Source: a plasmid
Reading direction: 5' to 3' (one strand)
Length of the DNA: 64,000 bases
Sequence record: NZ_CP033968.1
In this document: piece by piece, positions 1-64,000 of the stretch
Layout: each line of letters begins with the position of its first letter
Position numbering within the stretch: the stretch's first letter is position 1
Notes under the pieces: model-generated
What the model was told of the DNA's origin: nothing
What the model saw: only the letters and a program-made list of their open reading frames with translations
Databases searched by the model: none
Made by a program: the position numbers and the translations under genes

Positions 1-71
1 CAGTTCAACCTGTTACCCCGTCCGGAACGCACCTGACACGAGGGTATGAAACGCTTATTCTGATAAAGCTC

Positions 72-275
72 TCACACCCTCAAAAGGGCAGCGTACGCCT
101 GATCATTCATGACATTCACCATGTCGACCGCTGCGGATTCGTCCACCGCAAGTACTCGGACCGTCTCGACCAGATCGAGGCCGCGATCGACAACGACGTG
201 ATGCGGCACCTCCTCGAGCTCTGCTGAGCATCGCACTCGCATTGCAACCGCCTGTACCGCGCATCGATAGTCCAT
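72..275 (-). CDS. small hypothetical protein (67 aa from internal ATG; track ORF 72..308 begins at TTG)
   Basis: AAGGAGG 7 nt upstream of ATG at 275 on minus strand; divergent from primase gene; no recognisable family. Confidence 0.35.
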   Translation of the reverse strand: MDYRCAVQAVAMRVRCSAELEEVPHHVVVDRGLDLVETVRVLAVDESAAVDMVNVMNDQAYAALLRV

Positions 276-465
276 GGTTTCGACCTCCTTCAATTGTTTC
301 TTGACCAAACCCCACTAAGTGGGTTTCTGTAACACGTAACCATAAATCTATCGGCCATCACCGGACAAGGGAAATTGCCCCGGGGTAGCGGCGACCCAAA
401 TGGCCCCCTTATGGACCTGCGTGATTCATCTCCTGGCATCAAGGAATTTCATCAGGAGCATCCAG

Positions 466-1515
466 ATGGCTAACAGCAATTCAAAGGACTGGAAAGTCGA
501 TTTCTCCAAGGTGCGCAAGGATTTCCCTCTCGATTGGGTCTTCGAGCGCATGCTTGGTGCAATCCCCAAGCCCATGAGCGGCACGATCCGTTACTCGATC
601 TGCCCGAATCCGGAATGCGGTGCGTCTTCCGAAGGTTCGGTGAAGGTGAGTGTGAAGGACGACACGTGGAAGTGCTTCGCGTGCAACAAGCACGGTGACG
701 TGATTGAAGCTGCTTCTCTGTACTTGGGTAAGTCTCCCCTCGAGACTGCGCTGGAGCTCAGTGGTGCTGACGCGAACGCTATCCGTTCGTACACGCCCCC
801 AAAGCCGAAGCCAGCGATCGAGAGGGATGACTCGGCTCTTGAAGAAGTCTTCTCCAAGCTTGTTGCTGCGCTGCCCGAACCGTCTCGCGATGGTATCGAG
901 TACCTTGCCGGTCGAGGAATCTCGCCGGAGATCACTCGAACCGCCTGTCGAAAGGGCATCCTTCTGACGCTTCCGTCAAACCCAAAGGAAGCCAAGGAGT
1001 TCCTACTTCACCACATTGGCCAGGGCCTCATGACGAGAGCCGGCTTGTGGAAGGAAGGATCAAAAGCGCCTGCAGCAGCTTTCCGTCCTCTGGTTCTGGT
1101 GTCGAACAACCGGAGGGCTGCGGAGTTTCGTTACTTGCGTGCGACGCGATCCGACGAGGTCAAATCGCTACGCTACGGAACGATTGCTCCGTGGGGATGG
1201 CTTGGTGAATCGAAGCAACGCATTTTGATCACCGAGGGCTGCATCGACTTGCTGTCTGCTGTCGCACTGGGTACGAAGCGAAGCATAATGGGCCTGCCAG
1301 GCTGCGAAAACTGGCGCCCAGAATGGTTCGAAACGTTCCGCGGAGCAGACGTTTTGGCTGCATTTGACGATGATGATGCAGGGCGAACCGCGTTGGAGAA
1401 AATCCGACCTGTCCTGGAGGCTGCAGTTGGCGGACCGATCGGTACGTACACGCTGCCACCTGGCGCGAAGGATCTCAACGAGGAGCTCAAGCTCAAACTC
1501 GGTCTAAAAATGTAG
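466..1515 (+). CDS. DNA primase-like protein (DnaG-type zinc finger + TOPRIM)
   Basis: Motif CPNPECG...WKCFACNKHGDVIEAASLY resembles DnaG CHC2 zinc-binding domain; TOPRIM-like ILITEGCIDLLS and acidic DDDDAG; AGGAG 8 nt before ATG at 466 (M23 of track ORF 400..1515). Confidence 0.7.
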   Translation: MANSNSKDWKVDFSKVRKDFPLDWVFERMLGAIPKPMSGTIRYSICPNPECGASSEGSVKVSVKDDTWKCFACNKHGDVIEAASLYLGKSPLETALELSGADANAIRSYTPPKPKPAIERDDSALEEVFSKLVAALPEPSRDGIEYLAGRGISPEITRTACRKGILLTLPSNPKEAKEFLLHHIGQGLMTRAGLWKEGSKAPAAAFRPLVLVSNNRRAAEFRYLRATRSDEVKSLRYGTIAPWGWLGESKQRILITEGCIDLLSAVALGTKRSIMGLPGCENWRPEWFETFRGADVLAAFDDDDAGRTALEKIRPVLEAAVGGPIGTYTLPPGAKDLNEELKLKLGLKM

Positions 1516-1524
1516 TCCCCCAAA

Positions 1525-1556
1525 CCCGGCTCCCCCGCCGGGTTTTTTCTTTTTTG
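1525..1556 (+). terminator. rho-independent terminator after primase gene
   Basis: cccggctcccccgccggg hairpin followed by T-run tttttt-c-tttttt. Confidence 0.7.
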
Positions 1557-1681
1557 TACGCCACTTGTAGCAATACAGCTACGCCAATATTCCACATACG
1601 CGTTAGACTAGCATCCTGCTTTACCAACGGGCGGGAAGGCTTGACGGCCAACAAGAGCCCCCAGCATTTGGAGTTCATTCT

Positions 1682-2230
1682 TTGGACAGACGGCGATTTC
1701 TTACTTGCACAGCCGGCGCGTTGATCGCCACGTGCACCGACCCACTATTTGCACGGACGGACCCGCATTTCTGGGAGCGCCCGAGGCGCCTCTGGATCAA
1801 GACGGAGGTTCGTAAGGGAGTCATCGAGGAGATCAGCGAGACATACTGGGCCAACGGCCGCGTGGTGTGGCCAGGCTACCTCGCTATCTGCCGCCTGATG
1901 CGCGATGTACGTGCCGACGCCGCAGTTCAGATGAGTACCACACTGCTCGATATTCTCTATGGAATGCAAGGCTGGACGGAAATGAACGGACGTCGCAAGG
2001 TAATCGCACTGACCTCGGGCTACCGCACTAAGCCCACCAATGAGGCCGTCGGCGGGAAGGGTGACTCCAGGCACATGAAGGGCGCCGCTGCGGATATCTT
2101 TATCCCCGGCGTCTCCGTTGCTGACATGGGCAAGCTCGCTCAGCATTTGCGGGGGGGCGGAGTTGGCTTCTACCCGTCAAAAGGCGTCGTCCACGTCGAT
2201 GACGGCGATCTGCGCTCGTGGCGCTCATGA
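1682..2230 (+). CDS. DUF882 / peptidase M15A-like (YcbK-like) exported protein, Tat-type signal
   Basis: N-terminal RRRFLTCTAGALIA twin-arginine motif; SGYRT...GDSRHMKGAAADI and VVHVDDG resemble M15 Zn-binding H/D/H; TTG start with GGAG upstream. Confidence 0.55.
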   Translation: MDRRRFLTCTAGALIATCTDPLFARTDPHFWERPRRLWIKTEVRKGVIEEISETYWANGRVVWPGYLAICRLMRDVRADAAVQMSTTLLDILYGMQGWTEMNGRRKVIALTSGYRTKPTNEAVGGKGDSRHMKGAAADIFIPGVSVADMGKLAQHLRGGGVGFYPSKGVVHVDDGDLRSWRS

Positions 2231-2398
2231 TCCGGGAATAACACGCATAAATACGCTTGTAGTATCGTTTCGATTCATTTAGTATTGCACCCATTGCTTG
2301 GCCTGACGGCCGAGTGAGACGTGCAGTAGCAGTTTGGGGATCGTGACTGTTCCCTCCAATGGCCTCTCTACCTGACCCCTGAGTAGGCTTTTCTCCCG

Positions 2399-2431
2399 AC
2401 CAGCTCCCCTCCCGAGAGCTGGTTTTTTTTT
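2399..2431 (+). terminator. rho-independent terminator
   Basis: ccagctcccctcccgagagctgg hairpin + ttttttttt. Confidence 0.65.
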
Positions 2432-2446
2432 GGTGCTCCCGGCGCG

Positions 2447-2475
2447 AAAAAAACAAAGGCCGCCAAGGGCGGCCG
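2447..2475 (-). terminator. rho-independent terminator for minus-strand traD operon
   Basis: A-run then ggccgccaagggcggcc hairpin on plus = hairpin+T-run on minus, just downstream of gene ending at 2500. Confidence 0.6.
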
Positions 2476-2499
2476 GCTTATGTTGAGTCTAGCCCGGAG

Positions 2500-3393
2500 C
2501 TAGTACAGCTTCGACCAGGAGATCTGATTCGCCAGCGGCCGGTACGGGGTAGCCGACAGATCGATCGCCCTCAGCGTAGGGTTCCGGCCGGTGAGGTACC
2601 AGTTGTCGTTCTGTTGCGACATCAAGTACCTTTCGGCCATCTGCTGCAGCGCCCGGCGATATCGGTCCACGTTCTCGCCACCGGACGCCTCCTCGAGAAG
2701 GGCGGCCGACCGGATTCCCGGCTGCAACCACGCTGCCCGCGCCAGCATGTAGCCTTCGTCTCCCGCGACGATGTAGATCTCCCCCTCGACGGCATCAGGC
2801 ACTGGATCGATCATGAAGGGGAACTCCACGGGCAGGACCAGCCAGCGACGCCAAAACTCATAGTGAATTCGCAGTCGAAGGACATCCTTGCGCGTCCCCA
2901 GCGTTTCGCAGCACCGCTCAAAGTTCACTTCACCCAGCGTGCGCCCGAACAGCCACTGTGCCGCCTTCACCAGTTGATCTGGCTTAGTCCGTTTGTCGAA
3001 CAAAGCCTCAACGTTCGCCTTGACGATCCGGTAGCAGAGACGTTCCACGCCCTCCTCAAAGTCCTCCTCTGTCAGGTTCCTCAGGTAATCTTCTTTCCGC
3101 CGTTTTTGGGTCGTTCCAGCGTTGGGAATACTACTGAGTGCGGCGAGAGCAAGTTCTTCGCTAAAAGGACGTGCGAGTCCAGCAGCTTCTTCATCCCCCA
3201 CAGAAGCCATTTCGCCGTCGCCGTCAGAATCGCTAAGATCGAAGGCGTCAAGATCTTTGAAAAGATTGGAACAATCAAAGCTCTCAAGCCAGCGATGCAC
3301 ATCACGAGGGTCAGACAGATCGCCGCGATCACCAGAAACACCATCCAATCCGACGTGATCATAGCCATTCTCCCAGTTTAGGTTTTCACTCAT
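2500..3393 (-). CDS. hypothetical protein with acidic N-terminal region, last gene of traD operon
   Basis: ATG with GGAG 7 nt upstream; D/E/S-rich N-terminus; no family recognised. Confidence 0.5.
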   Translation of the reverse strand: MSENLNWENGYDHVGLDGVSGDRGDLSDPRDVHRWLESFDCSNLFKDLDAFDLSDSDGDGEMASVGDEEAAGLARPFSEELALAALSSIPNAGTTQKRRKEDYLRNLTEEDFEEGVERLCYRIVKANVEALFDKRTKPDQLVKAAQWLFGRTLGEVNFERCCETLGTRKDVLRLRIHYEFWRRWLVLPVEFPFMIDPVPDAVEGEIYIVAGDEGYMLARAAWLQPGIRSAALLEEASGGENVDRYRRALQQMAERYLMSQQNDNWYLTGRNPTLRAIDLSATPYRPLANQISWSKLY

Positions 3394-3490
3394 TTCATGC
3401 TCCGTACGTTGTGTTCAAGCCTTCCCGTCCAGTCGTTAGCGAGCGGGAGGGCCTGCTACTCAATCCCTGTCCTTCCTTCGTATGCAGGGG

Positions 3491-5260
3491 CTACTCGTTC
3501 GCCAGTTCCTGACCGAAATCTCGCTTCCTCCCACCGCTGGGCACGCTGCTCCCGCCGAGGTACTTGTCGGCATTCTTGAAGAAGTCGGCACCTTCAACTT
3601 GGGGGCGTCGGAAGTGGTTGATGCGGAGTGGGCCAATCTCCCGCTGCAGTTTCTTGTCAATCGTGATCATGGGCACGCGAAGGTTGAAAACCGTATCTCC
3701 GCCGTACGTGACAATGCACTCACCCTTGCCAAGCGCTTTGAGATCGTCAGGAGAAACCTTGTATTCTTCCTGTTCCCGCTGGCCCTCCGAGAATCCCGAA
3801 CCTGCGCCAGCGCCACCTTCCGGAGTCATATTCAGCAACGGCGAGTTCGTACTCTGGTTCTGTGTCGCACTCAACGACTTGGCAATACCCGTTTGATAGC
3901 CAATGAGCTCCGCACACTCTTCCGCCGTCGCCTGTGTCCCCACTTTGAACATGATCTTCGTCCAGGTGTTGCCGATCACCATCTCCTTGAACTCATCGGA
4001 AACAGACTCAAGGTTGGCCATTGTTTGTACCGCAGGCCAGAGTGCGATGCGTGCGCTGCGTGACTGCTCGAATGGGCGGGCCAGGGATTGCACAGCGTAG
4101 CTACCTGCTTCATCCATGAAGACGAAGAAGGGAGGATTCGGGCGTTGGCTCTCAGGAAGTGCCTGCACCCAAGATATGGCGGTACGAAGATCACCGAGGA
4201 ACATCTTCCCGAAGTTCGATGCCGCCTCGTTCTTTCCCATGGTCGGCAGTGCAACGTAGATGATCTTGTTGCTTTTGATCGCCTCGAAAAGATCGATCTC
4301 CGGTGTGTAGGTGTTCATGACCTTGCCGAAGCTACCGGTCCCGAACATATACATGCGGCCTCCAACTCCGCCGAAGGTCTCTCGCATCCGCTTGATGTCG
4401 ACCATGTTCTCCAGCCCGGAGCCAGGTTTTCCACCACCCTTGTACTGTTCAAGGAATAGCGACAGGTTCTTCGTAGCGTCGTGGTGGGGGCGCGTCTTTT
4501 TCAGCCGCGTCTCGAGCTCCTCCATCGCTCTGTGATTCATGAGCAGGATCGTGAAGTCGATGAAGTTGTAGGCTAGCCCGGCCGCCTGCATCGCGGCCAC
4601 CAGGGTTGTAATGCCTTGGTTTGCGCTCTGCTTATAGTGGTCCGCCCCGGGATTCGAGTCGGTTGCCGGAATTAGCGAGAGGACACGCGCAGATACTTCG
4701 TCTGGCTCCCCGCGCAGAATAGGGCTGTACGTGTGGCTCTTGTCCGGATCACCGGGGTTGAGGATGAGCAAGTCCTGTTCGCGACCGCACGCGCAGCAGT
4801 ACTGGTAGACCGTCTCCATGTCCTCTGCAGTCAACTTGCCGTCCATGAAAATCAGGCCGCCGCCCCGCTGGATCTGCTGAAACATCAGCAATCTGCCCAT
4901 CACGGTCTTCCCCACGCCGGACTGGCCGCCGATGAAACCATGCCGCATCAAGTCGTCATCTGGCAGATACACTGGCTTACCGGTATCTGTCGTGAAGCCC
5001 AGCAACAGACCATCCGGCTTGGTCAACGCCGCGGCTGACTGAATGCTGATCTTCGATTCGAGGATGTTCTGTTGGCGCCAGAAGTCGAATAGCCGGGTGC
5101 CAAGGTATGTTGCGCCGGCGGCGCCAAGTGCCATTGGGACAGCCGCCGGTATGTTGGCAAAGTAGGGTGATGTCATCAAAGCGCCGGCGCCCATGGAACT
5201 GAGTGCGAGCGTGTCGCGTGTTCCGCCAAGCTTTGTCCGATAAATCTGATCAATGCTCAT
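3491..5260 (-). CDS. traD: type IV coupling protein (TraD/VirD4 family)
   Basis: N-terminal hydrophobic segments, Walker A GGQSGVGKT, overall T4CP architecture; start moved to ATG (MSIDQIY, GGAGG 9 nt upstream) because track TTG at 5326 abuts a terminator T-run. Confidence 0.75.
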   Translation of the reverse strand: MSIDQIYRTKLGGTRDTLALSSMGAGALMTSPYFANIPAAVPMALGAAGATYLGTRLFDFWRQQNILESKISIQSAAALTKPDGLLLGFTTDTGKPVYLPDDDLMRHGFIGGQSGVGKTVMGRLLMFQQIQRGGGLIFMDGKLTAEDMETVYQYCCACGREQDLLILNPGDPDKSHTYSPILRGEPDEVSARVLSLIPATDSNPGADHYKQSANQGITTLVAAMQAAGLAYNFIDFTILLMNHRAMEELETRLKKTRPHHDATKNLSLFLEQYKGGGKPGSGLENMVDIKRMRETFGGVGGRMYMFGTGSFGKVMNTYTPEIDLFEAIKSNKIIYVALPTMGKNEAASNFGKMFLGDLRTAISWVQALPESQRPNPPFFVFMDEAGSYAVQSLARPFEQSRSARIALWPAVQTMANLESVSDEFKEMVIGNTWTKIMFKVGTQATAEECAELIGYQTGIAKSLSATQNQSTNSPLLNMTPEGGAGAGSGFSEGQREQEEYKVSPDDLKALGKGECIVTYGGDTVFNLRVPMITIDKKLQREIGPLRINHFRRPQVEGADFFKNADKYLGGSSVPSGGRKRDFGQELANE

Positions 5261-5324
5261 GAGAGCTGCCTCCATTTCCAGCGCACCTGCATCCTTTCCT
5301 GGTACCGGTGCGCATGCTTCGAGC

Positions 5325-5359
5325 AAAAAAGCCCCGGTGCGCGAGAAGCGACCGGGGGC
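5325..5359 (-). terminator. intrinsic terminator/attenuator between Rad52-like gene and traD
   Basis: minus-strand gcccccggtcgcttctcgcgcaccggggc hairpin followed by tttttt. Confidence 0.6.
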
Positions 5360-5365
5360 AGTGGG

Positions 5366-6241
5366 TTAAAGAAAAATCTCGTCCTTGGGAGACTGCTGGG
5401 TGAGTTGAAGGCGCGGGTGGCTCAACAGAAGGGCGCTTTCGACTTTGGTGAGCCCTGCGTCCTGCTCAACCGTCTGTCGTGCGATCGCAACGTCGGCGAT
5501 CTTTTGGTTCTGGTCGTCAAGCCTGGTCTTGTACATGGTGTAGCGATCGGACTTGGCAGAATCAGCTTGCTGACTCTGCGCACCGGCACGCTGCCTTGGC
5601 GGTGCTGCATCGACGCCACTCGCTCCGGGAGGAGGGGTGTCGGTGAGCCCAGGCCCGCGATCCGGACTACCAAACTTGGCGTGCAGGCCTTCCAAGTACT
5701 TCACGTCACTGAAGAGGTTCATATGTACGTCAGCGCCGAATCCAAGCAACGACATACATTTGCTCATCCCATCCGTGAAGCTCTTCTTTGGCGCCTCTTC
5801 GTCAGTGAAGACGCCGTGGGTCGTACGCCCGACAAACGTCGTCTGGCCGAACTGTTCGATCTCACCGCGTCGAATCTCGCCTCTCCAATCCATCTCGTAC
5901 CAGAAGCGAACGCGCAATTTATGGATCAGCTCGCGCCCCCAAGAGTTGCCGTTCTCGTCCCAGCCCAACGGAGACCCCTCCAGAATCTCTTCCGAAACAA
6001 TGGTGCACCCCCAACCTAGTCCCATTGGACCGAACAGCTTGGTGGCTTTCTGGACGAGGTAGGTTGGAGTAACTGCTGTACCTGAGAACCCGCTATGAGT
6101 GCTGAACTCCTTCGTGAAGGTTGGATCAGTATGAAACACCTTGTCCCAGACATGAGCACAGCCTTCACCCAGTGGTCCTTGCATCCACCCCGGAACCGGT
6201 AAGTTGGTCCCCTTGCTGTTGTTGCTGCCGTTTTCACTCAT
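5366..6241 (-). CDS. putative Rad52/Sak-family single-strand annealing protein
   Basis: ATKLFGPMGLGWG and PKKSFTDGMSKCMSLLGFGADV match the FG-x-GW and KSAxTDAxKRxxxxFGxG signatures of Rad52-like SSAPs; S/Q-rich C-terminal tail; function by motif only. Confidence 0.4.
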   Translation of the reverse strand: MSENGSNNSKGTNLPVPGWMQGPLGEGCAHVWDKVFHTDPTFTKEFSTHSGFSGTAVTPTYLVQKATKLFGPMGLGWGCTIVSEEILEGSPLGWDENGNSWGRELIHKLRVRFWYEMDWRGEIRRGEIEQFGQTTFVGRTTHGVFTDEEAPKKSFTDGMSKCMSLLGFGADVHMNLFSDVKYLEGLHAKFGSPDRGPGLTDTPPPGASGVDAAPPRQRAGAQSQQADSAKSDRYTMYKTRLDDQNQKIADVAIARQTVEQDAGLTKVESALLLSHPRLQLTQQSPKDEIFL

Positions 6242-6352
6242 TCATCGACCCTCCTATGACTGATGCGGGAATGCCTTGCGAAGAGGTATGCGGCACAACG
6301 TCGGATAAGGCCTACCAGGCCGGGTTGCGGACAGACTTGTCTCGGCTCACAC

Positions 6353-6380
6353 TTGCGAATACTTAACACGTCGTTATAAT
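6353..6380 (+). promoter_or_regulatory. sigma70-like promoter for tra operon (TTGCGA-16-TATAAT)
   Basis: TTGCGA at 6353-6358, 16-nt spacer, TATAAT at 6375-6380, in divergent intergenic region. Confidence 0.45.
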
Positions 6381-6420
6381 TCTATTGTGCGTGCGAAACG
6401 TTTGCAATCGTTGCACTCTT

Positions 6421-6444
6421 TATCGGTACGCGTTATTCTTCGCC
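6421..6444 (+). promoter_or_regulatory. GGTACG box copy a (tatcggtacgcgttattcttcg)
   Basis: member of the recurring motif family (see findings); lies in 5' leader of OmpA-like/tra operon. Confidence 0.4.
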
Positions 6445-6465
6445 ATCACATCATCCTGTATCGCA

Positions 6466-7092
6466 ATGACCCGACTTCTCAAACCGGCAGTCGCCCTTGT
6501 GTTCGCGAGCCTCGCGTGGCAGGCGTGGGCGGTGGACGCGCATCAGATCGTCGTTCCCCAAAGCGACGGCATCGCAATTGAGCCCGCCCATCGCGCTCAC
6601 GTTTTGTCCGACCAGCAGCGGAACTTCCAACTGAAGCGCGATGGCGCTTTCTGGATGGTCATGGAACCCGCACGCTCGCGCGCACTGATACCGGAGGAGG
6701 AAGCTCGCCTAGCGGCAGAGGAAGCCAGCTTGAACGCCGCGCCCAAGGATTCGACGCCCGTAGCGGCTGCGACTCTCCATTTCTCGTTCAACCGGGCAAA
6801 GCCTATGTCTTGGAGCCCGCTGGCCAAAGTGCTGAATCAGGCCCAGACTTCATCGGCGCGCATCACCGTGGTCGGCCACGCCGACGAGGTGGGAACCGCT
6901 CAGTACAACAAGCGACTCTCCGAGGTCCGCGCAAACGAGGTTCGTCGCTACCTGACGGCAAAGGGCGTCGATCCCGCTCGGATCAGTGTTGAAGGGCGGG
7001 GCAAACTCGAGCCGGTTGCCCCTGGTGATGGCGTACGGAACCGGCGGGCGGTCATTGACGTCCTGGCATTTCCGCAGGGGGCAGGCCAGTGA
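6466..7092 (+). CDS. OmpA-family protein, first gene of tra operon
   Basis: signal peptide MTRLLKPAVALVFASLAWQAWA; C-terminal OmpA-like motif ITVVGHADEVGTAQYNKRLSEVRANEVRRYL...NRR. Confidence 0.65.
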   Translation: MTRLLKPAVALVFASLAWQAWAVDAHQIVVPQSDGIAIEPAHRAHVLSDQQRNFQLKRDGAFWMVMEPARSRALIPEEEARLAAEEASLNAAPKDSTPVAAATLHFSFNRAKPMSWSPLAKVLNQAQTSSARITVVGHADEVGTAQYNKRLSEVRANEVRRYLTAKGVDPARISVEGRGKLEPVAPGDGVRNRRAVIDVLAFPQGAGQ

Positions 7093-7373
7093 AAGAGATT
7101 GATATCCCGCGCTACGTCGACAATCAACCCCAGCTGTTCTTCTGGGAACTTGACGAAGCCATCATTTTCATCGGTTGTTTAGCCGGCGGAATCTCACTGG
7201 GCGGCTACTTCACGCTCGTCAGCATGGCGCTCGGTTACGGGGCAGTGAAGGCGTTCCGACGCTTCAAGAATGGTTCGCTGGAAGGCATCCTCTACCACCT
7301 GTGCTATTGGGCTGGGCTCATGGCGCTGAACAAGCAGTATCAGGACTCCTCGAAGCGCGACTTCTTCTACTAG
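7089..7373 (+). CDS. traL: conjugal transfer protein TraL (F-type)
   Basis: ~94 aa; pattern P..L.NQPQLFFWELDE...G matches F TraL (TLTNQSRWFGLPLDE); GTG start overlapping upstream stop. Confidence 0.6.
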   Translation: MKEIDIPRYVDNQPQLFFWELDEAIIFIGCLAGGISLGGYFTLVSMALGYGAVKAFRRFKNGSLEGILYHLCYWAGLMALNKQYQDSSKRDFFY

Positions 7374-7400
7374 AACCCGCCCCTTTTTTTAGTCATCTAT

Positions 7401-7428
7401 TATCGGTACGTGTTATGTATCCGTACAG
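7401..7428 (+). promoter_or_regulatory. GGTACG box copy b (tatcggtacgtgttatgtatccgtacag)
   Basis: intergenic traL-traE. Confidence 0.4.
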
Positions 7429-7446
7429 CAACCGAACGGAGTTTTG

Positions 7447-8169
7447 ATGAAGATGCCGCTGCTTACCTCCACATGGGAGGGCTCCAACAAGCTGGCCAGC
7501 GTAATGATTCTGTCGAACGTCATTCTTGCCGTCGGCGTGGTCATTGCCGTTGGCAAGCTGGTCACTGACCACGAAGTCACCCGCATCGTGCCGCCGCACC
7601 TCACAAAGGCGGTCTCCGTTGGCTGGGAATCTGCCGACCAGGAGTATCTGGAAAGCTTCGCGACGTACGTGGCCACGCTCACAGCGAATATCACTCCGAA
7701 GAACGTCGATTTCGTGATCGAGCGGCTTTCTGGCCTAGTCTCCCCACGGGTCTACACCAACGTTCGTCAGCAACTGCTGGTGCTGAGCAAGAACCCAGTC
7801 TTCAAGCACAACGGTGGCTCGGTTCGCTTCGACCCGTCGAAGGTGGTGTCCGAGAAGGAGACGAAGAAGGTCTTCATCCTTGGCCAGATGACCACCCAGA
7901 GCATCGGCGGCAAGGACACGAAGAACTATGTGATCGAGATGAACGTCGTCATGCGTGACGGGCGTCCATGGGTGGACAGCCTTGACCATTACGAAGGCTC
8001 CGATCCTCATACGCTCACCTGGATCGAGAAGAATCCGGTCCTCGCTCAAGAGGCCCTCCGCCGACAAGCGGAGAGTGCGGCAACGCAGGCCGATCAGATC
8101 CTCAAGCAGCAGGCCGCCGAATCCGTGAGCATCCAGCCCCTGAACACAACCAAGGAGGTTGCGCAATGA
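7447..8169 (+). CDS. traE: conjugal transfer protein TraE (F-type)
   Basis: N-terminal TM helix and periplasmic domain resembling F TraE; position after traL; GGAG upstream of ATG 7447. Confidence 0.6.
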   Translation: MKMPLLTSTWEGSNKLASVMILSNVILAVGVVIAVGKLVTDHEVTRIVPPHLTKAVSVGWESADQEYLESFATYVATLTANITPKNVDFVIERLSGLVSPRVYTNVRQQLLVLSKNPVFKHNGGSVRFDPSKVVSEKETKKVFILGQMTTQSIGGKDTKNYVIEMNVVMRDGRPWVDSLDHYEGSDPHTLTWIEKNPVLAQEALRRQAESAATQADQILKQQAAESVSIQPLNTTKEVAQ

Positions 8170-9023
8170 AGCGCCTCGCACTAGCTGTCGCCGCGCTGAT
8201 CGCGCTACCAGTCCTCGCGGACGAACTGCCCCCGCCGGTCCCCGGCAAGAAGCTCTCGGCGGCAGAGTCTCGCCTCGCGGAAATTGCCGCTAAGCGGGTA
8301 CAGAAAGTCCCCGCACAGAACCTGCCCGGCTTGGGCACCATGCCAGGCGACACCCAGGTGTACAAGCCGCAGGTTGTCCGCGTGAGCCCAGACCGCAATG
8401 AGGTCATCAACGTTTCGTCGGGCCTGCCCAATCGTATCGCGACACCGTTTGCAAACCCCCAGTCCATCGACGGGCAATCGGCTGACGTCGAAGTGAAGGC
8501 GGTGGGGCAGTCCCTCTACGTCACGATGAAGACCGATCGCTCGGTGGCACTGTATGTGACCGGTGACAAGCCAAACGATCCCGTCGTTTCGCTGACGCTC
8601 GTTCCCAAGAGCCTGCCTGCACAGACGATCACCCTCCAACTGGACAAGCCCGTTGCAAGCACGGGCGCTGTGCCCGGCGACGAAGAGCGGGGCGCCGACA
8701 GCTCGGTCTATACCGATCGCTTGCGCTACGTTCTGCGTCAGATCGCTCTTGGCAAGGTCCCGGAAGGCTTCTCGGACGGCGTTCTTCCGAAGTCAGTCGC
8801 ACGGATGGGGCCGGTGATCGCCTATCCATTGACCCGCTACTCGGGCCCTACCTACGACATCTTCCGCTACCGCATCGAGGCCTCAGTCGATAGCGTCGAT
8901 CTCGACGAGGGCGCGTTCTACACCGACGGCGTGCGTGCCGTGGCCTTCTTCCCATACGCCGCATTGCGCAAGGGCGAGTCGACCGAAGTGTTCATCGTAT
9001 CCGACAAGACGGAGAGCAACTGA
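8166..9023 (+). CDS. traK: conjugal transfer protein TraK-like (secretin-like/VirB9-like)
   Basis: signal peptide; synteny traE-traK-traB; AAGGAGG before ATG; overlap ATGA with traE stop. Confidence 0.5.
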   Translation: MKRLALAVAALIALPVLADELPPPVPGKKLSAAESRLAEIAAKRVQKVPAQNLPGLGTMPGDTQVYKPQVVRVSPDRNEVINVSSGLPNRIATPFANPQSIDGQSADVEVKAVGQSLYVTMKTDRSVALYVTGDKPNDPVVSLTLVPKSLPAQTITLQLDKPVASTGAVPGDEERGADSSVYTDRLRYVLRQIALGKVPEGFSDGVLPKSVARMGPVIAYPLTRYSGPTYDIFRYRIEASVDSVDLDEGAFYTDGVRAVAFFPYAALRKGESTEVFIVSDKTESN

Positions 9024-9024
9024 C

Positions 9025-10248
9025 ATGTCTGAGTCGCTTTCCGACAAGTTCAAGAAGAAGTGGCTGGACTTGCCACCCCGGTCCCGAACGGTCATTGCTA
9101 TCGCTGTGCTTTTCGGCTCGATGGTGGCTATCGGGTCGCTGTTCATCAAACCGCACAGCAAGCCCCGTAAGCAGGTTGAGCAGCCAGCGGTAAGCAACAT
9201 GCTGCTTCCCAAGCCCAAGGACACCACGGGGGAACAGCTGTCCGCGCAGAACTCTGCCACCCAGAAAGACGTCGACAGACTCAAGGGCGATCTAGAGGCA
9301 GCCGCGAAAGACAGCAGGGCTCTTCAGGCACGGATCGACGAGATGGAGAGGGAACGCAAGCAGCCGGCCAACGGCGTTACCTCGGACATGATGAAAGAAC
9401 TCATGGAAATGAAGGGCCGCCTCGAGGCCATGGAGCGCAAAGGCACCGCCCCTGGAAAGGCGCCGGCACTCTCCGACCCGTTGCCTGTTCCGACCGAAGG
9501 TGGGAAGGCGGGAGAGGAACCGCCAGAGCGTGCCAAAGACCAGGAAGTATCGCGCATTCGAGTATCGGGCAACGCAGCCACGACCACTGTAGCTCAAGCC
9601 AAGCAGGAATCGAAGCCGACACCGTACCTCACCGCGGGCTCAATGTTCGAAGCAATCCTGCTGAACGGTATGGATGCGCCCACCAACTCGGTAGCGCAGA
9701 AAAATCCTATGCCGGCCGTCATGCGGATCAAGACTGAAGCGCTGCTGCCGAATCAGTACAGCCACGATGTCAAGGAGTGCTTTGTACTGGTATCTGGCTT
9801 CGGGATCTTGTCAAGCGAGCGTGCCCAACTCAGGACTGAAACCCTCTCCTGTGTCCGCGAAGGGGGCAAAACCATGGAAGCCAAGGTCGATGGCTACGTC
9901 GTCGGCGAGGACGGCCGGGTTGGCGCTCGAGGCCGCCTCGTTTCGAAGCAGGGGCAGAAGATCGCGCAGGCTCTCACAGCTGGTGTCCTGAGCGGCTTCG
10001 CAACGGCGCTCACGCCAACGCAGGTGCCACGCCTGGACCTGAGCACTGGTGGCAACAACTTCATCAGTACCCAACGCGCGACGCCCCAATCGATCCTCGA
10101 AACCGGCGTGGCGAAAGGGTTCTCTTCCTCCGCGAACATGGTCTCCCAGTTCTACCTGGAACTGGCAAAGGAGATGACGCCGGTGGTCGAGATTGATGCT
10201 GGCCGCAAGCTGACTGTCGTCCTCATCAAGGGCGTCGAACTCAAGTAA
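9025..10248 (+). CDS. traB: conjugal transfer protein TraB (VirB10-like)
   Basis: N-terminal TM, coiled/Pro-rich linker, conserved C-terminal domain; synteny; start at M31 of track ORF with GGAG upstream. Confidence 0.6.
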   Translation: MSESLSDKFKKKWLDLPPRSRTVIAIAVLFGSMVAIGSLFIKPHSKPRKQVEQPAVSNMLLPKPKDTTGEQLSAQNSATQKDVDRLKGDLEAAAKDSRALQARIDEMERERKQPANGVTSDMMKELMEMKGRLEAMERKGTAPGKAPALSDPLPVPTEGGKAGEEPPERAKDQEVSRIRVSGNAATTTVAQAKQESKPTPYLTAGSMFEAILLNGMDAPTNSVAQKNPMPAVMRIKTEALLPNQYSHDVKECFVLVSGFGILSSERAQLRTETLSCVREGGKTMEAKVDGYVVGEDGRVGARGRLVSKQGQKIAQALTAGVLSGFATALTPTQVPRLDLSTGGNNFISTQRATPQSILETGVAKGFSSSANMVSQFYLELAKEMTPVVEIDAGRKLTVVLIKGVELK

Positions 10249-10268
10249 ACGGGTCAAGGAGGCCCACC

Positions 10269-10943
10269 ATGAAATTTCGACTTCTTCTCGCGACGCTTCC
10301 ACTGCTCGCGACCGGCTGCTCATCGATCTTGAACACAGCGGACAACGATTCCTTCTCGTGCCCGGGTATGCCGCAGGGAATCATCTGCAAGACGCCGCTG
10401 GCCGTCTACAAATCGACGAACCAGATGCCGCAACCGACGGAGAGCGATCGCCCCTTTGGGTCTTCAGGAGCTCGTGGCGTTCAGGCGGGGGACGATCAGG
10501 GAAACGTTGCGCGCCCTGAGCTCACCAGCGGTGTTGCCGCAGGTGCGCCAGGGCTGATCCAAACGTCCGTCCCGGGTTCCGCCCAGGCCAACGGAACGGC
10601 ACGCCCGGTCCGCAAGCCGGCGCAAGTCATGCGCATCTGGATCGCTCCGTGGATCGATAGCAAAGACGATCTTCACTACCCGTCATATCTGTACACCGAG
10701 GTACAACCGCGCCGCTGGTCGTTCGGCAAGTCCGAGTTCGCCGGCAAGGGCATGGTTGTTCCTCATCGTGAGCTCGCAGCGGTCGCTCCGATTCCCCAGG
10801 AATCGGGCCGGCCGAACGGGAAACCTGCAGCGCAAAGAACTCCCGGGGGGGATGCGCCGCAGGCAGACGCCAACCAGCCATATCAGGGGACCGATGTGAC
10901 GAAGCTTGGCATGCCATCTCCCTCGGACATTAACCTCGAGTGA
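10269..10943 (+). CDS. traV: conjugal transfer lipoprotein TraV
   Basis: lipobox LLATGCSS; CPGMPQGIICKT di-Cys motif; VMRIWIAPWIDSKDDLHYPS matches F TraV LWIAPYIDNQDVYHQPS. Confidence 0.6.
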   Translation: MKFRLLLATLPLLATGCSSILNTADNDSFSCPGMPQGIICKTPLAVYKSTNQMPQPTESDRPFGSSGARGVQAGDDQGNVARPELTSGVAAGAPGLIQTSVPGSAQANGTARPVRKPAQVMRIWIAPWIDSKDDLHYPSYLYTEVQPRRWSFGKSEFAGKGMVVPHRELAAVAPIPQESGRPNGKPAAQRTPGGDAPQADANQPYQGTDVTKLGMPSPSDINLE

Positions 10944-10970
10944 TCATTTCCACATTAGGAGAAATCTCCC

Positions 10971-11267
10971 ATGAACCGCATTACCAACAACAAGCAAGCT
11001 CTGCTGACCATGGCCATGATGGCACTCGTGCTTGCGGTCAACGCGTCCGCGGCCTCGGATACCACGTTCGCGCAGATCGTGACCCGACTGTCTGACTGGA
11101 TGACCGGCTCGCTGGGCACGGTTTTCGCGCTCGGCTCGCTGGCTGTCGGCCTGGCCATCGGCGTCGTCAAGCAGTCCGTGATGAGCGTGGTGACCGGTGT
11201 GGCGGTGGCTCTGTCCGCCTCCCTGGGCCCTGGCGTCCTGCAAGGTCTTTTCACGGCAGCGCTGTAA
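10971..11267 (+). CDS. conjugative propilin (TraA/TrhA/TrbC-like)
   Basis: 98 aa; long leader ending AVNASA, then ~70-aa mature part with two hydrophobic helices; AGGAGA SD; sits between traV and traC as in SXT/R27. Confidence 0.5.
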   Translation: MNRITNNKQALLTMAMMALVLAVNASAASDTTFAQIVTRLSDWMTGSLGTVFALGSLAVGLAIGVVKQSVMSVVTGVAVALSASLGPGVLQGLFTAAL

Positions 11268-11397
11268 TGCTCGTGCCTCCGGCTTTCGTCGGAGGCCGCG
11301 TTGCACTGCCGATCTCGAAACTGGTTCGCGGCTCCGGCCGCGAACTTGTCTTCTAAAGCGTATCCCCCATTCAGAATCACAAGGCAAGGAAATCACG

Positions 11398-13857
11398 ATG
11401 CTCGGGTCTCAAAAATCGAAGGGTTCCAAGTCCACGCCCACCATTGACGGAGACCGGGACAACGTTCCTTACGCCAAGATCACTGTTCGCGCGTGGGACC
11501 CGGATACAAATCTGCTCCTCGCGTCCGACAAGGGCGAGCACTATCTGGGCGCTTGCTTCATCGCGGACCCGCTGAAAGGCGCGGACGACGCGACCGTCGA
11601 CAAATTCCGCTCGGCGTTGAGTATGCCGTTCCCGGCCGGGACGTTCATTCAAATCGGACTCCTGTCTTCCCCCGACGCAGACGAATTCTTTGACGCGTAC
11701 ATGGCAGGGAAAGACACTGAGAACGAAGTGCTCCGCGCGCTCGCCGAGCAGCATGCCTCGTACGTCCGGAATGGCCGCCATGAGCCTCTGGTTACCCGCA
11801 GTGGCGTACTGGTGAACCGGCAGCGGCTCATCCTTACGATCAAGACGCCTTGCGCTCGCGCACTCCCCTCGGCCGCGGATATCGCGGCTGCTCGGGAGAC
11901 TGTCGACCGCGTTCAGGAAGCATTCAAGGCCGCAGAGCTTCAGACCGTCCAGCTCGACGCTCAGGGATACCTCGTTCTTCTCCGCCTGATCGCGAATATG
12001 TACGAGCACCCGAGCTTCCACTACGACGAGACCCGTCCTATTCGAGAACAGGTCTTCTTCCCAGGTGACTCGATCAACTACGACGATCCGAAGCTCATCA
12101 ACTTCAATGATGGGGCGCACTTCGCCAAGGTCATGAGCGTCAAGCACTTCCCGAAAAGGGCGAGCTTGGCCATCATGAACCACATGATTGGCGATCCTCT
12201 TGGCCTGTCGAATCAAATCACAGACCCATACTACATGGTGCTGACGCTTCACTACCCTGATCAGGTAAAGAAGGTCGACTGGGTCAAAAACCGATCCTCC
12301 ATGCTGAATCACCAGGTGTTCGGCCCAACGGCGCACATGATCCCAATTCTTGGCTACAAGAAACATGGGATGGACGTCCTGGTCCACGACATCGAAGGCA
12401 AGGGCTCCATCGTCTGTGAGGCGAACTTCACGCTCTTCCTGTTCTCCCGCAGCAAGGAGAAGCTCAACAAGCTCGCGGCCGGCCTGCGCGCCTACTACAC
12501 CAGTCTGGCATTCGAGATCCGAGAGGACAGCCGCATTCTCGAGCCCCTCTGGAACAACCTCCTGCCTCTGAACACCTCTCTCGAGGGAATCCAGAATCTG
12601 TTCCGATTTCACACGATGGGCGTCACGCACGCCGTGCAGTTCATGCCAGTCATCGGTGAATGGACCGGCAGCGGGCGAAATGGGGCGCTCCTCCTCGTAA
12701 CGCGCCGCGGGCAACCTGCGCTGATCGATCTGTACGAGTCAACAACCAATTACAACGGCATCGTGTTCGCCGAGGCCGGCGCCGGTAAGTCGTTCCTTAC
12801 CCAGAAGATCGTCAGCGACTACCTGGCCGAGGGCGCAAAAGTCTGGGCAATTGATGCCGGTCGCTCATACTTCAAGCTATGCAAGGCAGCCAAGGGCTCA
12901 TTTGTCGAGTTCAAGGCTGACTCTGATCTGTGCCTGAATCCATTCACCTTCATCGACAACCTCGAGGAGGAAATGGACATCATCAAGGCGATGATCGCCA
13001 AGATGGCAGCCCCCGACGAGCCGTTGGGGGCGTATGCGATGTCCCGTCTCGAAGAGGCGATCACCAGCGTCTATCAAAAGTATGGCCGCAACGCGTCCGT
13101 CAAGGCGGTGGCCGAGTTCTGCCTGCAGCAGCCCGACGAAGACACCCAGCGCCTTGGCCGCCAGCTTTATCCGTTCGCCGGCGGCGCCTACACTCGATGG
13201 TTCGAGGGCGAAAACAACCTGGACATGAACAACGCTTTCGTTGTTCTGGAGCTCAGCGACCTGAAGGGTCGGAAGGCGCTCCAGCAGGTTGTGCTGCTTC
13301 AGTTGATGTCGCGCATCAACTACGACATGTTCCTCACACGTGGTCGGAAGAAGATCCTGATCATTGATGAGGCCTGGGAACTGCTCGACGACCCGGTCAT
13401 GGGCAAGGCAATGGAGGCCCTCTATCGCAAGGCGCGAAAAGAGAAGGGCGCCGTGCTGATCGTCACGCAATCGATTGAAGACCTCTACAACTCGCCGAAC
13501 GCTCGCGCTATTGCCGCCAACTCGGCATGGCAGTTCATCCTGAAGCAGAACAGCGAGTCGATTGACGGTGCGATCGCAGGCGGGCACTTCAAGATCGAAC
13601 CCTACGGTGCGCATATGCTCAAGACTGTGCATACGATTCCCGGAAAGTATTCGGAAGTCATGGTGAAGCAGAGCGAAAGCCAGTGGGGCATTTTCCGGCT
13701 GACTGTTGACCGCTTCACACAGGTCCTGTTCTCAACCAAGGATGACGAGCGCGACGCCATCTTTGATGCCATTGACCGCGGGGATAGTGTCGTCGACGCA
13801 GTCCATCGCTTTATCGACCAGGAAGCAGCAGCCGAGGACGCGCTCCTGGCCGCGTAG
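11398..13857 (+). CDS. traC: conjugal transfer ATPase TraC (VirB4 family)
   Basis: Walker A AGAGKSFLTQK, Walker B ILIIDEAW; ~820 aa; start at M68 of track ORF with AAGGA SD. Confidence 0.85.
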   Translation: MLGSQKSKGSKSTPTIDGDRDNVPYAKITVRAWDPDTNLLLASDKGEHYLGACFIADPLKGADDATVDKFRSALSMPFPAGTFIQIGLLSSPDADEFFDAYMAGKDTENEVLRALAEQHASYVRNGRHEPLVTRSGVLVNRQRLILTIKTPCARALPSAADIAAARETVDRVQEAFKAAELQTVQLDAQGYLVLLRLIANMYEHPSFHYDETRPIREQVFFPGDSINYDDPKLINFNDGAHFAKVMSVKHFPKRASLAIMNHMIGDPLGLSNQITDPYYMVLTLHYPDQVKKVDWVKNRSSMLNHQVFGPTAHMIPILGYKKHGMDVLVHDIEGKGSIVCEANFTLFLFSRSKEKLNKLAAGLRAYYTSLAFEIREDSRILEPLWNNLLPLNTSLEGIQNLFRFHTMGVTHAVQFMPVIGEWTGSGRNGALLLVTRRGQPALIDLYESTTNYNGIVFAEAGAGKSFLTQKIVSDYLAEGAKVWAIDAGRSYFKLCKAAKGSFVEFKADSDLCLNPFTFIDNLEEEMDIIKAMIAKMAAPDEPLGAYAMSRLEEAITSVYQKYGRNASVKAVAEFCLQQPDEDTQRLGRQLYPFAGGAYTRWFEGENNLDMNNAFVVLELSDLKGRKALQQVVLLQLMSRINYDMFLTRGRKKILIIDEAWELLDDPVMGKAMEALYRKARKEKGAVLIVTQSIEDLYNSPNARAIAANSAWQFILKQNSESIDGAIAGGHFKIEPYGAHMLKTVHTIPGKYSEVMVKQSESQWGIFRLTVDRFTQVLFSTKDDERDAIFDAIDRGDSVVDAVHRFIDQEAAAEDALLAA

Positions 13858-13877
13858 CGGATACGACACGTATCCTC

Positions 13878-13916
13878 GGAGGAATGCCCGCATTCGCGGG
13901 CATTCCTCTTTTCTCT
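13878..13916 (+). terminator. rho-independent terminator after traC
   Basis: ggaggaatgcccgc/gcgggcattcctc hairpin + ttttctctt. Confidence 0.7.
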
Positions 13917-13938
13917 TCGCACTTCAATCCATTTGCCG

Positions 13939-13960
13939 TATCGGTACGTGTTATGCTTCG
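13939..13960 (+). promoter_or_regulatory. GGTACG box copy c (tatcggtacgtgttatgcttcg)
   Basis: directly after traC terminator, ~80 nt before trbI-like start. Confidence 0.45.
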
Positions 13961-14038
13961 GCAATTACCAGATGAGCGAGATTCTGGCCGCTGGGCCATC
14001 GCGCTTCCCGCGGAACATTTCTTTTACCCGAGCACACC

Positions 14039-14467
14039 ATGACCCAAGACACCGACACCACTGCTCAACCCACTCCGCCGTCCTCTGCTACCCCGAGCCG
14101 CTCGCCTGATCAAGGGGGCGTGTCGCTCCTGACGACAATCATCGTTGCCGCGCTGTTTTCGGCGTTCTCCAGTGTCCTGAGCTGGAGCTTCGCTACGGGC
14201 GATCGCGTTCAAGCGACGCCGGTGGTCATGGTTGATGGGGCAAAGCTGGTGGAGCTCCAAGCGAAGGCGGCGCTCTCGAAGCCCGGGATGACCGTCGAAC
14301 AGGCGGAATCTCAGGGCAAAGAATTCGTGCAACAACTGAACAACGCGCTGTCGGAGTACACCCAGGCCGGCATCATCGTCGTCAACTCCTCTGTCGTGCT
14401 GAACAGGCCCGGCAGCGTGGATGTGACTGCAGCAGTCGCGCAGAAGCTCGGAATCAAGTTCGAGTGA
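14039..14467 (+). CDS. trbI: TrbI-like conjugal transfer protein (F-type)
   Basis: single TM then segment aligning with F TrbI (…QAWQQKHHAVILVSPAVVQGAPDITREIQQDI vs …YTQAGIIVVNSSVVLNRPGSVDVTAAVAQKL). Confidence 0.45.
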   Translation: MTQDTDTTAQPTPPSSATPSRSPDQGGVSLLTTIIVAALFSAFSSVLSWSFATGDRVQATPVVMVDGAKLVELQAKAALSKPGMTVEQAESQGKEFVQQLNNALSEYTQAGIIVVNSSVVLNRPGSVDVTAAVAQKLGIKFE

Positions 14468-14471
14468 CCTC

Positions 14472-15035
14472 ATGCGATTCCACTACCCGATCCATCAGTA
14501 TCTCGATCGCATTCGGCTCGGGATGAAGGACCAGAACCGCATTCGGTTCCTTCGTGCCTCGCTGCTATGGACTGTATTGAGCTTCCTCGTGGCTTTGGCC
14601 GCCGTCACCGAGTTCCGCAAGCACTACCAGATTGGGCTCGACCTTACACCGATCCGATGCATGCCTGAGCGGCTGTATTGGGTGAAGCTTGGCGCCCCGA
14701 AGTCTGTCCAACGCGGAGACATCATCGCGTTCATCGCCCCCAAGGGGCTGATGCTCGAACCCTTCAACGGAAAAATGATCGCCAAGCAGGTAGCCGGCCT
14801 TCCGGGCGACACGGTCCGGGTGACGAACGACCGAGCATATGTGAACGGAAAGTACATAGGGGACCTAGTGCTCAACCAGAAGCTCGGCCGTGGTCCGGGA
14901 GCTTTTGACCGGGAGGAGGTTGTACCTCCTGGAAAGCTCTTCGTGATCGGAACGCTTCCGCGTAGCTATGACGGCCGTTACTGGGGCTTTCTGGACCAAC
15001 GGTCGTTGGTTGGCTCTGTGACGCCGCTCATCTGA
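14472..15035 (+). CDS. traF: conjugative signal peptidase (S26 family; TraF of RP4 / TrhF-like)
   Basis: N-terminal TM; S26/LepB-like motifs GDIIAF, GLPGDTVRV, YVNGKY, GKLFVIGTLPRSYDGRYWG. Confidence 0.65.
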   Translation: MRFHYPIHQYLDRIRLGMKDQNRIRFLRASLLWTVLSFLVALAAVTEFRKHYQIGLDLTPIRCMPERLYWVKLGAPKSVQRGDIIAFIAPKGLMLEPFNGKMIAKQVAGLPGDTVRVTNDRAYVNGKYIGDLVLNQKLGRGPGAFDREEVVPPGKLFVIGTLPRSYDGRYWGFLDQRSLVGSVTPLI

Positions 15036-15072
15036 TCCACACGTGACTACAGCCAACTGCTACGGGTCAAGA

Positions 15073-16023
15073 ATGACAAAGACACTCCTCGTACTGGCAC
15101 TGCTCTCCCTCACCTTTGGAGCCGCGCAAGCCAGGGAAGACGACGGTACACCGACTCGCTTCCTTGAACGGAAAGCGGAAGGGTGGTTCTGGTACCAAGA
15201 TCCGAAGGATGAGATCCCTCCCGAGCCGCCGGCACAGCAGCCACCCGCTCCACCGAAGAAGCAGGATACCGCCCAACCAAAAAAGCCTGAGAAGGCTCAG
15301 GACGAGCCATTCTCTGTGGAATGGCTCCGCGCAAGCATGCCTAAGCTCCTCGACGCCGCGATCAATGATCCGACAAAAGAGAACGTCGAGGCGTACTTGT
15401 ACGCGCAGCGGGTCGCCATGGACAAATCTCAGCGCTATGCGGAGATGACACAGCGAGTGGTCGCCGCCGATCCCTTCCTAGACGAGAACAACCGCGTACC
15501 GATTGCCGCTTACACCAAGGCGTTCTTCCTGCGGCAGCTTGGTCAAGGTACCTCCGAAGCGCTCAAGCACATTGCAAAGGTTGGCGGCCTTTGGGTCTTC
15601 TTTGACTCGAAATGTGAGTACTGCCGGCCCCAGGCCAATAGTGTCCAGGAGATCGGCAAGAAGTACGGATTCATCACCAAGTTCATCTCGATGGATGGCA
15701 GGCCATTGCCGAATGTTCCAACGTTCGTGAACGACAACGGCCACGCCAAGCTCCTAAACCTCCGCCTGACGCCCACGACAGTTCTGGTGGTTCCGCCCAA
15801 CAACTACTTCGTGGTCTCGCAGGGAATGATGGCTCAGGACCAGCTTGAACAGCGAATCATCATCGCCGCTGAATCGAACAACCTGTTGCCACCCGACCTG
15901 GCCGCGAAGATCCGGACTTACGACCGCGGTGTTCTGTCCAACGAGGACATGAAGAAGGGCGCTGGCGATGACCCGAAAGCCTGGGTGAAGTATCTGAAAG
16001 ACCGCCTTGACGGGCGCTACTAA
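15073..16023 (+). CDS. thioredoxin-fold pilus assembly protein (F TraF/TrbB-like) with CXXC
   Basis: signal peptide MTKTLLVLALLSLTFGAAQA; Pro/Lys-rich linker; CEYC motif; synteny before traH. Confidence 0.55.
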   Translation: MTKTLLVLALLSLTFGAAQAREDDGTPTRFLERKAEGWFWYQDPKDEIPPEPPAQQPPAPPKKQDTAQPKKPEKAQDEPFSVEWLRASMPKLLDAAINDPTKENVEAYLYAQRVAMDKSQRYAEMTQRVVAADPFLDENNRVPIAAYTKAFFLRQLGQGTSEALKHIAKVGGLWVFFDSKCEYCRPQANSVQEIGKKYGFITKFISMDGRPLPNVPTFVNDNGHAKLLNLRLTPTTVLVVPPNNYFVVSQGMMAQDQLEQRIIIAAESNNLLPPDLAAKIRTYDRGVLSNEDMKKGAGDDPKAWVKYLKDRLDGRY

Positions 16024-16037
16024 TGCGGAGCACCACC

Positions 16038-17492
16038 ATGAAACTGAATCTCAAGCGGATCGTCGTCACGCTATCGTTGATGACTTGGCTTCTCGGGCTC
16101 CCCGGTGCCGCGCATGCGGGGCTGCAAGACGCTCTTGACGGCATGTTTATGTCGAACAGCACCACACCCTCATCGTTCACCAACCAGTCCCGAGGCGGCC
16201 TGGTCGGCGGCGGCGCATCGGTGCGCATGCCCATCCGGAACATCAACCTCATCGCGTTCGATCCTCCGCGCATCTCTGCCGGGTGTGGCGGCATCGACCT
16301 CTTTGGTGGTTCGTTCTCCTTCATCAACGCTGATCAGCTCGTTGCGCTGTTCCGCCAGATCGCCGCGAACGCCGTCGGCGTCGCATTCAAGGCCGCGATC
16401 GATGCGATCAACCCGGCCCTGGGCAAGCTGATGCAGGACTTCCAGAACAAGATCGCGGCCCTGAACTCGATGATGAAAAATACGTGCTCGCTGGCCACCA
16501 CGATTATGGACAAGTCCGGCGCCAGTGATGCGATCCGTAGTTTTGTCGGTCAGAAGATTGCCCCCGAAGTGGAGACTGCCTCTGGCGCGATCACTGACTT
16601 CTTTGCGGGAATCAACAGCTTTCTGCCGGAACCGAACTCCGGCACGCGAGCAGCTGCGGCCAGCGGCAAAGCTCCTGAACTGGGGAACATGACATGGAAG
16701 GCGTTGAAATCGAGCAAGGCCGGAGAAATGCTCGGGAATCCTTCGACAGCCGAAACTAATCCGGACGGTGCGAATGAGATCGTCATGAGTCTCGTGGGTG
16801 CGGTGGTCGTTGGACCAGAAAACGACTCAGACCAGACGAACCCGGACGGCAGCGTGCAAGTCGACAACGGTCGCTACTGGTCGCCGACTCTGCGTCTCCC
16901 CGACCTGCGCGACGGCAATATGGGCGGTGAGAAGCCTGTCTACGTCCTTCGCTGCCAAGATGGCTATGACGAAGGCAGCTGCCGGAGGATTTCCCGGGCT
17001 TCGATCAACTTCAGCGGCGTCCGTGGCTACGTCTATACGATGCTTCTTGGAGATGCTACGGGTGCGACCACCACGGCAGATTCGATCGTCGGAAAGCTGA
17101 TCTTCTGCTCTGGCAATGCCTGCAACTTCACCAGCCAGCAGAAGACGTTCATCGGCCTCGTGAGTGCACCGGTGCTTGGGATGATGAAGAAGGTTCAAGC
17201 AATGCCGGGCGCCGCGGATCACATCGCAAGGCAGATGGCTCCCGTCATCATCAACGAGATCACCATCAAGTTTGCCGAGTCCGCGCTTGTTGCTGCTCAG
17301 GCGGCCTTCGGTGGGACCAAGTACACGGCCGATGAGCGCGTATTGAAGGCGCAGAGCGACCTGCTGCACGAGGTGATTGACATGCGTCGTGCCGCAACCG
17401 AACAACTGCCTGCCATCAATGAGGCAATTGCCTACACGAAAGCCATCAACCAGGACAATCCGGCCGTCTTCGTGAAGCCGGAAATCCGATAA
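16038..17492 (+). CDS. traH: conjugal transfer protein TraH
   Basis: signal peptide; conserved GCGGIDLFGGSFSFI block typical of F TraH; GGAG before ATG. Confidence 0.7.
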   Translation: MKLNLKRIVVTLSLMTWLLGLPGAAHAGLQDALDGMFMSNSTTPSSFTNQSRGGLVGGGASVRMPIRNINLIAFDPPRISAGCGGIDLFGGSFSFINADQLVALFRQIAANAVGVAFKAAIDAINPALGKLMQDFQNKIAALNSMMKNTCSLATTIMDKSGASDAIRSFVGQKIAPEVETASGAITDFFAGINSFLPEPNSGTRAAAASGKAPELGNMTWKALKSSKAGEMLGNPSTAETNPDGANEIVMSLVGAVVVGPENDSDQTNPDGSVQVDNGRYWSPTLRLPDLRDGNMGGEKPVYVLRCQDGYDEGSCRRISRASINFSGVRGYVYTMLLGDATGATTTADSIVGKLIFCSGNACNFTSQQKTFIGLVSAPVLGMMKKVQAMPGAADHIARQMAPVIINEITIKFAESALVAAQAAFGGTKYTADERVLKAQSDLLHEVIDMRRAATEQLPAINEAIAYTKAINQDNPAVFVKPEIR

Positions 17493-17501
17493 GGGACTGC
17501 T

Positions 17502-20500
17502 ATGCTCGACTTCAATATTTACGTCGTCGGCGACCCGAGCTCGTTCTATGCCGCACTGAACGCGGTGGCCATGATCTTCAACCAGCAGGGCTTCCTGAAC
17601 AGCACGTTTCTGGTTGGCGGGCTTGTGGCACTGATCTCCGGCATCCTGTACATGATCGGCAAGCAGAGCGATGGGCCAGTCCCCGGCGCCATGGGGCCGG
17701 TCAGCGCGTTGTTTGGCTTCTTTGCCGTGGTCTGGACCACCACCATACCTACCTCCGTGCTGGTCAATGACATCTACACAGGAAACGTGGCGAGGGTCGA
17801 CAATGTGCCGATGATCCTCTCGCTGCCCGCAAGCGCCTTCACAACGGCAAGTCACAAGCTCTTCCAACTGTCCAATACCGCCTTTCAAAGCGTGAACGGT
17901 AGCTATATGGCGGTCACATCGGATGGATTTGTGACGCCGCTCAAGCTCCTGTACTCATTGCGCAGGGGCTTTGACAATGCTGACGTGTTCTTGTCTGCCA
18001 GCATTCGGACATTCATCCTGGACTGCACGCCGAACGCGACCTCGTTCTCAATGGACGCGATGAAATCAAGCGCCAACTCGCTGAACTACATCCTGACCCA
18101 TGCGCGCGACAACGGCATCACTACTTACTGGAACACTGCGAATCCGCAAGGCCAGTCCCTCTCCTGCAACGAGTCTGCAGCACTTATCTCGCAGGACGCC
18201 AACGTCCGGTTCCTCAATGGGACCAACCGCGGCCTCAAGGAGCTGATCAACAAGAACATGAAGGAGAAGAGCCCCACGGGCAACGCGTGGGGCCAAAGCG
18301 ATGTCGAGGACGTGTTGCAGAACGTGCTACCTGGCGGGTGGAAGACGGCAACGGACACACTAGGCATGGCCCAGAGTTCGCGCGACTTCATGATCAACGC
18401 TCTGACGTACAACACGATCGCGAACACTTTCAACTGCATGTCGAGCAACACTGATCAGGGAAGTTTCAATCAGTGCAATGTTCAGTTGACCCAGGCGTTC
18501 GAGCAGAGCCGAACTGACTCTGCAGCCGCCGGCTCGTTCTTCTCCAAGACCATGATGCCGGCGATGGTGTTCATGCAGCTGATGTTCTTCAGCTTCGCGC
18601 CATTGGTCATCATCTACGGCGTAATGAAGGGCGGCGGCGCACTTGGCATGTACATCAAGTACCTCCTGTTCGGAATCTGGACGTCGAGCTGGCTGCCGTT
18701 CTCGGCAGTGATCCAGATGTATATCCAGAACGACGTTGCCGAGAAGCTGTCCCAGATTGATTCCGGGATGCTGACTCTTTCAAACTTCCCGGCTATCTAC
18801 TACGACATCCTGGCCACTCGACTGTCGGTGGCGTCTGACATGCTTGCGGCGACGCCACTGGTTTCGCTCGCCATGCTGACGGGCACAGCTATGTCAATGG
18901 CTTCACTGGCTGGACGGTGGTCAGGTCGCGACCATGTTGACGAGAAGCAGACAAGTCCTGACATCGTGCGTAATGGGCCCATCACAGACGTCGGCGCAGC
19001 CACTCAATCTAGTGCAGCGATCACCGGGAATCCGCTGTCTGGAATGACACGCGCAGATGCTGCTCTTCGCGCTCACAGCGCAGGCCAGATGCTGGACAAC
19101 AACGTTTCCAGTGCTCGTGCGGACGTGCAATCGACTAAGGCCGAAGCGGCAGCATCGTTCGAGAAGATGATGAGCTATATGAAGGCTCATTCGAGCGGCT
19201 TTAAGTCCAGCGAATCCGATATCACAGCGATGAGTAAGGACTATGGAAGTCGTGCCTCCAAGGTGCAGGAGGCCGCCGAGAGCGCGATGGATTCGCATAA
19301 GTTCTCGGCAGAGGAGAAATCAGCATTCCAAGCTGCGATCACCGCAAGCGCCGGATTCAAGAGCCCATTTGGCGGCGTAGAGGCATCGGCACAAGCCGCA
19401 GCGACTGCCACGAAAGGTCGAGTCAGCGCCCAGGATTTCTCAAAGACGATGACGCAAAGGGTGAATACTGACCAGTCCTGGACCGACAGCATTACCAATC
19501 GTGCCCAGAATTCCATGGATCGGTACTCTGGCGAGGACACGAAGACCGCGCAGGGCCTCTCAGCGTCCCTTCGTCAGTCTACTGCTCGCGTCCAGTCCGC
19601 AGAGCAGCGCTACCAGGAAGCAGTAAGCATGAAGACATCGATGGATACGAGCTTCTCGGTCCGTGACCAGGAGCTTGGTCCGATGACTATGGCGAATCCC
19701 GCCGTCCAAAACGAGCTTCAAAAGATGAACGACAGCGCGATGCCGAACGTCCCCGGCTACCAGGCGAAGCTTGCCCAGCATCAGAATCGCGTCCAGAGGG
19801 CCGGCAACATCAGCGGAGCAGGATATGTCGCGATATTCAACGCTCTAGTGGACACGAATCAGTTCCAGGCGGCATCCAAGATCATGTCGATGCTTAGCGG
19901 TATAAACGGGCCAACCAATTTCTCCCCTAACGCCAACCAGGGAGTAGCCCCGGCTGCGGCGGCTGTTGCTTCCGATCCGGCTGCGGGTAACTTGTCACTC
20001 AAGGACCCTCATGTGCTGCAACAGGGCGGTGCCGGTGCAGGCCATGCCCCGGACGCGTCTGGCCGCGCCACCGCGGCATCCGGCCCGAGCACGACGGCCA
20101 TTCACGGTGGCACCCCTCCTCGGAACCCCGGCAATGGAGCCGCTGCCGGCAGCGGGCCAGCTGCACCTGCGTCAGGCCCGGGAGACCTCCAAGCGCGGTT
20201 GGATCGCCTCACGAACAACTCGCTCCCGAACTTTGAAGCGGACAAGCAGAAGATTGCAGACGGCACCGCCGGAGTCGGCCAAGGAATTGCCGACCAGAAG
20301 GAAGCAGTGCAATCGGCCTCGGCTGTGATCTCGCCCGAGCAGGTGCGAGACACGTTCCATCGTGAAGTGGGTACCGTGAAGAGCGGTTTCGCGGGAGCAG
20401 GTATGGCGTGGGGTGACTTTGAGAAGGCCCACCCCTATATGGCCGCCGGCATCGAAGCCGGTGTCACCATGCTACCCGTGATGCGCGCCGCCGGCGGACT

Positions 20501-21002
20501 CAAGAAGCTTTACGACGTCTCTGCAGCCGCAAAGAAGGGGTGGCAAGGCGTTCAAGCAGCGAAGGCCGGTGTCTCGACTGCCGCGAAGGAGATGGCAAGA
20601 TTGGAGAGCGCTTTCAAGTCTCCGAACGGCGCATTGCTCGGTGGCAAGAAGGCCCTTGATGCTCGACAAGTTGCGAACCTTGGCTTCAAGAGCACTGACG
20701 ACTTCCTGGAGGCCTATGGGAAGGCCGGCGCCAATGTCATCAAAGCTGAGAAGGATCTTCTGCGTTCGGCCGAGACATACTCCCAGAAGTTTGGCGCATC
20801 GGTTGGTAAGGATGGGCTTCCGGGCGACGCTACTTTCGGGTTCGTCGCGCAGAACGCTACACGGCAGGCCGTGGCCACCGGGAAAGCGGCAGGCGGTGCT
20901 GGTCTCCTCGAGCTCTCAAAGTACGAGGCGAACATCCACCGGCAAGAGGTCATGCATAACCAGGAGATGGAGGACCTGCGCCGAGGCGTGCGTGGTCGAT
21001 AG
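17502..21002 (+). CDS. traG: conjugal transfer protein TraG (F-type) with long low-complexity C-terminal extension
   Basis: N-terminal polytopic region with RVDNVP motif shared with F TraG; C-terminal ~450 aa rich in A/G/S/Q. Confidence 0.65.
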   Translation: MLDFNIYVVGDPSSFYAALNAVAMIFNQQGFLNSTFLVGGLVALISGILYMIGKQSDGPVPGAMGPVSALFGFFAVVWTTTIPTSVLVNDIYTGNVARVDNVPMILSLPASAFTTASHKLFQLSNTAFQSVNGSYMAVTSDGFVTPLKLLYSLRRGFDNADVFLSASIRTFILDCTPNATSFSMDAMKSSANSLNYILTHARDNGITTYWNTANPQGQSLSCNESAALISQDANVRFLNGTNRGLKELINKNMKEKSPTGNAWGQSDVEDVLQNVLPGGWKTATDTLGMAQSSRDFMINALTYNTIANTFNCMSSNTDQGSFNQCNVQLTQAFEQSRTDSAAAGSFFSKTMMPAMVFMQLMFFSFAPLVIIYGVMKGGGALGMYIKYLLFGIWTSSWLPFSAVIQMYIQNDVAEKLSQIDSGMLTLSNFPAIYYDILATRLSVASDMLAATPLVSLAMLTGTAMSMASLAGRWSGRDHVDEKQTSPDIVRNGPITDVGAATQSSAAITGNPLSGMTRADAALRAHSAGQMLDNNVSSARADVQSTKAEAAASFEKMMSYMKAHSSGFKSSESDITAMSKDYGSRASKVQEAAESAMDSHKFSAEEKSAFQAAITASAGFKSPFGGVEASAQAAATATKGRVSAQDFSKTMTQRVNTDQSWTDSITNRAQNSMDRYSGEDTKTAQGLSASLRQSTARVQSAEQRYQEAVSMKTSMDTSFSVRDQELGPMTMANPAVQNELQKMNDSAMPNVPGYQAKLAQHQNRVQRAGNISGAGYVAIFNALVDTNQFQAASKIMSMLSGINGPTNFSPNANQGVAPAAAAVASDPAAGNLSLKDPHVLQQGGAGAGHAPDASGRATAASGPSTTAIHGGTPPRNPGNGAAAGSGPAAPASGPGDLQARLDRLTNNSLPNFEADKQKIADGTAGVGQGIADQKEAVQSASAVISPEQVRDTFHREVGTVKSGFAGAGMAWGDFEKAHPYMAAGIEAGVTMLPVMRAAGGLKKLYDVSAAAKKGWQGVQAAKAGVSTAAKEMARLESAFKSPNGALLGGKKALDARQVANLGFKSTDDFLEAYGKAGANVIKAEKDLLRSAETYSQKFGASVGKDGLPGDATFGFVAQNATRQAVATGKAAGGAGLLELSKYEANIHRQEVMHNQEMEDLRRGVRGR

Positions 21003-21033
21003 ACCCCTGTACGTCACTGAAGGATTGGAAACA

Positions 21034-21058
21034 GCCCCGGAATCCGGGGCTTTTCTTT
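21034..21058 (+). terminator. rho-independent terminator after traG
   Basis: gccccggaatccggggc hairpin + ttttcttt. Confidence 0.7.
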
Positions 21059-21075
21059 GAGCAACCGATAGTCAG

Positions 21076-21348
21076 ATGGATCTGGGATTGGCGGGTATGG
21101 ACGACGAGATAAGGGGCCTAATGAAGATCAAGCGGATTGGCCTCTCCGATCGCGGCGTGCTCGCGATCCAGGCCGCCTTGATTGCGCGGCAGAAACGCAT
21201 TGCAGAGGGAAGTGAATGGCCCGCCGAGACATTTGCCGATCAACTGACAGGGTTCTTGGTCGCGGAGCGCCTGGTGCCGGTTCATGTAGCGCCGGATGAT
21301 CTCAGGAGAGAGATCGCAAACCGTACTGGCGGGGGTGGTGCCTATTGA
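21076..21348 (+). CDS. small hypothetical protein
   Basis: ORF only. Confidence 0.25.
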   Translation: MDLGLAGMDDEIRGLMKIKRIGLSDRGVLAIQAALIARQKRIAEGSEWPAETFADQLTGFLVAERLVPVHVAPDDLRREIANRTGGGGAY

Positions 21349-21445
21349 GACTGTTCAGGCCCAGCAATCAAATCATGGGAAGTTGAAGCATCAGGATCTG
21401 GGCTGGCGAGCAGCTACCATCGGCGCCGCTCGCCAAGGCCAGTGT

Positions 21446-22078
21446 TCAGCCGGTCATGGCCTTCGAGACCATGCCATTTGCAAGCTTGAAGAAGAGCTCC
21501 TGGTCGCCGTTCGTGCTGTCGGGCGTGATGACATAGCGACCACCGATCGCAATAGACGGCGTCGCATCGATCCGGTACCGGATGAGCTTGTTGAATGCGG
21601 CCTGGACTGTAGCGGGGTTCACGTTCTTCCATGCAGCATCAAACCCCTGCAAATGGGAGGACGAGGCAATGAAGCTCCAAGTCTTGCCGTCACTCACCGG
21701 CATACCGCGGTCCTGAATAGCGGAGTAGGCGTAGCTCAAGAACGCAGGAAGGTACGTGGCATTCAAAGCCTTGGCCGCATAGAAGGCCCTCGCAGCGATG
21801 ACGGTGTCACGATGTGCCTCGACAACCGGCACAAACTCCGCACTCCAGCCCTTAGGTAGCGACAGTGCCCACTTCGCAATCTGCTCGTGGTACGCGGCGC
21901 AAACAGGGCAAGTCAGAGAGATGAAGATCAGGACCTTCTTACTGTCCTCCGCTTCCCGCGGGACTTCCCTATAGGGCAGCTGCGGTGCCGACGTCCCCTG
22001 TGACGACTCCTGTGCCAGCGTCGTCAGCGGCAGGCCGAACAACGCGACGGCCATTGAAGAAAAGGAGCGACGGTTCAT
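21446..22078 (-). CDS. thiol:disulfide interchange protein, DsbA/TrbB-like
   Basis: signal peptide MNRRSFSSMAVALFGLPLTTLA; CPVC active site; start at M57 of track ORF. Confidence 0.6.
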   Translation of the reverse strand: MNRRSFSSMAVALFGLPLTTLAQESSQGTSAPQLPYREVPREAEDSKKVLIFISLTCPVCAAYHEQIAKWALSLPKGWSAEFVPVVEAHRDTVIAARAFYAAKALNATYLPAFLSYAYSAIQDRGMPVSDGKTWSFIASSSHLQGFDAAWKNVNPATVQAAFNKLIRYRIDATPSIAIGGRYVITPDSTNGDQELFFKLANGMVSKAMTG

Positions 22079-23615
22079 TGAAATCTTCCTCTGTAAGGTG
22101 CTTGTGTTCAATATATAGGTCAAAGAGTGAGCAACTGGTCCGCTCTTGGCGCCATCGCGTCTCCATCTCTTTCGCCAGATCTGCCGACACCTTGCCGGTG
22201 GTGATGAAGTACCGGACCAATTCCGGAGCGCCCTGGGTGTAACCAACTGCCCGGATCACCTCCCGTGCGGTACAGATCCCTTCTTCGACGAGGATCTGTC
22301 CGAGCCGCCGAACCTTGCCACCCTTACGGAGCTCGATCTGCCGTACGGCCGCTGCATACGCCTCCTCAGGCGTGATATATCCGAGCTCCACGAGAACTTG
22401 ACCGACGCGCTTCGTCTCAGGCGCCAACGCTTCGGCCCGATCAAGCTGCATGGCCTTCTCGATGGAGGTCAAACCGGCTGCGGCCATGCGCGTCACGGCT
22501 TGCGCCATGGTTTCGAACTGCGATTGGCGCATGGCTGCATTGAAAACCGCCATCTCCCCGCTCATCGCGAGCATTGCCGCTCGCACCGCAGCATCGGCCC
22601 GAATCAACTCCATAACCGGCATCCGGCCCTCATAGTCGGTCTCCTGTACGCCTGCGGGGAATTTGAGACCGGCGTGATGGATACCGGCAACCTCCATCCA
22701 GTCCACTTCGGCTTCGGTCGGAGCTCGGGTCCCTCTCTCCGGATCTGGCAGCAGAATTTCCACGAGCCGTTGGGAGAGGACACCGCGGAGAGCATCGGCC
22801 AGCGTCTGAACGTCCACACCCATATCGAGTAGACGTGTGATCGCCATCGCCGAGTTATTCGCGTGAACGGTAGCAACCACCAGGTGCCCGGTGTTTGCTG
22901 CCTGGATGGCAATCATCGCGGTCTCGACGTCGCGAATCTCACCAACCAGAATGACGTGCGGGGCTTGGCGGAGTGCTGCACGCAACCCCTCGGCAAACGA
23001 GATGTGCTGATTGATGTTGACCTGTGTGAGCCCAGGGAGGACCTTCTCGACGGGCTGCTCGAGCGTCAGGATGTTCCGCTTCCCATTGTTGAGATGCTGA
23101 AGTCCGGCATACAGAGTTGTGCTCTTCCCCGACCCCGTGGGGCCACAGACGAGAAAAAGCCCATTCGGCTCTTGCAGGATGTCCTGTAAGCAAGACCGTG
23201 CCATCGGCGTCATCTCAATCTCGTCGAGACTCGCAACGGAGGCAGTATTGTCCATCAGGCGACAAACGATCTTTTGTCCGGTCAGTGTCGGCAGGATCGA
23301 CACCCGAACATCAACCGCCCGGTCAGGAAACTTGAGTCTTAGACGCCCATCCAGTGGCTTATGACGATCCGAGGCGGCAATGTTGGCACGCGCCCGGAGC
23401 TTCTCGTCGAGTTGCTTAGCGAGGTTGTGATCAATGTGGTCGACCCAGTGCAGCGAACCAGAGATGCCATACTGAATTGTGGTGCCCTCTGCTTCGTACA
23501 ACATGTGAACGTCGGCAGCACGTCTTACTGCGGCCCTGGAGAACATGTCGTTCAGGTATTCCGCCGCCGCACGATCATGCGTCCCGGTATTGAAGAATAG
23601 GTCTGGTTCTCTCAT
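21969..23615 (-). CDS. GspE/PilB-family secretion ATPase with C-terminal MshEN-like repeat extension
   Basis: Walker A CGPTGSGKST, Asp box, Walker B ILVGEIRD, His box TVHAN; C-terminal ~130 aa contains LGQVLVELGYITPEE / LGQILVEEGICTAREV repeats. Confidence 0.75.
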   Translation of the reverse strand: MREPDLFFNTGTHDRAAAEYLNDMFSRAAVRRAADVHMLYEAEGTTIQYGISGSLHWVDHIDHNLAKQLDEKLRARANIAASDRHKPLDGRLRLKFPDRAVDVRVSILPTLTGQKIVCRLMDNTASVASLDEIEMTPMARSCLQDILQEPNGLFLVCGPTGSGKSTTLYAGLQHLNNGKRNILTLEQPVEKVLPGLTQVNINQHISFAEGLRAALRQAPHVILVGEIRDVETAMIAIQAANTGHLVVATVHANNSAMAITRLLDMGVDVQTLADALRGVLSQRLVEILLPDPERGTRAPTEAEVDWMEVAGIHHAGLKFPAGVQETDYEGRMPVMELIRADAAVRAAMLAMSGEMAVFNAAMRQSQFETMAQAVTRMAAAGLTSIEKAMQLDRAEALAPETKRVGQVLVELGYITPEEAYAAAVRQIELRKGGKVRRLGQILVEEGICTAREVIRAVGYTQGAPELVRYFITTGKVSADLAKEMETRWRQERTSCSLFDLYIEHKHLTEEDFNEPSLLFFNGRRVVRPAADDAGTGVVTGDVGTAAAL

Positions 23616-23620
23616 TGTGA

Positions 23621-23887
23621 TTACTTCCCGCAGTCGAGTGTCGGGCCGTAGAACAGCCGGCCAAGGAATCTCTGGGTTGTGTTGTCCGCCGTGATACTCC
23701 AACTGATCAAACGCAGCCGGCTATCCTGGCTCAGAAAGTTCTGCCCGCCCCAGCGCACCGCATCGAATGCGATCCGCACCGGCCCGGCCGAGCGGTAGAC
23801 GCGCTCGCACGGTTCCGGCGCGATCGCTGAGTACACCACCCAGCCCACGACCATCGCAGCAAAGGCGCCGCCAAACATCTGCTTCAT
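23621..23887 (-). CDS. small membrane protein
   Basis: hydrophobic helix FGGAFAAMVVGWVVYSAIA; between SLT and ATPase genes. Confidence 0.3.
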   Translation of the reverse strand: MKQMFGGAFAAMVVGWVVYSAIAPEPCERVYRSAGPVRIAFDAVRWGGQNFLSQDSRLRLISWSITADNTTQRFLGRLFYGPTLDCGK

Positions 23888-24318
23888 CGATTTACTCCGT
23901 GCAAGTTCTTCCACACCTTATTGATGTAGCGTATCTGGGCATCGTCGTCCTTGGAGTACTTGCCCGTGTTGTACGCGCCAACTGCCTTCCAGGTCCTGCC
24001 GTACTTGTACATCCCGTCAGCGAGCACCCAGGCGCCTACGTTCACGTTCACGCATGGCTCAAGCAGCCTTTCCCGATCGATCCCGAACTTCTTCAGTTCT
24101 GGCAGCCAGATCGAGCTGACCATCATGAGGCCCATGAACTCCCAACCCTCCTTGCTTGTTCGAACCAGATTGGGGTCGAACGAGGCGTTCTCCGTCTTTG
24201 CAATAGCGCGCAGCAATGACTCATCGACGGAGTACCGCTTAGCCGCCTCCTTGAAGCAATACCCCCAGCTTTGCAGGCTCACGGAGGCCAGGATGGCGAA
24301 GGCCAGTAGCTTTTTCAT
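23884..24318 (-). CDS. lytic transglycosylase (SLT domain; conjugation-associated, P19/orf169-like)
   Basis: signal peptide MKKLLAFAILASVSLQSWG; SLT-like motifs ES..NP and AYNTG. Confidence 0.65.
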   Translation of the reverse strand: MKKLLAFAILASVSLQSWGYCFKEAAKRYSVDESLLRAIAKTENASFDPNLVRTSKEGWEFMGLMMVSSIWLPELKKFGIDRERLLEPCVNVNVGAWVLADGMYKYGRTWKAVGAYNTGKYSKDDDAQIRYINKVWKNLHGVNR

Positions 24319-24364
24319 GGCTCGAATCATACAATACACGTATCAATACGCCAATAGTATCCCA

Positions 24365-25336
24365 ATGCGAAATCTCGTGCTTTGCGCGCTAACTGCCGCT
24401 ATGTGGGGCGCATTCGCCACCGCGGCACATGCTTCGGACATTCCCACCGGTAAGCCGGGGCAGGAGGAAGCCACTCCGCGCGTGGCAGGGGGCGCCAAGC
24501 CGTCATCCCTTCCGAGTGACACTGCCTCCATTGACATCACCGCGAAGCTCGACGATCTCCTCGCTACGGCGAAAGAGACGAGTGAAGTGATGCGTCTCTA
24601 TGCCAGCTGGCAAGCTGGTAATCGCGAGGCGGTGCCTGAGATATTTGCATTAGCCAAAAATGGCAACGCCCGCGCACAGAACCTCGCGGGGTTCATGCTC
24701 GACAATGGGCAGGGTGTGAAGCAGGATTCCAAGGCCGCAGCAGCATACTTCCAACGGTCCGCGGAGAGCGTTCCGCTGGCCAAGTACAACCTCGGGGTGC
24801 TGACGTACTACGGAAGGGGTGTAAGAAAAGACGAGGCAAGGGCAATGGAGCTCTTCAAGGGCTCCGCAATTAAGGCCGGCGTCGAACAGGCGAGTGTTCA
24901 GCTCGCCATCTACTACCTGAAGAACAAGAACGAGGACGAAGCGTATAAGTGGGCGAATGAAGGGGCGAACCGCGGCAACGTCAAGGCCTTCTACCTGCTC
25001 GGTAGGATTCTGTACCAGCGGGGCCAGTACCAGTCCGCCGCCTCGTGGATACAGAAGGCCGCTAATGCATCCGAACCGAATGCGCCAGCAATCCTGTCGC
25101 TCATGTACCGCGACGGGAAGGGAGTAGGGCAGAGCAAGATGATGTCCGCGGCCTGGTGGATGATCTATGGCGCCCTGAATCGGCGCCAGACTGGAGGCAG
25201 CCTTGTTTCCTCCTCCTCATTCGACCTGGATGAAACGGAACAACGGCAGGCGCTAGGCTTTGCAAACAACTGGTTGGCTACGCATGGCGCAGACAAGCGT
25301 ATCAGCTATCAAAAGACACTTTTGCAGACAAACTAG
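24365..25336 (+). CDS. Sel1-repeat (TPR-like) exported protein
   Basis: signal peptide; at least five Sel1-like repeats (A.NLG.MY..G.GV..D...A..W..KAA). Confidence 0.65.
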   Translation: MRNLVLCALTAAMWGAFATAAHASDIPTGKPGQEEATPRVAGGAKPSSLPSDTASIDITAKLDDLLATAKETSEVMRLYASWQAGNREAVPEIFALAKNGNARAQNLAGFMLDNGQGVKQDSKAAAAYFQRSAESVPLAKYNLGVLTYYGRGVRKDEARAMELFKGSAIKAGVEQASVQLAIYYLKNKNEDEAYKWANEGANRGNVKAFYLLGRILYQRGQYQSAASWIQKAANASEPNAPAILSLMYRDGKGVGQSKMMSAAWWMIYGALNRRQTGGSLVSSSSFDLDETEQRQALGFANNWLATHGADKRISYQKTLLQTN

Positions 25337-25349
25337 AGCCTTCCGCCCA

Positions 25350-25395
25350 AGAAAAAAGGCCCTGCGATCTGAACGATCCAGGGCCTTGAGTTTTA
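25350..25395. terminator. bidirectional terminator between convergent Sel1 and nrdJ genes
   Basis: aaaaaaggccctg...cagggcctt hairpin flanked by A-run and T-run. Confidence 0.6.
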
Positions 25396-25421
25396 GCGCG
25401 AGCCTCACGGCTGGCAGTGCA

Positions 25422-27914
25422 TCAGCCACAACTACCGATGTGACCACACGCTTGGCATTTGCTGCACCCATCGACGCGATGGAGTTCGTGAGCGCCACAT
25501 TCCGGGCACTTCTTTCCGAGTCCTGCCCCGATCGATTGACCCAGGCTCACCACGGTCCCGCTGTCAGAAGTGACTTCGTCGAAAGCAAGCGCTGCGTCGG
25601 TTTTCGACAGGCGTCTGGCGAGTTCCGCTGCCGGTACCTGACTACCGTCCTCGGCAAGGAAGCCGCGTTTTTTCAGAATGGACTGCAGGGCGTATCCGAT
25701 CGCTGCGACCTCCGAATCGTGGTGCAGCGGCACCTTCGATCCATCAGCCCGCGTCAAATGCCCATAGCGCACCGCACCCTTGTCCCAGATGACTTCCCGG
25801 AGGTTTGCGACTGCCTTCGCTACCGAACCACCGGATCGTGCCACCATCGAGAGCATCCGCATGTTGGCAGAGATCCATTGTTGGCCGTCATTCCGCTGGC
25901 CCGCCGGCATGAAGAATTCCACCGGTCGTTCGATCTCCGCCTCCTCACCATCAACGATGCCTTTGACGCGCATGAAGTTCACCGTGAGATATACGGTGTT
26001 CGCCCCCTCATAGGTAAAATACTCAACCTTTGAAGTGACACCCTCCAGTTCGCCGGTAGGCCGGCTGTCGAAGGGCATGCGCAACGGATCGTCCGCGATG
26101 GGCGTGGGCGTCGGGCTTGGACTCGGCGATGCAGGAGCCTCCACCGACAGCACGGCACCGAGCACGGAGTTAGGCCGATAGGTCGCCAGTCCTTTCAAAC
26201 CCGCCTTCCACGCATCCAGGTACAGATTCTGGAAATCCGCGTAAGGGTAGTCTTCAGGTACGTTGACCGTCTTGCTGATGCTGGTGTCGATGTACGGCTG
26301 AACCGCTTCCAGCATTCGCATATGGTCGATCGCAGGCATTTCCAGCGCCGTCACGAAGCATTCTGGCAGGTTCACAACATCCCCACCAAGATGCCGATAG
26401 AGGCGGTACGCATGATCAGCTACTTCAAACGTCTGATAGCTGTTGTCCGGCATACGCTTCTTGCGGTTGTACGTCCAGGAGAATGCAGGTTCGATGCCAT
26501 TCGAGGCGTTATCAGCAAACGCGAGGGTGATAGTCCCCGTGGGTGCAATCGACAGCAAGTGCGAGTTGCGAATGCCGTGCTCCTGGATCAGATCTCGAAC
26601 ATCCTGGGGCAGGCGCTTTGCGAAGCCGCTCTCGAGGTACTTCTCTTTGTCGAGGAGCGGGAACGAACCCTTTTCGACAGCGAGCGCTACCGAAGCTGCG
26701 TAAGCGGCGTCGCGCATCGACTCCGAGATTGACGCAGCCAGCTCGCGTCCCGCATCGGAATCGTATCGAACTCCCAGCATCACGAGTGCACTTCCCAGGC
26801 CCAAGAACCCAAGGCCGATGCGTCGCTTCGACATGGCTTCGTCCCGCTGTTTCGGAAGCGGCCAGAACGTGGCGTCAAGTACGAGATCCAGCATTCGGAT
26901 TCCCGTGGCCACGAGAGCCCTGAAGCCTTCGAAGTCGAAGTGTGCTTCGGGCCCGAAGGCGTTCCGCACGAACTTCGTAAGGTTGACCGAGCCCAGGCAG
27001 CAGCAACCGTAAGACGGCAAGGGCTGCTCCGCGCAAGGATTCGTTGCCTCAATCTGCTCGCAGTAGTAGAGGTTGTTGTCAGAGTTCATCCGGTCAAGGA
27101 AGAGAACCCCAGGCTCGGCGTGGTCATAGGTCGACTTCATGACCTGGTCCCACAGCTCCCGCGCGCTCACTTTTCGATACACCCACGTCCCGTCATCCCG
27201 ACGGTACGATTCCGCCGTCAGCACTTCCGGATGGGGCTCTGCATTGTGCCAAAGTTCGATTTCCTCGCCGACTTCGACGGCACGCATAAATGCGTCAGTG
27301 ACCCCGATCGAAATGTTGAAGTTGGTCAGTTCGCCCTTGTCCTTCGCGTGGATGAATTGCTCGATATCTGGGTGGTCGCAACGCAGCACACCCATCTGAG
27401 CTCCGCGGCGAGCACCGGCAGACTCGACCGTCGCACACGACGAATCGAAGACCTTCATAAAGGAGACCGGGCCGGAAGCTCGGGAGAACGTGCCTCGCAC
27501 CAACGCACCGTTCGGACGGATGTCGCCAAATGCATAGCCGACACCGCCACCGCGCCGCATGGTTTCAGCGGCCTCGGCCACCGCGGTGTAAATCCCGGGC
27601 TTACCATCTTTGGCCTCGGATACCGAGTCGCCAACCGGTTGCACAAAGCAGTTGATTAGTGTCGCCTGGATATCGGTGCCGGCTGCAGAGTTGATGCGAC
27701 CCGCCGGAACGAAACCCGATTCAAGCGCGTCGAGGAACTGGACTTCGAACTCGGCTCGGTTCTCTGGTCGCTCCATACTGGCTAGCGCCTTTGCGACACG
27801 GCGCCGGACATCCGCGACAGTCTTCTCGCCACCCTTGGCGTACTTTTCCAAGAGGATCTCACCCGAAATTTCCTGGGCCGGCAGGATGCCGAACATCTTT
27901 TCATTTGCGTTCAT
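25422..27914 (-). CDS. nrdJ: adenosylcobalamin-dependent (class II) ribonucleoside-diphosphate reductase
   Basis: 830 aa; characteristic class II RNR blocks ([29 protein letters not shown]); C-terminal CxxC...CxxC zinc ribbon. Confidence 0.85.
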
Positions 27915-28004
27915 GATGATTGCTCCAAAGTGGATTGACTAAAAATTCGGTGGCGGATCGTCCGCCCCGTCCTTGCAATAAGGGGATGGAACTCAGCCAC
28001 AAGT

Positions 28005-28036
28005 AAAAAAGCCCTCCCGCGATGACGGGAGGGCTG
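28005..28036 (-). terminator. terminator-like hairpin between Cys-rich gene and nrdJ
   Basis: minus-strand agccctcccgtcatcgcgggagggct + tttttt. Confidence 0.5.
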
Positions 28037-28075
28037 CGTTTCACAAGCACTGGCGAATCAAGCTGCTGGCGGCAT

Positions 28076-28423
28076 TCAAAGGAAGTACCCCGATGGGAAA
28101 GATCCTTCCTTGCCATGTGGGGCCTCTCGCGAGGCCATGACCGGCTCCTCACTCGGTCTAGCCTCGACATCGCGCCCTTCATCCGCGGCGCCCGTTGGGG
28201 CCGATTCTTCCGACGTGCTTGCCTCTGGGATGGGGTCAACCCGTAACGCATGCTTCTCGCAGCCAGGCCTCTGAGGATTGATAAAGACCGACTCAACGCA
28301 GCTGACGCCGGATTGCGCGGCTGCGTGGCCGGGCTGGCACCAGAGCATTCCTTCCATACCTCTGACGTTTGCACGAACCGCCGCCTTACAGTTGCCGCAC
28401 CGGCGGCCTTCGATGGTGTCCAT
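28076..28423 (-). CDS. small Cys-rich hypothetical protein upstream of nrdJ
   Basis: MDTIEGRRCGNCK...WCQPGH...SCVESV...PGCEKH; internal ATG of track ORF 28076..28630. Confidence 0.3.
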   Translation of the reverse strand: MDTIEGRRCGNCKAAVRANVRGMEGMLWCQPGHAAAQSGVSCVESVFINPQRPGCEKHALRVDPIPEASTSEESAPTGAADEGRDVEARPSEEPVMASREAPHGKEGSFPSGYFL

Positions 28424-28476
28424 AGGGATTACTTGTTGTCTCGACTGTGGGATATGAGCAGCACCCGAACACATGC

Positions 28477-28968
28477 TCATAGGTAGTGCATCATCGCCAG
28501 ACTGACGCCGGCCAGATACAACGGCCAGGATCGAAGGGACTGCACGAGATCGGTCGAAGAGGGCCAGCACGAGAGCAGTTGCGCTGACAGACCGGCCCAG
28601 ATGAGTAAATCCCACTGCTCGAAGCTCCACGCTTCAGCAACACGCGCCTTCGCAATCAGCCAAACGACAGGCAGTCCCAGCAGCGGCGCGAGACATGTAG
28701 GGGCGGCATTGAACCACCGCAAATTCTCGAACGTGACTGATCCCAGCGCGATCCGACCATCCGGCTGCCGCGTCGGGAAGAGGCTCATGGAGACCGGCTT
28801 TGCCCCTGTCATGGCCCCCACCAGGAGGTGAAGCAGCTCATGGATCAGCGTTCCCGGCAGCACACAAAACGAGAACACGGCCAAGCGGCCCGATCCGGCC
28901 TTCATCACCAAAGCTCCCACTGTCGCTGGCACCAGATAGGCGAGGGCGGTCAAATCCTCATGTGTCAT
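28477..28968 (-). CDS. membrane protein with HExxH motif (putative metalloprotease)
   Basis: four predicted TM helices, IHELLHLLVG motif within a helix. Confidence 0.4.
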   Translation of the reverse strand: MTHEDLTALAYLVPATVGALVMKAGSGRLAVFSFCVLPGTLIHELLHLLVGAMTGAKPVSMSLFPTRQPDGRIALGSVTFENLRWFNAAPTCLAPLLGLPVVWLIAKARVAEAWSFEQWDLLIWAGLSAQLLSCWPSSTDLVQSLRSWPLYLAGVSLAMMHYL

Positions 28969-29036
28969 TAACGCAACCTATTCGTCACATTTGCGACGCG
29001 TAATCCACATTTTTGCGCGCTAACGGTTTTCACGGT

Positions 29037-29051
29037 GAAAACAGTCATTCC
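29037..29051. promoter_or_regulatory. 15-bp perfect palindrome TTTTCACGGTGAAAA in divergent promoter region
   Basis: 7-bp inverted repeat around a central G, AT-rich context between divergent operons. Confidence 0.35.
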
Positions 29052-29138
29052 TTGCCGACTGTCTGCACGGCCCCTTGCAAATGCAATGACGACGCATCAG
29101 AATACATAACATTTACGCTTACCTTCAGTGTATCGCAA

Positions 29139-29573
29139 ATGAACGAAAAGATTGCATGTCATACGCTGGCTGGTCGTGCAGCTATCTCAGCCGGTGTCGC
29201 AGCTCTCCTCTCACTGGTTTGTACGCACGCTCTGGCTGCGGCCCCGAAGGATGTTCTGTTTGCAGCGATCAGGAGCGGGCAAGCCTCTGAAATCCTAAAT
29301 GGTCCCGTTGCTGAAAACTGGCAAGCGAAGAGCCATTCAACAGCCCCCGTATTGATGTCGGCGAAAGTAGTGAAACGCTACAAGGGCGAGTGCGCCCGCT
29401 TGAGCGTGACCATGCGGCAGGAGCACGTCCCGCTCAAAGACGGTGGCGCAGCTCCACTCGAGTTCTCATATGAACTGAATCTCTGCACCGATGGCTCGCC
29501 CCCCGCAGAGACTGTCGATTGGTCTGCGGTTCCGCAAGAAACACCAGAGAGATTGCGGGGCCAACTCCGATGA
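29139..29573 (+). CDS. hypothetical exported protein
   Basis: signal peptide MNEKIACHTLAGRAAISAGVAALLSLVCTHALA; precedes traN. Confidence 0.4.
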   Translation: MNEKIACHTLAGRAAISAGVAALLSLVCTHALAAAPKDVLFAAIRSGQASEILNGPVAENWQAKSHSTAPVLMSAKVVKRYKGECARLSVTMRQEHVPLKDGGAAPLEFSYELNLCTDGSPPAETVDWSAVPQETPERLRGQLR

Positions 29574-29640
29574 GCCTCGCGGCGACTCAGGAATCTACGC
29601 GGGCACAGCCCCGCCAGTTCTTCAGGCTTGGGAACCTACT

Positions 29641-31293
29641 ATGAACAACGCTTGGAATACTCCTTGGGGAAGACGCGTGCTATCCGTCATTCTGGGGCTT
29701 ATTGGTTTCTTATTCGTAGCTGCCCCGCTCGAGGCTGCGGAATGTCGACGGGTGGGCGAAGTCTGCGTTGAAGGCGGCGGCGTTCGCAACATCGGCGGTA
29801 CCGATGTGTACCGCGACTGCTGGCGCTATCGGGATACGTTCGAGTGCAAGAAGCCGGAGTCGATTGACTATTGCGCTCCCTTCTACAACCTAGCTGGATG
29901 CTGGCAAACGTCAACCAAGTGCATCGCCGCTGCTTGGGACGGTACATGTCTGACTGAGCAGCGAACCTATCGGTGCGACGACCCGTCGATGCCGCCTCCG
30001 CCGAACACGGTTGTTCTGGACAAGACATACACGATTACTAAAGACGCGCTGGACACAAAACAGTGCGACCCGTATTCCACGAACCCACTCTGTACTCTCG
30101 CATCGCACAAGTGCGTGGAGCCGGCGGAAACCCGAGTCATCAATGGGCTGCCGGTCTACAAGTCGTGCTGGAGATGGCAAGACGACTACGCCTGTATTGA
30201 CCCCACTCCCAAGAACGACTGCCAGGAGTACATCGACAAGGGATGCAAGAAGCTTGACGAAGTGTGCATCGAAAGCACTGATCCTGTCGGATGCGTGATG
30301 AAGCAAATCACATACAAGTGTGTGACCAAGGAAGGCCAGACAACGACAGGCGAGGATTGCAGTGGACGTACCTCGTGCTATGACGGGACCTGCTGGGACA
30401 CCGGATACCCTGGGGATGACGACTTCGCACGCGTGGTAGCCGGAAAGGAGGCCGCCCGAGAAGCCGGTGTCTATGGTGCGGAGTCGAACAACTTCTTCAA
30501 GGGAGTGGCCGAATCGTGCCGGAAGGGCTTCGGTGGATTGAAGAACTGCTGCAAGACCGACCCCGGGGCCAAGTCCAACAACACGATCATGATGCAGGCC
30601 GCGGGAGGTGCCGTTAAGTTCGGCGCAAAGTACGCGTTCGACTACATGTACAAGAGTAGCGAATGGATACAGGCCGGCATGAGTGCACTCGGCTACGACG
30701 GTATCGAGATGGCATCGAACTTTGGTGCTTCCTTTGGAATGTATGGGGTCTCCTACACGGTCGGGGGAGCGGCCCTCGCCGCCGGTGAGACGACCACAGG
30801 CATGTTTGGTCAGACTATCTATGGTCTTGGAAATGGCTTCGCCTTCGACCCGTACTCGTTTGCCGCTGCAATTGCTATCCAGATAGTCATGGAGCTCATG
30901 TCGTGCGAGCAGGACGAGATGCAATTGGGCATGCACCGTGGTGCGCACCTCTGCCACTTCGTAGGCTCGTACTGCTCGAATAAGGTGATGGGGGTGTGCC
31001 TTGAGACCAAGGAGGCGTATTGCTGCTACAACTCCAAACTGGCAAAGATCATCAATGAGCAAGGCAAACCCCAGATCGGCAAGGGGTGGGGGACTCCAGA
31101 GAGTCCGAACTGCGAAGGGTTCACCACCGCCGAGTTCCAGCAGATCGACTTCTCTGCAATCGACATGAGTGAGTTTGTCGGAGACATCATGGCCGCAACT
31201 GAGCTGCCGAACATCGACGATATCCAGAAAAGAATGAGCGAGAAGATGAAGGACATCACGACCAACCCGACCATCCCCGTGACCAATCACTAA
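29641..31293 (+). CDS. traN: mating-pair stabilization protein TraN (Cys-rich)
   Basis: signal peptide; >30 Cys with spacing typical of F TraN, conserved C-terminal CCYNSKLAKIINEQG..QIGKGWG block. Confidence 0.65.
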   Translation: MNNAWNTPWGRRVLSVILGLIGFLFVAAPLEAAECRRVGEVCVEGGGVRNIGGTDVYRDCWRYRDTFECKKPESIDYCAPFYNLAGCWQTSTKCIAAAWDGTCLTEQRTYRCDDPSMPPPPNTVVLDKTYTITKDALDTKQCDPYSTNPLCTLASHKCVEPAETRVINGLPVYKSCWRWQDDYACIDPTPKNDCQEYIDKGCKKLDEVCIESTDPVGCVMKQITYKCVTKEGQTTTGEDCSGRTSCYDGTCWDTGYPGDDDFARVVAGKEAAREAGVYGAESNNFFKGVAESCRKGFGGLKNCCKTDPGAKSNNTIMMQAAGGAVKFGAKYAFDYMYKSSEWIQAGMSALGYDGIEMASNFGASFGMYGVSYTVGGAALAAGETTTGMFGQTIYGLGNGFAFDPYSFAAAIAIQIVMELMSCEQDEMQLGMHRGAHLCHFVGSYCSNKVMGVCLETKEAYCCYNSKLAKIINEQGKPQIGKGWGTPESPNCEGFTTAEFQQIDFSAIDMSEFVGDIMAATELPNIDDIQKRMSEKMKDITTNPTIPVTNH

Positions 31294-31305
31294 GCACCCT
31301 TTCAG

Positions 31306-31330
31306 GCCCGGAGCAATCCGGGCATTTTTC
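31306..31330 (+). terminator. rho-independent terminator after traN
   Basis: gcccggagcaatccgggc + attttt. Confidence 0.6.
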
Positions 31331-31464
31331 TGGAGCAGGCTTATTTTCGTACGTACGGCCGCCTGCCAGCCGCCACCCGCGCCTTAGATGCTCGCGTGCC
31401 GCATATCGGTACGTCAGGACATCCTTCAAAGCCTGGCATTCCATCAACATCAGAGGAGTGCAGT

Positions 31465-31881
31465 ATGAAGACCGGAGAATGGGTGGGTGCGGGACACTGG
31501 GCCAACCGTTTTTCACATCCGCGCGATTGGGGGAAACCGCTACTGGGCCGCATCCTCGACCCAGCCGATCGCCGTGTTTGGAGCAACTCGTTCGAGTTCC
31601 CCGTTGCTTCTCCCGACGGCGCAGCGGTTATGTCGTTGGTATTGAAGCAACAGGCTGCGGGACTGCTCGACGACAAGGTTCCGATCGAGTGGCATTTCGA
31701 CAACAACCTGCGGATCATCCGTTGGGAGCTTTTGGTCAATTTGCGCACGGCCAAAGATGAGCACATCTACTACAACGCCATCAAATCGCAACGACTTGAC
31801 GAAATTAACCATCGCCGTACGAAGCGACGCCCACTTAGCGAATTCCTGCCGAACGGGAGCATTCATCTCGCGCACGCATGA
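31465..31881 (+). CDS. hypothetical protein
   Basis: AGGAG SD before ATG; partial GGTACG box upstream (31403-31418). Confidence 0.4.
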   Translation: MKTGEWVGAGHWANRFSHPRDWGKPLLGRILDPADRRVWSNSFEFPVASPDGAAVMSLVLKQQAAGLLDDKVPIEWHFDNNLRIIRWELLVNLRTAKDEHIYYNAIKSQRLDEINHRRTKRRPLSEFLPNGSIHLAHA

Positions 31882-31900
31882 GAACACGCACAGCAACTGC

Positions 31901-31935
31901 CATGCCCCGTGACGAAGTCACGGGGCATTTTCTTT
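31901..31935 (+). terminator. rho-independent terminator
   Basis: atgccccgtgacgaagtcacggggcat + tttctttg. Confidence 0.65.
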
Positions 31936-32010
31936 GTGGAACCGCTAAACTTCAGCCATGCTAGTATGTGTACGTGTTGAGTCTCTATATTGCAGATTAT
32001 CCATAAGGCC

Positions 32011-33927
32011 ATGACCACCGAGAAACTTGGACGGTTGTCGCGTCTTGGCTTCCGATCGCTCCCTGAGTGTTTGCTTTCGGCACCGCGCGAGTACCGCGAC
32101 TACCTTGAGCCTCTTTACGTCTTGCCGATCCCTGATACGGGACACAACCACTACCTCGTGCTAACACTCACAGAGGTGTGCTTGCTTGATGCCGCACAGC
32201 AACAAACGACGCGGTGGAAAGACGCCACTAGGCTGGCAGTTCGGGGGGTAGATGGTCGTGGCGACGGCGTATCCATTGTTATCATCGGGGCGGTCTGGCC
32301 GTGGAAAGCATTTCAGCCTGGCGACGAGCTACACCTGTACGGTGAGTTGAAAACGGGCTGGCGAGGCAGCCGCGAGTTGTTGAATCCGCACATTGTTCCG
32401 GAGGGCGATCGCGGAAAGATCATCCCCATGTACATGGGCAAGCCGGGGCAGGTGAAGGGGGAAGCTCTTGCAAAAGCGGTGCATGAAGCACTTCCGCGCC
32501 TGAATGAGGCCTCCTGTTTGCTGCTGGAGCAGGCTGGCATGCGTGAAACGGATTTCCGGGCTGCTGCCGGCTACCACGATCCGGCAGACCTGCTCAGAGA
32601 TCTGCACGCGCCGGCGTCAGTGCGGGAAGGTATTGCCGCCGTCCAGGCCGCGCACCGATTGGCCTTGCGCGCTGTTCTGAATAAGGCGATCCGCAATCAA
32701 TCCCAGAAACCTGTTTCAGGTTCGTCGATCGCCCTCGACCGGGGCAAGGTTGCAGATCTGATTGGCAAGCTTCCGTACGAGCTGACACCCGGGCAGCACA
32801 AGGGTATCGATGACATCGTCTCGGATCTGCGCTCGCCATTTCCGATGCGCCGATTACTCTCCGGCGATGTCGGCACCGGCAAATCGGTCACCTACATGGT
32901 GCCCGCAGTGGCTGCATATCAGGAGGGTGCCCAAGTAGCCATCATTGCCCCGAGCCAGATCCTCGTTCACCAGCTAGCCAGCGAGCTGCGGGAATTCTTC
33001 CCCGGCATCCCCGTCTGCTCGCTCGTGTCTGGCTCGAAACTGGAGGAGGGCATCATCGTTGGAACCACCGCGGTCATCACCGCGGCAAAGGGCGCCTCCC
33101 TCATCTTTGACCTGGTAGTTGCTGATGAGCAGCAGCGGTTCTCGGTCGGCCAGAAGAACAGCCTGTTGGCCGACCACACGAATCTGCTAGAGGCAACTGC
33201 GACTGCGATACCTCGTACCATGGCGCTGATCCAGTTCGGCGGCACCGCGGTATCGATCCTCCGCGAGTCGCCTGTCAAGAAGAAGATAGTGACCCGGATT
33301 GTCCATCGCAAGGATGGGGCTAGACTGTTCGATTTCGTCCACCATCAAATTCGCCAAGGCGGACAGGCCGCGATCATCTACCCGATGGCAGAAGACAGGG
33401 GTGATGGCGAAAGGAACTCAGTGGAGGCAGCGTATGTCCGATTCCGCGCAAAGTGGGGCGATCGGGTCGGTATGGTCCACGGCGGCTTAACTGACAGCGA
33501 CAAGACAGAAGTTATTGCTAAAATGAAGGCCGGCGCCATCGATGTACTTGTTAGTTCAACGGTCATCGAGGTCGGGGTCACGCTACCATCGCTTCGTGTT
33601 GTGGTTGTAGTGAATCCTGATCGGTTTGGGTTGTCACCGCTTCACCAACTACGTGGCCGCCTGGCGCGCAAAGGCGGCGAAGGGTACTTCTTCCTGTATC
33701 TCCCGGAGGAACCAGACGCCGCTGCCATGGACCGATTGCGGCAACTGGTCGAGTGCAATGACGGATTTGCTCTTGCGGAACGCGATGCCGATCTCCGTGG
33801 CTTCGGTGATGTTGACAGCGATGGGGGCGCGCAGACTGGGAGCTCCCGGCTTCTTTTCTGGGGCGTGACCTTGGACCGAAAGGAAATTGAAAGCGGCGCA
33901 AGGAATCTAGGCTTGGTTACTGAGTAG
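32011..33927 (+). CDS. RecG-like ATP-dependent DNA helicase
   Basis: Walker A GDVGTGKS, DEQQ box VVADEQQRFSVGQK (cf. RecG DEQHRFGV), helicase C-terminal motifs; N-terminal ~250 aa extra domain. Confidence 0.7.
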   Translation: MTTEKLGRLSRLGFRSLPECLLSAPREYRDYLEPLYVLPIPDTGHNHYLVLTLTEVCLLDAAQQQTTRWKDATRLAVRGVDGRGDGVSIVIIGAVWPWKAFQPGDELHLYGELKTGWRGSRELLNPHIVPEGDRGKIIPMYMGKPGQVKGEALAKAVHEALPRLNEASCLLLEQAGMRETDFRAAAGYHDPADLLRDLHAPASVREGIAAVQAAHRLALRAVLNKAIRNQSQKPVSGSSIALDRGKVADLIGKLPYELTPGQHKGIDDIVSDLRSPFPMRRLLSGDVGTGKSVTYMVPAVAAYQEGAQVAIIAPSQILVHQLASELREFFPGIPVCSLVSGSKLEEGIIVGTTAVITAAKGASLIFDLVVADEQQRFSVGQKNSLLADHTNLLEATATAIPRTMALIQFGGTAVSILRESPVKKKIVTRIVHRKDGARLFDFVHHQIRQGGQAAIIYPMAEDRGDGERNSVEAAYVRFRAKWGDRVGMVHGGLTDSDKTEVIAKMKAGAIDVLVSSTVIEVGVTLPSLRVVVVVNPDRFGLSPLHQLRGRLARKGGEGYFFLYLPEEPDAAAMDRLRQLVECNDGFALAERDADLRGFGDVDSDGGAQTGSSRLLFWGVTLDRKEIESGARNLGLVTE

Positions 33928-33946
33928 CGTATGTGAGAGGGATTGA

Positions 33947-34516
33947 TTGGCTAAGGCAACACCGCTACCGGTCAAGGTGGCGATCTATCATCGGATCATC
34001 TCTGGTGACATTTCTCGCGTGGTAGCAAAGGACTTCCGGATCAGCCAGCCGACGGCCCTGAAGTACGCGAACGATGTCATTGAGAAACTTAGGGGGCTCA
34101 GCGAGATAGAGTCGACCCCCAGCCTTCGCACATTCCTCGCACGGTCGCTCAAAACCCAGTCCTTTCAGTATGCGGATGCGCCTGATGTCAAGGCCCTGCT
34201 GGAACCCATCCTGCAGCCGTACCTCGCCGACGCCGAGAACATCGACTATGCAGAGCGCGAGGGCGCGGATCACGCTTTGTCGACCCGCGTCAGTCCCACC
34301 ACTTTCGAGCGATTCCAGGTAATTGTCGGACAAATGGCAGTTGAGAGGCCCGACATCACACCGTCTGCGCACTTGCGGGAGATCATTGAGGCTTACTGCG
34401 AACAGGGGATCGTTCCTGCTCCGACGGTCTCGATTTCCGACCCGAAACAGGCGCGAGATACCATCGTGAACGCCGTTACGGACCTGCTTCGCGACCTTGG
34501 GTACACGGGCTTGTAA
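33947..34516 (+). CDS. hypothetical protein with N-terminal HTH-like segment
   Basis: ISRVVAKDFRISQPTALKYAN resembles an HTH. Confidence 0.4.
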   Translation: MAKATPLPVKVAIYHRIISGDISRVVAKDFRISQPTALKYANDVIEKLRGLSEIESTPSLRTFLARSLKTQSFQYADAPDVKALLEPILQPYLADAENIDYAEREGADHALSTRVSPTTFERFQVIVGQMAVERPDITPSAHLREIIEAYCEQGIVPAPTVSISDPKQARDTIVNAVTDLLRDLGYTGL

Positions 34517-34694
34517 GCCGGCTCCTCATTGATACGGCCACCAGAGCCGTACCGTGCCCCGTTCCCCGTCCCAGTTCCATCTCTGTCGCGCATTCCCCCA
34601 GCAGAGCGCGTGCCTTCTGTCTCCCTGTCCGTCATCTCCCTGAGCAAGGAACGCCCGCACCTAGCGGACATTCAACTCAACTCAGGAGATCGAC

Positions 34695-36485
34695 ATGGAT
34701 CAAACTCAGCCGCGCGTATCTATGCGCCATCTGCATTTGTACGCGCATTTGCTGCTGGCAGAGGCCAAGCAAAACGGAAAATCGGTCCGACTCGAGTGGG
34801 CGAACATCCCCACCGCGTCGATTGGCCCTGATCCGGCAAATCCGGGAGGTCTGGTACTGCGGCTGTCGCAAATGGCAGCGGTCGGTACCGAAGAGGATGC
34901 GACCCTACTGCGGGCACTGATCTCTCATGAGATCGTCTGCCACGGCCACCACACGGACTTCACCGTAGTTCCGCCCAGCAATCTCGCGGGTCAACTGGCC
35001 AACATCCTTGAAGACCCCCGCGGCGAGCTACTTGGCGCCAAGAAGTTTCCCGGGTCAAAGAAGGTGATACGCGAGGGGATTGAGATTCTGGTCGATCGCA
35101 AGGTCTTCCAGGGGCCTCAAGACAGTAGCGATACACCCGCCGCGGTCCTGGCCGGTTGGCTCGTAACTGAATTGCGCTCGGAGCTCCTAGACCAGGACTG
35201 CCTTCGTCAATTCGCCACCGACTTCCGGGCCCGTGCCATCAAGCATTTCGGCACGAAGCTGACCGGCCAGGTCAAAGCCGTTGCGTTGCAAGGCGCGACA
35301 GCACGCGATACTCAAGGTGCGATTCAAGCTAGCATCCGCATCCTCGAGCTGCTGAAGCTTGCAGCGGATAACAAGCCTGACTCTCAAGGTGGGGAACAAC
35401 AATCCGGCTCGCCGCAAGACAACCAAGATGCCGGCGATCCCTCCGGGCAGACATCTGGCCAACAAGACTCAGAGGACGGTTCCGAGCCGGGAGGCTATGA
35501 ACCTTCTCACAATGAGCTGGCCGAGGCCGTCAATGCCGTTCTGACAGCAAGCCCCGGTGACCTGGGCAGCTATGGCAAGGGGCTCGAAGAAGTACTCAGC
35601 GAGGCCAACGAAGCGATCCAGGAAGCCCAAAGCGCCGGAGGTAGCAGTCATACGTCAGAGTTGAACGAGCACAGCGCCCCTGCCAATGGTGGCTCATTGG
35701 AGAACCGCTCGCGTTTACGTTCTGCTGCGAGGACTACAGCTTCGGCATTGTCCCTGCGGTTGCAGGACCTTCTTGAGGCCTTCGCCGCCGCCACGCGTCG
35801 GAGTTGCTCGAGCGGTAAGCTTCGTTCAAATCGGGTGTGGCGAGTGCCGCTGGGTGATACCCAAGTGTTCCGTCACAAGACCCGACACGACGAGCTGGAC
35901 ACTTGTGTCTATCTTCTCGGCGATGAATCCGGCTCAATGGATGAACCCTTTGACTCGGAGCGAGCTCCGCATCTCCACGCTGCGGCGCACAAGCCATCGG
36001 CTCAAGATCAGATCCAGGCCCACAAGGTCGATCGCAAGGACGCTGCTGGCCGGGTCATTGTTGCAGCAGGGGAGGTGCTTGACGGCGCTGACATTCCCTT
36101 CGGCTTGGCGACCTATAGCGAATCGGTTCGCGAGTGGAAAGGCTTCGAGGGTGACTGGTCGTCTACGCTTCAGCGGTTCCGCCCTGAAGCCACCGGTAGC
36201 ACCAACACGCATCTCGCAGTCGTATGGGCGCTCAGGAAGTTCATTGGGCGTAGCGAAGCGCGAAAGGTGCTGACCGTGGTCACCGATGGTGATCCAGGCG
36301 ATCGAGACATCCTTGAGGCCGCGCTTCGCGAAGCTGCGCAGTTCGGTGTTGAGGTGCGATTCGTCCTGATCGGCGCGGAGCACGTGGCTAAATTCCACGG
36401 TCTCTCCGCTACCTACGGTGTGGCGAACAACGTCCGTGAGCTTGCAACTGCTGTCTTCAGTTCTCTCGAAGCTGCAATTTGCTAA
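34695..36485 (+). CDS. VWA-domain protein (CobT-like) with acidic low-complexity linker
   Basis: MIDAS-like CVYLLGDESGSMD, later T-x-x-D; central Q/S/D/G-rich linker; pairs with downstream AAA ATPase. Confidence 0.65.
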   Translation: MDQTQPRVSMRHLHLYAHLLLAEAKQNGKSVRLEWANIPTASIGPDPANPGGLVLRLSQMAAVGTEEDATLLRALISHEIVCHGHHTDFTVVPPSNLAGQLANILEDPRGELLGAKKFPGSKKVIREGIEILVDRKVFQGPQDSSDTPAAVLAGWLVTELRSELLDQDCLRQFATDFRARAIKHFGTKLTGQVKAVALQGATARDTQGAIQASIRILELLKLAADNKPDSQGGEQQSGSPQDNQDAGDPSGQTSGQQDSEDGSEPGGYEPSHNELAEAVNAVLTASPGDLGSYGKGLEEVLSEANEAIQEAQSAGGSSHTSELNEHSAPANGGSLENRSRLRSAARTTASALSLRLQDLLEAFAAATRRSCSSGKLRSNRVWRVPLGDTQVFRHKTRHDELDTCVYLLGDESGSMDEPFDSERAPHLHAAAHKPSAQDQIQAHKVDRKDAAGRVIVAAGEVLDGADIPFGLATYSESVREWKGFEGDWSSTLQRFRPEATGSTNTHLAVVWALRKFIGRSEARKVLTVVTDGDPGDRDILEAALREAAQFGVEVRFVLIGAEHVAKFHGLSATYGVANNVRELATAVFSSLEAAIC

Positions 36486-36490
36486 TCCCA

Positions 36491-36526
36491 CAGCCCCAGT
36501 GACTTCTGTCCTGGGGCTTTTTCTTT
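36491..36526 (+). terminator. rho-independent terminator after VWA gene
   Basis: gccccagtgacttctgtcctggggc + tttttctttg. Confidence 0.6.
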
Positions 36527-36607
36527 GGCCGACGGCTGCCGACACAGTAAGGCGCGATCGACGCGAGCGTTTGTCTGACTTCCAGTCCTCTGTGACTCAT
36601 ATCTGAG

Positions 36608-36657
36608 CGCCAGGCCTTTGCAAGAGGCCGTCAAACCCACCTCTCAGGAGAAACATG
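36608..36657 (+). promoter_or_regulatory. conserved hairpin-containing 5' leader (copy 1)
   Basis: gccaggcctttgcaagaggcc...tcaggagaaacATG; nearly identical to 39364-39414. Confidence 0.4.
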
Positions 36658-37770
36658 ATGGAAGCAGCAGCAATTGAAAGAAAGTCGATCGACGCAGTCT
36701 TCGGTGTTGATGGCGGCGCTTTCCGCGCTCACGGCTCGCAATCGACGACCACCATCCGTGTCTTCGCAGCCAACGACGACACACCAGACGTCATTGAAGG
36801 TTTTGCATTCCAGCCCGATACCCTCCGCCGAATCCTCGTCTGGATGGCGTCGGGAGCCCTGCCGAACAACTTCACCAAGGCGACGATGAAGCGCAACCTG
36901 TTGATCTACGGACCGACAGGATGTGGCAAAACGGCACTGATCTCGCAGGTTTGTGCTCGGACGGGACGATCCATGTTCCGCTACCAGTGCAGTGAAGACT
37001 CCGAGGCAACCCAGCTCTTCGGCACGTACAAGCTCTGCAAAGTGCCGCAGAATGCGGAACGGCAGGAAGTGGAAGCCGAAGCGTCTGCAGCACCTCAACA
37101 GGCGTCGGCTCTCTCGGCGACCCCTGAAATGGTGTTCGTGGATGGTCCGGTTCTCCGCTGGGCGCGCACGCCGAACTCGATTCTTCTGCTTGACGAGTTC
37201 GACCAGCTTCCGCCATCGGTTGCAATGAGCATGAACGGAGTCCTGGACGGTGACGACATTCTTGTTCCGGAGACGGGGGAGCGAGTCAAGATCGCAGCCG
37301 GTTGTCTGATTGTGGCCACTGGCAACACCAACGGACGAGGTTCGGCTGGCGGCAACGGCGGCTCCGCGTCACTCTACAAAGGTGTGAAGCGACAGAACAT
37401 CGCCAGCCTTGACCGATTCTTCGTTGTCAATGCCACGTACCTGTCCGTCGAGGAAGAGATTGCACTTCTTCAGGACCAGGTCGGCATGCCGGAGACGGCG
37501 GCAACGGCAATGGCGAAGTTGGCCAGCAGCTTGCGTAGCCGGTTTGTTGGGCTCAATGAGGATGCTGGTGCCAATGGGGAACCGCTCGAGTTCACCATCA
37601 CCACTCGCAACCTCTTGAACTGGGGTCTGACGCACCGCCTGCTTATGGCAACGGGCCTGGACAGCACCAACGCATTCAAGGAAGGGCTTAGCATGACGCT
37701 GCTCGACTTCGGTACGGGCGCAGAACGCAAAGCAGTCCTCGACGCATGGGAGAACATCATCGGCGAGTAG
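36655..37770 (+). CDS. AAA+ ATPase, CobS/MoxR-like
   Basis: Walker A LIYGPTGCGKTALI, Walker B LLLDEFDQ; sensor region; pairs with VWA protein. Confidence 0.75.
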   Translation: MMEAAAIERKSIDAVFGVDGGAFRAHGSQSTTTIRVFAANDDTPDVIEGFAFQPDTLRRILVWMASGALPNNFTKATMKRNLLIYGPTGCGKTALISQVCARTGRSMFRYQCSEDSEATQLFGTYKLCKVPQNAERQEVEAEASAAPQQASALSATPEMVFVDGPVLRWARTPNSILLLDEFDQLPPSVAMSMNGVLDGDDILVPETGERVKIAAGCLIVATGNTNGRGSAGGNGGSASLYKGVKRQNIASLDRFFVVNATYLSVEEEIALLQDQVGMPETAATAMAKLASSLRSRFVGLNEDAGANGEPLEFTITTRNLLNWGLTHRLLMATGLDSTNAFKEGLSMTLLDFGTGAERKAVLDAWENIIGE

Positions 37771-37844
37771 CTCCAGATCAACCCCACGACACCCTCGGCT
37801 TTGCTGGGGGTGTTTTTCTTTTGTGGACACTTCGATCGAGCGGA

Positions 37845-37893
37845 AAAGAAAAACCCCCTCAGGTGAGCATAGTCACATGAGGGGGGTGGTTGG
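37845..37893. terminator. bidirectional terminator hairpin
   Basis: aaaaaccccctca...tgagggggg hairpin with A-run on plus and T-run on minus. Confidence 0.5.
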
Positions 37894-38089
37894 GCGCTTC
37901 TCTTTGGGGAGGACAAGTTATTGATATTGGCCTCCGTTACTGGACCACACGAGATTGTCCCTCGCGCGATTTTCGCTTTACAGTAATTCCGACATAGCAT
38001 GTCAACAGGGCGAGGCCTGTGATCAGGCCTGCCAGTAGTATCTGCGCAGCACTCATTTCCTATTCCCCAAGAGTACGCTGACTACGTTA

Positions 38090-38302
38090 CTACTCGTCGT
38101 CCTTCAACAGCCACAACGCTACAGCGTTGAAGCCGACGAAGAGGACGCTTCCGAGCACCGCAAACACAACGTCGGAAGAGGTAAGGGCTGCCCCCTTGAC
38201 CATCTTTTCTGCGGCACCAAAGCCAAACAGACCGAACGTTGCGAAAGACAGGTTCTTCAGCAAGTCAGCGAGAAAGCCCAGTACAGCACGGTTTTTCGCC
38301 AT
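38090..38302 (-). CDS. small membrane protein (70 aa)
   Basis: AAGGAAGG SD 6 nt before ATG; two hydrophobic helices; internal start of track ORF 38090..38701. Confidence 0.4.
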   Translation of the reverse strand: MAKNRAVLGFLADLLKNLSFATFGLFGFGAAEKMVKGAALTSSDVVFAVLGSVLFVGFNAVALWLLKDDE

Positions 38303-38574
38303 GATGGAGCCTTCCTTGTTGATACAAATGTCTTCCCGCGAGACGGTTACGCATAAACACCTAGCGACGGGTTGTGTAGCTTTCGGCCGCACACACCTAG
38401 GTTTCTCTTTGCGGGTGAGAGATGGTGAACAGCCGTCGATAATCTTTCGGTAGCCAGTACGCAAGCTGCAGCGCAGCCGCGCCGGCGCCGCCGCGGTATT
38501 CCGACGCAGGATCGGAGCGGCAAAAGAACAGCCCCTCGCTGGCGAACCAGGAGGGGCTTGAGGGGGATGTTTGA

Positions 38575-39183
38575 TCAGGCGTACTTCGCAGCTTTGGCAG
38601 CAAACGCAGCTCGCCCCGTTTCGGAGTGCCAAGTACCGCGTTCGAGGAGTTCCGCGGCTCCAGCTGCAGTGCTGCTCTGAAGCCACCCGCAATGCTTGCA
38701 AGCGAAGTCGGGCTTGCCCGGTTCAGAAACGGCGACCTGGGTGAACTCGCGCTCCGCGAAGTCTTCGTCCGCGCACGCCATCGTTATGGTGGCCCCGCGC
38801 GTGTCGACTCGCGTTGTTTCGGCCGCCAGTTGATGGACCAGAGATCGAACAAGTTCCGCTTCGCTGGCCATACTGATCCCCGCAATGCCCAAGCGCTGCT
38901 CGTCAGCACTCGTTGTACTGAACATGTACCGGATCTCGCTCCCGTGCTTGAAGCAGGACACGAAGAACTGCCCTTGCCTTTCATCCGTTACAACAAACGC
39001 GAACGGCTGGCGATCAATGCCTAACAACAGGATGCCGTTCGGCCTCCGCTGATAGAAACCAGCCTGGCCCCCGACGGGCTCGGCCTGCAACGCACCGTAT
39101 TGGCGTCCATTCAAGTCAAGGGCAGGGGAGGGGCCACCAATGCCGGCCTTCTGCTGCGTAGCTGTGCGAGCGCATTCGTCCAT
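38575..39183 (-). CDS. hypothetical protein
   Basis: AAGGAG SD before ATG; terminator hairpin downstream (38533-38561). Confidence 0.45.
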   Translation of the reverse strand: MDECARTATQQKAGIGGPSPALDLNGRQYGALQAEPVGGQAGFYQRRPNGILLLGIDRQPFAFVVTDERQGQFFVSCFKHGSEIRYMFSTTSADEQRLGIAGISMASEAELVRSLVHQLAAETTRVDTRGATITMACADEDFAEREFTQVAVSEPGKPDFACKHCGWLQSSTAAGAAELLERGTWHSETGRAAFAAKAAKYA

Positions 39184-39363
39184 GGTTTCTCCTTTGAAAT
39201 GTGAAGAGTTACTGATGTCCGGGAATGCGTAACACGGCTCTAGAACGCGATTCGTCTGGCCAGAAACGTCCTCCTACCCCCCCACCACCTGCAACGACCA
39301 TCGACAACAAACCCTCGCTAGTTGCGACCGTCAGTTACTTCCCCCTGTCCGGCATATCGAAGA

Positions 39364-39414
39364 GCCAGGCCTGTGCAAGGGGCCTGTTTCGTCTAACTTC
39401 AGGAGATACACATG
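39364..39414 (+). promoter_or_regulatory. conserved hairpin-containing 5' leader (copy 2)
   Basis: gccaggcctgtgcaaggggcctg...tcaggagatacacATG. Confidence 0.4.
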
Positions 39415-40479
39415 AACCAAGCAACGACGGTGGCTAGCAGCCAGATGGCGATTCTGAAAGATGTCGTCCTGTTTGACTTCATCATCGGAGGCAGCACCGG
39501 AGAGAAAACGGTCGAGGCGGATGATTTCATCCGTGAGGTCGGCAAGATGCTCCCGCGAGGTTCTTTTTCGTGGGTTTCGAAATACCGTTCGGAAGCGAAG
39601 CGAGAGATCCTGAAAGTTGGCGTCGCTCGCCGCATTCACAACCGTGTGCGTGGCTACTTCGTACCGCTGAGCGAAGCCGCCGGGCTCTCCAGCAAGATGA
39701 CGGACATCAAGGCGCGATTCATGAAGGAGAAGGCCGAGTTCCTGGCCAACCTCCCAAGGATCGTTGATGAGTGGGCGAATGCCCCGGTCAATGCCAGTTC
39801 GACCAACAATGGCAAGTCGCGAGCGGATCTCATTCGCCTGCACGCGCCAAAGACGGACGACATGGACCGCATGCTCTCCTTTGACATTTCCGCCACAGGC
39901 ATCCAGTCCACCAGCTTCTTTGGCGAGGACGACGCGCTCCACGCAGAAGTCAAAGGCTTAGTTGGCCAGGCGGCGCTCGAGATTGCGGAAGACGTGCGAA
40001 AGTCCTGGAAAGGGCCGGCCGCGGGGCGCACGAGCAGCCGCGTCCTGGGATTGATTCGCCGTGTTCGCAACAAGGCGGAAGCGATGGGCGTCCTGTCGAT
40101 GAAGTTCAGTCGACTGGCCGAAGTATGCGACAAGGTCCTGGGCGCAGTTCCGGAGGGGCAGAACATTGAAGGCGTTCAGTTCCTGATGGTGTCATCGCTG
40201 CTGTCCCGGTGCATGAAGGCGGAAAACATTCTCTCCGAAGACTCGGTAAGGTTTGATCCGCTCGATGTGGAATCAGCGGCGCCGGCGGTCACGCCTGGTG
40301 TCCAGCCTCCGGTCGCCAACGTGCCAATGCAGTCTCAATCCGACCTCGCCATCGGCGACACGGCCCCAGCCTTCGACGAATCGCCTAAACCTTCGAGCCC
40401 ACTCCCTACTGCAATCCTGCCGAGCGCCGCTGAACCCGTGGCCTCGACCCAGGATGACACGCTGGAATTGGTCCTGTAA
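39412..40479 (+). CDS. hypothetical protein (possibly DUF3150-like, associated with AAA/VWA module)
   Basis: ORF with SD; family assignment from memory only; Pro-rich C-terminus. Confidence 0.4.
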   Translation: MNQATTVASSQMAILKDVVLFDFIIGGSTGEKTVEADDFIREVGKMLPRGSFSWVSKYRSEAKREILKVGVARRIHNRVRGYFVPLSEAAGLSSKMTDIKARFMKEKAEFLANLPRIVDEWANAPVNASSTNNGKSRADLIRLHAPKTDDMDRMLSFDISATGIQSTSFFGEDDALHAEVKGLVGQAALEIAEDVRKSWKGPAAGRTSSRVLGLIRRVRNKAEAMGVLSMKFSRLAEVCDKVLGAVPEGQNIEGVQFLMVSSLLSRCMKAENILSEDSVRFDPLDVESAAPAVTPGVQPPVANVPMQSQSDLAIGDTAPAFDESPKPSSPLPTAILPSAAEPVASTQDDTLELVL

Positions 40480-40483
40480 CGAA

Positions 40484-40518
40484 AACGCCCCAGATTCGAT
40501 CTGGGGCGTCTTTTTTTG
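40484..40518 (+). terminator. rho-independent terminator
   Basis: acgccccagattcgatctggggcgt + ctttttttgg. Confidence 0.7.
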
Positions 40519-40536
40519 GCGGGGATGGCCGGCGGC

Positions 40537-41208
40537 TTAGCTGACTAGATCAGGGACTTCAATCTGAGCCTTCGCCGTCAGTACACGTCCATAGTCGCGC
40601 TCATACAGCGCTGCATATCCGATCTGGACACGCAGAGGGAGTACATCCCATTCTTCGCGGGTAGGGGCGTAGGCCATCCACTGTGGGTCGTTAGCCATTT
40701 TTACGATGGCCAGCCACAGTTGCTCGTGCAGGTCTTTCTTGGAATAGAAGTCTTCGATCGAGAGATAGTCGGCCTGATTGAGTACCTGTACGGTCGGGAT
40801 GCCGAGCCACTCCGCAATCGTGTCGAACCGATCCTTACCAAGCGATTTGATAGAGCGGTTACCGCTCATGATCGAGTTCCAGTACACCGGGGTGACTCCG
40901 AGGATGTCGGAGATCGTCCGCTGCGGAAGCCCGCGGTCAATCAGAGTCTTCCTGATCAGGTTGATCAGGCGAATACCATCAACATGGCGCTTGCCCGAGG
41001 CCTCAGCCTCGTGCTCAGACGCAGTGCTTTCAGCGCCGTGCTGTTCGTGCGTAGTCATTTTGGCGGTCACTTCGGTCGTCTTTCGCGATTTTGCGGAAAC
41101 TCGCCGCGTCGGTGCTGCCGCATGCGATCCACCACCGTGTGCAGGCGCGGACTTTGTCATAGCTTCGTTCTCCGACGTGGCTAACAGGTCAGTAATCGGG
41201 AGAGGCAA
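40537..41208 (-). CDS. putative HTH (XRE-like) transcriptional regulator
   Basis: LPQRTISDILGVTPVYWNSIMSGNRSI helix-turn-helix-like segment; start uncertain (alternatives at M17, M51). Confidence 0.45.
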   Translation of the reverse strand: MPLPITDLLATSENEAMTKSAPAHGGGSHAAAPTRRVSAKSRKTTEVTAKMTTHEQHGAESTASEHEAEASGKRHVDGIRLINLIRKTLIDRGLPQRTISDILGVTPVYWNSIMSGNRSIKSLGKDRFDTIAEWLGIPTVQVLNQADYLSIEDFYSKKDLHEQLWLAIVKMANDPQWMAYAPTREEWDVLPLRVQIGYAALYERDYGRVLTAKAQIEVPDLVS

Positions 41209-41344
41209 TCGACGCGCAGGGCTCGTCTTGCCTTATTGTCTTAGCAATCTGATTCTACACACATAACAACAAGATTCAAGTCTCTTATGCCATCGAGACA
41301 ACAAGACAATCTTTTAGTATGTTTTTGCGTCTCGTTGTTTTCAG

Positions 41345-41367
41345 TGTACGTGTTATGTATAATTCCA
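41345..41367 (+). promoter_or_regulatory. GGTACG box copy e overlapping -10 (gtgtacgtgttatgtataat)
   Basis: TTGTTT -35-like 17 nt upstream of TATAAT (41358-41363); motif in spacer. Confidence 0.45.
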
Positions 41368-41415
41368 TCGCGCAGACGTAGACGTACCCGATCAACCCAT
41401 ACAAGGAGGTCATCC

Positions 41416-42378
41416 ATGCTGCCCATGGACGCCAAAAAGAACGCCGACTCCTATTCGTATCCCAATGGGATGCTGAACTCGGGATACGTCGGCGGCGTGC
41501 TTCGCAACCCAGATCCTGCCAACGGCATCTGCTATATCCAGCAGACCCGTAACGAGAATCACATGTTGCCGATCGCGTTCGACCCGAAGAAAACGCCGCT
41601 TCCTCGCAACATTCAGGAAGGGGACCTGATCTTCGCGATCTGCCACGCTTCGGGTGAGCGCAAGGAAGACCAGCGCATCGTCCACATGAAGAGCATCTCG
41701 TTCGAACAGCCGAACACCATGCACCTGGACAAGCGCTTCGCCGATGACCTGCTGCGCAAATGGGGTTCGCTCGTCCACGCAGCGGCGAAGGACTCCGGCA
41801 CCCCGGATTCGATTCGCAAGCTGGAAGAGCAGTTTGGCCGCTCGAGTGATACTCAGGCTCGGCTCGACAGCATCGACTGGCGTGTTCTTGGGCTGAACAA
41901 GAACGCTACCAACACTGTCCGTCTCGCAGGCTTCATTCAGGCCAAAAGTCTGGAGCAGAATCGAGTCGGCCCCGATGGCAAGCCCCTTAACGATCGCCTG
42001 GTCGTCCTCCTTCGCCAGACAAAGGACCCGGACAAGTCGATCGCGATCCGCTGGTACAGCAAGAACCTGCGACCCTTGGCCGAGAAGCTGCATCGCGGCA
42101 TTCCTATCTCCGTGAGTGGTGAGTTCCGACTGGACGTGAAGGCTATTGCGCCGCCCGACCCGGACAGCGGCATTGCACCGGTTTCGTCGATTCCATTCAT
42201 CCAGGCGAAGGATTTCCCTTCCCCTGTCGCACCGGGGTCCGATCTCATTCGGGTCATTCCCAGCTGGGCCGCTGAACTCTTCGAACGCCCCACGCAACGT
42301 GAAGTCGAAGCCAGCGCCCCGTCATCGGACGCCGAGCGCCAAGCACTCTTCGCCGCAATTCAACCATCTGCAACCTGA
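41416..42378 (+). CDS. hypothetical protein upstream of topB
   Basis: AAGGAGG SD; start at M44 of track ORF; no confident family. Confidence 0.45.
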   Translation: MLPMDAKKNADSYSYPNGMLNSGYVGGVLRNPDPANGICYIQQTRNENHMLPIAFDPKKTPLPRNIQEGDLIFAICHASGERKEDQRIVHMKSISFEQPNTMHLDKRFADDLLRKWGSLVHAAAKDSGTPDSIRKLEEQFGRSSDTQARLDSIDWRVLGLNKNATNTVRLAGFIQAKSLEQNRVGPDGKPLNDRLVVLLRQTKDPDKSIAIRWYSKNLRPLAEKLHRGIPISVSGEFRLDVKAIAPPDPDSGIAPVSSIPFIQAKDFPSPVAPGSDLIRVIPSWAAELFERPTQREVEASAPSSDAERQALFAAIQPSAT

Positions 42379-42582
42379 CAGGGGGATGTGAGCCGCACGG
42401 GCGCCGCGCAACGCGGCGTCCTCTCCGATCACTCGATTTGAGATGAACCGCGCTCATTGCTTCGCCTGGCGGCCCACCCCCGTTCCCGTCAATAGCAGGA
42501 CCTTCCGAGACCTAATCTGGGTCGTCTGGCCCACCCAACTCACTAGCGGGCCTCAGGTGCCGCTCACAGGACAGACCAGCCG

Positions 42583-45252
42583 ATGGGCAAACACCTCATC
42601 ATTGCCGAGAAGCCTTCAGTTGCAAAAGACATCGCCCTCTCCCTGGGAGGGTTCGGGCGCGTTGAGAACTGGCTGGAGAGCCCCGATGCCGTCATAACGG
42701 CCGCGCAAGGCCACCTCGTCGAGGTGTTCTCAAGCGAGATGGCAACATCAGGAAAGAGCCTCGAGACGTTGCCAGTGATCCCATCGAAGTTCGAGCTCCG
42801 CGTCATCGAGCTAGCGAACAAGCCGCAAGCCTTTCAGCAGATCAAGCGTTTGATGGCTCGCAACGATATTGACCGCATCGTCAATGCTTGTGATTCCGGG
42901 AGAGAAGGAGAGCTGATCTTCCGCCTCATTTACGACCTGGCCGAATGCAAGAAGCCCGTCATGCGCATGTGGTTCAACTCGATGACGAGCGAGGCAATTC
43001 GAGACGCCTACCGAGGGATGCTACCAGGCTCTCGGTTCGATGCCCTGGCCGACGCCGCCTACTGCCGGACTGAGGGCGATTACCTGGTCGGGATCAACGG
43101 CTCGCGAGGTGTTACCCGCCTGTACGAGCGTCAGACGTCGAAAGCCGAGATCCGTTCGGTCGGTCGGGTCCAGACACCGACGGGAGCTCTTGTCTACGAT
43201 CGCGAAGTGGCGATCCGAACCTTCAAAGCGAAGGACTACTGGGAAGTCCACGGAGAGTTCGGTGTCGCTGCCGGCAGCTACATCGGAAAATGGATCGCAC
43301 CGGAGCGTGAAACCCCGGGTGACGCGCCTGAAGGTAGTTCAGATGGCCAGGCCGAGCTCGACCACCAGTATCGGATCTTTGATAAGGGCAGGGCAGAAGC
43401 AATCCTCACTCGCTGCACTGGCGTTGCCCCGTCCGACGTAAAGCAAGAATCGAAGCCGGCGACCAAAGGCTCCCCGAAACTCTATGACCTGACCCTGCTT
43501 CAGCGCGAGGCAAACAAGAAACTCGGGTTGACTTCGAAGCAGACCGACACAATCGCGCAGGCCCTATACGAGAAACACAAGGTCACGACCTATCCCCGAA
43601 CAGATTCCTGCTTCTTGCCAGAGGACTACATAGCTAAGGCCAAATCTGTCATTGAGGCCCTGGTAGAGACGCCATACCGTGACCATGCTACTCGCATCCT
43701 CTCGAACGGTTGGATCAAGCCTGACAAGCGAATCTTCGACAACTCGAAGATCAGCGATCACTTCGCGATCATCCCGACCGGCAAGATGCCTGAAGGCCTC
43801 TCACCCGACGAAGAGAAGGTCTATGACCTGGTGGTGAAGCGATTCTTGAGCGTCTTCCACCCAGCGGCTCAGTACGAAGTAACGACGCGACTTACGATAA
43901 TCGCTGGCGAGCACTTCAAATCCAGTGGTCGCGTTCTGGTCGATCCAGGTTGGCTTGCCGTCTACGGCACCCAGACCCAAGATGATGACAAGAAGATCCC
44001 GGCATTGACAAAGTATGTCCCAGGTGAGTCTGTGTCAACCGAGGGCATGGAGCTGAAGACTCTCAAGACGAAGCCTCCTGTGCGCTATACGGAAGACACA
44101 CTTCTCGGTGCGATGGAAGGCGCGGGAAAACTCGTCGACGACGAGGAACTCCGGGAGGCCATGAAGGAGCGCGGGCTAGGAGCGCCATCAACGCGCTCCG
44201 CGATCATTGAAGGGCTTCTTGCGACCAAGGATGGCCGCGATCGGCCAATGGAGCCCTATCTCCGACGAGACGGGAAGACCCTTGTACCGAGCCAGAAGCT
44301 AATGAGCTTGATTGCATTCCTGCGAGAGAATGGTCTCGACCGCCTCACTTCGCCCGCTTTGACTGGCGAATGGGAACACAAGCTTCGCCTGATGGAACGA
44401 GGCGAGTACCTGCGGCCCGCCTTCAACTCGGAGATCTCCGAATTCACACGCCATATCATCAAAGCCATCCGAGAGCAGGCCGCTCAGGTTGTAGTGAAAA
44501 AGCTCGATGGAAAGTGTCCGAACTGTGGTGGCGAAATCTCGGTTGGCGCCAGATCGTTCGACTGTGAGTCCGGCTGCGGATTCCGGTTCTGGCGTGAGGT
44601 CGCGGGTCGCCCCCTGAAGCCTCAGGAGGTTGAAGCTCTTCTTGCCAAAGGGACGGTCGAAAACCTCTCGGGGTTCGTCAGCTCCAGCAAGAAGCGCTTC
44701 ACGGCGGGGCTAACGCTCACGGAGGACTTCAAACTGAAGTTCGTGTTCGATGAGACCGCGCAGTCAAAGGACGCGTCCGGAGCGCTGGTGCATTGTCCCA
44801 CTTGCGAAAAACTGATGCGCAGGTTCAAAGGTGCAAACGGCTTCTTCTGGTCATGCACAGATCGTGAGAACTGTAAGACTACCTTAGACGACAAGGCGGG
44901 AAATCCTGTGGCAAAGGCCGCTGCCCGGCCGTGTCCGAAGTGCGGTCACGACATGAACCGTATTCCCTGGCAGAAGCGCCATTTCTGGGCTTGCTCAGAC
45001 CGGGAGCAATGCAAGCACACCATGGATGACAAGGATGGCGTCCCGGTGGAGAAGGCACAGTCGTTTCCATGTCCTGACTGCTCGAAGCCCATGTATCGCC
45101 GCCAGCGCCGCGACCAGAAAGGCTATTTCTGGGGATGCAGTGGTTACCAGAAAGACGGCAGCGGCTGCAGCTGCATGCTCGAAGACAGAGACGGGAAACC
45201 GGTGCCAAAGGCCACCGCTCCCAATATCCAAGACGATAGGACCTTCCTGTGA
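42583..45252 (+). CDS. topB: DNA topoisomerase III with C-terminal multi-zinc-ribbon domain
   Basis: N-terminal TOPRIM MGKHLIIAEKPSVAKDIA, type IA core; C-terminal ~230 aa with five repeated CxxC...CxxC zinc-ribbon units. Confidence 0.85.
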   Translation: MGKHLIIAEKPSVAKDIALSLGGFGRVENWLESPDAVITAAQGHLVEVFSSEMATSGKSLETLPVIPSKFELRVIELANKPQAFQQIKRLMARNDIDRIVNACDSGREGELIFRLIYDLAECKKPVMRMWFNSMTSEAIRDAYRGMLPGSRFDALADAAYCRTEGDYLVGINGSRGVTRLYERQTSKAEIRSVGRVQTPTGALVYDREVAIRTFKAKDYWEVHGEFGVAAGSYIGKWIAPERETPGDAPEGSSDGQAELDHQYRIFDKGRAEAILTRCTGVAPSDVKQESKPATKGSPKLYDLTLLQREANKKLGLTSKQTDTIAQALYEKHKVTTYPRTDSCFLPEDYIAKAKSVIEALVETPYRDHATRILSNGWIKPDKRIFDNSKISDHFAIIPTGKMPEGLSPDEEKVYDLVVKRFLSVFHPAAQYEVTTRLTIIAGEHFKSSGRVLVDPGWLAVYGTQTQDDDKKIPALTKYVPGESVSTEGMELKTLKTKPPVRYTEDTLLGAMEGAGKLVDDEELREAMKERGLGAPSTRSAIIEGLLATKDGRDRPMEPYLRRDGKTLVPSQKLMSLIAFLRENGLDRLTSPALTGEWEHKLRLMERGEYLRPAFNSEISEFTRHIIKAIREQAAQVVVKKLDGKCPNCGGEISVGARSFDCESGCGFRFWREVAGRPLKPQEVEALLAKGTVENLSGFVSSSKKRFTAGLTLTEDFKLKFVFDETAQSKDASGALVHCPTCEKLMRRFKGANGFFWSCTDRENCKTTLDDKAGNPVAKAAARPCPKCGHDMNRIPWQKRHFWACSDREQCKHTMDDKDGVPVEKAQSFPCPDCSKPMYRRQRRDQKGYFWGCSGYQKDGSGCSCMLEDRDGKPVPKATAPNIQDDRTFL

Positions 45253-47693
45253 ACTCAAAGAACCGGATCTTTCGTGCAGCTGTGCTTGTCTTCGGCTTCT
45301 GGTGGATCGTGTTCACCCTCTTGGAGTTTGGCGGCGCCCCGTTAGAAGTCATCCGGAACTGGGGGTACGTTTCGTACTCTTTCGGGTACTGGATCGCCGG
45401 CTCAATAGGCGGCCTGGCTCTCGGGATCTGGCTCATCTGGTTTGAGCGGGTCCAGGCGGTGAACCGCCTATTCAAAGGCATGGGAGGAAACGCTATCAAT
45501 GGCATCCAGTCGACGCTTGGACTGGTTCCAATGCTGGCCCCCCCGTCAGCACGCATCGATAGCGAATCCAAGCGGCTCCCAATGCAAAGCAAGGCGGTGA
45601 TGGATTGGCTGGAGCTCGCCAAGACCAATCATCCTCAGCATGCAGCATTCTTCCTTGCAGTGTGGGACATCTACTCTGCAAACAAGGAGCATCCTGCAAC
45701 GCATAGGAAGGGTGGCCATGCGAACCGGAAACTCTGGCAGCACTGTCTAGCCGTTACCGAGACTGCCTTCGCAGAAAGCTCGACATGGAAATACGATGGC
45801 GTGTACGTGAAAAAACGCGGCAAGGCAAAGATACTGCTTCTCAGCAAGCGCAATCCCGAGTACGAGTTCGACGCAGCGGACCCACTTGTCCCCATCATTG
45901 CGCTTGCACATGATTTCGGGAAGCTCGAGGCGTACAAGATTGGGGACGATGGCCAGATCGTTACCTTGGAGGAAGGGTCGAGCACCGATCACGACGACGA
46001 TCGCGTGTTTCACGATTCCCTGGGCGCCCGGATGCTCGCGCGACTTCCCGAGTACTGGCAGCTTCCCCCACGAGACCGCCGGGCCATCAACTTCGTGATT
46101 GGCCATTACCACCACCCCAGCGCCTTCCCCGTTGATGCGAACGGTTTCGCCCTTGACGATCGCATGTCCGCGCTGATGGAGTTCCTGATCTACGTCGACA
46201 AGAAGACGGGTATGCAGGAAAGTGGCCGCGACCTGCTCGAAGAGGACGAGGAGATTACTGAGGAACAATCGGAGTCGATTTACAAGGCTTTTGTCGAGGT
46301 CATCACCCAGTTTGGCCGCGTGAATGGCACCGGCAATAAGAGCACCGACGCCAGTTTGAAGATCGCCCAAAAGCACGACGGCTTGATCGTCGTGAAAGAG
46401 CTTGAGTTGCGTCGACTCATCTTGGCGAAGTTGGGCATGTCGCTGGACGACGGTGACTCGCGCTACCGGGTAACCATGAGCCTGCTGTACACCCTTGGCG
46501 AGAAGGGGCTTCTGTACGACAAGCACAATGGAATTGACTTCTCGCGCTACCACCCCATGCATTCGGTATCGTTCCGCAGCAGCAAGAACGGTCAGCATAT
46601 CGCTACGTGGGAACCCGTCATCATCTTCCGACCGCTGACGAAGACGCAGGAGTTCGCCGAACTTGGGGGCCTACCAAACTTTGGCTCGCGGATGGTGATC
46701 AACAAGCCCATCTACACGCACAACCCTGGTATTCGCGATGCTGAGGCATTGCGCGAGTTGGTTCGGCGTGCGTTTGGCGAAGATGTGGCCCGCAGCATCT
46801 ACATCTCGGGCCGCCAGGAAACTAAAACGGAAGCAAGGGCTCGAGAACAGAAGGTCGAAACGGCGGATGGCAAACCTGAAGGCCTCGAACCGATGGCGCC
46901 AACAAGCCTTGCGGCGGTTCCGGCAGAATCCTCTGCAGCCCTCAAGCCGTCGATGGCGGAGCAAGAGCCAGCACCGGCCATGCTGTCTCGCGTCATCACG
47001 GAGAATCAGTCGCCGGCAGCTCCAATGGAGCCGCCTACGAACGATGTCGCGACAGAGCATGTGGATGCGGACGATGACCCATCGCTCGAGGATATTGCCG
47101 CGCTCGAAAGCGAGATCGCATCCCCGGAGACCGGTGGAAGCGCGGACGAAGCTGATCCGTTCAGTGGGTTGCTACCTTCCTCACCAGACGCCGGAAGCAA
47201 TGAAGGCGCTTCCGTATTTGATGGCGACGACTTTGCCGATTTTCCGGCGGCGCCAGAGCCGGTCGCGAGCATCGACATTTCGGCGCCTGGTCACCGCATG
47301 CCTGAAGGCGAAGAGCGGCCTCTCATCGCTGACAGACCCGGTGTCGCGATCCCCGACAAGGATCGGCAGAATGCCATGAAACGCCGCACCGCCGAAGAAA
47401 CCAAAGAAGCACTTGCCGCTTTCGATAACTTGGCACCGCCGACGTTCGCCGCACGAACGTCAAAGCGTGCGTCCAGCCGCGAAATCTCGGATAACGCGCT
47501 GTCCAACGTTCTTGCGCTCATAAGCGACAACAAACTGCCGGTGTGCGGCCGGATGAACGGGCACGCGTACGTCCTAGTTTCCGACATCGCAAACGTCGCG
47601 CCAACCCTCGACGTCGAGCAGCTTGTCAAAGCGCGCGGACTGCCCACTGCCGAGCCGGCCGCTGGCAAGAAAATGGTTGGAATTCCGGAGTAG
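45249..47693 (+). CDS. candidate MOBH-family relaxase (HD-domain TraI-like) with N-terminal TM helices and acidic C-terminal region
   Basis: HD-like motifs HANRKLWQH...IALAHDFGK and His cluster VIGHYHHPSAF; GTG start overlapping topB stop; N-terminal hydrophobic helices; assignment tentative. Confidence 0.45.
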   Translation: MNSKNRIFRAAVLVFGFWWIVFTLLEFGGAPLEVIRNWGYVSYSFGYWIAGSIGGLALGIWLIWFERVQAVNRLFKGMGGNAINGIQSTLGLVPMLAPPSARIDSESKRLPMQSKAVMDWLELAKTNHPQHAAFFLAVWDIYSANKEHPATHRKGGHANRKLWQHCLAVTETAFAESSTWKYDGVYVKKRGKAKILLLSKRNPEYEFDAADPLVPIIALAHDFGKLEAYKIGDDGQIVTLEEGSSTDHDDDRVFHDSLGARMLARLPEYWQLPPRDRRAINFVIGHYHHPSAFPVDANGFALDDRMSALMEFLIYVDKKTGMQESGRDLLEEDEEITEEQSESIYKAFVEVITQFGRVNGTGNKSTDASLKIAQKHDGLIVVKELELRRLILAKLGMSLDDGDSRYRVTMSLLYTLGEKGLLYDKHNGIDFSRYHPMHSVSFRSSKNGQHIATWEPVIIFRPLTKTQEFAELGGLPNFGSRMVINKPIYTHNPGIRDAEALRELVRRAFGEDVARSIYISGRQETKTEARAREQKVETADGKPEGLEPMAPTSLAAVPAESSAALKPSMAEQEPAPAMLSRVITENQSPAAPMEPPTNDVATEHVDADDDPSLEDIAALESEIASPETGGSADEADPFSGLLPSSPDAGSNEGASVFDGDDFADFPAAPEPVASIDISAPGHRMPEGEERPLIADRPGVAIPDKDRQNAMKRRTAEETKEALAAFDNLAPPTFAARTSKRASSREISDNALSNVLALISDNKLPVCGRMNGHAYVLVSDIANVAPTLDVEQLVKARGLPTAEPAAGKKMVGIPE

Positions 47694-47696
47694 CGA

Positions 47697-47993
47697 ATGG
47701 ATCTCGAGAAGCCCACCAACGCTCGCGAGCAGATGCCTTCGGTTACCGAGTTCATCGATTCCCTGCGGAAGACATTCGGCAAGGAAGAGATCGACGCGTC
47801 CATCAAAACGGGGCTTCGTAACGGATCGTTCTTTGCCATCGAAAATGGCTACGTCGTCGGCACGCCTCCTCCGCATGCCTTGCTCGAGTACGAACGACGC
47901 CAGAAGGCCGCGGAGCAGCAGGTTCATTCGGACGAGAGCTCCCACAACCCCACGAACAGCGGAGCGTTGCTGCGCCCCCAAGAATCCATTTAG
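47697..47993 (+). CDS. small hypothetical protein
   Basis: ORF immediately after relaxase candidate. Confidence 0.3.
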   Translation: MDLEKPTNAREQMPSVTEFIDSLRKTFGKEEIDASIKTGLRNGSFFAIENGYVVGTPPPHALLEYERRQKAAEQQVHSDESSHNPTNSGALLRPQESI

Positions 47994-48007
47994 ATTTATA
48001 CGTCGTG

Positions 48008-48031
48008 TGCGTACGTGTTATGCTTCGTAAG
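48008..48031 (+). promoter_or_regulatory. GGTACG box copy f (tgcgtacgtgttatgcttcgtaag)
   Basis: ~150 nt upstream of lipoprotein gene. Confidence 0.4.
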
Positions 48032-48184
48032 AATGACGCAAAGTAATCACGGCGTCTGGCTGGATGCGGCCCCCCCTCCCATACGGGGGGTGTTGGAGTC
48101 GTGACGGGAGTCCGTTATCACATCTGCCAAATTCAGCACAAATGGGAAAAGTCGATTCATATAACAACAGGAGAAGTCGTCGTT

Positions 48185-49888
48185 ATGCGCATTCAGCGAA
48201 CTTTGTCAAACAAGAAGGGGGCTCTGGCACTGGCCATGTTGGTCGCTGCCCTCGCAGGTTGTGGTGGCGGTGGTGATGGAGCGGAAACGCCCCAGGCCAC
48301 CCCGCAGTCTCCCAGCTCACCGGTGACCGGCACACCGGAAGGCCCAACCACGCCCGTCACGCCGGCCAAGCCCACCAGCCTGGTGGCGCCGTCCTGCCTG
48401 AACTGTGGCGCGGTTGATTCGAATACGTACTCCGGCACCGGCGTCGGGGTGTGGCAGGCAACGAACGCCTCGTTGGCTGCCGCCGATGTGCCCGTGAGCA
48501 TTGATGGCCTTACCGGTCAGGATGTGACGCTTGTCTTCACGAACGAGAGCGGCGTCGCGCAGCCCATGCCTGCCATTTCGCTGACTGCCTCCCGCTTCCC
48601 GTCGGTCGCAGCAAGCCAGCTGCGTTGGCAAGACCCCGCCACCGATGCGAAGCAGCGCATCGGCGAGTTCAACCGAAATGGCTGGGCCGCCCTTGCCGGT
48701 AGCCAAGGCACCGCACCGCGATACTCGATGTCCAGTGGGCCGAGCAAGTCCGTTGTGAATGACACGCGCGACTGGTTCAACGAGGACAATTCCGTCCGAT
48801 CGACCACCCTGGTTCGCCAGGCAACGACGACCGACGGTGTCACGGTGAACTTCTGGGTGGAGAACTCCGAGAATGCCCCGACGAAAGTCAGTTCAGCAAT
48901 CATCGACCAGCTTGTCGACCGCTTCGCTTCGCCCGGCAAGGTCTACGACATGCTGAAGGATGTCGGCGGCCCGCTGTGGGGCTCTCACAGCTATATCAAT
49001 CTCATCCCAGGCACGGGCCAGCCGATCGATATCGTCATTCTGAACTTCGATCGCAACAACGCCCCGTACGGGATGACAGGCTACTTCTATTCGCGAAATG
49101 CCATTGCGAAGAGTGCGTCGAATCCGTACAGCAATGAGTCGTTGTCGCTGTATCTGGACTCGGAAACCCTGTACCTCGACGGCGCCACTGGTCTTACGGA
49201 AGTGGTCATGACGATGGCGCACGAAGGGATGCACGCCCAAAATTTCTATCGCCGTGGCGTTCTGGGCGGCGTGGAGAGTATGTTCGCGACTTGGCTGGAA
49301 GAAGCCACGGCGATGATGATGGAGGATTTCGCCAGCGCTACGCTCGATCCCGGCCACAATCCCATTCGAGACGTTCGCTTCTATGACTACGTCAAGTACA
49401 AGGGCGGAAGCTACAACTGCAGCTTGCTCGACTGGACGCCGTTCAGCGCATCGTGCGATAGCTACTCCGTATCGGGATCGTTCGGCGGCTTCCTGAATCG
49501 CCAACTGGGCTTGCGCATGTTCAAGTCCCTGCTGGGGAACATGAGCTCGACGAACTCGGTCGACGTGCTAGATACCGTCATCAAGACGAATTTCCCCGGC
49601 ACCAGTTTCGTGGGGCAGTTCCGCCGATTCTCGGCAACGGCGGGAGCGCTTATTCCAGCAGCGACGAGCCCCAAGGGCTTTGGTTTCCCGGCTCGCTCCG
49701 ACAACGGGTACAACATTCCGGCCATCGATCCGACGGCCTACGCGCCGTACCGGACGCTGACTCAGACGGTGCCCACCACGCTCCAGGCATATGCGAGCCT
49801 GCCCGTCGTGCGGCAAGCTGCGAAGGGTCGATACACCGAGACGGTTAAAGTACCGGCCGGCACGACTCTTTCCGTTGTGATCCACTAA
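48185..49888 (+). CDS. lipoprotein zinc metalloprotease-like (HExxH)
   Basis: lipobox LAGCGGGG; MAHEGMHAQ HExxH motif. Confidence 0.5.
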   Translation: MRIQRTLSNKKGALALAMLVAALAGCGGGGDGAETPQATPQSPSSPVTGTPEGPTTPVTPAKPTSLVAPSCLNCGAVDSNTYSGTGVGVWQATNASLAAADVPVSIDGLTGQDVTLVFTNESGVAQPMPAISLTASRFPSVAASQLRWQDPATDAKQRIGEFNRNGWAALAGSQGTAPRYSMSSGPSKSVVNDTRDWFNEDNSVRSTTLVRQATTTDGVTVNFWVENSENAPTKVSSAIIDQLVDRFASPGKVYDMLKDVGGPLWGSHSYINLIPGTGQPIDIVILNFDRNNAPYGMTGYFYSRNAIAKSASNPYSNESLSLYLDSETLYLDGATGLTEVVMTMAHEGMHAQNFYRRGVLGGVESMFATWLEEATAMMMEDFASATLDPGHNPIRDVRFYDYVKYKGGSYNCSLLDWTPFSASCDSYSVSGSFGGFLNRQLGLRMFKSLLGNMSSTNSVDVLDTVIKTNFPGTSFVGQFRRFSATAGALIPAATSPKGFGFPARSDNGYNIPAIDPTAYAPYRTLTQTVPTTLQAYASLPVVRQAAKGRYTETVKVPAGTTLSVVIH

Positions 49889-50029
49889 TAGCCGGAAGCC
49901 TTAGCAGCTAGCGACTGGCGTTCAGAAGTCGAAAGGCCCCACGACCTCGCGGTTCGTGGGGCCTTTGTGCTTCAGGGGGGAAGTCTCGGCGCTTCAACGC
50001 GTTCCCCTCGTACCGCGCAAGGAACCACG

Positions 50030-50839
50030 CTATGCCGCTGCGTTCACCACAACGTTCTGCTGGCTCCTGCCACTTCTAATCCGGCGCAGGATGCGCTCCA
50101 GTCCCCGACATACTTTGCCCCAAAGGTATGACCCGACAATCAGTCCCACAATGGAGGCAGTAAGCTCCCTTGGCGTGCCTTCCGCCTTGGGATCGTCGAT
50201 CAACCACTGGTGGAACTCCCAACCTACTCCCAAGCGCAGCCAAAGGAAAATCCCGAGCACGAAAACAAACGCACTTGGTCTGCGCCGCGCAAACCCGATA
50301 ACGTTGCAGTTTGAAATGCCGACAGCAACGATCACCAGTCCGGCCGACGCCGCCGTGATGTAGTCAAGCCAACTGTAAGGCCGAATCGATAGGCCGCAGA
50401 AGGCCAAAACTGCGAGAGTCGCTGCAAGGGAAATGCGGAGTTTGCGACCGAGTCGATACGTGCCGGTGCCAGCGTTTTGATCCGAGCAAAGCAGTACCAA
50501 AGCAGCAATCGACACCAACGCCGCGCACCAGATGCCGAACAGAAGGTGGTCAAGGGTATTCGGAAAAAGCGAATGCCATTGCGTCTCCCAGTTTTGCAGT
50601 GCTGAGACGTACTGACGCACCTCCGTGGAGAACCTCTCTGCCTGAGGTTTCCCAGGAGCCGCCCACCTGTGTGCGGCCACAGCGTACGAGTAGGCTGAGA
50701 CAGCAACTGCATAGGCGAAGTACGTCGAGAAGAGAATCGCGACGTTGGCGATTCTCATCGCGGGAAGCTTGAACCTGATCATCTGTGCAACTGGTTGTTG
50801 GCAAGCTTTGGTTATCCGCGAACGATCCTCGCGGGTCAA
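50030..50839 (-). CDS. hypothetical polytopic membrane protein
   Basis: multiple hydrophobic helices; start uncertain. Confidence 0.35.
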   Translation of the reverse strand: MTREDRSRITKACQQPVAQMIRFKLPAMRIANVAILFSTYFAYAVAVSAYSYAVAAHRWAAPGKPQAERFSTEVRQYVSALQNWETQWHSLFPNTLDHLLFGIWCAALVSIAALVLLCSDQNAGTGTYRLGRKLRISLAATLAVLAFCGLSIRPYSWLDYITAASAGLVIVAVGISNCNVIGFARRRPSAFVFVLGIFLWLRLGVGWEFHQWLIDDPKAEGTPRELTASIVGLIVGSYLWGKVCRGLERILRRIRSGRSQQNVVVNAAA

Positions 50840-51139
50840 GCGACATAGCGCTCACATTCCCTGCAAGGTCGCTTCGGTGGACGCGCTAGCGTCGTCGATG
50901 GGCTTGTTGATGACCTGGCTGATTTCGTATCAATCGGCGACGGCGCTGCCGGCGCAAGGCTATACGCCGCGCTTCCGCCTGCGATGCATGGACACGACAA
51001 CACCGGAACATCCTGTAACGCGGATACTCAAAAAAGGCCTTGAAAACGCTCGTCATCATGGCAATATCACGGGCAGTGTCGCGCCCGGGCAGATCGCCAG
51101 TGCGTTGGCACGCTAAACCTCTAAGACTACGAACCGAAA

Positions 51140-51583
51140 ATGGCTACCAAAGCTAAGACGACTGCCAAGGCCGCTGCGAAGCCGGCCGCCAAGCCCGCGG
51201 CCAAGAAGGCTGCTGTGAAGACCCCTGCGAAGGCAGCACCGAAGGCCGCCGCTGCGGCACCGGTGGTCAAGCCGCTGAAGGAGACGTTCAACAAGTCGAG
51301 TTTGCTTGCCCACCTGATCGCCCAGACTGAACTGGACAAGAAGACCGTGCAGACTGTGCTGGCTCATCTCGAGAACACCATCGTGAGCGCAATCCACAAA
51401 AAGGGCGCTGGCGAGTTCACGTTGCCGGGCCTGTTCAAGGTGGCCGCTATCCAGGTTCCTGCCACGAAAAAGCGTTTCGGGAAGAATCCCTTCACTGGTG
51501 TAGACCAATGGTTCGCCGCCAAGCCGGCATCGGTCAAGGTGAAGGTGCGTCCGCTGAAGAAGCTTAAGGACGCGGCAGCCTAA
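51140..51583 (+). CDS. HU-family DNA-binding protein with N-terminal A/K/P-rich histone H1-like tail
   Basis: N-terminal AAKPAAKKAAVKTPAKAAPK repeats; C-terminal HU fold (…RFGKNPFTGV…VKVKVRPLKKLKDA). Confidence 0.7.
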   Translation: MATKAKTTAKAAAKPAAKPAAKKAAVKTPAKAAPKAAAAAPVVKPLKETFNKSSLLAHLIAQTELDKKTVQTVLAHLENTIVSAIHKKGAGEFTLPGLFKVAAIQVPATKKRFGKNPFTGVDQWFAAKPASVKVKVRPLKKLKDAAA

Positions 51584-51604
51584 TCACAAGCAGCACGTTC
51601 AGAA

Positions 51605-51640
51605 GAGGGCGACCGATGATCGCCCTTTTTCGCTTTTGTG
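51605..51640 (+). terminator. rho-independent terminator after HU gene
   Basis: gagggcgaccgatgatcgccct + ttttcgcttttg. Confidence 0.65.
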
Positions 51641-51675
51641 GAGGCCGTGTTTCCACCAGCCTTTCCAGATTGGCT

Positions 51676-52956
51676 TTAGGAGCCAGGGGCTCCGAACATC
51701 TTGCGCACCATCAGTCCGACGCCGTCGGCAGCTTCCAACCGGATCATCTGCTGCCCGCCTTCCCCCCAGGATCTCACACGCCGTTCGGTAGTATCGACGA
51801 CATCAACAACCCGCCCCCTGAGCACTTCCCGTAGCACGCTGGCGCGACAGTAGATTGTCGCTCCCCACCAACTGCCGTCCGGCTGGACCACAACCTGCGG
51901 CGGGCCCGCGTAGACAACGTCAGGTTCGGATTGATCATCCCATCCCAGTAGGGCACGGCGATCGCGCAGCTCCAGTACGACGCGACGGGCTGATGGTCGT
52001 GGCTGGGTGAAAAGGAGATTGAGCGAAAAGCCGTCCCAGAATCGGCTCGCGAGAATGGACTCCGTCAGCGGCATGTCGAGCAGTCGGCAAGTGTGGCGCA
52101 GGCTGGCACGCTGGATGCCCCGCCAGTCCATCTCTGGGGCGTGCTGATCCAGCGGTTGATTGCCGCCGGCCGCGTTCGGGCCCACTCCGCCGCCGGGCGA
52201 CGATGCGGTAGCAGGAGTCACGGCCGGTAGCCCGCTCGGAAACACCCCGTGTACCAGGGTGGACCGGAACCGCTTCTTTCCTGCGGGTCCGGGCAGCTCA
52301 CTGGAAACGAGCGTTCCCTCCGTGGGCGCAACGTTTCCCCCACCTGGCAGGGTGAGAACCTGATGGCGGTTGGACCAGACTTGCCGTTCCCAGTCCTTTT
52401 GTACATCCAAATCAGTCGTCGTCGCTCGCGAGCCCTTTGACTCGGCGAGGCACACGGCCGCCGGCGTGGTCGCGGTTGCGGCGCGGAAGAACACGAAGTC
52501 GGGATGCGCTGACGTTGTCTGCCCCCCGCAGTCCTCCCAGTGCGCCATCCATGGGTAGCCGGCGTGGTCCATCTGGAGCAGGGCTAGCCCCGCACCCAGG
52601 GTCCCCGACAGGAATGGCTTCACGTAATCCTTGAGGCGGGAGTACGCTGGCGTCACCGAATAGCCGTGGCCATCCCAGGCACACACGGACAATGCTGCCT
52701 CCGCGGTAGCTCGCACGGTCTCCTGTCCGGACCCGCCCAGCGTGAGCCCGAGCTTGCTGGCTCTCTGCATAGTCAGATAGAGCCACCAGATGTTGACGTG
52801 TGCCCCGGAGGCCGGCGGCGTCTTCTTCTGCCAGGTCAGGTTTGGCGTCGACGAGAGCAGGCGAAACTCTTTGTGGATGGGGACAGTGGGCATAAAAAGG
52901 CGATCGGCCGTGCAGCGGAACGGCCATTGTCCCCGAAGTCCCAGCGGGCTAGCCAC
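51676..52956 (-). CDS. hypothetical protein (426 aa)
   Basis: long ORF only; GC-rich so partly uncertain. Confidence 0.35.
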   Translation of the reverse strand: MASPLGLRGQWPFRCTADRLFMPTVPIHKEFRLLSSTPNLTWQKKTPPASGAHVNIWWLYLTMQRASKLGLTLGGSGQETVRATAEAALSVCAWDGHGYSVTPAYSRLKDYVKPFLSGTLGAGLALLQMDHAGYPWMAHWEDCGGQTTSAHPDFVFFRAATATTPAAVCLAESKGSRATTTDLDVQKDWERQVWSNRHQVLTLPGGGNVAPTEGTLVSSELPGPAGKKRFRSTLVHGVFPSGLPAVTPATASSPGGGVGPNAAGGNQPLDQHAPEMDWRGIQRASLRHTCRLLDMPLTESILASRFWDGFSLNLLFTQPRPSARRVVLELRDRRALLGWDDQSEPDVVYAGPPQVVVQPDGSWWGATIYCRASVLREVLRGRVVDVVDTTERRVRSWGEGGQQMIRLEAADGVGLMVRKMFGAPGS

Positions 52957-53531
52957 CCAGCCCGTGCAGGGCCCGGTAACGCCTCTGGCAGATCTGGCCC
53001 AGCTTGCTCCGCCGCGAACGTCGACTTTTTACGGTCGCAGAAGCTAGGAAAACGCCCCCGATCTGCGTCGCGCGTCGCCGTGACAATGAAGGCTCCTAAA
53101 GCAGCGGAGCAAATATGCCCCTCCCACCTGAAGTCCAGATGTTCGTGAACATTGCCCGAGAACGCGATCGCGCGGATCTTCTCTTCCCGTCGGTCGACGT
53201 GCCCGGCCCGCTAGGTTCGCTGATCCGTCAGCCAAATCCTGCGGCAGTGCGCGCACGGGAGATGAAAAACCTGACTGACGAGGAGTATGCGGTGCGGCTC
53301 GGGCTCCTGCCCTGACTGGTTGCGTCGGGCGAACTCTCAGGGTACCGCCGCGCTGTTCCGTGCCCTCTATTTATATATAGGGGGGTGAAACCGCCCAGGG
53401 GCGCACACCTGACGGCGTGCGCGCGGGGTTTACTACGTCCGCTCGCATTTTGACTTTTGGGTCCGGGCGCGGCACGATCAATGCACTCGGTCGGGCCTAT
53501 CCGGCCGACGCAACATACAAGGCTACACAAT

Positions 53532-53879
53532 ATGGTTAATCCGATTTACCCACACACATCGCTGGACGCGATGCAACTCATCACCTTCAAGTACGCCAAC
53601 GGCTTCAGCATGATGGCCGAGCTGCTGCCCAAGCCTCGGGTCGCCGGTGCCACGATCACGCAGGTCGATGTCGAGATCACCAGCGCCCGTTGGTCCAACG
53701 TCGTTCAGCACTCGCTGCCGACGCTGGTGCAGGCCGGCACCCAGGCGCTCCTCGACGCCCAGACGGATGCCGCGCAGAGCACGACCCACATCGCCGAGAT
53801 CCGCATCACGGGCGAGGAATTCCTCACCAAGCACGACATGCTGCAGATCTCGGGCAACCTGCCGGTGACAGTCGTCTGA
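53532..53879 (+). CDS. hypothetical protein (116 aa)
   Basis: ATG at M26 of track ORF; terminator hairpin downstream (53901-53930). Confidence 0.4.
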   Translation: MVNPIYPHTSLDAMQLITFKYANGFSMMAELLPKPRVAGATITQVDVEITSARWSNVVQHSLPTLVQAGTQALLDAQTDAAQSTTHIAEIRITGEEFLTKHDMLQISGNLPVTVV

Positions 53880-54326
53880 CGCGGGCCACGCTCTACTGGG
53901 AAGAAGCCGGCGCCAGCCGGCTTTTTCTTTGCCGGCGCCGCATGCCGGGGGCACTGCGCTCATACCGGCCCCAACCTGGCGGCTACGCGGGAACCGCTAG
54001 CAGCCCCATGCGCTGGCCGTTCTTCTTGTTACGTGCCCATAAGTTGGCCGTCGCCAAAAAAATGCCACATAAAGCACTTTCGCTTGATTGTGGTGCTTTC
54101 CGCCTGTGCATGATAACCGTACTTAGCAAAGCAAAAAAATGCGCGCTCTGCTGTACTCGAATGAAGCCTGCGGCCGCCGCCGGAGAAACCGACTTGACTG
54201 GAAGGTCCTCTAGACTGAAGGGTGGCGAAGCCGCACGTATGGCCGTGACTCGCTGGGCACGTGGAGGATCGTCGTAGGAAACTTGGACGCGATGGGGGCC
54301 TCGCAACCCGCGCTTCAGGTGCGGTG

Positions 54327-54396
54327 GAAAGGGAACAGGAGTAGCGATATGCCCTCTCCAATTGCAAGCTTTTCGGCTTATCAGCTATCGAGCAGC
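54327..54396. repeat. ~70-bp imperfect direct repeat copy 1 (orphan)
   Basis: ~85% identical to 55240-55310. Confidence 0.5.
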
Positions 54397-55239
54397 TCCT
54401 TTGGATCAAGTCCCAGATGGTACGCGTCGGGCTGACCTACGAGCACCTACTGGCGGCGCGCTGTTTCGCGGCGCCAGATGTGGCCGGGCCCAGCGCTCCG
54501 AGGGGAATCCTGTTCCGGGACGCCACTGGCCATGTCTGGAATGGCTGTGGCACCATGCCGGATCGGATGCAGCGTGCTATCGATGCGGGCCAGTCGATCG
54601 AACATTTCCGAGTCGAGCAACGGAAGTAGTGCGGGTCGCAGCAGTTCGCCAGACCGAGCACTGGGAATCTCGCTATCCCCGTCCCTTTCACACGTACTTA
54701 GGCAATTGCAGGGGGCGGGGCAGATATCCATCAGATGATGGCTGCGACGTCAACTAGTTCATCGACCAGCATATCGCCTTCGGTCTCCACGGCAAAGGTC
54801 GCATCAAGGATCTCTGCGCTATCGTTCGCGTCGAACATATTTGCCACAGCTTCCTCACCCTTGGGTGGAGTTCAGGCCGCCGACATTTTTGAGTACATTC
54901 CCTGAATCCATAGCCTCCACAACTAGATCGCGCCTTCCAGTCGCCATAGCATTCTTCAGCATTTGTAGCGCCCGGAATTGCTGGTTCCACCTTGCCCCAA
55001 CAAAGTAGTAGGACATTCCAGCGCCATCGCCGAATACGGCAATAAGCGGTCCGTTCTGGCCGCCTTCAGTAAAGATTTTAAGCATCGGCATGTCATGGCC
55101 ACGCCAGTGGCGTCTAAGGGATCGACCTACTGACCATGAACTGTCGGCGTCGGAGGAGTCATTATCAACATATGAAGCCATGCTCGCGTTCGACGCTCAC
55201 CACGCTAGGTGCCTCGTCAACTAGCACGTCAGGTGCGAT

Positions 55240-55310
55240 GAAAAGGGAACCGGAGAAGCGATACGCCTCTCCTGTTAGCAAGTCTTTTGGTTTATCAGTT
55301 ATCGAGCAGC
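55240..55310. repeat. ~70-bp imperfect direct repeat copy 2 (3' end + terminator hairpin of DUF4148 gene)
   Basis: ggagaagcgatacgcctctcc hairpin; overlaps last codons of gene 55299..55580. Confidence 0.5.
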
Positions 55311-55580
55311 GCCGGGTTCGTCATGCTTGTCAAACGCGGGATTGGCACCGTCTTTGGAGTGCATCGAGGCAGCGTGATCGGCCTTTTGCTGCTTGACCGT
55401 CTGCTCGCTGGGTGGGTACTCGCCGTTCTTCTTGGTGTAAGTGCCGTCGTGCTTGGACTTGGCCAACTCCTTCTTGACCTCCGCTCGGCTGCGACCTTGT
55501 GTGGAATCGCTGGTGCCTTGCGCAAAGGCTGGCAAGGCGATGGTGGTCGATAGAACGATGGCAAATGCGATACCTTTCAT
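55299..55580 (-). CDS. DUF4148-like small secreted protein
   Basis: signal peptide MKGIAFAIVLSTTIALPAFA; SRAEVKKELAKSKHDG motif typical of Burkholderiales DUF4148 proteins. Confidence 0.5.
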   Translation of the reverse strand: MKGIAFAIVLSTTIALPAFAQGTSDSTQGRSRAEVKKELAKSKHDGTYTKKNGEYPPSEQTVKQQKADHAASMHSKDGANPAFDKHDEPGAAR

Positions 55581-55856
55581 TTGACTGACTCCTGCTCCGG
55601 CTGATGCCGAATATCTGCCATTAAGGGATTGAACCGACTATCCGACCTGCGACAGTCGTCGGTTCGTTTATAGCGATCCAAGGCTGCTGCCTCGTTGAAT
55701 GTTGATTACAAGTTGGTAATGTTGATAGCGAGCCGTCTGTCATTCGAATGCGCTAAAGTTCAAACGTGACAGGTTGAATGGCGATGCAATCAATGTGTCA
55801 CGTAGCCGCCATATTTGTGATCCATCCTCTCTGCTCCAATCAGGGAGGAAGTCACA

Positions 55857-57311
55857 ATGAGAAGAATTTCGGCAGTTGTGCCGGCTGTAGTGTCAATCGC
55901 GCTCGCTGCATGTGGCGGCGATGGCTCCAATAACGGCGAATCACCGGTCACGCCGACGTCGCCTCCGCAGACGGCGGTACCGACAAAGAACGTGGTCTTC
56001 TTTCTCGGCGATGGTATGGGGCTGACGACACTGACCGCGGCGCGCATCTACAAGGTGGGTGAGGAAGGCGACCTGACCATCGACACGATGCCGGAAAGCG
56101 GGTTTATCCGCACGTATTCGAACGATGCCCAGGTCACGGACAGCGCGCCGTCGATGGCAGCGTACATGACCGGCGTGAAGATGAATAACGAGGTCATCTC
56201 GATGACCGCGGAAACCCGCGCCACCGATGCCAGCGGCAAGGCCTACGTCTCGGGCGCCGATACCACGTGCCCGTCCAGCGGCAACGGCGCCACCGTGCCG
56301 ACGCTGCTCGAACAGATGAAGGCTGCCGGCTACGGCACCGGCGTGGTGACCACCACGCGCATCACGCACGCCACGCCGGCTGCCACGTACGCGCACATTT
56401 GCCACCGCGACGGCGAAAACGCAATCGCCGCGCAACTGGTGCCGTCGGGTGCTGGCTTCAACGGCGCATTGTCCGATGGCGTCGACGTGATCTTTGGCGG
56501 CGGCCGCCAGCACTTCCTGGCCACCACCGCAGGCGGCAAGCGCACCGATGGCCGCGATCTGGTCACCGAGCTGAAGACCGCCGGCTACACCTATGCCGCC
56601 AGCAAGGCCGATTTCGACAAGATCGCCGCCAGCAATGCCAAGGTGCTGGGCCTGTTCAACGCCAGCCACATGGAATACGACCTGGACCGCGATCCGGCCA
56701 AGGAGCCGAGCCTGGCCGAGATGACCGGCAAGGCCATCGACGTGCTGGCCGCCAAGAAGAAGGGCTTCTTCCTGATGGTGGAAGGCGGCCGTATCGACCA
56801 CGCGCTGCACGAAACCACGGCCCGCAAGGCGCTGCAGGACACCGCCGCGTTCGACGACGCGCTCAAGGCCGCCATCGACAAGCTCAACGTGATCGACCCG
56901 GGCCTGAAGAACACGCTGATCGTCGTCACCGCCGACCACGACCACACGCTGGTGCTGAACGGCTACGCCAAGCGTACCGGCAAGACCAGCGACGCCAACC
57001 CCGGCGTGCTGGGCCTGGTGAAGGACTACGTCACCGGCTCCCTGAAGCTCGATAGCGGCGGCAACCCGTTCTCGATCATCGGTTTCGGCAACGGCGAAAA
57101 CCGCCCGGCCACGCGCACCGCGCTGACCGACGCCATGGTCTACGAGAAGACCTACCACCAGGAAGCGGTGATCCCGATGCCGGTCGGCGGCGAAACGCAC
57201 GGCGGCACGGACGTGTTCATCGGTGCGATGGGCAATGGCGCCACCAACTTCTCGGGTGTGATGGACAACACCGAGGTCTTCGGCCTGATCAAGAAGTCGA
57301 TCGGACTCTGA
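55857..57311 (+). CDS. phoA: alkaline phosphatase (PhoA family) lipoprotein
   Basis: lipobox IALAACGG; FFLGDGMG, TDSAPSMAAYMTGVK, VTADHDHT motifs. Confidence 0.85.
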   Translation: MRRISAVVPAVVSIALAACGGDGSNNGESPVTPTSPPQTAVPTKNVVFFLGDGMGLTTLTAARIYKVGEEGDLTIDTMPESGFIRTYSNDAQVTDSAPSMAAYMTGVKMNNEVISMTAETRATDASGKAYVSGADTTCPSSGNGATVPTLLEQMKAAGYGTGVVTTTRITHATPAATYAHICHRDGENAIAAQLVPSGAGFNGALSDGVDVIFGGGRQHFLATTAGGKRTDGRDLVTELKTAGYTYAASKADFDKIAASNAKVLGLFNASHMEYDLDRDPAKEPSLAEMTGKAIDVLAAKKKGFFLMVEGGRIDHALHETTARKALQDTAAFDDALKAAIDKLNVIDPGLKNTLIVVTADHDHTLVLNGYAKRTGKTSDANPGVLGLVKDYVTGSLKLDSGGNPFSIIGFGNGENRPATRTALTDAMVYEKTYHQEAVIPMPVGGETHGGTDVFIGAMGNGATNFSGVMDNTEVFGLIKKSIGL

Positions 57312-57341
57312 GCCCCCACACACCAGAACGGAACAACGACC

Positions 57342-58742
57342 ATGAATATCACTACCCGTATCGGCCTGCTGGCCGCCGCAGCCGCCAGCGCATGCCTGTC
57401 CCTGCCGGCGCACGCCGCCGGCGAGGCCAAGAACGTCATCTTCTTCCTGGGCGATGGCATGGGCCCGGCCACCGTCACCGCGTCGCGCATCTACAAGTAC
57501 GGCGAATCGGGCCGTCTGACGATGGAATCGCTGCGTCGCACCGCGCGCATCAAGACGTTCTCGAACGACGCACAAACCACCGACAGCGCCCCGTCGATGG
57601 CCGCCTACATGACCGGCGTGAAGATGAACAACGAGGTCATCTCGATGTCGGCCAACACGGTGGCCACCGCCCCGAGCGCCGACGCCAACGGCAACCGCAC
57701 CATCAGCAACTGCACGCCGACCAACGGCACGGCCGTGCCGACGCTGCTGGAACTGGCCAAGGCCAAGGGCAAGGCCACTGGCGCGATCACCACGACGGAG
57801 CTGACCCACGCCACGCCCGCCGCCACGTACTCCCATATCTGCCACCGCGACGCGCAGTACCACATCGCGGCCCAGGCGGTGCCGGGCGGCGTGGGCTTCA
57901 ACACGGCGCTGGGCGACGGCGTGGATGTACTGATGGGCGGCGGCCGCAACCACTGGACGCCATACGATGCCACCACCAACACGCGTGGCCGCTTCGATGG
58001 CCGCAACCTGCTGACCGAAATGGCCGGCCAGGGCTACACGGTGGCGGCAACGCGCGACGAGATGGTTCGCGCCACCGGCACCAAGCTGATCGGCCTGTTC
58101 AGCTCGACGAGTCATCTCGAGTACGAGATCGATCGTGTCGCAGGCCGGGGCCAGGGCGCCACGCAGCCGAGCCTGGCCGACATGACGGCCAAGGCCATCG
58201 AGATGTTGTCGAAGAACAGCAACGGCTACTTCCTGATGGTGGAAGGCGGGCGTATCGACCACGCGCTGCACGGCACCAACGCCAAGCGCGCACTGGAAGA
58301 CACCATCGCCTTCGATGACGCCATCAAGCGCGCGTTGTCGCTGGTGGACCTGTCGAACACGATCATCGTGGTCACGGCCGACCACGACCACACGATGACG
58401 ATCAACGGCTATTCGCATCGTGGCAACCCGATCCTGGCAACCGCCACGGATTACAAGACCAAGCAGACCGCCAAGGCCGCCGACGGCCTGCCGTACACGA
58501 CGCTGGTGTTCGGCAACGGCGGCACGCCGCGCAAGGCCACGCGCGACGATCCCACGCTGGTCGACACCACCGCCAATGACTACCTGCAGGAAGTGGGCGT
58601 GAACCTGGGTAGCCCGGGCGCGGAAACGCACGGCGGCGGCGACGTCATGCTGTTCTCGACCGGCCCCGGCAGCGCACCGCTGAAGGGCACGCTCGACAAC
58701 ACCAAGGTGTTCGGCGTGGTGAAGTCGGCGGCGGGCCTGTAA
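57342..58742 (+). CDS. phoA: alkaline phosphatase (PhoA family), tandem paralog
   Basis: signal peptide; same catalytic motifs (FFLGDGMG, TDSAPSMAAYMTGVK, VTADHDHT). Confidence 0.85.
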   Translation: MNITTRIGLLAAAAASACLSLPAHAAGEAKNVIFFLGDGMGPATVTASRIYKYGESGRLTMESLRRTARIKTFSNDAQTTDSAPSMAAYMTGVKMNNEVISMSANTVATAPSADANGNRTISNCTPTNGTAVPTLLELAKAKGKATGAITTTELTHATPAATYSHICHRDAQYHIAAQAVPGGVGFNTALGDGVDVLMGGGRNHWTPYDATTNTRGRFDGRNLLTEMAGQGYTVAATRDEMVRATGTKLIGLFSSTSHLEYEIDRVAGRGQGATQPSLADMTAKAIEMLSKNSNGYFLMVEGGRIDHALHGTNAKRALEDTIAFDDAIKRALSLVDLSNTIIVVTADHDHTMTINGYSHRGNPILATATDYKTKQTAKAADGLPYTTLVFGNGGTPRKATRDDPTLVDTTANDYLQEVGVNLGSPGAETHGGGDVMLFSTGPGSAPLKGTLDNTKVFGVVKSAAGL

Positions 58743-58832
58743 GCCAGGGTTCCTCGCTACGGATGCGCGCGCATCGGATACCCCGGTGCGCGCGCATCGT
58801 CGTTTCAATGTCTCTACGGTATTCGTTATCCC

Positions 58833-59519
58833 ATGAAGCTTTTCATCCAGTCTGTCCTGGTGGCGTCGCTCGCTGCAGGCGCCTCGTCCCTGGCCGCCGC
58901 GGCCGAACCTGCGTCGCTGGCGCTGCGCGTCCAGCATGAGCTGTCGGTCCTCGGCAACGACGGCGTCAAGCGCGACGTCGCCTTCAGCGAGCAGGTCTAC
59001 CGCAGCGGCGACGCCGTGTGGATCGAGCGCGAAATTCCCGCGGCGGTCCAGCACAACCACCATGCCGGCGAGCAGGCGGAAAAGGGACACAAGCACCTCG
59101 ATACCGCCACCGCAGCCCGCTGGATCGCCCGTCAGCCCAACGGCAAACTGCTGGTGCGCCTGGTCAGCGACGAAAAGCGCCGCACGTTCGAAGTGGGGCA
59201 GGGTGACTACGGCAACGTCGGCTTCGACGGATCGTGGCCGGCCGCACGGCATCTGCTCGATCCGGCCCTGCTCAAGACCATGAAGGCCGAGGGCCCGGTG
59301 CGCGATGGCGTGCAGACCTACAGCGCACGGCGCGGCGCCGACCAGCTGACAGTGCAATGGGATGTCGCGAACCAGTATCCGCGGCTGGTGCAGTCGCGCA
59401 GCGTGGACGGCACCCAGAGCAAGACCACGCGGGTCAGCCGCGTTGCGCTGCCCGCCGCGGCACCATGGGAGCGGGCGCGCAAGTACTCGCATGGTGAGTA
59501 CTCGGATTTGCTGGATTGA
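58833..59519 (+). CDS. hypothetical exported protein
   Basis: signal peptide MKLFIQSVLVASLAAGASSLAAA. Confidence 0.45.
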   Translation: MKLFIQSVLVASLAAGASSLAAAAEPASLALRVQHELSVLGNDGVKRDVAFSEQVYRSGDAVWIEREIPAAVQHNHHAGEQAEKGHKHLDTATAARWIARQPNGKLLVRLVSDEKRRTFEVGQGDYGNVGFDGSWPAARHLLDPALLKTMKAEGPVRDGVQTYSARRGADQLTVQWDVANQYPRLVQSRSVDGTQSKTTRVSRVALPAAAPWERARKYSHGEYSDLLD

Positions 59520-60280
59520 TCCTCTGGGATGGGGCTTCAGAGAAGCAACCCATTGCGACGGGAGTCCAGGGCTTTGACATCCCGCTCTACGTCCGTATCC
59601 ACAAGAGCGTCGTGGTTGCATAAGCGTAGAGCTTCGATCCCTTGTGAGAGGCATATTCCAAGGGCTCTCTTTTTTTCTGGAGTGGGCGATCTCTCATTCG
59701 GAGCCTGCGGCACACACAAGTGCAGTCGTCAGATTGCGCCGAAGGATCGACGGCGTGGGTTCACGCTTAGTCCCTGGCAACGCGAATTACGCGAAACGTC
59801 ATCCTCGGATTCGATCGTGGTTGAACGCGTCGTCCGGCGTTCAGTCGCGTTGTGCGGGGCTATATCGAGGGAGTGACGCAGCACCGTCCCCTTCTCGGCG
59901 ATTCACTGGAATCGCCATAGAGCCGGCGGTGTTGCGAAGGAACCGCGCGTTGTGCATGAGCTTGAAGAAAACATTTGCGGGTTAGCTGAAGCATTTGGTA
60001 TGCTCCGCCCCGTCTTCATTCAAGGTTTTTCCCATGGACTGTTGTTCTAGTCGGCGTTACGTCGAAACCTGAACGGCTAGTCAGTCAAGGCGACTCTTCG
60101 CCACTGCCTAGCCGACATGGCGGGCAGTGGTATTCGCGCGGGTTCCCCGCGCGGCCATCTCCCATCTATTTTTGCGACCTTTGTCATCAGGGAAACTGAG
60201 GGCGACTTACGCTCGCGCGTTTCTCACGATGCAGGTCGTGTGTGCCTACATGCGCCGTAGAAGCGCGTGGGGGAGGTCGC

Positions 60281-61714
60281 ATGTCGCTCATTTTTCTGCA
60301 GCATTTTTTTGCATCCCTGCATTTTCTTAGAACCCTCCTTGTCTCGCACGGCGCGTTCGCGCCGATCCTGCTGCTGACCCTCGTAGCCGTAGTCCCTTCG
60401 ACTCGATTGCGGGCACAAGTGTTGGAAAACGCGTCTGGCGCTGCGGTGCCAGACGAGAACACTCCTCTTGAGAATTCGGAACGCTTCGCCTTCCACGGCC
60501 AGACTACCTATGTGTGGCAGCGTAAGCCGGCGTTCGATGCGGCCTATTCTGGCGAAAATAGTCTAAGTCAGCAGCGAGACAAGAGCTATTCGTGGAGCGT
60601 TACGCTGGATCTCGGCGTTCGCCCGTGGCGAGGCGCAGAGTTTCACTTCAATCCCGAGGCCGTTCAAGGCGTACCGTTCTCCGGTCTGCGTGGCCTCGGA
60701 GGGCTTTCCAACGGCGAAGGCGCCAAGTTTTCGAGTACGAGTCCGACCGTGTATCGCGCGCGTGCGTTTTTGCGCCAAGCATGGGGCCTGGGCGGAGGCG
60801 AAGAAGTTGTCGAGGCCAACTTCAATCAGTTTGCCGCCCAGCTCGACAAGCGGCGCTTGGTATTGACTGCCGGGAACGTGCCGGTTCTCGATATCTTCAA
60901 CGCCGTCGAGTACGGTCAAGATCCCCGCACACAGTTTCTGAACTGGTCATTCCTGACGCACGGCTCGTTCGATTATCCGGCCGACGCACGCGGCTACAAC
61001 TGGGGCGTCGCACTCGAATACATCTACGACGACTGGGCGGTACGAGTCGGTCGCTTCCTGTTGCCCGTCGAGTCGAACGGCCTGGCGCTGGACGCTCGTT
61101 TCATGGAGCACTACGGCGACATGATCGAACTAGAAAAGGGCTATCAGTTCGTTGGCCAGCCAGGCAAGGCCCGCCTCTTGTTGTGGCGCAACAAGGCGAA
61201 GACGGGCGCGTTTCGCGATGCCATCGCAATTGGCAGCGCCAATGGTCGCACACCGGACGTCGCCGACGTGCGTCGCGAGCACGCCAAAGTCGGTGTTGGG
61301 CTCAGTTTTGAACAGCAGGTTGGGAAGGATCTTGGCTTGTTCGCCCGTGTCGACTGGGCTGACGACAAGACGGAAACCTATGCCTTTACCGAGATTGGAC
61401 GCAGTTTCTCGGTCGGCGGCATCCTCTCCGGACAGCGCTGGGGGCGCCCACAGGACACTTTGGGTATCGGGGTGGCGGTAAACATGCTTGGCAGCGCTCA
61501 CCGCGCCTACCTTGCCGCCGGTGGCCTCGGTGCGTTTCTCGGCGACGGGGCCTTGAACTACGGTCAGGAGCGCGTTCTGGAAGTGTTTTACAGCTTCCAG
61601 CCTACCAAGCGCTTGTGGATCAGCCCGGACTTCCAATACATCCAGCATCCCGGCTACAACCGCGATCGCGGGCCGGTGACGATCTACGGCGTACGCCTCC
61701 ACGCCGAGTTTTGA
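60281..61714 (+). CDS. OprB-family (carbohydrate-selective) porin
   Basis: signal peptide; beta-barrel-like alternating pattern; C-terminal …YGVRLHAEF; family assignment by pattern. Confidence 0.5.
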   Translation: MSLIFLQHFFASLHFLRTLLVSHGAFAPILLLTLVAVVPSTRLRAQVLENASGAAVPDENTPLENSERFAFHGQTTYVWQRKPAFDAAYSGENSLSQQRDKSYSWSVTLDLGVRPWRGAEFHFNPEAVQGVPFSGLRGLGGLSNGEGAKFSSTSPTVYRARAFLRQAWGLGGGEEVVEANFNQFAAQLDKRRLVLTAGNVPVLDIFNAVEYGQDPRTQFLNWSFLTHGSFDYPADARGYNWGVALEYIYDDWAVRVGRFLLPVESNGLALDARFMEHYGDMIELEKGYQFVGQPGKARLLLWRNKAKTGAFRDAIAIGSANGRTPDVADVRREHAKVGVGLSFEQQVGKDLGLFARVDWADDKTETYAFTEIGRSFSVGGILSGQRWGRPQDTLGIGVAVNMLGSAHRAYLAAGGLGAFLGDGALNYGQERVLEVFYSFQPTKRLWISPDFQYIQHPGYNRDRGPVTIYGVRLHAEF

Positions 61715-61856
61715 GTCGTCGCCGGCGAGCCGCCACTCATTCAGAAACGCAATGTTGGCTCAACCGTGCGCCTTATGGCGCGAATGCGGAGCCTTGGCAT
61801 TCAGATTTGCCGTCCGTGCGTCTGCCGCACCACTAACCGATGATGGAGATTCGGTC

Positions 61857-64000
61857 ATGAACTTCAAACTCCTGAAGACGCTCTTCGGAGCCTTCCTGCG
61901 TACGCGTCGCGTCACGCACCAATTTCGTCGGCTGGCGATGTTCGAATCCCTCGGTGAGGCCGGACCGTCGAGAGCCGTACCGGAGAGCCTGACGCGCGAT
62001 CTGCAGCGCGCTGCCCGTGAGGAAGTTGCCACCGTGTTGGTCCGCCTGCATTCGCATGAAGACGGCCTGACAAGCGCGGAGGCCGAGGAACGCCTCAAGC
62101 GCTTCGGTTCCAACGAGGTGGAGCACGAGAAGCCATTGCCTGCGTGGCGGCATTTGTGGCACTCGTACCGAAATCCCTTCAATCTGCTGCTTACGGTACT
62201 GGCCGCGATCTCCTATGCAACGGAAGATATGAAGGCGGCCATTGTGATCAGCACAATGGTGGTCCTTTCGACGCTGATCCGCTTCGTCCAGGAGCGTCGG
62301 TCGAACCGGGCCGCCGAGGCACTGAAAGCCATGGTCAGCACCACCGCTACGGTGGTGCGGCGGGACATGGCCGCGCAGATTGCCACGACCAGTGCGCAGT
62401 TCTTCAACGTGCATCTGCATACCAAGCCACCAGCCAAGATGGAGGTGCCGTTGAGCAAACTGGTGCCGGGCGAGATTGTCGCCCTGTCAGCAGGTGACAT
62501 GATTCCAGCCGATTGCCGCATCCTGATGGCGAAGGATCTTTTTGTCAGCCAGGCAGCCATGACAGGAGAATCGCTGCCGATTGAGAAGTTTGCCGAACGG
62601 CGTGCGCGCGTGGAAAGCCCTTTGGATCTGAGCAACATTGCCTTCATGGGTACTAACGTAGTTTCCGGCGCAGCGACCGCGGTGGTGCTGGCCACCGGTA
62701 ACCAAACCTACTTCGGGACGATTGCGTCGCGCTTGACGACCTCGGATCGCACGGCTACCGCCTTTCAGGCTGGCGTGAACCAGGTGAGCTGGCTGCTGAT
62801 CCGCTTTGCGCTGGTGATGGTGCCGATTGTGTTGCTCGTCAATGGCTTCACAAAAGGCGACTGGATGGAGGCATTTCTCTTTGCGCTGTCAGTAGCCGTC
62901 GGCCTGACGCCAGAGATGCTGCCGATGATTGTCACCTCCACGTTGGCCAAGGGCGCCGTGTTGCTGTCTAAACGAAAAGTCATTGTGAAGCGGCTCGACG
63001 CTATCCAGAATTTCGGTGCGATGGATGTGCTGTGTACCGACAAGACTGGAACGCTAACGCAGGACAGGATTGTGCTGGAGCGCCATACCGACGTACTGGG
63101 CGCCGTGTCAACCGATGTGCTCAAGTATGCCTACTTGAATAGCTACTTCCAGACCGGGCTGAAGAATCTCCTGGACCGCGCCGTGCTGGAACATGTCGAA
63201 CTGCAAAAGGAATTGCAGCCATTGTCTCACTACCGCAAGGTGGATGAAGTTCCGTTCGATTTTCAGCGCCGCCGCATGTCGGTCGTGGTGGGCGAACGAG
63301 ACGATCATCACGAGTTGATCTGCAAGGGTGCTGTCGAGGAAATCCTGAGTGTCAGCTCGCACGTGCAGGTCAACGGGGCGATCTTGCCGCTTGACGCCGG
63401 GCTGCTGGCACAGGTGCGCAAGGTTACGCATGACCTCAACGAGGAAGGACTGCGCGTAGTGGCGGTAGCTACTAAGGAGACGCCGCCGGCGACCGAAGCC
63501 TATGGCGTAGCTGACGAGCGCGATCTGATCTTGGTCGGCTACATCGCCTTCTTGGACCCGCCCAAGGAGTCGACAGCTCCGGCGTTGCGAGCGCTCCGTC
63601 AACATGGCGTTACCGTCAAAGTACTGACCGGGGACAACGAACTTGTGACCGCCAAGATCTGTCGCGAAGTGGGCCTGGAGGTCAAGGGAGTGCTACTGGG
63701 GCCCGACATCGAACGAATGGGTAGCGCTGAGCTGTCGCGAGCAGTCGACACTCACAATGTATTCGCCCGCCTGTCGCCGTTGCACAAAGAGCGCCTGGTG
63801 CATACGTTGCGAGACAACGGTCATGTCGTTGGCTTTATGGGCGATGGCATCAATGATGCTCCGGCACTGAGGGCCGCTGACATCGGAATTTCGGTAGATA
63901 GTGCGGTGGACATCGCGAAGGAGGCGGCTGATCTGATTCTGCTGGAGAAAAGCCTACTGGTGCTGGAGGAGGGCGTCATCGAGGGGCGGCGAACCTTCTG
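61857..64000 (+). CDS. mgtA: Mg2+-importing P-type ATPase MgtA-like (partial, continues beyond window)
   Basis: DKTGTLT phosphorylation motif, TGES, GDGINDAPAL; not in ORF track because no stop within window; start ±1 nt. Confidence 0.7.
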   Translation, partial: MNFKLLKTLFGAFLRTRRVTHQFRRLAMFESLGEAGPSRAVPESLTRDLQRAAREEVATVLVRLHSHEDGLTSAEAEERLKRFGSNEVEHEKPLPAWRHLWHSYRNPFNLLLTVLAAISYATEDMKAAIVISTMVVLSTLIRFVQERRSNRAAEALKAMVSTTATVVRRDMAAQIATTSAQFFNVHLHTKPPAKMEVPLSKLVPGEIVALSAGDMIPADCRILMAKDLFVSQAAMTGESLPIEKFAERRARVESPLDLSNIAFMGTNVVSGAATAVVLATGNQTYFGTIASRLTTSDRTATAFQAGVNQVSWLLIRFALVMVPIVLLVNGFTKGDWMEAFLFALSVAVGLTPEMLPMIVTSTLAKGAVLLSKRKVIVKRLDAIQNFGAMDVLCTDKTGTLTQDRIVLERHTDVLGAVSTDVLKYAYLNSYFQTGLKNLLDRAVLEHVELQKELQPLSHYRKVDEVPFDFQRRRMSVVVGERDDHHELICKGAVEEILSVSSHVQVNGAILPLDAGLLAQVRKVTHDLNEEGLRVVAVATKETPPATEAYGVADERDLILVGYIAFLDPPKESTAPALRALRQHGVTVKVLTGDNELVTAKICREVGLEVKGVLLGPDIERMGSAELSRAVDTHNVFARLSPLHKERLVHTLRDNGHVVGFMGDGINDAPALRAADIGISVDSAVDIAKEAADLILLEKSLLVLEEGVIEGRRTF

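Follow-up and report, generated by a model that had tools for sequence, protein, structure and literature searches.

Box structure and copy number

What is the role of a short sequence that recurs at the heads of transfer and accessory operons on a plasmid? Near-identical copies of such a box had been pointed out in the first-pass annotation of the window, by which we mean the whole 64,000-nucleotide stretch of plasmid record NZ_CP033968.1 analysed here. Our results confirmed that a conserved box exists in the window and in its relatives. It is ~21 bp long, with the consensus kTATnnrTACGTGTTAYGnAT, and we found no earlier description of it in the literature. The sequence GGTACGTGTTATG, with up to two mismatches, matched five times in the window (6425, 7405, 13943, 41345 and 48010), always on the plus strand, against 0.56 matches expected, and all six occurrences of the 8-mer ACGTGTTA were intergenic.

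A PWM trained on 27 sites from the sister plasmid and then run over the window returned nine strong copies of at least 19.5 bits (338-, 6372-, 6427+, 7407+, 13945+, 24342-, 31971+, 41347+ and 48012+) and four weak ones (1597+, 2247-, 29115- and 39238-); among block shuffles, used as the control, a best score above 15 bits came up a single time. In agreement with the intergenic placing described earlier, every one of the 13 copies lies between genes, and the nine strong ones are all co-oriented with the adjacent downstream gene. Three strong copies, all on the minus strand (338, 6372 and 24342), and the four weak ones had been missed in the first inspection. The two partial copies it had listed fared differently: the one at 31968 is a genuine site (box 31971), and the one at 31403 has the left half only (TATCGGTACGT) and scores less than 8 bits. 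The regulon goes well beyond six units, with ~27 copies on each plasmid.

The best-conserved stretch of the box, 9 bp long (TACGTGTTA), is non-palindromic. Dyad symmetry is limited to an imperfect inverted repeat of 13 bp, as which the core can be read (TACGT-GTT-AYGTA, preceded by a kTAT flank); the repeat is perfect in a few copies, its left half being near-invariant and its right half degenerate. The copies and their neighbouring features are as follows (bits are PWM scores).

325..345, minus strand: box 338 (tttatggtTACGTGTTAcag), 19.5 bits, with an exact ACGTGTTA; intergenic according to the sister-plasmid annotation
72-339, minus strand: small hypothetical gene with box 338 upstream of it
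1590..1610, plus strand: weak box 1597 (TACGCGTTA), 12 bits, upstream of a DUF882 gene
2234..2254, minus strand: weak, doubtful box-like copy 2247 (TGCGTGTTA), 13.3 bits, a score in the range of the shuffles; in a convergent intergenic gap
6353..6407, no single strand: bidirectional sigma-70-like promoter pair from the promoter scan, between the hypothetical/T4CP operon and ompA-traL
6359..6379, minus strand: box 6372 (attataacGACGTGTTAagtatt), 24.7 bits, preceding the hypothetical/T4CP operon and with orthologues in L002, L003 and L010
6420..6440, plus strand: box 6427 (tttatcggTACGCGTTAttcttc), found with the PWM; orthologous copies in L002, L003 and L010
7400..7420, plus strand: box 7407, 36.2 bits, the top score of the window, in the traL-traE gap; orthologous copies in pBVIE01 and Pseudomonas plasmids
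13878..13909, plus strand: strong intrinsic-terminator-like hairpin (14-bp stem, then a T run) after traC, directly upstream of box 13945
13938..13958, plus strand: box 13945, 29.3 bits, preceding the trbI-like/signal peptidase/traF/traH/traG operon and with orthologues in L002, L003 and L010
24329..24349, minus strand: box 24342, variant TACGTGTAT, 22.3 bits, preceding the lytic transglycosylase/ATPase operon and with orthologues in L002 and L003
29102..29122, minus strand: weak, marginal box-like copy 29115 (TAAATGTTATG), 12.1 bits, preceding the minus-strand hypothetical gene 28477-28968
31964..31984, plus strand: box 31971 (TACGTGTTG), 19.8 bits, upstream of a helicase-related gene
39225..39245, minus strand: weak, marginal box-like copy 39238 (GCCGTGTTAcg), 13.2 bits, preceding the minus-strand hypothetical gene 38575-39183
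41340..41360, plus strand: box 41347, found with the PWM, in the 17-bp spacer of TTGTTT(41335-41340)-N17-TATAAT(41358-41363)
48005..48025, plus strand: box 48012, 27.6 bits, upstream of a Peptidase_M30 gene (Pfam)

Two gene names change with this list: the Peptidase_M30 gene had been called a lipoprotein protease, and the gene annotated as helicase-related had been called RecG-like.

Promoters at the window copies

Within the pair at 6353-6407, the plus promoter (TTGCGA-16-TATAAT) and the minus promoter (TTGCAA-17-TAGAAT) have overlapping -10 hexamers, an arrangement that is also present in pBVIE01 and the Pseudomonas plasmid. Box 6372 lies over the start site predicted for the minus promoter and over the -10 and spacer of the plus one. 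Box 6427, with the 6353-6380 promoter upstream and the ompA-family ATG ~40 nt downstream, also has a possible promoter of its own, TTGCAC-17-TATTCT. Box 24342 lies in the spacer of TTGGCG-17-TATGAT, 24 nt from the lytic-transglycosylase ATG, and the promoter at box 41347 drives the hypothetical/TopB/HD-helicase operon divergently from an XRE gene. The sequence TATTAT is found at -9..-4 of box 7407, and boxes 13945 and 48012 each include an extended -10-like TGTTATGCT; the promoter scan found no canonical -35/-10 pair at box 13945. Since boxes 13945, 48012 and 7407 have no recognisable -35, a positive factor may be needed there.

Conservation in related plasmids

The window sequence recurs without change in a C. 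metallidurans plasmid, and two of its boxes are also found on pMOL30. The sister plasmid (98% identical, 341 kb) contains 25 exact TACGYGTTA cores, and all 25 fall between genes of the PLSDB gene table, which is an incomplete one; none is located in its 44-kb accessory segment. In 150 kb of the host chromid (CH34) there was no copy either. With respect to the adjacent genes, 18 sister-plasmid boxes are co-oriented, seven anti-oriented and two ambiguous.

The box is conserved across families, at orthologous sites in pBVIE01 (Burkholderia), Pseudomonas megaplasmids, Cupriavidus TMH.W2 and Methylibium RPME01. The TraE proteins of these plasmids are only 44-60% identical, yet the box sites are still kept. 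Orientation is reversed at two orthologous sites across plasmids; the Pseudomonas orthologue of box 1597 (GTACGCGTTATG) lies on the other strand, and the Methylibium orthologue of box 31971 has its core in the opposite orientation. Methylibium also has a box at the XRE-divergent promoter, whose architecture (-35, 17 bp and -10, with the box in the spacer) is kept in four lineages, namely the window, pBVIE01, the Pseudomonas plasmid and Methylibium RPME01. The syntenic Paraburkholderia fungorum plasmid has no box.

Mapped transcription start sites

We overlaid box positions and sequences on the TSS positions in the pMOL30 tables of Grosse 2022; pMOL30 is a rearranged relative without most tra genes, so this evidence covers none of the window's own tra promoters. 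At TSS_19137 (TTGACA-16-TATTAT) transcription starts at box position 5. Three opposite-strand promoters start at box position 4: TSS_9976 (GTCACA-16-TAGAAT), TSS_23533 (TTGACA-17-CAAGAT) and TSS_36162 (TTGGCA-17-TATGAT). The -35 of TSS_9976, GTCACA, is weak, and its authors scored it (m)-sba (Grosse 2022). The box is within the spacer at TSS_38587 (TTGACG-17-TAGCAT); the spacer of TSS_13858 (TTGACA-16-TATAAT) has part of a box, CACGTGTTG, with a complete one lying 73 bp further upstream. Thus, all six mapped sites have a full or partial box on the TSS (four sites) or in the spacer of a canonical -35/-10 promoter (a full box in a 17-bp spacer once, a partial one with the upstream full box once), which is the association with TSSs that the first-pass annotation had anticipated. 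Its description of a box that fills the spacer and overlaps the -10 applies to some copies; in others the box lies on the TSS.

The four pMOL30 boxes without a sigma-70 promoter (3192, 16342, 204656 and 207608) had no mapped TSS; the copy at record position 207608 is identical to window box 48012. A sequence of the TGTTATGCT type, resembling an extended -10 (TGnTAnnnT, ~7 nt before the TSS), occupies box positions 4-12 in 4 of the 27 copies, including the equivalents of 13945 and 48012. We saw no constant offset between TSS and box in CH34. Three functions had been proposed for the box, a repressor operator, an activator operator or an alternative promoter class. Its varied registers and both orientations within ordinary RpoD-type promoters favour the operator, and the missing fixed offset and the silence in CH34 of boxes without a sigma-70 promoter weigh against a new promoter class. 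The CH34 box promoters were moderately active (TSS scores 29-574), so that repression, if any, would be incomplete.

A putative operator and its candidate binders

We consider it moderately probable that the box is a cis-acting operator, placed on core sigma-70 promoters, for one plasmid-encoded sequence-specific DNA-binding protein. The analysis shows the box itself, its enrichment, its strictly intergenic placing, its conservation across families and its overlap with experimentally mapped RpoD-type promoters; that a protein binds it, which protein this would be and in which direction it would act on transcription are inferred. The box would sit directly on the -35/-10 spacer, the -10 hexamer or the TSS of ordinary host sigma-70 promoters, and the promoters served would be those for T4SS assembly, the T4CP operon, pilus maturation and the TopB/helicase operon, as well as those of numerous small genes, the methylases and ParM partition. 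Once bound at such a position, the protein would compete with RNA polymerase, so the box would most likely mediate coordinated repression of transfer and maintenance genes, to be released by some signal; the family-specific regulator is thus probably a repressor. The inverted-repeat core would suit an HTH protein that binds as a dimer, one half-site being strong and the other weak. If this is true, a single plasmid-encoded regulator would control the whole megaplasmid backbone.

Two features of the copies sit less easily with an operator: the 9-bp core is asymmetric, and a pure operator needs no co-orientation, yet 9/9 strong copies have it.

The regulator proposed earlier next to the TopB operon is a good candidate for the box-binding repressor.

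40537..41160, minus strand: XRE/HTH_19 regulator gene (Pfam HTH_19), 207 aa, identical to pMOL30 Rmet_6162

This protein and the box occur in the same set of plasmids. The residues of its recognition helix, IYWNS..GNR, do not vary among four lineages with the box and are altered in the box-less P. fungorum plasmid. In CH34 the gene has an NPKM of 530 and a very strong TSS, and its own promoter has no box. An S24 peptidase domain was not detected in the protein, so SOS control is not indicated. The Rmet_6055 family, encoded outside the window, is a second candidate binder, with a sigma-region-2-like domain followed by two tandem HTH domains of the XRE type. It is conserved in the same plasmid set, its mRNA is abundant in CH34 (NPKM 294), and the box-less P. 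fungorum plasmid lacks a homologue. The two other regulators suggested for the box had to be dropped: the supposed HTH protein at 33947-34516 has no detectable HTH domain, and HU, which binds DNA non-specifically, would not be expected to recognise an invariant core of 9 bp.

Alternative explanations

The asymmetric core, the co-orientation of all nine strong window copies with their genes and the several tra copies without sigma-70 -35 elements would also agree with a promoter to which a sigma-like factor, the Rmet_6055-family protein, directs core RNA polymerase; the backbone would then have its own transcription programme. In 12/27 sites a weak 'AC' stands at -16/-15, 16 nt before CGT, which is an ECF-like geometry, and the protein is conserved in the plasmid set that has the box. 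We nevertheless regard this as unlikely, because abundant Rmet_6055 mRNA in CH34 is not accompanied by TSSs at a fixed box offset, boxes without flanking sigma-70 elements are silent and canonical -35/-10 pairs explain all six mapped TSSs. Moreover, seven copies are anti-oriented, the 'AC' is missing from the five strongest window copies, and the C-terminal domains of Rmet_6055 are XRE-type rather than sigma region 4. Binding by a conserved chromosomal regulator of Beta-/Gammaproteobacteria, which would tie backbone expression to host physiology and explain the invariant core across Cupriavidus, Burkholderia, Pseudomonas and Methylibium plasmids, seems improbable to us: the CH34 chromid segment is free of boxes, and the syntenic P. 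fungorum plasmid, which has a changed XRE helix and no Rmet_6055 homologue, is without the box. The box matches none of the host-factor consensus sequences with which it was compared, sigma-54 being the one compared by computation.

Still less probable is an activator site that fires weak tra promoters in the manner of the master activators SetCD/AcaCD. The poor or missing -35 at several tra copies would fit it, as would the silence of the pMOL30 tra genes dsbC, traW, traU and trbC in laboratory culture, as if the activator were unexpressed. However, class I/II sites lie upstream of the -35 or overlap it, and the box is found at the TSS itself or between -35 and -10, with varying orientation and register; FlhDC-like genes were not seen in the annotations examined. 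An RNA-level role, as a 5'-leader element for an RNA-binding protein, an sRNA or ops-like antitermination, could account for a box that heads many operons at variable distances from the start codon and also occurs in the traL-traE gap inside an apparent operon. This is very improbable and already largely refuted by the mapped TSSs, which lie at box position 4-5 or 24 nt downstream of the box, so that it is transcribed partly or not at all; in addition, the box works in both orientations and the ops sequence is not present at its sites.

Comparison with known systems

Several known signals were compared with the box and set aside. A sigma-54 promoter (GG at -24 and GC at -12, 10 nt apart) was rejected, both dinucleotides being present in 2/27 copies and, among five window copies, the pair being kept only at 13943. 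The ops/JUMPStart sequence GGCGGTAG has two occurrences in the window (62755 and 63461), no more than expected by chance and both away from the boxes, and the box is not fully transcribed, so an ops/RfaH-type signal was rejected as well. ECF promoters such as that of SigW (TGAAAC-N16-CGTA) resemble the box in the CGT element, in the weak 'AC' that precedes it by 16 nt in roughly every second copy and in a family-conserved protein with a sigma-region-2-like fold. They differ in that the -35-like part of the box is weak or missing in the best copies and the candidate protein has XRE-type HTH domains in place of sigma region 4. An ECF-sigma promoter, which would have a conserved -35 (AAC) 16-17 nt before a CGT -10 and a TSS at a fixed distance, was rejected given the 12/27 occurrence of 'AC', its absence from the best window copies and the lack of a constant TSS offset in CH34.

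In SXT/R391 ICEs and IncA/C plasmids, a ~19-bp SetCD/AcaCD box is found at MPF_F-type transfer operons and accessory genes; the SetCD box lies directly upstream of or overlapping the -35, in fixed orientation, and activates promoters without a -35 (PMC4344509). Our box likewise recurs at the heads of transfer operons and accessory genes and defines an element-wide regulon, but its position on the TSS, -10 or spacer, its two orientations and the several consensus -35s led us to reject a SetCD/AcaCD class II site. With lambda CI, 434 repressor and SetR of SXT it shares an XRE gene divergent from an operon whose core sigma-70 promoter contains the operator, and its quasi-palindromic 13-bp core resembles the phage operators of 14-18 bp. 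Unlike in those phage and ICE modules, the ~27 copies are spread over >300 kb instead of being grouped in a single immunity region, the promoter of the XRE gene is boxless and its product has no detected S24 peptidase domain.

The IncP-1 proteins KorA and KorB (RK2/RP4) are plasmid repressors whose short operators are repeated at replication, partition and transfer promoters and overlap -10 or -35 elements. The box itself is not one of these operators, since neither OA (GTTTAGCTAAAC) nor OB (TTTAGCSGCTAAA) matched the window with up to two mismatches. The KorA/KorB operators are perfect palindromes, whereas the box has an asymmetric invariant core, and its plasmids are MPF_F megaplasmids (rep_cluster_332), a family different from IncP-1, with a binder that is a candidate only. 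The logic is nevertheless alike: the box recurs at many backbone promoters, is absent from the accessory DNA searched and overlaps the RNA-polymerase footprint (-35 to about +10) at 6/6 mapped pMOL30 sites.

An intergenic box shared by a family of megaplasmids

The first-pass annotation had described a ~22-nt box recurring in intergenic regions upstream of operon starts. We found GGTACGTGTTATG (≤2 mismatches) five times in the window, all on the plus strand, against 0.56 matches expected, and the core 8-mer ACGTGTTA six times, each copy lying between genes, which bears out both the recurrence and the placement. We then used the 27 sites of the sister plasmid NZ_CP043439.1 to build a position weight matrix and a consensus. 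Numbered from the T of TACG (T0), their alignment reads kTATnnrTACGTGTTAYGnAT from −7 to +13, with positions 0–8 near-invariant and a weak 'AC' at −16/−15. The matrix, on which shuffled sequence seldom scores above 15 bits, returned nine strong copies in the window (T0 and strand: 338−, 6372−, 6427+, 7407+, 13945+, 24342−, 31971+, 41347+ and 48012+) and four marginal ones (1597+, 2247−, 29115− and 39238−). The repeat reported earlier is real, but three strong minus-strand copies had been overlooked, and the 'partial copy' at 31403 is a left half alone and not significant.

Across 341 kb of NZ_CP043439.1 we counted 25 exact copies of the 9-mer TACGYGTTA, and all 25 fall between genes of the PLSDB gene table for that plasmid, which is incomplete. 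No copy was found in its 44-kb mer/IS accessory segment, nor in 150 kb sampled from the chromid of Cupriavidus metallidurans CH34, the strain carrying pMOL30. The neighbours in the sister plasmid include T4SS operons, the T4CP operon, a lytic-transglycosylase/ATPase operon, the TopB/HD-helicase operon, the M30 peptidase, ParM, a DNA methyltransferase and many small hypothetical genes; the box is co-oriented with annotated genes at 18 of the 27 sites, anti-oriented at seven and unclear at two. An inverted repeat, TACGT-GTT-AYGTA, can be made out in the core; it is imperfect, though a few copies have it perfect, and the symmetry is weak. Inverted core pairs, back-to-back or facing and 5–30 bp apart, lie at 16420–16458 of L010 (a relative's locus with orthologous copies) and at pMOL30 36158–36179, 9956–9980 and 131338–131359; one inverted box pair lies upstream of dsbC-traW-traU-trbC in pMOL30. 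Such close pairs suggest cooperative binding or looping.

Window 6000–26000 has 98% identity with NZ_CP043439.1 of C. campinensis MJ1 (MPF_F, rep_cluster_332), which we compared over 341 kb with its annotation, and window 40000–64000 is 100% identical to NZ_CP037902.1, a 364-kb C. metallidurans plasmid. The plasmid pMOL30 is rearranged, belongs to the same replicon cluster and has window 41306–54134 in common at 99.9%. The tra gene order is kept in the more distant pBVIE01 (Burkholderia vietnamiensis G4) and related Burkholderia/Caballeronia plasmids, in a set of 240–400-kb Pseudomonas megaplasmids and in RPME01 of Methylibium petroleiphilum; a TraE profile search of genome contigs returned only six loci. 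Despite TraE identities to the window's protein of 60% (pBVIE01) and 44% (Pseudomonas plasmid), the core is unchanged in these plasmids at orthologous positions:

Orthologous box sites
Upstream of the ompA-family gene
Divergently upstream of the hypothetical/T4CP operon
In the traL-traE gap
After traC
Upstream of the lytic transglycosylase
Near DUF882

In Pseudomonas the DUF882 site carries the box in flipped orientation, as does the helicase site in Methylibium. RPME01 retains the box at the promoter divergent from the gene of an XRE/HTH_19 regulator (the XRE protein), and the syntenic Paraburkholderia fungorum plasmid is without it. The box is a family-wide, strongly conserved and real cis-regulatory element.

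Window 52000–64000 is an accessory segment of higher G+C (up to 0.66) with no box copies; the last 12 kb, annotated in NZ_CP037902.1 with mgtA and alkaline phosphatase genes, are missing from the sister plasmid and, past ~54134, also from pMOL30. The backbone carries an unusual gene set for DNA metabolism and other functions (window 25422–27914, 42583–45252, 45249–47693 and 48101–49888), which includes an adenosylcobalamin-dependent ribonucleotide reductase, a TopB-like topoisomerase, an 814-aa protein with a weak Cas3-type HD domain and a Peptidase_M30 ('hemagglutinin'); the genes of the last three sit downstream of boxes. Pfam searches gave no match for most of the ORFs examined, 20 from the window and 10 from pMOL30.

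Transcription start sites at the boxes

Transcription start sites (TSSs) mapped on pMOL30 were taken from Grosse et al. 2022 (supplementary data set 1; PMC9045368), whose coordinates agree with NC_007971.2; the boxes were located and their sequences read in this analysis. Six pMOL30 boxes have a nearby TSS, and a −35/16–17 bp/−10 promoter accounts for all six (PMC9045368):

Mapped TSSs at pMOL30 boxes
TSS_19137, plus strand: TTGACA-16-TATTAT; start at box position 5
TSS_9976, plus strand, opposite to the box: GTCACA-16-TAGAAT; start at box position 4; weak −35, scored (m)-sba by the authors (PMC9045368)
TSS_23533, plus strand, opposite to the box: TTGACA-17-CAAGAT; start at box position 4
TSS_36162, plus strand, opposite to the box: TTGGCA-17-TATGAT; start at box position 4
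TSS_38587, plus strand: TTGACG-17-TAGCAT; box within the spacer
TSS_13858, minus strand: TTGACA-16-TATAAT; partial box (CACGTGTTG) in the spacer, full box 73 bp upstream

No TSS was mapped at the boxes without flanking sigma-70 elements (pMOL30 3192, 16342, 204656 and 207608; PMC9045368), and the copies at 204656 and 207608 are identical to those at window 41347 and 48012. On these data taken together, the box is not a fixed-start promoter. The alternative promoter class offered in the first-pass annotation is disfavoured, since the mapped TSSs fit −35/−10 promoters and box-alone sites are silent in CH34. The box is a sequence laid over ordinary promoters, in both orientations and always inside the polymerase footprint.

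Beside one box-bearing intergenic region, just downstream of it, lies Rmet_6352, a 59-aa ORF of unknown function (pMOL30 22797–22976, minus strand) that is among the top-expressed pMOL30 genes (NPKM 439); its TSS_23019(−) has a score of 1474 and is classed as non-RpoD.

Promoter architecture in the window

At the promoter divergent from the XRE gene, the 41347 box lies in the spacer of TTGTTT-N17-TATAAT, as it does between TTGTAT and TATAAT in pBVIE01, TTGTAT and TATTCT in Pseudomonas, and TTGCGT and TATTAT in Methylibium. The traE copy has TATTAT at −9 to −4, in likeness to the TSS_19137 site, and an extended −10-like TGTTATGCT is present in the copy that follows the traC terminator and in the one preceding the M30 peptidase. 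Two back-to-back sigma-70-like promoters, TTGCGA-16-TATAAT (plus) and TTGCAA-17-TAGAAT (minus), lie at window 6353–6407 and are covered by the 6372− box; their opposite-strand −10 hexamers overlap, and the pair forms a bidirectional promoter that lies between ompA-traL and the T4CP operon, an arrangement kept in pBVIE01 and the Pseudomonas plasmid. Immediately 3' of traC, an intrinsic-terminator-like hairpin with a 14-bp stem (13878–13909) parts the traE-traC unit from the trbI-like/traF/traH/traG unit, which begins at the next box.

At 17 of the 27 sister-plasmid sites, one of five registers overlapping the box contained a minimal TAnnnT hexamer; no consistent or dominant sigma-70 register emerged around the 27 sites. 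A simple −10 reading of TTATGn was rejected, as position −7 is mostly A and the Shine-Dalgarno sequences 3–9 nt past the core at some sites would fall upstream of the TSS. A sigma-54 promoter (GG-N10-GC) fits only 2 of the 27 copies, the box fails the tests for an ECF-type promoter and for the ops element (absent or unrelated), and an RNA-level leader motif was rejected on the TSS positions.

Candidate readers of the box

The XRE protein (window 40537–41160, minus strand; identical to Rmet_6162 of pMOL30) is a predicted reader of the box. It is found in the same set of plasmids as the box, sharing 45–60% identity with its Burkholderia, Pseudomonas and Methylibium counterparts. A word-indexed homology search with the protein returned only seven sequences. 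The recognition helix, IYWNS..GNR, shows no change across four box-bearing lineages; its equivalent in the P. fungorum plasmid, which lacks the box, is HVVG..GDR. A box-containing promoter always diverges from its gene, except in pMOL30, where inspection of the region found no box beside the gene because the plasmid is rearranged at window ~41306. The exact site is window ~41298–41306 (pMOL30 138356 / 204616), leaving the XRE gene with the sequence upstream of it at 137.6–138.4 kb and the box with the fused hypothetical/TopB/HD-helicase ORF at 204.6 kb. The breakpoint adjoins ACAACAAGA, a motif that Cupriavidus, Burkholderia and Pseudomonas plasmids all keep upstream of this gene; in Pseudomonas it forms the inverted repeat AACAAGA-N8-TCTTGTT.

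A second candidate, likewise predicted, is Rmet_6055 (381 aa; outside the window, 247475–248617 in NZ_CP037902.1), whose family is carried by the same plasmids as the box and is missing from P. fungorum. Its C-terminal part contains two XRE-type HTH domains, the recognition helices of which are invariant, and a tandem-HTH monomer of this type would suit the asymmetric core.

Discussion

The box most probably serves as a global operator of sigma-70 promoters, where a family-specific DNA-binding protein would occlude RNA polymerase and so constitute a global repressor system; the binding, its regulatory sign and the inducing signal are inferred. TSS scores at near-consensus promoters with a box are modest, 29–574 versus 4924 at the XRE gene's own promoter, and in CH34 the tra genes retained on pMOL30 reach NPKM 3–8 and the XRE gene NPKM 530 (PMC9045368). 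These values are consistent with repression, and the box would explain some published observations: the near-silence of the tra genes retained on pMOL30 and the rank of the XRE gene among the top-expressed CH34 plasmid genes. A minority possibility beside the operator is a sigma-like reader of an unusual kind. The box would then be no passive operator but the recognition element of a plasmid-dedicated initiation factor of a kind not recognised before, the Rmet_6055-family protein, whose ECF-sigma-region-2-like domain might dock on core RNA polymerase while recognition of the asymmetric double-stranded box would fall to its two XRE-type HTH domains, standing in for sigma region 4. If so, these megaplasmids would run their transfer and maintenance genes through a private, phage-like transcription programme. 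We consider this unlikely, as Rmet_6055 is well expressed in CH34 (NPKM 294), yet boxes alone initiate nothing.

A full-text search with the box sequence returned primers only, and in the literature searched on megaplasmid regulation and plasmid sigma factors we found neither the box nor either candidate described, nor any published account of how the transfer and maintenance genes of this family are controlled. The family includes pMOL30, a model heavy-metal-resistance plasmid, together with pBVIE01 and a large set of 240–600-kb Pseudomonas, Stenotrophomonas and Methylibium megaplasmids with catabolic and resistance traits. One invariant box on ~27 backbone promoters defines a regulon in silico, and with two named candidate proteins it makes conjugation control testable across the whole family; it may also offer a handle to block or induce the spread of these plasmids.

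SetCD/AcaCD boxes differ from this box in position and orientation, and a SetCD-type class II geometry did not fit its placement. KorA/KorB operators are absent from the window or unrelated to the box. In function the system is akin to the KorA/KorB regulon of IncP-1 plasmids and to the XRE-type repressor-operator modules of phages and ICEs. It stands outside both classes: the sequences are absent, the core is asymmetric and the copies are dispersed.

Follow-up and report, generated by a model that had tools for sequence, protein, structure and literature searches.

A GspE/PilB-clade ATPase with a C-terminal MshEN-like domain in a conserved operon of F-type conjugation loci

F-type conjugation systems are the textbook type IV secretion systems (T4SS) that work with only two ATPases. 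No dedicated retraction ATPase is known for F-type pili. According to reviews, the F-plasmid T4SS works without VirB11, and VirB11 and DotB dock under VirB4 (PMC12857230). For the Tra-type T4SS of ICEAfe1 a 'pilB' (COG2804, 396 aa) was tabulated as the VirB11 equivalent, together with dsbA/dsbG (PMC6370655). This table entry was the one partial precedent in the literature that we searched on c-di-GMP receptors of conjugative T4SS, on GspE in F-type systems and in a survey of Ralstonia T4SS, where the ATPase family presented here is not described. The 'PilT analogue' of ICEclc was also considered as a precedent and was rejected; it carries a signal peptide and matches TIGR03755, thus it is not a secretion ATPase.

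Here we describe a small conserved operon of a large Cupriavidus-type conjugative plasmid that lies within the F-type DNA-transfer genes. On balance we lean towards the view that it serves a distinct lineage of MPF_F T4SS as a conserved accessory module and that its ATPase would be a third motor, possibly regulated by c-di-GMP.

The operon and its F-type transfer context

The window, i.e. the whole stretch of 64,000 nucleotides that was analysed, is collinear with the C. campinensis MJ1 plasmid from position 244,406. The four-gene operon (24318..21446, minus strand) encodes in this order a lytic transglycosylase (SLT), an 88-aa protein, the ATPase and a DsbA-like protein. The open reading frames and coordinates of an earlier note, which was made from the sequence alone, were confirmed by our ORF check, and the gene models agree with those that RefSeq gives for a plasmid of 98% identity. 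The surrounding window carries TraE, K, B, V, C, F, H, G and N, an S26 peptidase and the T4CP. A collinear plasmid of 97% identity has annotated genes for TraL and TraA and also for TraW, TraU and TrbC, of which the latter three fall just beyond the window; PLSDB types this plasmid as MPF_F, and we assign the locus to the same class. In the MJ1 plasmid the genes DsbC-TraW-TraU-TrbC are located at 236,937-240,104. The idea of the earlier note that the operon compensates for absent TraW/TraU/TrbC was an artefact of the window edge, as these genes lie about 4 kb past it in 97-98% identical plasmids.

Related loci were searched with the C-domain alignment of the ATPase plus the conserved stretch RQPQFETLAQAG; the C-domain alignment alone contains no conserved 7-10-mer. 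The module order (Sel1)-SLT-small protein-ATPase-DsbA was kept, adjoining F-type tra genes, in all 20 loci with enough flanking sequence from Beta- and Gammaproteobacteria. The hosts were Cupriavidus, Rubrivivax, Piscinibacter, Herbaspirillum, Noviherbaspirillum, Pseudomonas, Acinetobacter, Sideroxydans, Thiobacillus-like MAGs and Rhodoferax. The module directly precedes ompA-traL-E-K-B-V-C and runs in the same direction in Sideroxydans, Acinetobacter, Chromobacterium and P. fungorum. The ATPase form with the C-domain was found on 24 PLSDB plasmids (19 typed as conjugative), and shorter relatives of 418-426 aa that lack the C-domain occupy the same context. The ATPase-bearing lineage comprises plasmids of 140-600 kb and ICEs of environmental Beta- and Gammaproteobacteria, including 200-400 kb Pseudomonas plasmids from isolates of clinical or sewage origin, and catabolic plasmids, of which pSTY is an example.

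On plasmid EM10 the ATPase gene is annotated as two CDS. In the same assembly TraG is split into three CDS, which suggests indel errors and not decay.

The earlier note had also raised a separate thin-pilus-like apparatus, and the four genes could in principle be an independent thin-pilus/T2SS-like machine or a decaying remnant among the tra genes. The nearest characterised relatives of the ATPase are indeed motors of T2SS and type IV pili, and the divided gene of EM10 might be taken for decay. Yet, no pilin, PilC/GspF platform, secretin or prepilin peptidase was present among the large ORFs of the window, nor within 10 kb on either side in six related loci with precomputed Pfam annotation. 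Furthermore, the tra synteny holds strictly in different classes of Proteobacteria, the catalytic motifs of the ATPase are invariant and the EM10 assembly breaks TraG as well. We consider both versions extremely improbable.

The three partners of the ATPase are envelope proteins by prediction. The specialised lytic transglycosylase (23884..24318, minus strand; IagB/VirB1/P19-like) has 144 aa, a signal peptide and a Pfam SLT match with an E-value of 6.8e-18. Its score of 113.7 bits with the NCBIfam model IagB was below the equivalog cut-off of 208. Its gene was the first of the module in all loci examined. The adjacent 88-aa protein (23621..23887, minus strand) consists of an N-terminal hydrophobic segment and a domain of about 60 aa, which is predicted to be periplasmic, with two conserved cysteines in the pattern PxxCERVxRGAxPVR...FYG....C. 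It matched no Pfam or NCBIfam model and was kept between the SLT and ATPase genes in the 13 loci read. A role as membrane anchor of the ATPase was considered and appears unlikely, because the bulk of the protein with both conserved cysteines is predicted to be in the periplasm.

The last gene of the operon codes for a putative periplasmic oxidoreductase of the DsbA family (21446..22078, minus strand; 210 aa from ATG, MNRRSF). Family membership is indicated by the Pfam Thioredoxin_4 score (30.5 bits, cut-off 23.2), a phmmer match to the DsbA structure 3hd5 (E 1.1e-9 over residues 39-204), the active site C57-P-V-C60 as read from the sequence (DNA 21899-21910, minus strand) and the twin-arginine-like signal peptide MNRRSFSSMAVALFGLPLTTLA. 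Divergent to the operon is a gene for a Sel1/TPR-repeat protein (24404..25336, plus strand; Pfam Sel1 E 4e-11 and TPR families) with the N-terminal signal peptide MRNLVLCALTAAMWGAFATAAHA; in the RefSeq annotation of a relative it starts about 110 nt earlier. Of the 20 informative loci, 17 have a homologue that is placed divergently in the same way.

The ATPase core

The ATPase (21969..23615, minus strand) has 548 aa starting from ATG (MREPDLF). It is a member of the secretion ATPase superfamily with a match to Pfam PF00437 T2SSE of 304.4 bits (cut-off 24.9; E 1.1e-90), the domain check that the earlier note had proposed. An alignment of 68 sequences with 38-73% identity located Walker A, GPTGSGKS, at residues 158-165 (23121..23144, minus strand), where G158, P159, T160, G161, G163 and K164 are invariant. 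E186-x-P188-V-E190 takes the place of the Asp box, while VILVGEIRD (221-229) forms Walker B and TGH244...H251 the His box; the four boxes are invariant across the family. Taken together with the tra context, this bears out the prior claim of a complete GspE/PilB-type ATPase inside an MPF_F locus.

The protein consists of an N2 domain and a RecA-like CTD, and its C-terminus is extended by an (MshEN_N)2-like part. It lacks an N1E or MshEN domain at the N-terminus as well as the tetracysteine Zn site; residues 285-330 contain no Cys at all. The highest HMM scores, 327.7 bits with TIGR02533 (GspE) and 287.4 bits with TIGR02538 (PilB), covered only profile positions 111-484 and 176-559, respectively, and were below the equivalog cut-offs of 630.25 and 675.65. 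TIGR01420 (PilT/PilU) followed with 156.4 bits (cut-off 319.1), then TraJ with 98 (368.3), DotB with 76.4 (463.3), VirB11 with 50 (249.95) and TrbB with 49.6 (304.55). The ATPase is not a GspE equivalog, as score, N1E domain, Zn site and gsp context are all missing and the neighbours are tra genes; neither is it a PilB equivalog by score, by the lack of an N-terminal MshEN/GSPII domain and by the absence of PilC and pilin from the window. The AF2 model had a mean pLDDT of 87.7. In Foldseek it retrieved PilF, EpsE and PilB with E-values of about 1e-37, while PilT and DotB were found at about 1e-21. By sequence and predicted fold the ATPase thus groups with the extension/assembly ATPases and not with PilT.

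These data bear on the alternative that the ATPase is a PilT-like retraction motor, or a bifunctional motor for extension and retraction, of the F-type pilus. F-type pili do retract, and the N2+CTD architecture without an N1 domain is PilT-like in its minimal form. Moreover, Tad pili have single bifunctional motors (PMC6920026). Against this stand the margins by which GspE and PilB outscored PilT in both the HMM and the Foldseek comparison. To our knowledge, classical F and R27/SXT-type systems retract their pili without any such protein, so the ATPase cannot be a general retraction motor. A retraction or bifunctional motor seems quite improbable to us.

The C-terminal MshEN-like domain and the overlap with dsbA

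The strict MshEN motif consists of two tandem 24-residue repeats, RLGxx(L/V/I)(L/V/I)xxG(L/V/I)(L/V/I)xxxxLxxxLxxQ; a relaxed version (Wang-2016) reads [RKPN]hGxxhhxx[GAS]hhxxxxhxxxhxx[QNKRYWST]. The earlier note had described two MshEN-like repeats at the C-terminus of the ATPase. Residues 402-461 (22233..22412, minus strand) are a true MshEN_N-type module, recognised by profile matches to PDB, and residues 462-519 (22059..22232, minus strand) are a degenerate duplicate. The module holds two motifs of 24 residues in tandem, R403-Q426 and R437-T460, separated by a spacer of 10 residues instead of 5-7. The second half aligned with the first in hhalign (probability 93%, E 3.6e-7). It is predicted to be helical with a pLDDT of about 85-95 and retains the conserved W488 and SLFDL, but the ligand residues R-h-G and Q are absent from it.

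A profile built on residues 385-520 had exclusively MshEN/GSPII domains as top matches in PDB, namely PilF 6f8l (E 5e-18), the N-terminus of Geobacter PilB 5zfr (9e-10) and V. cholerae MshEN 5htl (3e-9). These matches to the N-domains of PilF, PilB and MshE uphold the claim that MshEN-type repeats are C-terminal in this ATPase instead of N-terminal. With single models the homology was less apparent: Pfam T2SSE_N matched none of 26 C-domains, so the HMM check proposed earlier succeeded by the family profile against PDB only, and NCBIfam NF053729 ('c-di-GMP motif') gave 32.5 bits, under its 38-bit cut-off. The predicted structure agreed with the assignment in its best matches, with Foldseek E-values that were not significant. 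The AF2 model of the isolated C-domain (pLDDT 88.6) returned MshEN/GSPII or PilB N-terminal domains as all of its top 12 matches; ranks 1-7 and 9 were c-di-GMP-bound structures (rmsd 1.0-2.4 A, 57-58 columns) at E-values of 0.5-1.5, which are not significant because only 57 residues align, and the best, 8pfa, 8pdk and 5htl, had an rmsd of 1.0-2.0 A over 57 columns with probabilities of 0.95-1.0 (E 0.5-1, likewise not significant). Judged by profile, the C-domain is homologous to the c-di-GMP-binding MshEN/GSPII domains, and the motifs and the predicted fold point the same way.

The C-domain does not satisfy the strict motif. Motif I conforms to the relaxed version, and motif II does so only if Cys448 is counted as hydrophobic. 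By count from the sequence about 7 of 11 key positions per motif are matched (~64% of the consensus); the deviations are A419 and A423 in place of Leu in motif I, and C448 and the replacement of the terminal Gln by T460 in motif II. The module may be a protein-docking domain and not a nucleotide receptor, in a T4SS ATPase that would still be a third motor; it would then tether the motor to a T4SS subunit or an adaptor, in place of the lost N-terminal N1 domain. The departures from the c-di-GMP-binding consensus speak for docking; GSPII-A of PilF with one degenerate motif does not bind c-di-GMP (PMC11731258), and XpsE and other MshEN homologues have lost binding (PMC5013675). Foldseek also returned the Xanthomonas PilB N-domain with PilZ (7lkn/7lkm), a protein-binding use of the fold, and the second half of the C-domain is degenerate yet conserved, which fits a structural or interaction role. 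On the other hand, the best-conserved columns of the C-domain are the residues most diagnostic for ligand binding, namely the R-h-G Arg and Gly of each motif, the two turn glycines and Gln426, and among the Pseudomonas members there are many whose two copies both conform to the relaxed motif. A pure docking function is possible but doubtful. A scan for GG[DE]EF found no GGDEF-encoding ORF and hence no diguanylate cyclase candidate in the window.

Downstream of the C-domain the ATPase gene overlaps the dsbA-like gene by exactly 110 nt (21969..22078, minus strand), with the tail of the ATPase in one frame and the start and signal peptide of DsbA in another. The earlier note left it undecided whether the overlap of about 110 nt was genuine, a frameshift or a mispredicted start. 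It is genuine: the same arrangement is present in the annotation of a 98% identical plasmid and in distant relatives, and in 17 of 19 loci the start codon that goes with the DsbA signal peptide falls within the ATPase gene, the overlaps spanning 11-137 nt (the figures for loci L010, 17 nt, and L029, 11 nt, are from annotated ATPase ends). A frameshift or miscalled C-terminus of the ATPase was rejected because the C-domain lies upstream of the overlap and over 60 homologues retain it, even at identities as low as about 39%. A mispredicted DsbA start was dismissed likewise, since a start downstream of the ATPase stop codon would remove the signal peptide. The ATPase tail (residues 523-548) is predicted to be disordered with a pLDDT below 50 and is unconserved; pairwise identity in the family was 0.54 for the core, 0.45 for the C-domain and 0.14 for the tail. 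By sequence comparison the overlap is real and old.

Proposed role and comparison with known systems

In the accessory module that we favour, the lytic transglycosylase would open the peptidoglycan for the transfer machine and the DsbA homologue would form disulfides in Cys-rich periplasmic Tra proteins. The small two-Cys protein would be a periplasmic component, possibly a DsbA substrate. The ATPase, presumably a hexamer, would act as third cytoplasmic motor in the role that VirB11 and DotB have in other T4SS classes, most likely at the base of TraC (VirB4), where it would support the assembly or dynamics of the pilus. In the sub-lineage of the window it appears to have dropped both its N-terminal partner domain and its Zn site and to have gained the (MshEN_N)2 module, which may bind c-di-GMP, or else a protein adaptor, and in this way couple the motor to the surface or biofilm state. 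As a rule, motors of the GspE/PilB type depend on a platform (GspF/PilC) and a partner (GspL/PilM). It speaks against the motor role that neither is encoded in the locus and that the N1 domain, which binds such partners, is missing.

We tentatively suggest, as a rather doubtful extension, that the ATPase is a c-di-GMP-gated motor docked beneath TraC/VirB4, which switches on or reverses F-type pilus dynamics in a surface-attached donor with high c-di-GMP; that the ATPase forms hexamers, where it docks, in which direction it acts and that it binds the ligand is what we infer here, from observations on gene content, homology, domain order, conservation, tra linkage and the overlap. If true, it would be the first case of a second-messenger receptor as an integral part of a conjugative T4SS, and a natural example of an F-type machine that recruited a motor of the T2SS/T4P clade in place of VirB11. 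The findings hint at a third motor under signal control in some F-type conjugation machines. A widespread environmental branch of F-type systems always carries the GspE/PilB-clade ATPase, and a sub-branch adds the c-di-GMP-receptor-like domain in an orientation that we found described nowhere for this ATPase family. The branch is a tractable handle on what a third motor adds to the F-type machine and on whether conjugation can be linked directly to biofilm signalling. Should the ATPase be essential, it would be a lineage-specific target against plasmid spread.

GspE/EpsE and PilB/PilF (PDB 1P9R, 5TSH, 5OIU) share with the plasmid ATPase the N2+CTD fold and the Walker A, Asp, Walker B and His boxes at about 31-36% identity over some 385 residues (Foldseek E ~1e-37), yet the scores with their models reach only about half the equivalog cut-offs. 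Unlike them, it lacks N1E, the N-terminal MshEN domain and the Zn site, carries the regulatory-type domain at the C-terminus and belongs to an F-type T4SS locus without GspF/PilC, GspL/PilM, pseudopilins or secretin. Its module resembles the MshEN/GSPII domains of V. cholerae MshE (5HTL) and T. thermophilus PilF (GSPII-B, 8PDK); its tandem 24-residue motifs roughly follow the R-h-G...G...Q helical-hairpin pattern and are predicted to form a four-helix bundle. However, it follows the ATPase domain instead of preceding it, comprises the MshEN_N part only, with the degenerate duplicate replacing the alpha/beta MshEN_C subdomain, and has the longer spacer and several weakened hydrophobic ligand-contact positions.

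MshEN_N at non-N-terminal positions, including tandem (MshEN_N)2, is known from NfrB-type glycosyltransferases and other non-ATPase fusions (PMC5013675). The catalytic partner domain of NfrB is unrelated to the plasmid ATPase, which matched the NfrB-family model PRK15489 weakly at profile positions 482-574 of 703. 'PilB' of ICEAfe1 (AFE1087, Acidithiobacillus ferrooxidans), compared by its description only, is likewise located among F-like Tra genes, beside traA/traC; at 396 aa it is short and so presumably lacks the C-terminal MshEN-like module, and it was not analysed functionally (PMC6370655). VirB11, TrbB, DotB and TraJ belong to the same secretion-ATPase superfamily and have the role proposed here, that of a soluble hexamer beside VirB4 and VirD4, but the plasmid ATPase is only remotely similar to them, being of another clade with another N-domain and an extra C-terminal domain.

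MPF_F systems commonly include accessory envelope functions for opening peptidoglycan and for disulfide chemistry, such as Orf169 of the F plasmid and P19 of R1 (SLT) and thioredoxins of the TrbB/DsbC type. In contrast to these, the oxidoreductase here is DsbA-like (CPVC) and not DsbC-like, a separate DsbC precedes traW in a relative plasmid, and SLT and oxidoreductase are fixed in one operon with the ATPase and the novel two-Cys protein.

A four-gene operon with a T2SSE-type ATPase

Four closely packed genes occupy positions 24318..21446 on the minus strand. The first (24318..23884) encodes a lytic transglycosylase (SLT) of 144 aa (Pfam SLT, E 6.8e-18). Its top NCBIfam model was the T3SS enzyme IagB with 113.7 bits, under the equivalog cut-off. 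It is followed on the same strand by the genes for an 88-aa protein without a family match (23887..23621), an ATPase of 548 aa (23615..21969; Pfam T2SSE, E 1.1e-90) and a DsbA homologue of 210 aa with a thioredoxin fold and a CPVC site (22078..21446). The latter scored above the cut-off of Pfam Thioredoxin_4 and matched the DsbA structure 3hd5 in the PDB with an E-value of 1.1e-9 over residues 39-204. RefSeq gives matching gene models for C. campinensis MJ1 unnamed2 and Cupriavidus sp. EM10 p352-2, two plasmids with 98% identity across the stretch; PLSDB lists both as conjugative, MPF_F. In EM10 p352-2 (NZ_CP076062.1) the annotation divides the ATPase gene into two CDS at 3968-5544, and the region 1-3003, collinear with the TraG gene of the window, into three. 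These splits are probably assembly indels and not real pseudogenes.

Curated models scored the ATPase highest as GspE (327.7 bits) and PilB (287.4 bits), ahead of PilT (156), TraJ (98), DotB (76) and VirB11 (50), all under the equivalog cut-offs. It belongs to the T2SSE superfamily and passes none of the equivalog tests of GspE, PilB, PilT, VirB11, TrbB, DotB and TraJ. In an alignment of 68 sequences Walker A (GPTGSGKS, 158-165), E186, P188 and E190, Walker B with E226-I-R-D, and H244 and H251 were invariant. An AlphaFold2 model built on this alignment (mean pLDDT 87.7) had PilF, EpsE and PilB as top PDB matches (E ~1e-37, target TM-score up to 0.91), followed by BfpD, PilT and DotB. Because the ATPase begins directly at the N2 domain, it has neither an N1E nor an N-terminal MshEN domain. 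The position of the GspE/PilB tetracysteine zinc site is devoid of cysteines, whereas the closest shorter relatives retain the site.

The 88-aa protein was conserved in the 13 loci read and combines a hydrophobic N-terminal segment with the pattern 'PxxCERVxRGAxPVR...FYG....C', including two conserved cysteines. Most simply, it would be a periplasmic, disulfide-bonded component and thus no obvious candidate for anchoring the ATPase in the cytoplasm. Its gene lies between those of SLT and ATPase in every related module read. A gene for a secreted Sel1/TPR-repeat protein (24404-25336, plus strand, start at about 24404) diverges from the operon; 17 of 20 loci have it as part of the module.

The C-terminal extension of the ATPase

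The earlier note had read the C-terminal extension of the ATPase (residues ~402-519, C-domain) as MshEN-like, and a profile search of the PDB bore this out. The profile, made from residues 385-520 of 26 family members, had solely MshEN/GSPII domains as top matches: Thermus thermophilus PilF in three stretches (E 5e-18), the N-termini of Geobacter PilB (E 9e-10 and 2e-8), the crystal structure of V. cholerae MshEN with c-di-GMP (E 3e-9) and GSPII-B, the c-di-GMP domain of PilF (E 7e-5). Standard annotation misses the module, as Pfam T2SSE_N did not match the C-domain; the NCBIfam 'c-di-GMP motif' model of 53 residues reached 32.5 bits, short of its cut-off of 38.

Under the motif definitions that Wang et al. 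gave in 2016 (PMC5013675), motif I (R403-Q426) agrees with the relaxed pattern, as does motif II (R437-T460) except for Cys448; the strict MshEN consensus is matched by neither. Each motif retains about 7 of the 11 key positions by our own count. Between the motifs lies a spacer of 10 residues; in MshE it has 5. The stretch 402-461 is followed by a degenerate duplicate, residues 462-519 (hhalign probability 93%, E 3.6e-7), in which the ligand positions R-h-G and Gln are missing. This organisation fits the '(MshEN_N)2' form that Wang et al. mention (PMC5013675). A model of the isolated C-domain consisted of eight helices (pLDDT 88.6). MshEN/GSPII or PilB N-terminal domains made up all of its twelve top Foldseek matches. 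Those at ranks 1-7 and 9 were c-di-GMP-bound structures with an rmsd of 1.0-2.4 Å over 57-58 columns and a probability of 0.94-1.0, the E-values of 0.5-1.5 being not significant at that length. The C-domain is homologous to MshEN, with motifs of intermediate quality and an inverted position.

In PilF, GSPII-A with one good and one degenerate motif did not bind c-di-GMP, while GSPII-B bound it at 6 nM though both Arg residues are missing (PMC11731258). Consequently, sequence alone cannot decide on c-di-GMP binding by the C-domain, which we consider a tentative possibility.

Overlap of the ATPase and dsbA genes

The ATG of dsbA at 22078 and the ATPase stop codon at 21969-21971 define an overlap of 110 nt. 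The earlier note allowed for a genuine overlap, a frameshift or a mispredicted start. The last two were ruled out. The overlapping start is the sole one that yields the DsbA signal peptide MNRRSFSSMAVALFGLPLTTLA. In 17 of 19 loci dsbA likewise starts inside the 3' end of the ATPase gene, so that the overlap can be taken as genuine. Its length is 110 nt in Rubrivivax and Piscinibacter, 104 in Herbaspirillum, 128-137 in Noviherbaspirillum, 95 in Pseudomonas, 32 in Thiobacillus-like MAGs, 23 in Fluviicoccus, 17 in Sideroxydans and Acinetobacter and 11 in Chromobacterium. The mature DsbA N-terminus 'LPYREV' is common to the window and the Pseudomonas loci, with 'LPFREV' as the Rubrivivax variant.

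The ATPase tail in the overlap (residues 523-548) is predicted to be disordered (pLDDT <50). Among 39 long members its mean pairwise identity was 0.14, whereas the MshEN_N-like module reached 0.45 and the core 0.54; shorter members end without a tail at the close of the last helix. The disorder and poor conservation of the tail imply that selection in the overlap acts on the DsbA frame; the tail itself appears to be a read-through by-product. In three Noviherbaspirillum loci (L014, L017 and L018) the ATPase tails at ~10480-10618 are cysteine-rich, e.g. CAGRCTTCDAGRC, and may be an alternative-frame by-product or a small metal site.

A GAGGA-type Shine-Dalgarno sequence of dsbA lies at 22079-22093 (minus strand) inside the ATPase codons T-E-E-D-F. 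In the window and in Sideroxydans it falls inside the conserved 'xEE(D/E)(L/F)' sequence that closes the ATPase domain; Pseudomonas has a weaker AGGA and Rubrivivax no equivalent. Its location suggests translational coupling. The DsbA signal peptide (22013-22078, minus strand, residues 1-22) carries a twin-arginine pattern (MNRRSF), and a pattern of this type recurs in loci L005, L012-L014, L017-L019, L021, L023 and L026. Starts among the relatives include MNRRSFLAQAG, MQRRAFLLG and MKRRAFLL, with a Sec-like MKKFIARM instead in Pseudomonas. The pattern suggests export of this DsbA-family protein by Tat and not by Sec.

Transfer-gene context and possible function

The window contains the F-type T4SS genes for OmpA, TraE, TraK, TraB, TraV, TraC, an S26 peptidase, TraF, TraH, TraG (17502-21002, convergent with the operon), TraN and a coupling protein. 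TraW, TraU and TrbC were not found within the window by tblastn, and the earlier note had suggested that the operon could be an accessory compensating for their absence. However, from its position 244,406 the MJ1 plasmid runs collinear with the window at 97% identity, and its DsbC-TraW-TraU-TrbC are located at 236,937-240,104, just outside the collinear stretch. Thus the apparent absence is an edge effect. The note had also envisaged a separate thin-pilus-like apparatus; neither the large ORFs of the window nor the related loci included a pilin, GspF/PilC, secretin or prepilin peptidase.

About 66 full-length homologues of the ATPase at the 90%-cluster level shared 38-74% identity. The domain-bearing form was present in 18 loci among one-per-species genomes and in 24 PLSDB plasmids of 200-600 kb, 19 of them typed conjugative; the 24 include plasmids of Pseudomonas (n=14, with pSTY among them), Burkholderia and Caballeronia, Methylibium PM1, Aromatoleum EbN1 and Acinetobacter. 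Only 199 proteins among 1.84 billion 50%-identity representatives matched the C-domain at E ≤1e-3, among them a handful of 474-555 aa with the domain at the C-terminus. All 20 loci with enough flank had the order SLT, small protein, ATPase, DsbA and adjoining tra genes. The module is either convergent on traC-S26-traF-traH-traG with traN close by, or directly upstream of and co-directional with ompA-traL-E-K-B-V-C. Short-form relatives of 418-426 aa, with the zinc site and no C-domain, are placed likewise in a chromosomal element of Chromobacterium and on a plasmid of Paraburkholderia fungorum. Hence the association of the ATPase with the T4SS reaches beyond the C-terminal domain.

The module is adjoined by a gene for a ribonucleotide reductase large subunit (25422-27914, minus strand; Pfam Ribonuc_red_lgC/lgN), annotated as adenosylcobalamin-dependent in a 98% identical plasmid. 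A homologue also adjoins the module in the Rubrivivax, Piscinibacter and Rhodoferax loci; it is an unusual conserved cargo in a transfer region. The genes for TraN and a DEAD-box helicase are followed downstream by a pair (34695-37770, plus strand) for a CobT/VWA-domain protein and a MoxR-type AAA+ ATPase, annotated as VWA protein and MoxR ATPase in a relative plasmid. Collinearity with the MJ1 stretch compared ends past ~38.1 kb except for a 1.5-kb match (38304-39773, 93% identity) displaced by ~5 kb in MJ1. The region 38115-64000 contains DUF3150, a topoisomerase, a weak candidate for a Cas3-HD-like helicase, an M30 peptidase, an OprB porin and, in a stretch of 64-66% GC, a 1237-aa ORF without a Pfam match.

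VirB1/P19-type transglycosylases open the peptidoglycan for T4SS, and Dsb proteins act on cysteine-rich periplasmic subunits of F-type systems. Homologies, domain order, conservation, tra linkage and a genuine gene overlap are shown for the operon, which is very likely a conserved T4SS accessory module. A hexamer of the GspE/PilB-clade protein would constitute the third ATPase of this particular lineage, and we think it fairly probable that it acts as a third T4SS motor. Because it groups with extension motors, it would most likely support pilus assembly or dynamics. Production of the MSHA pilus is promoted by c-di-GMP binding to MshE; by analogy, the C-terminal MshEN_N module could render the motor activity c-di-GMP-responsive. 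Of note is that one branch of F-type conjugation systems carries a conserved, unstudied candidate for a third motor, with a plausible though putative second-messenger input.

VirB11/DotB hexamers are docked under VirB4, and the F plasmid has no need of VirB11 (PMC12857230). In open-access papers and preprints we came across neither a T2SSE ATPase carrying MshEN at its C-terminus nor a c-di-GMP receptor within a conjugative T4SS. The one published precedent found there is a table on ICEAfe1 that places a PilB-type ATPase with genes of the Tra type: AFE1087 'pilB' (396 aa, COG2804) is given as the VirB11 equivalent, and dsbA and dsbG as accessories (PMC6370655). The module is a variation of known kinds and not a new kind of system.
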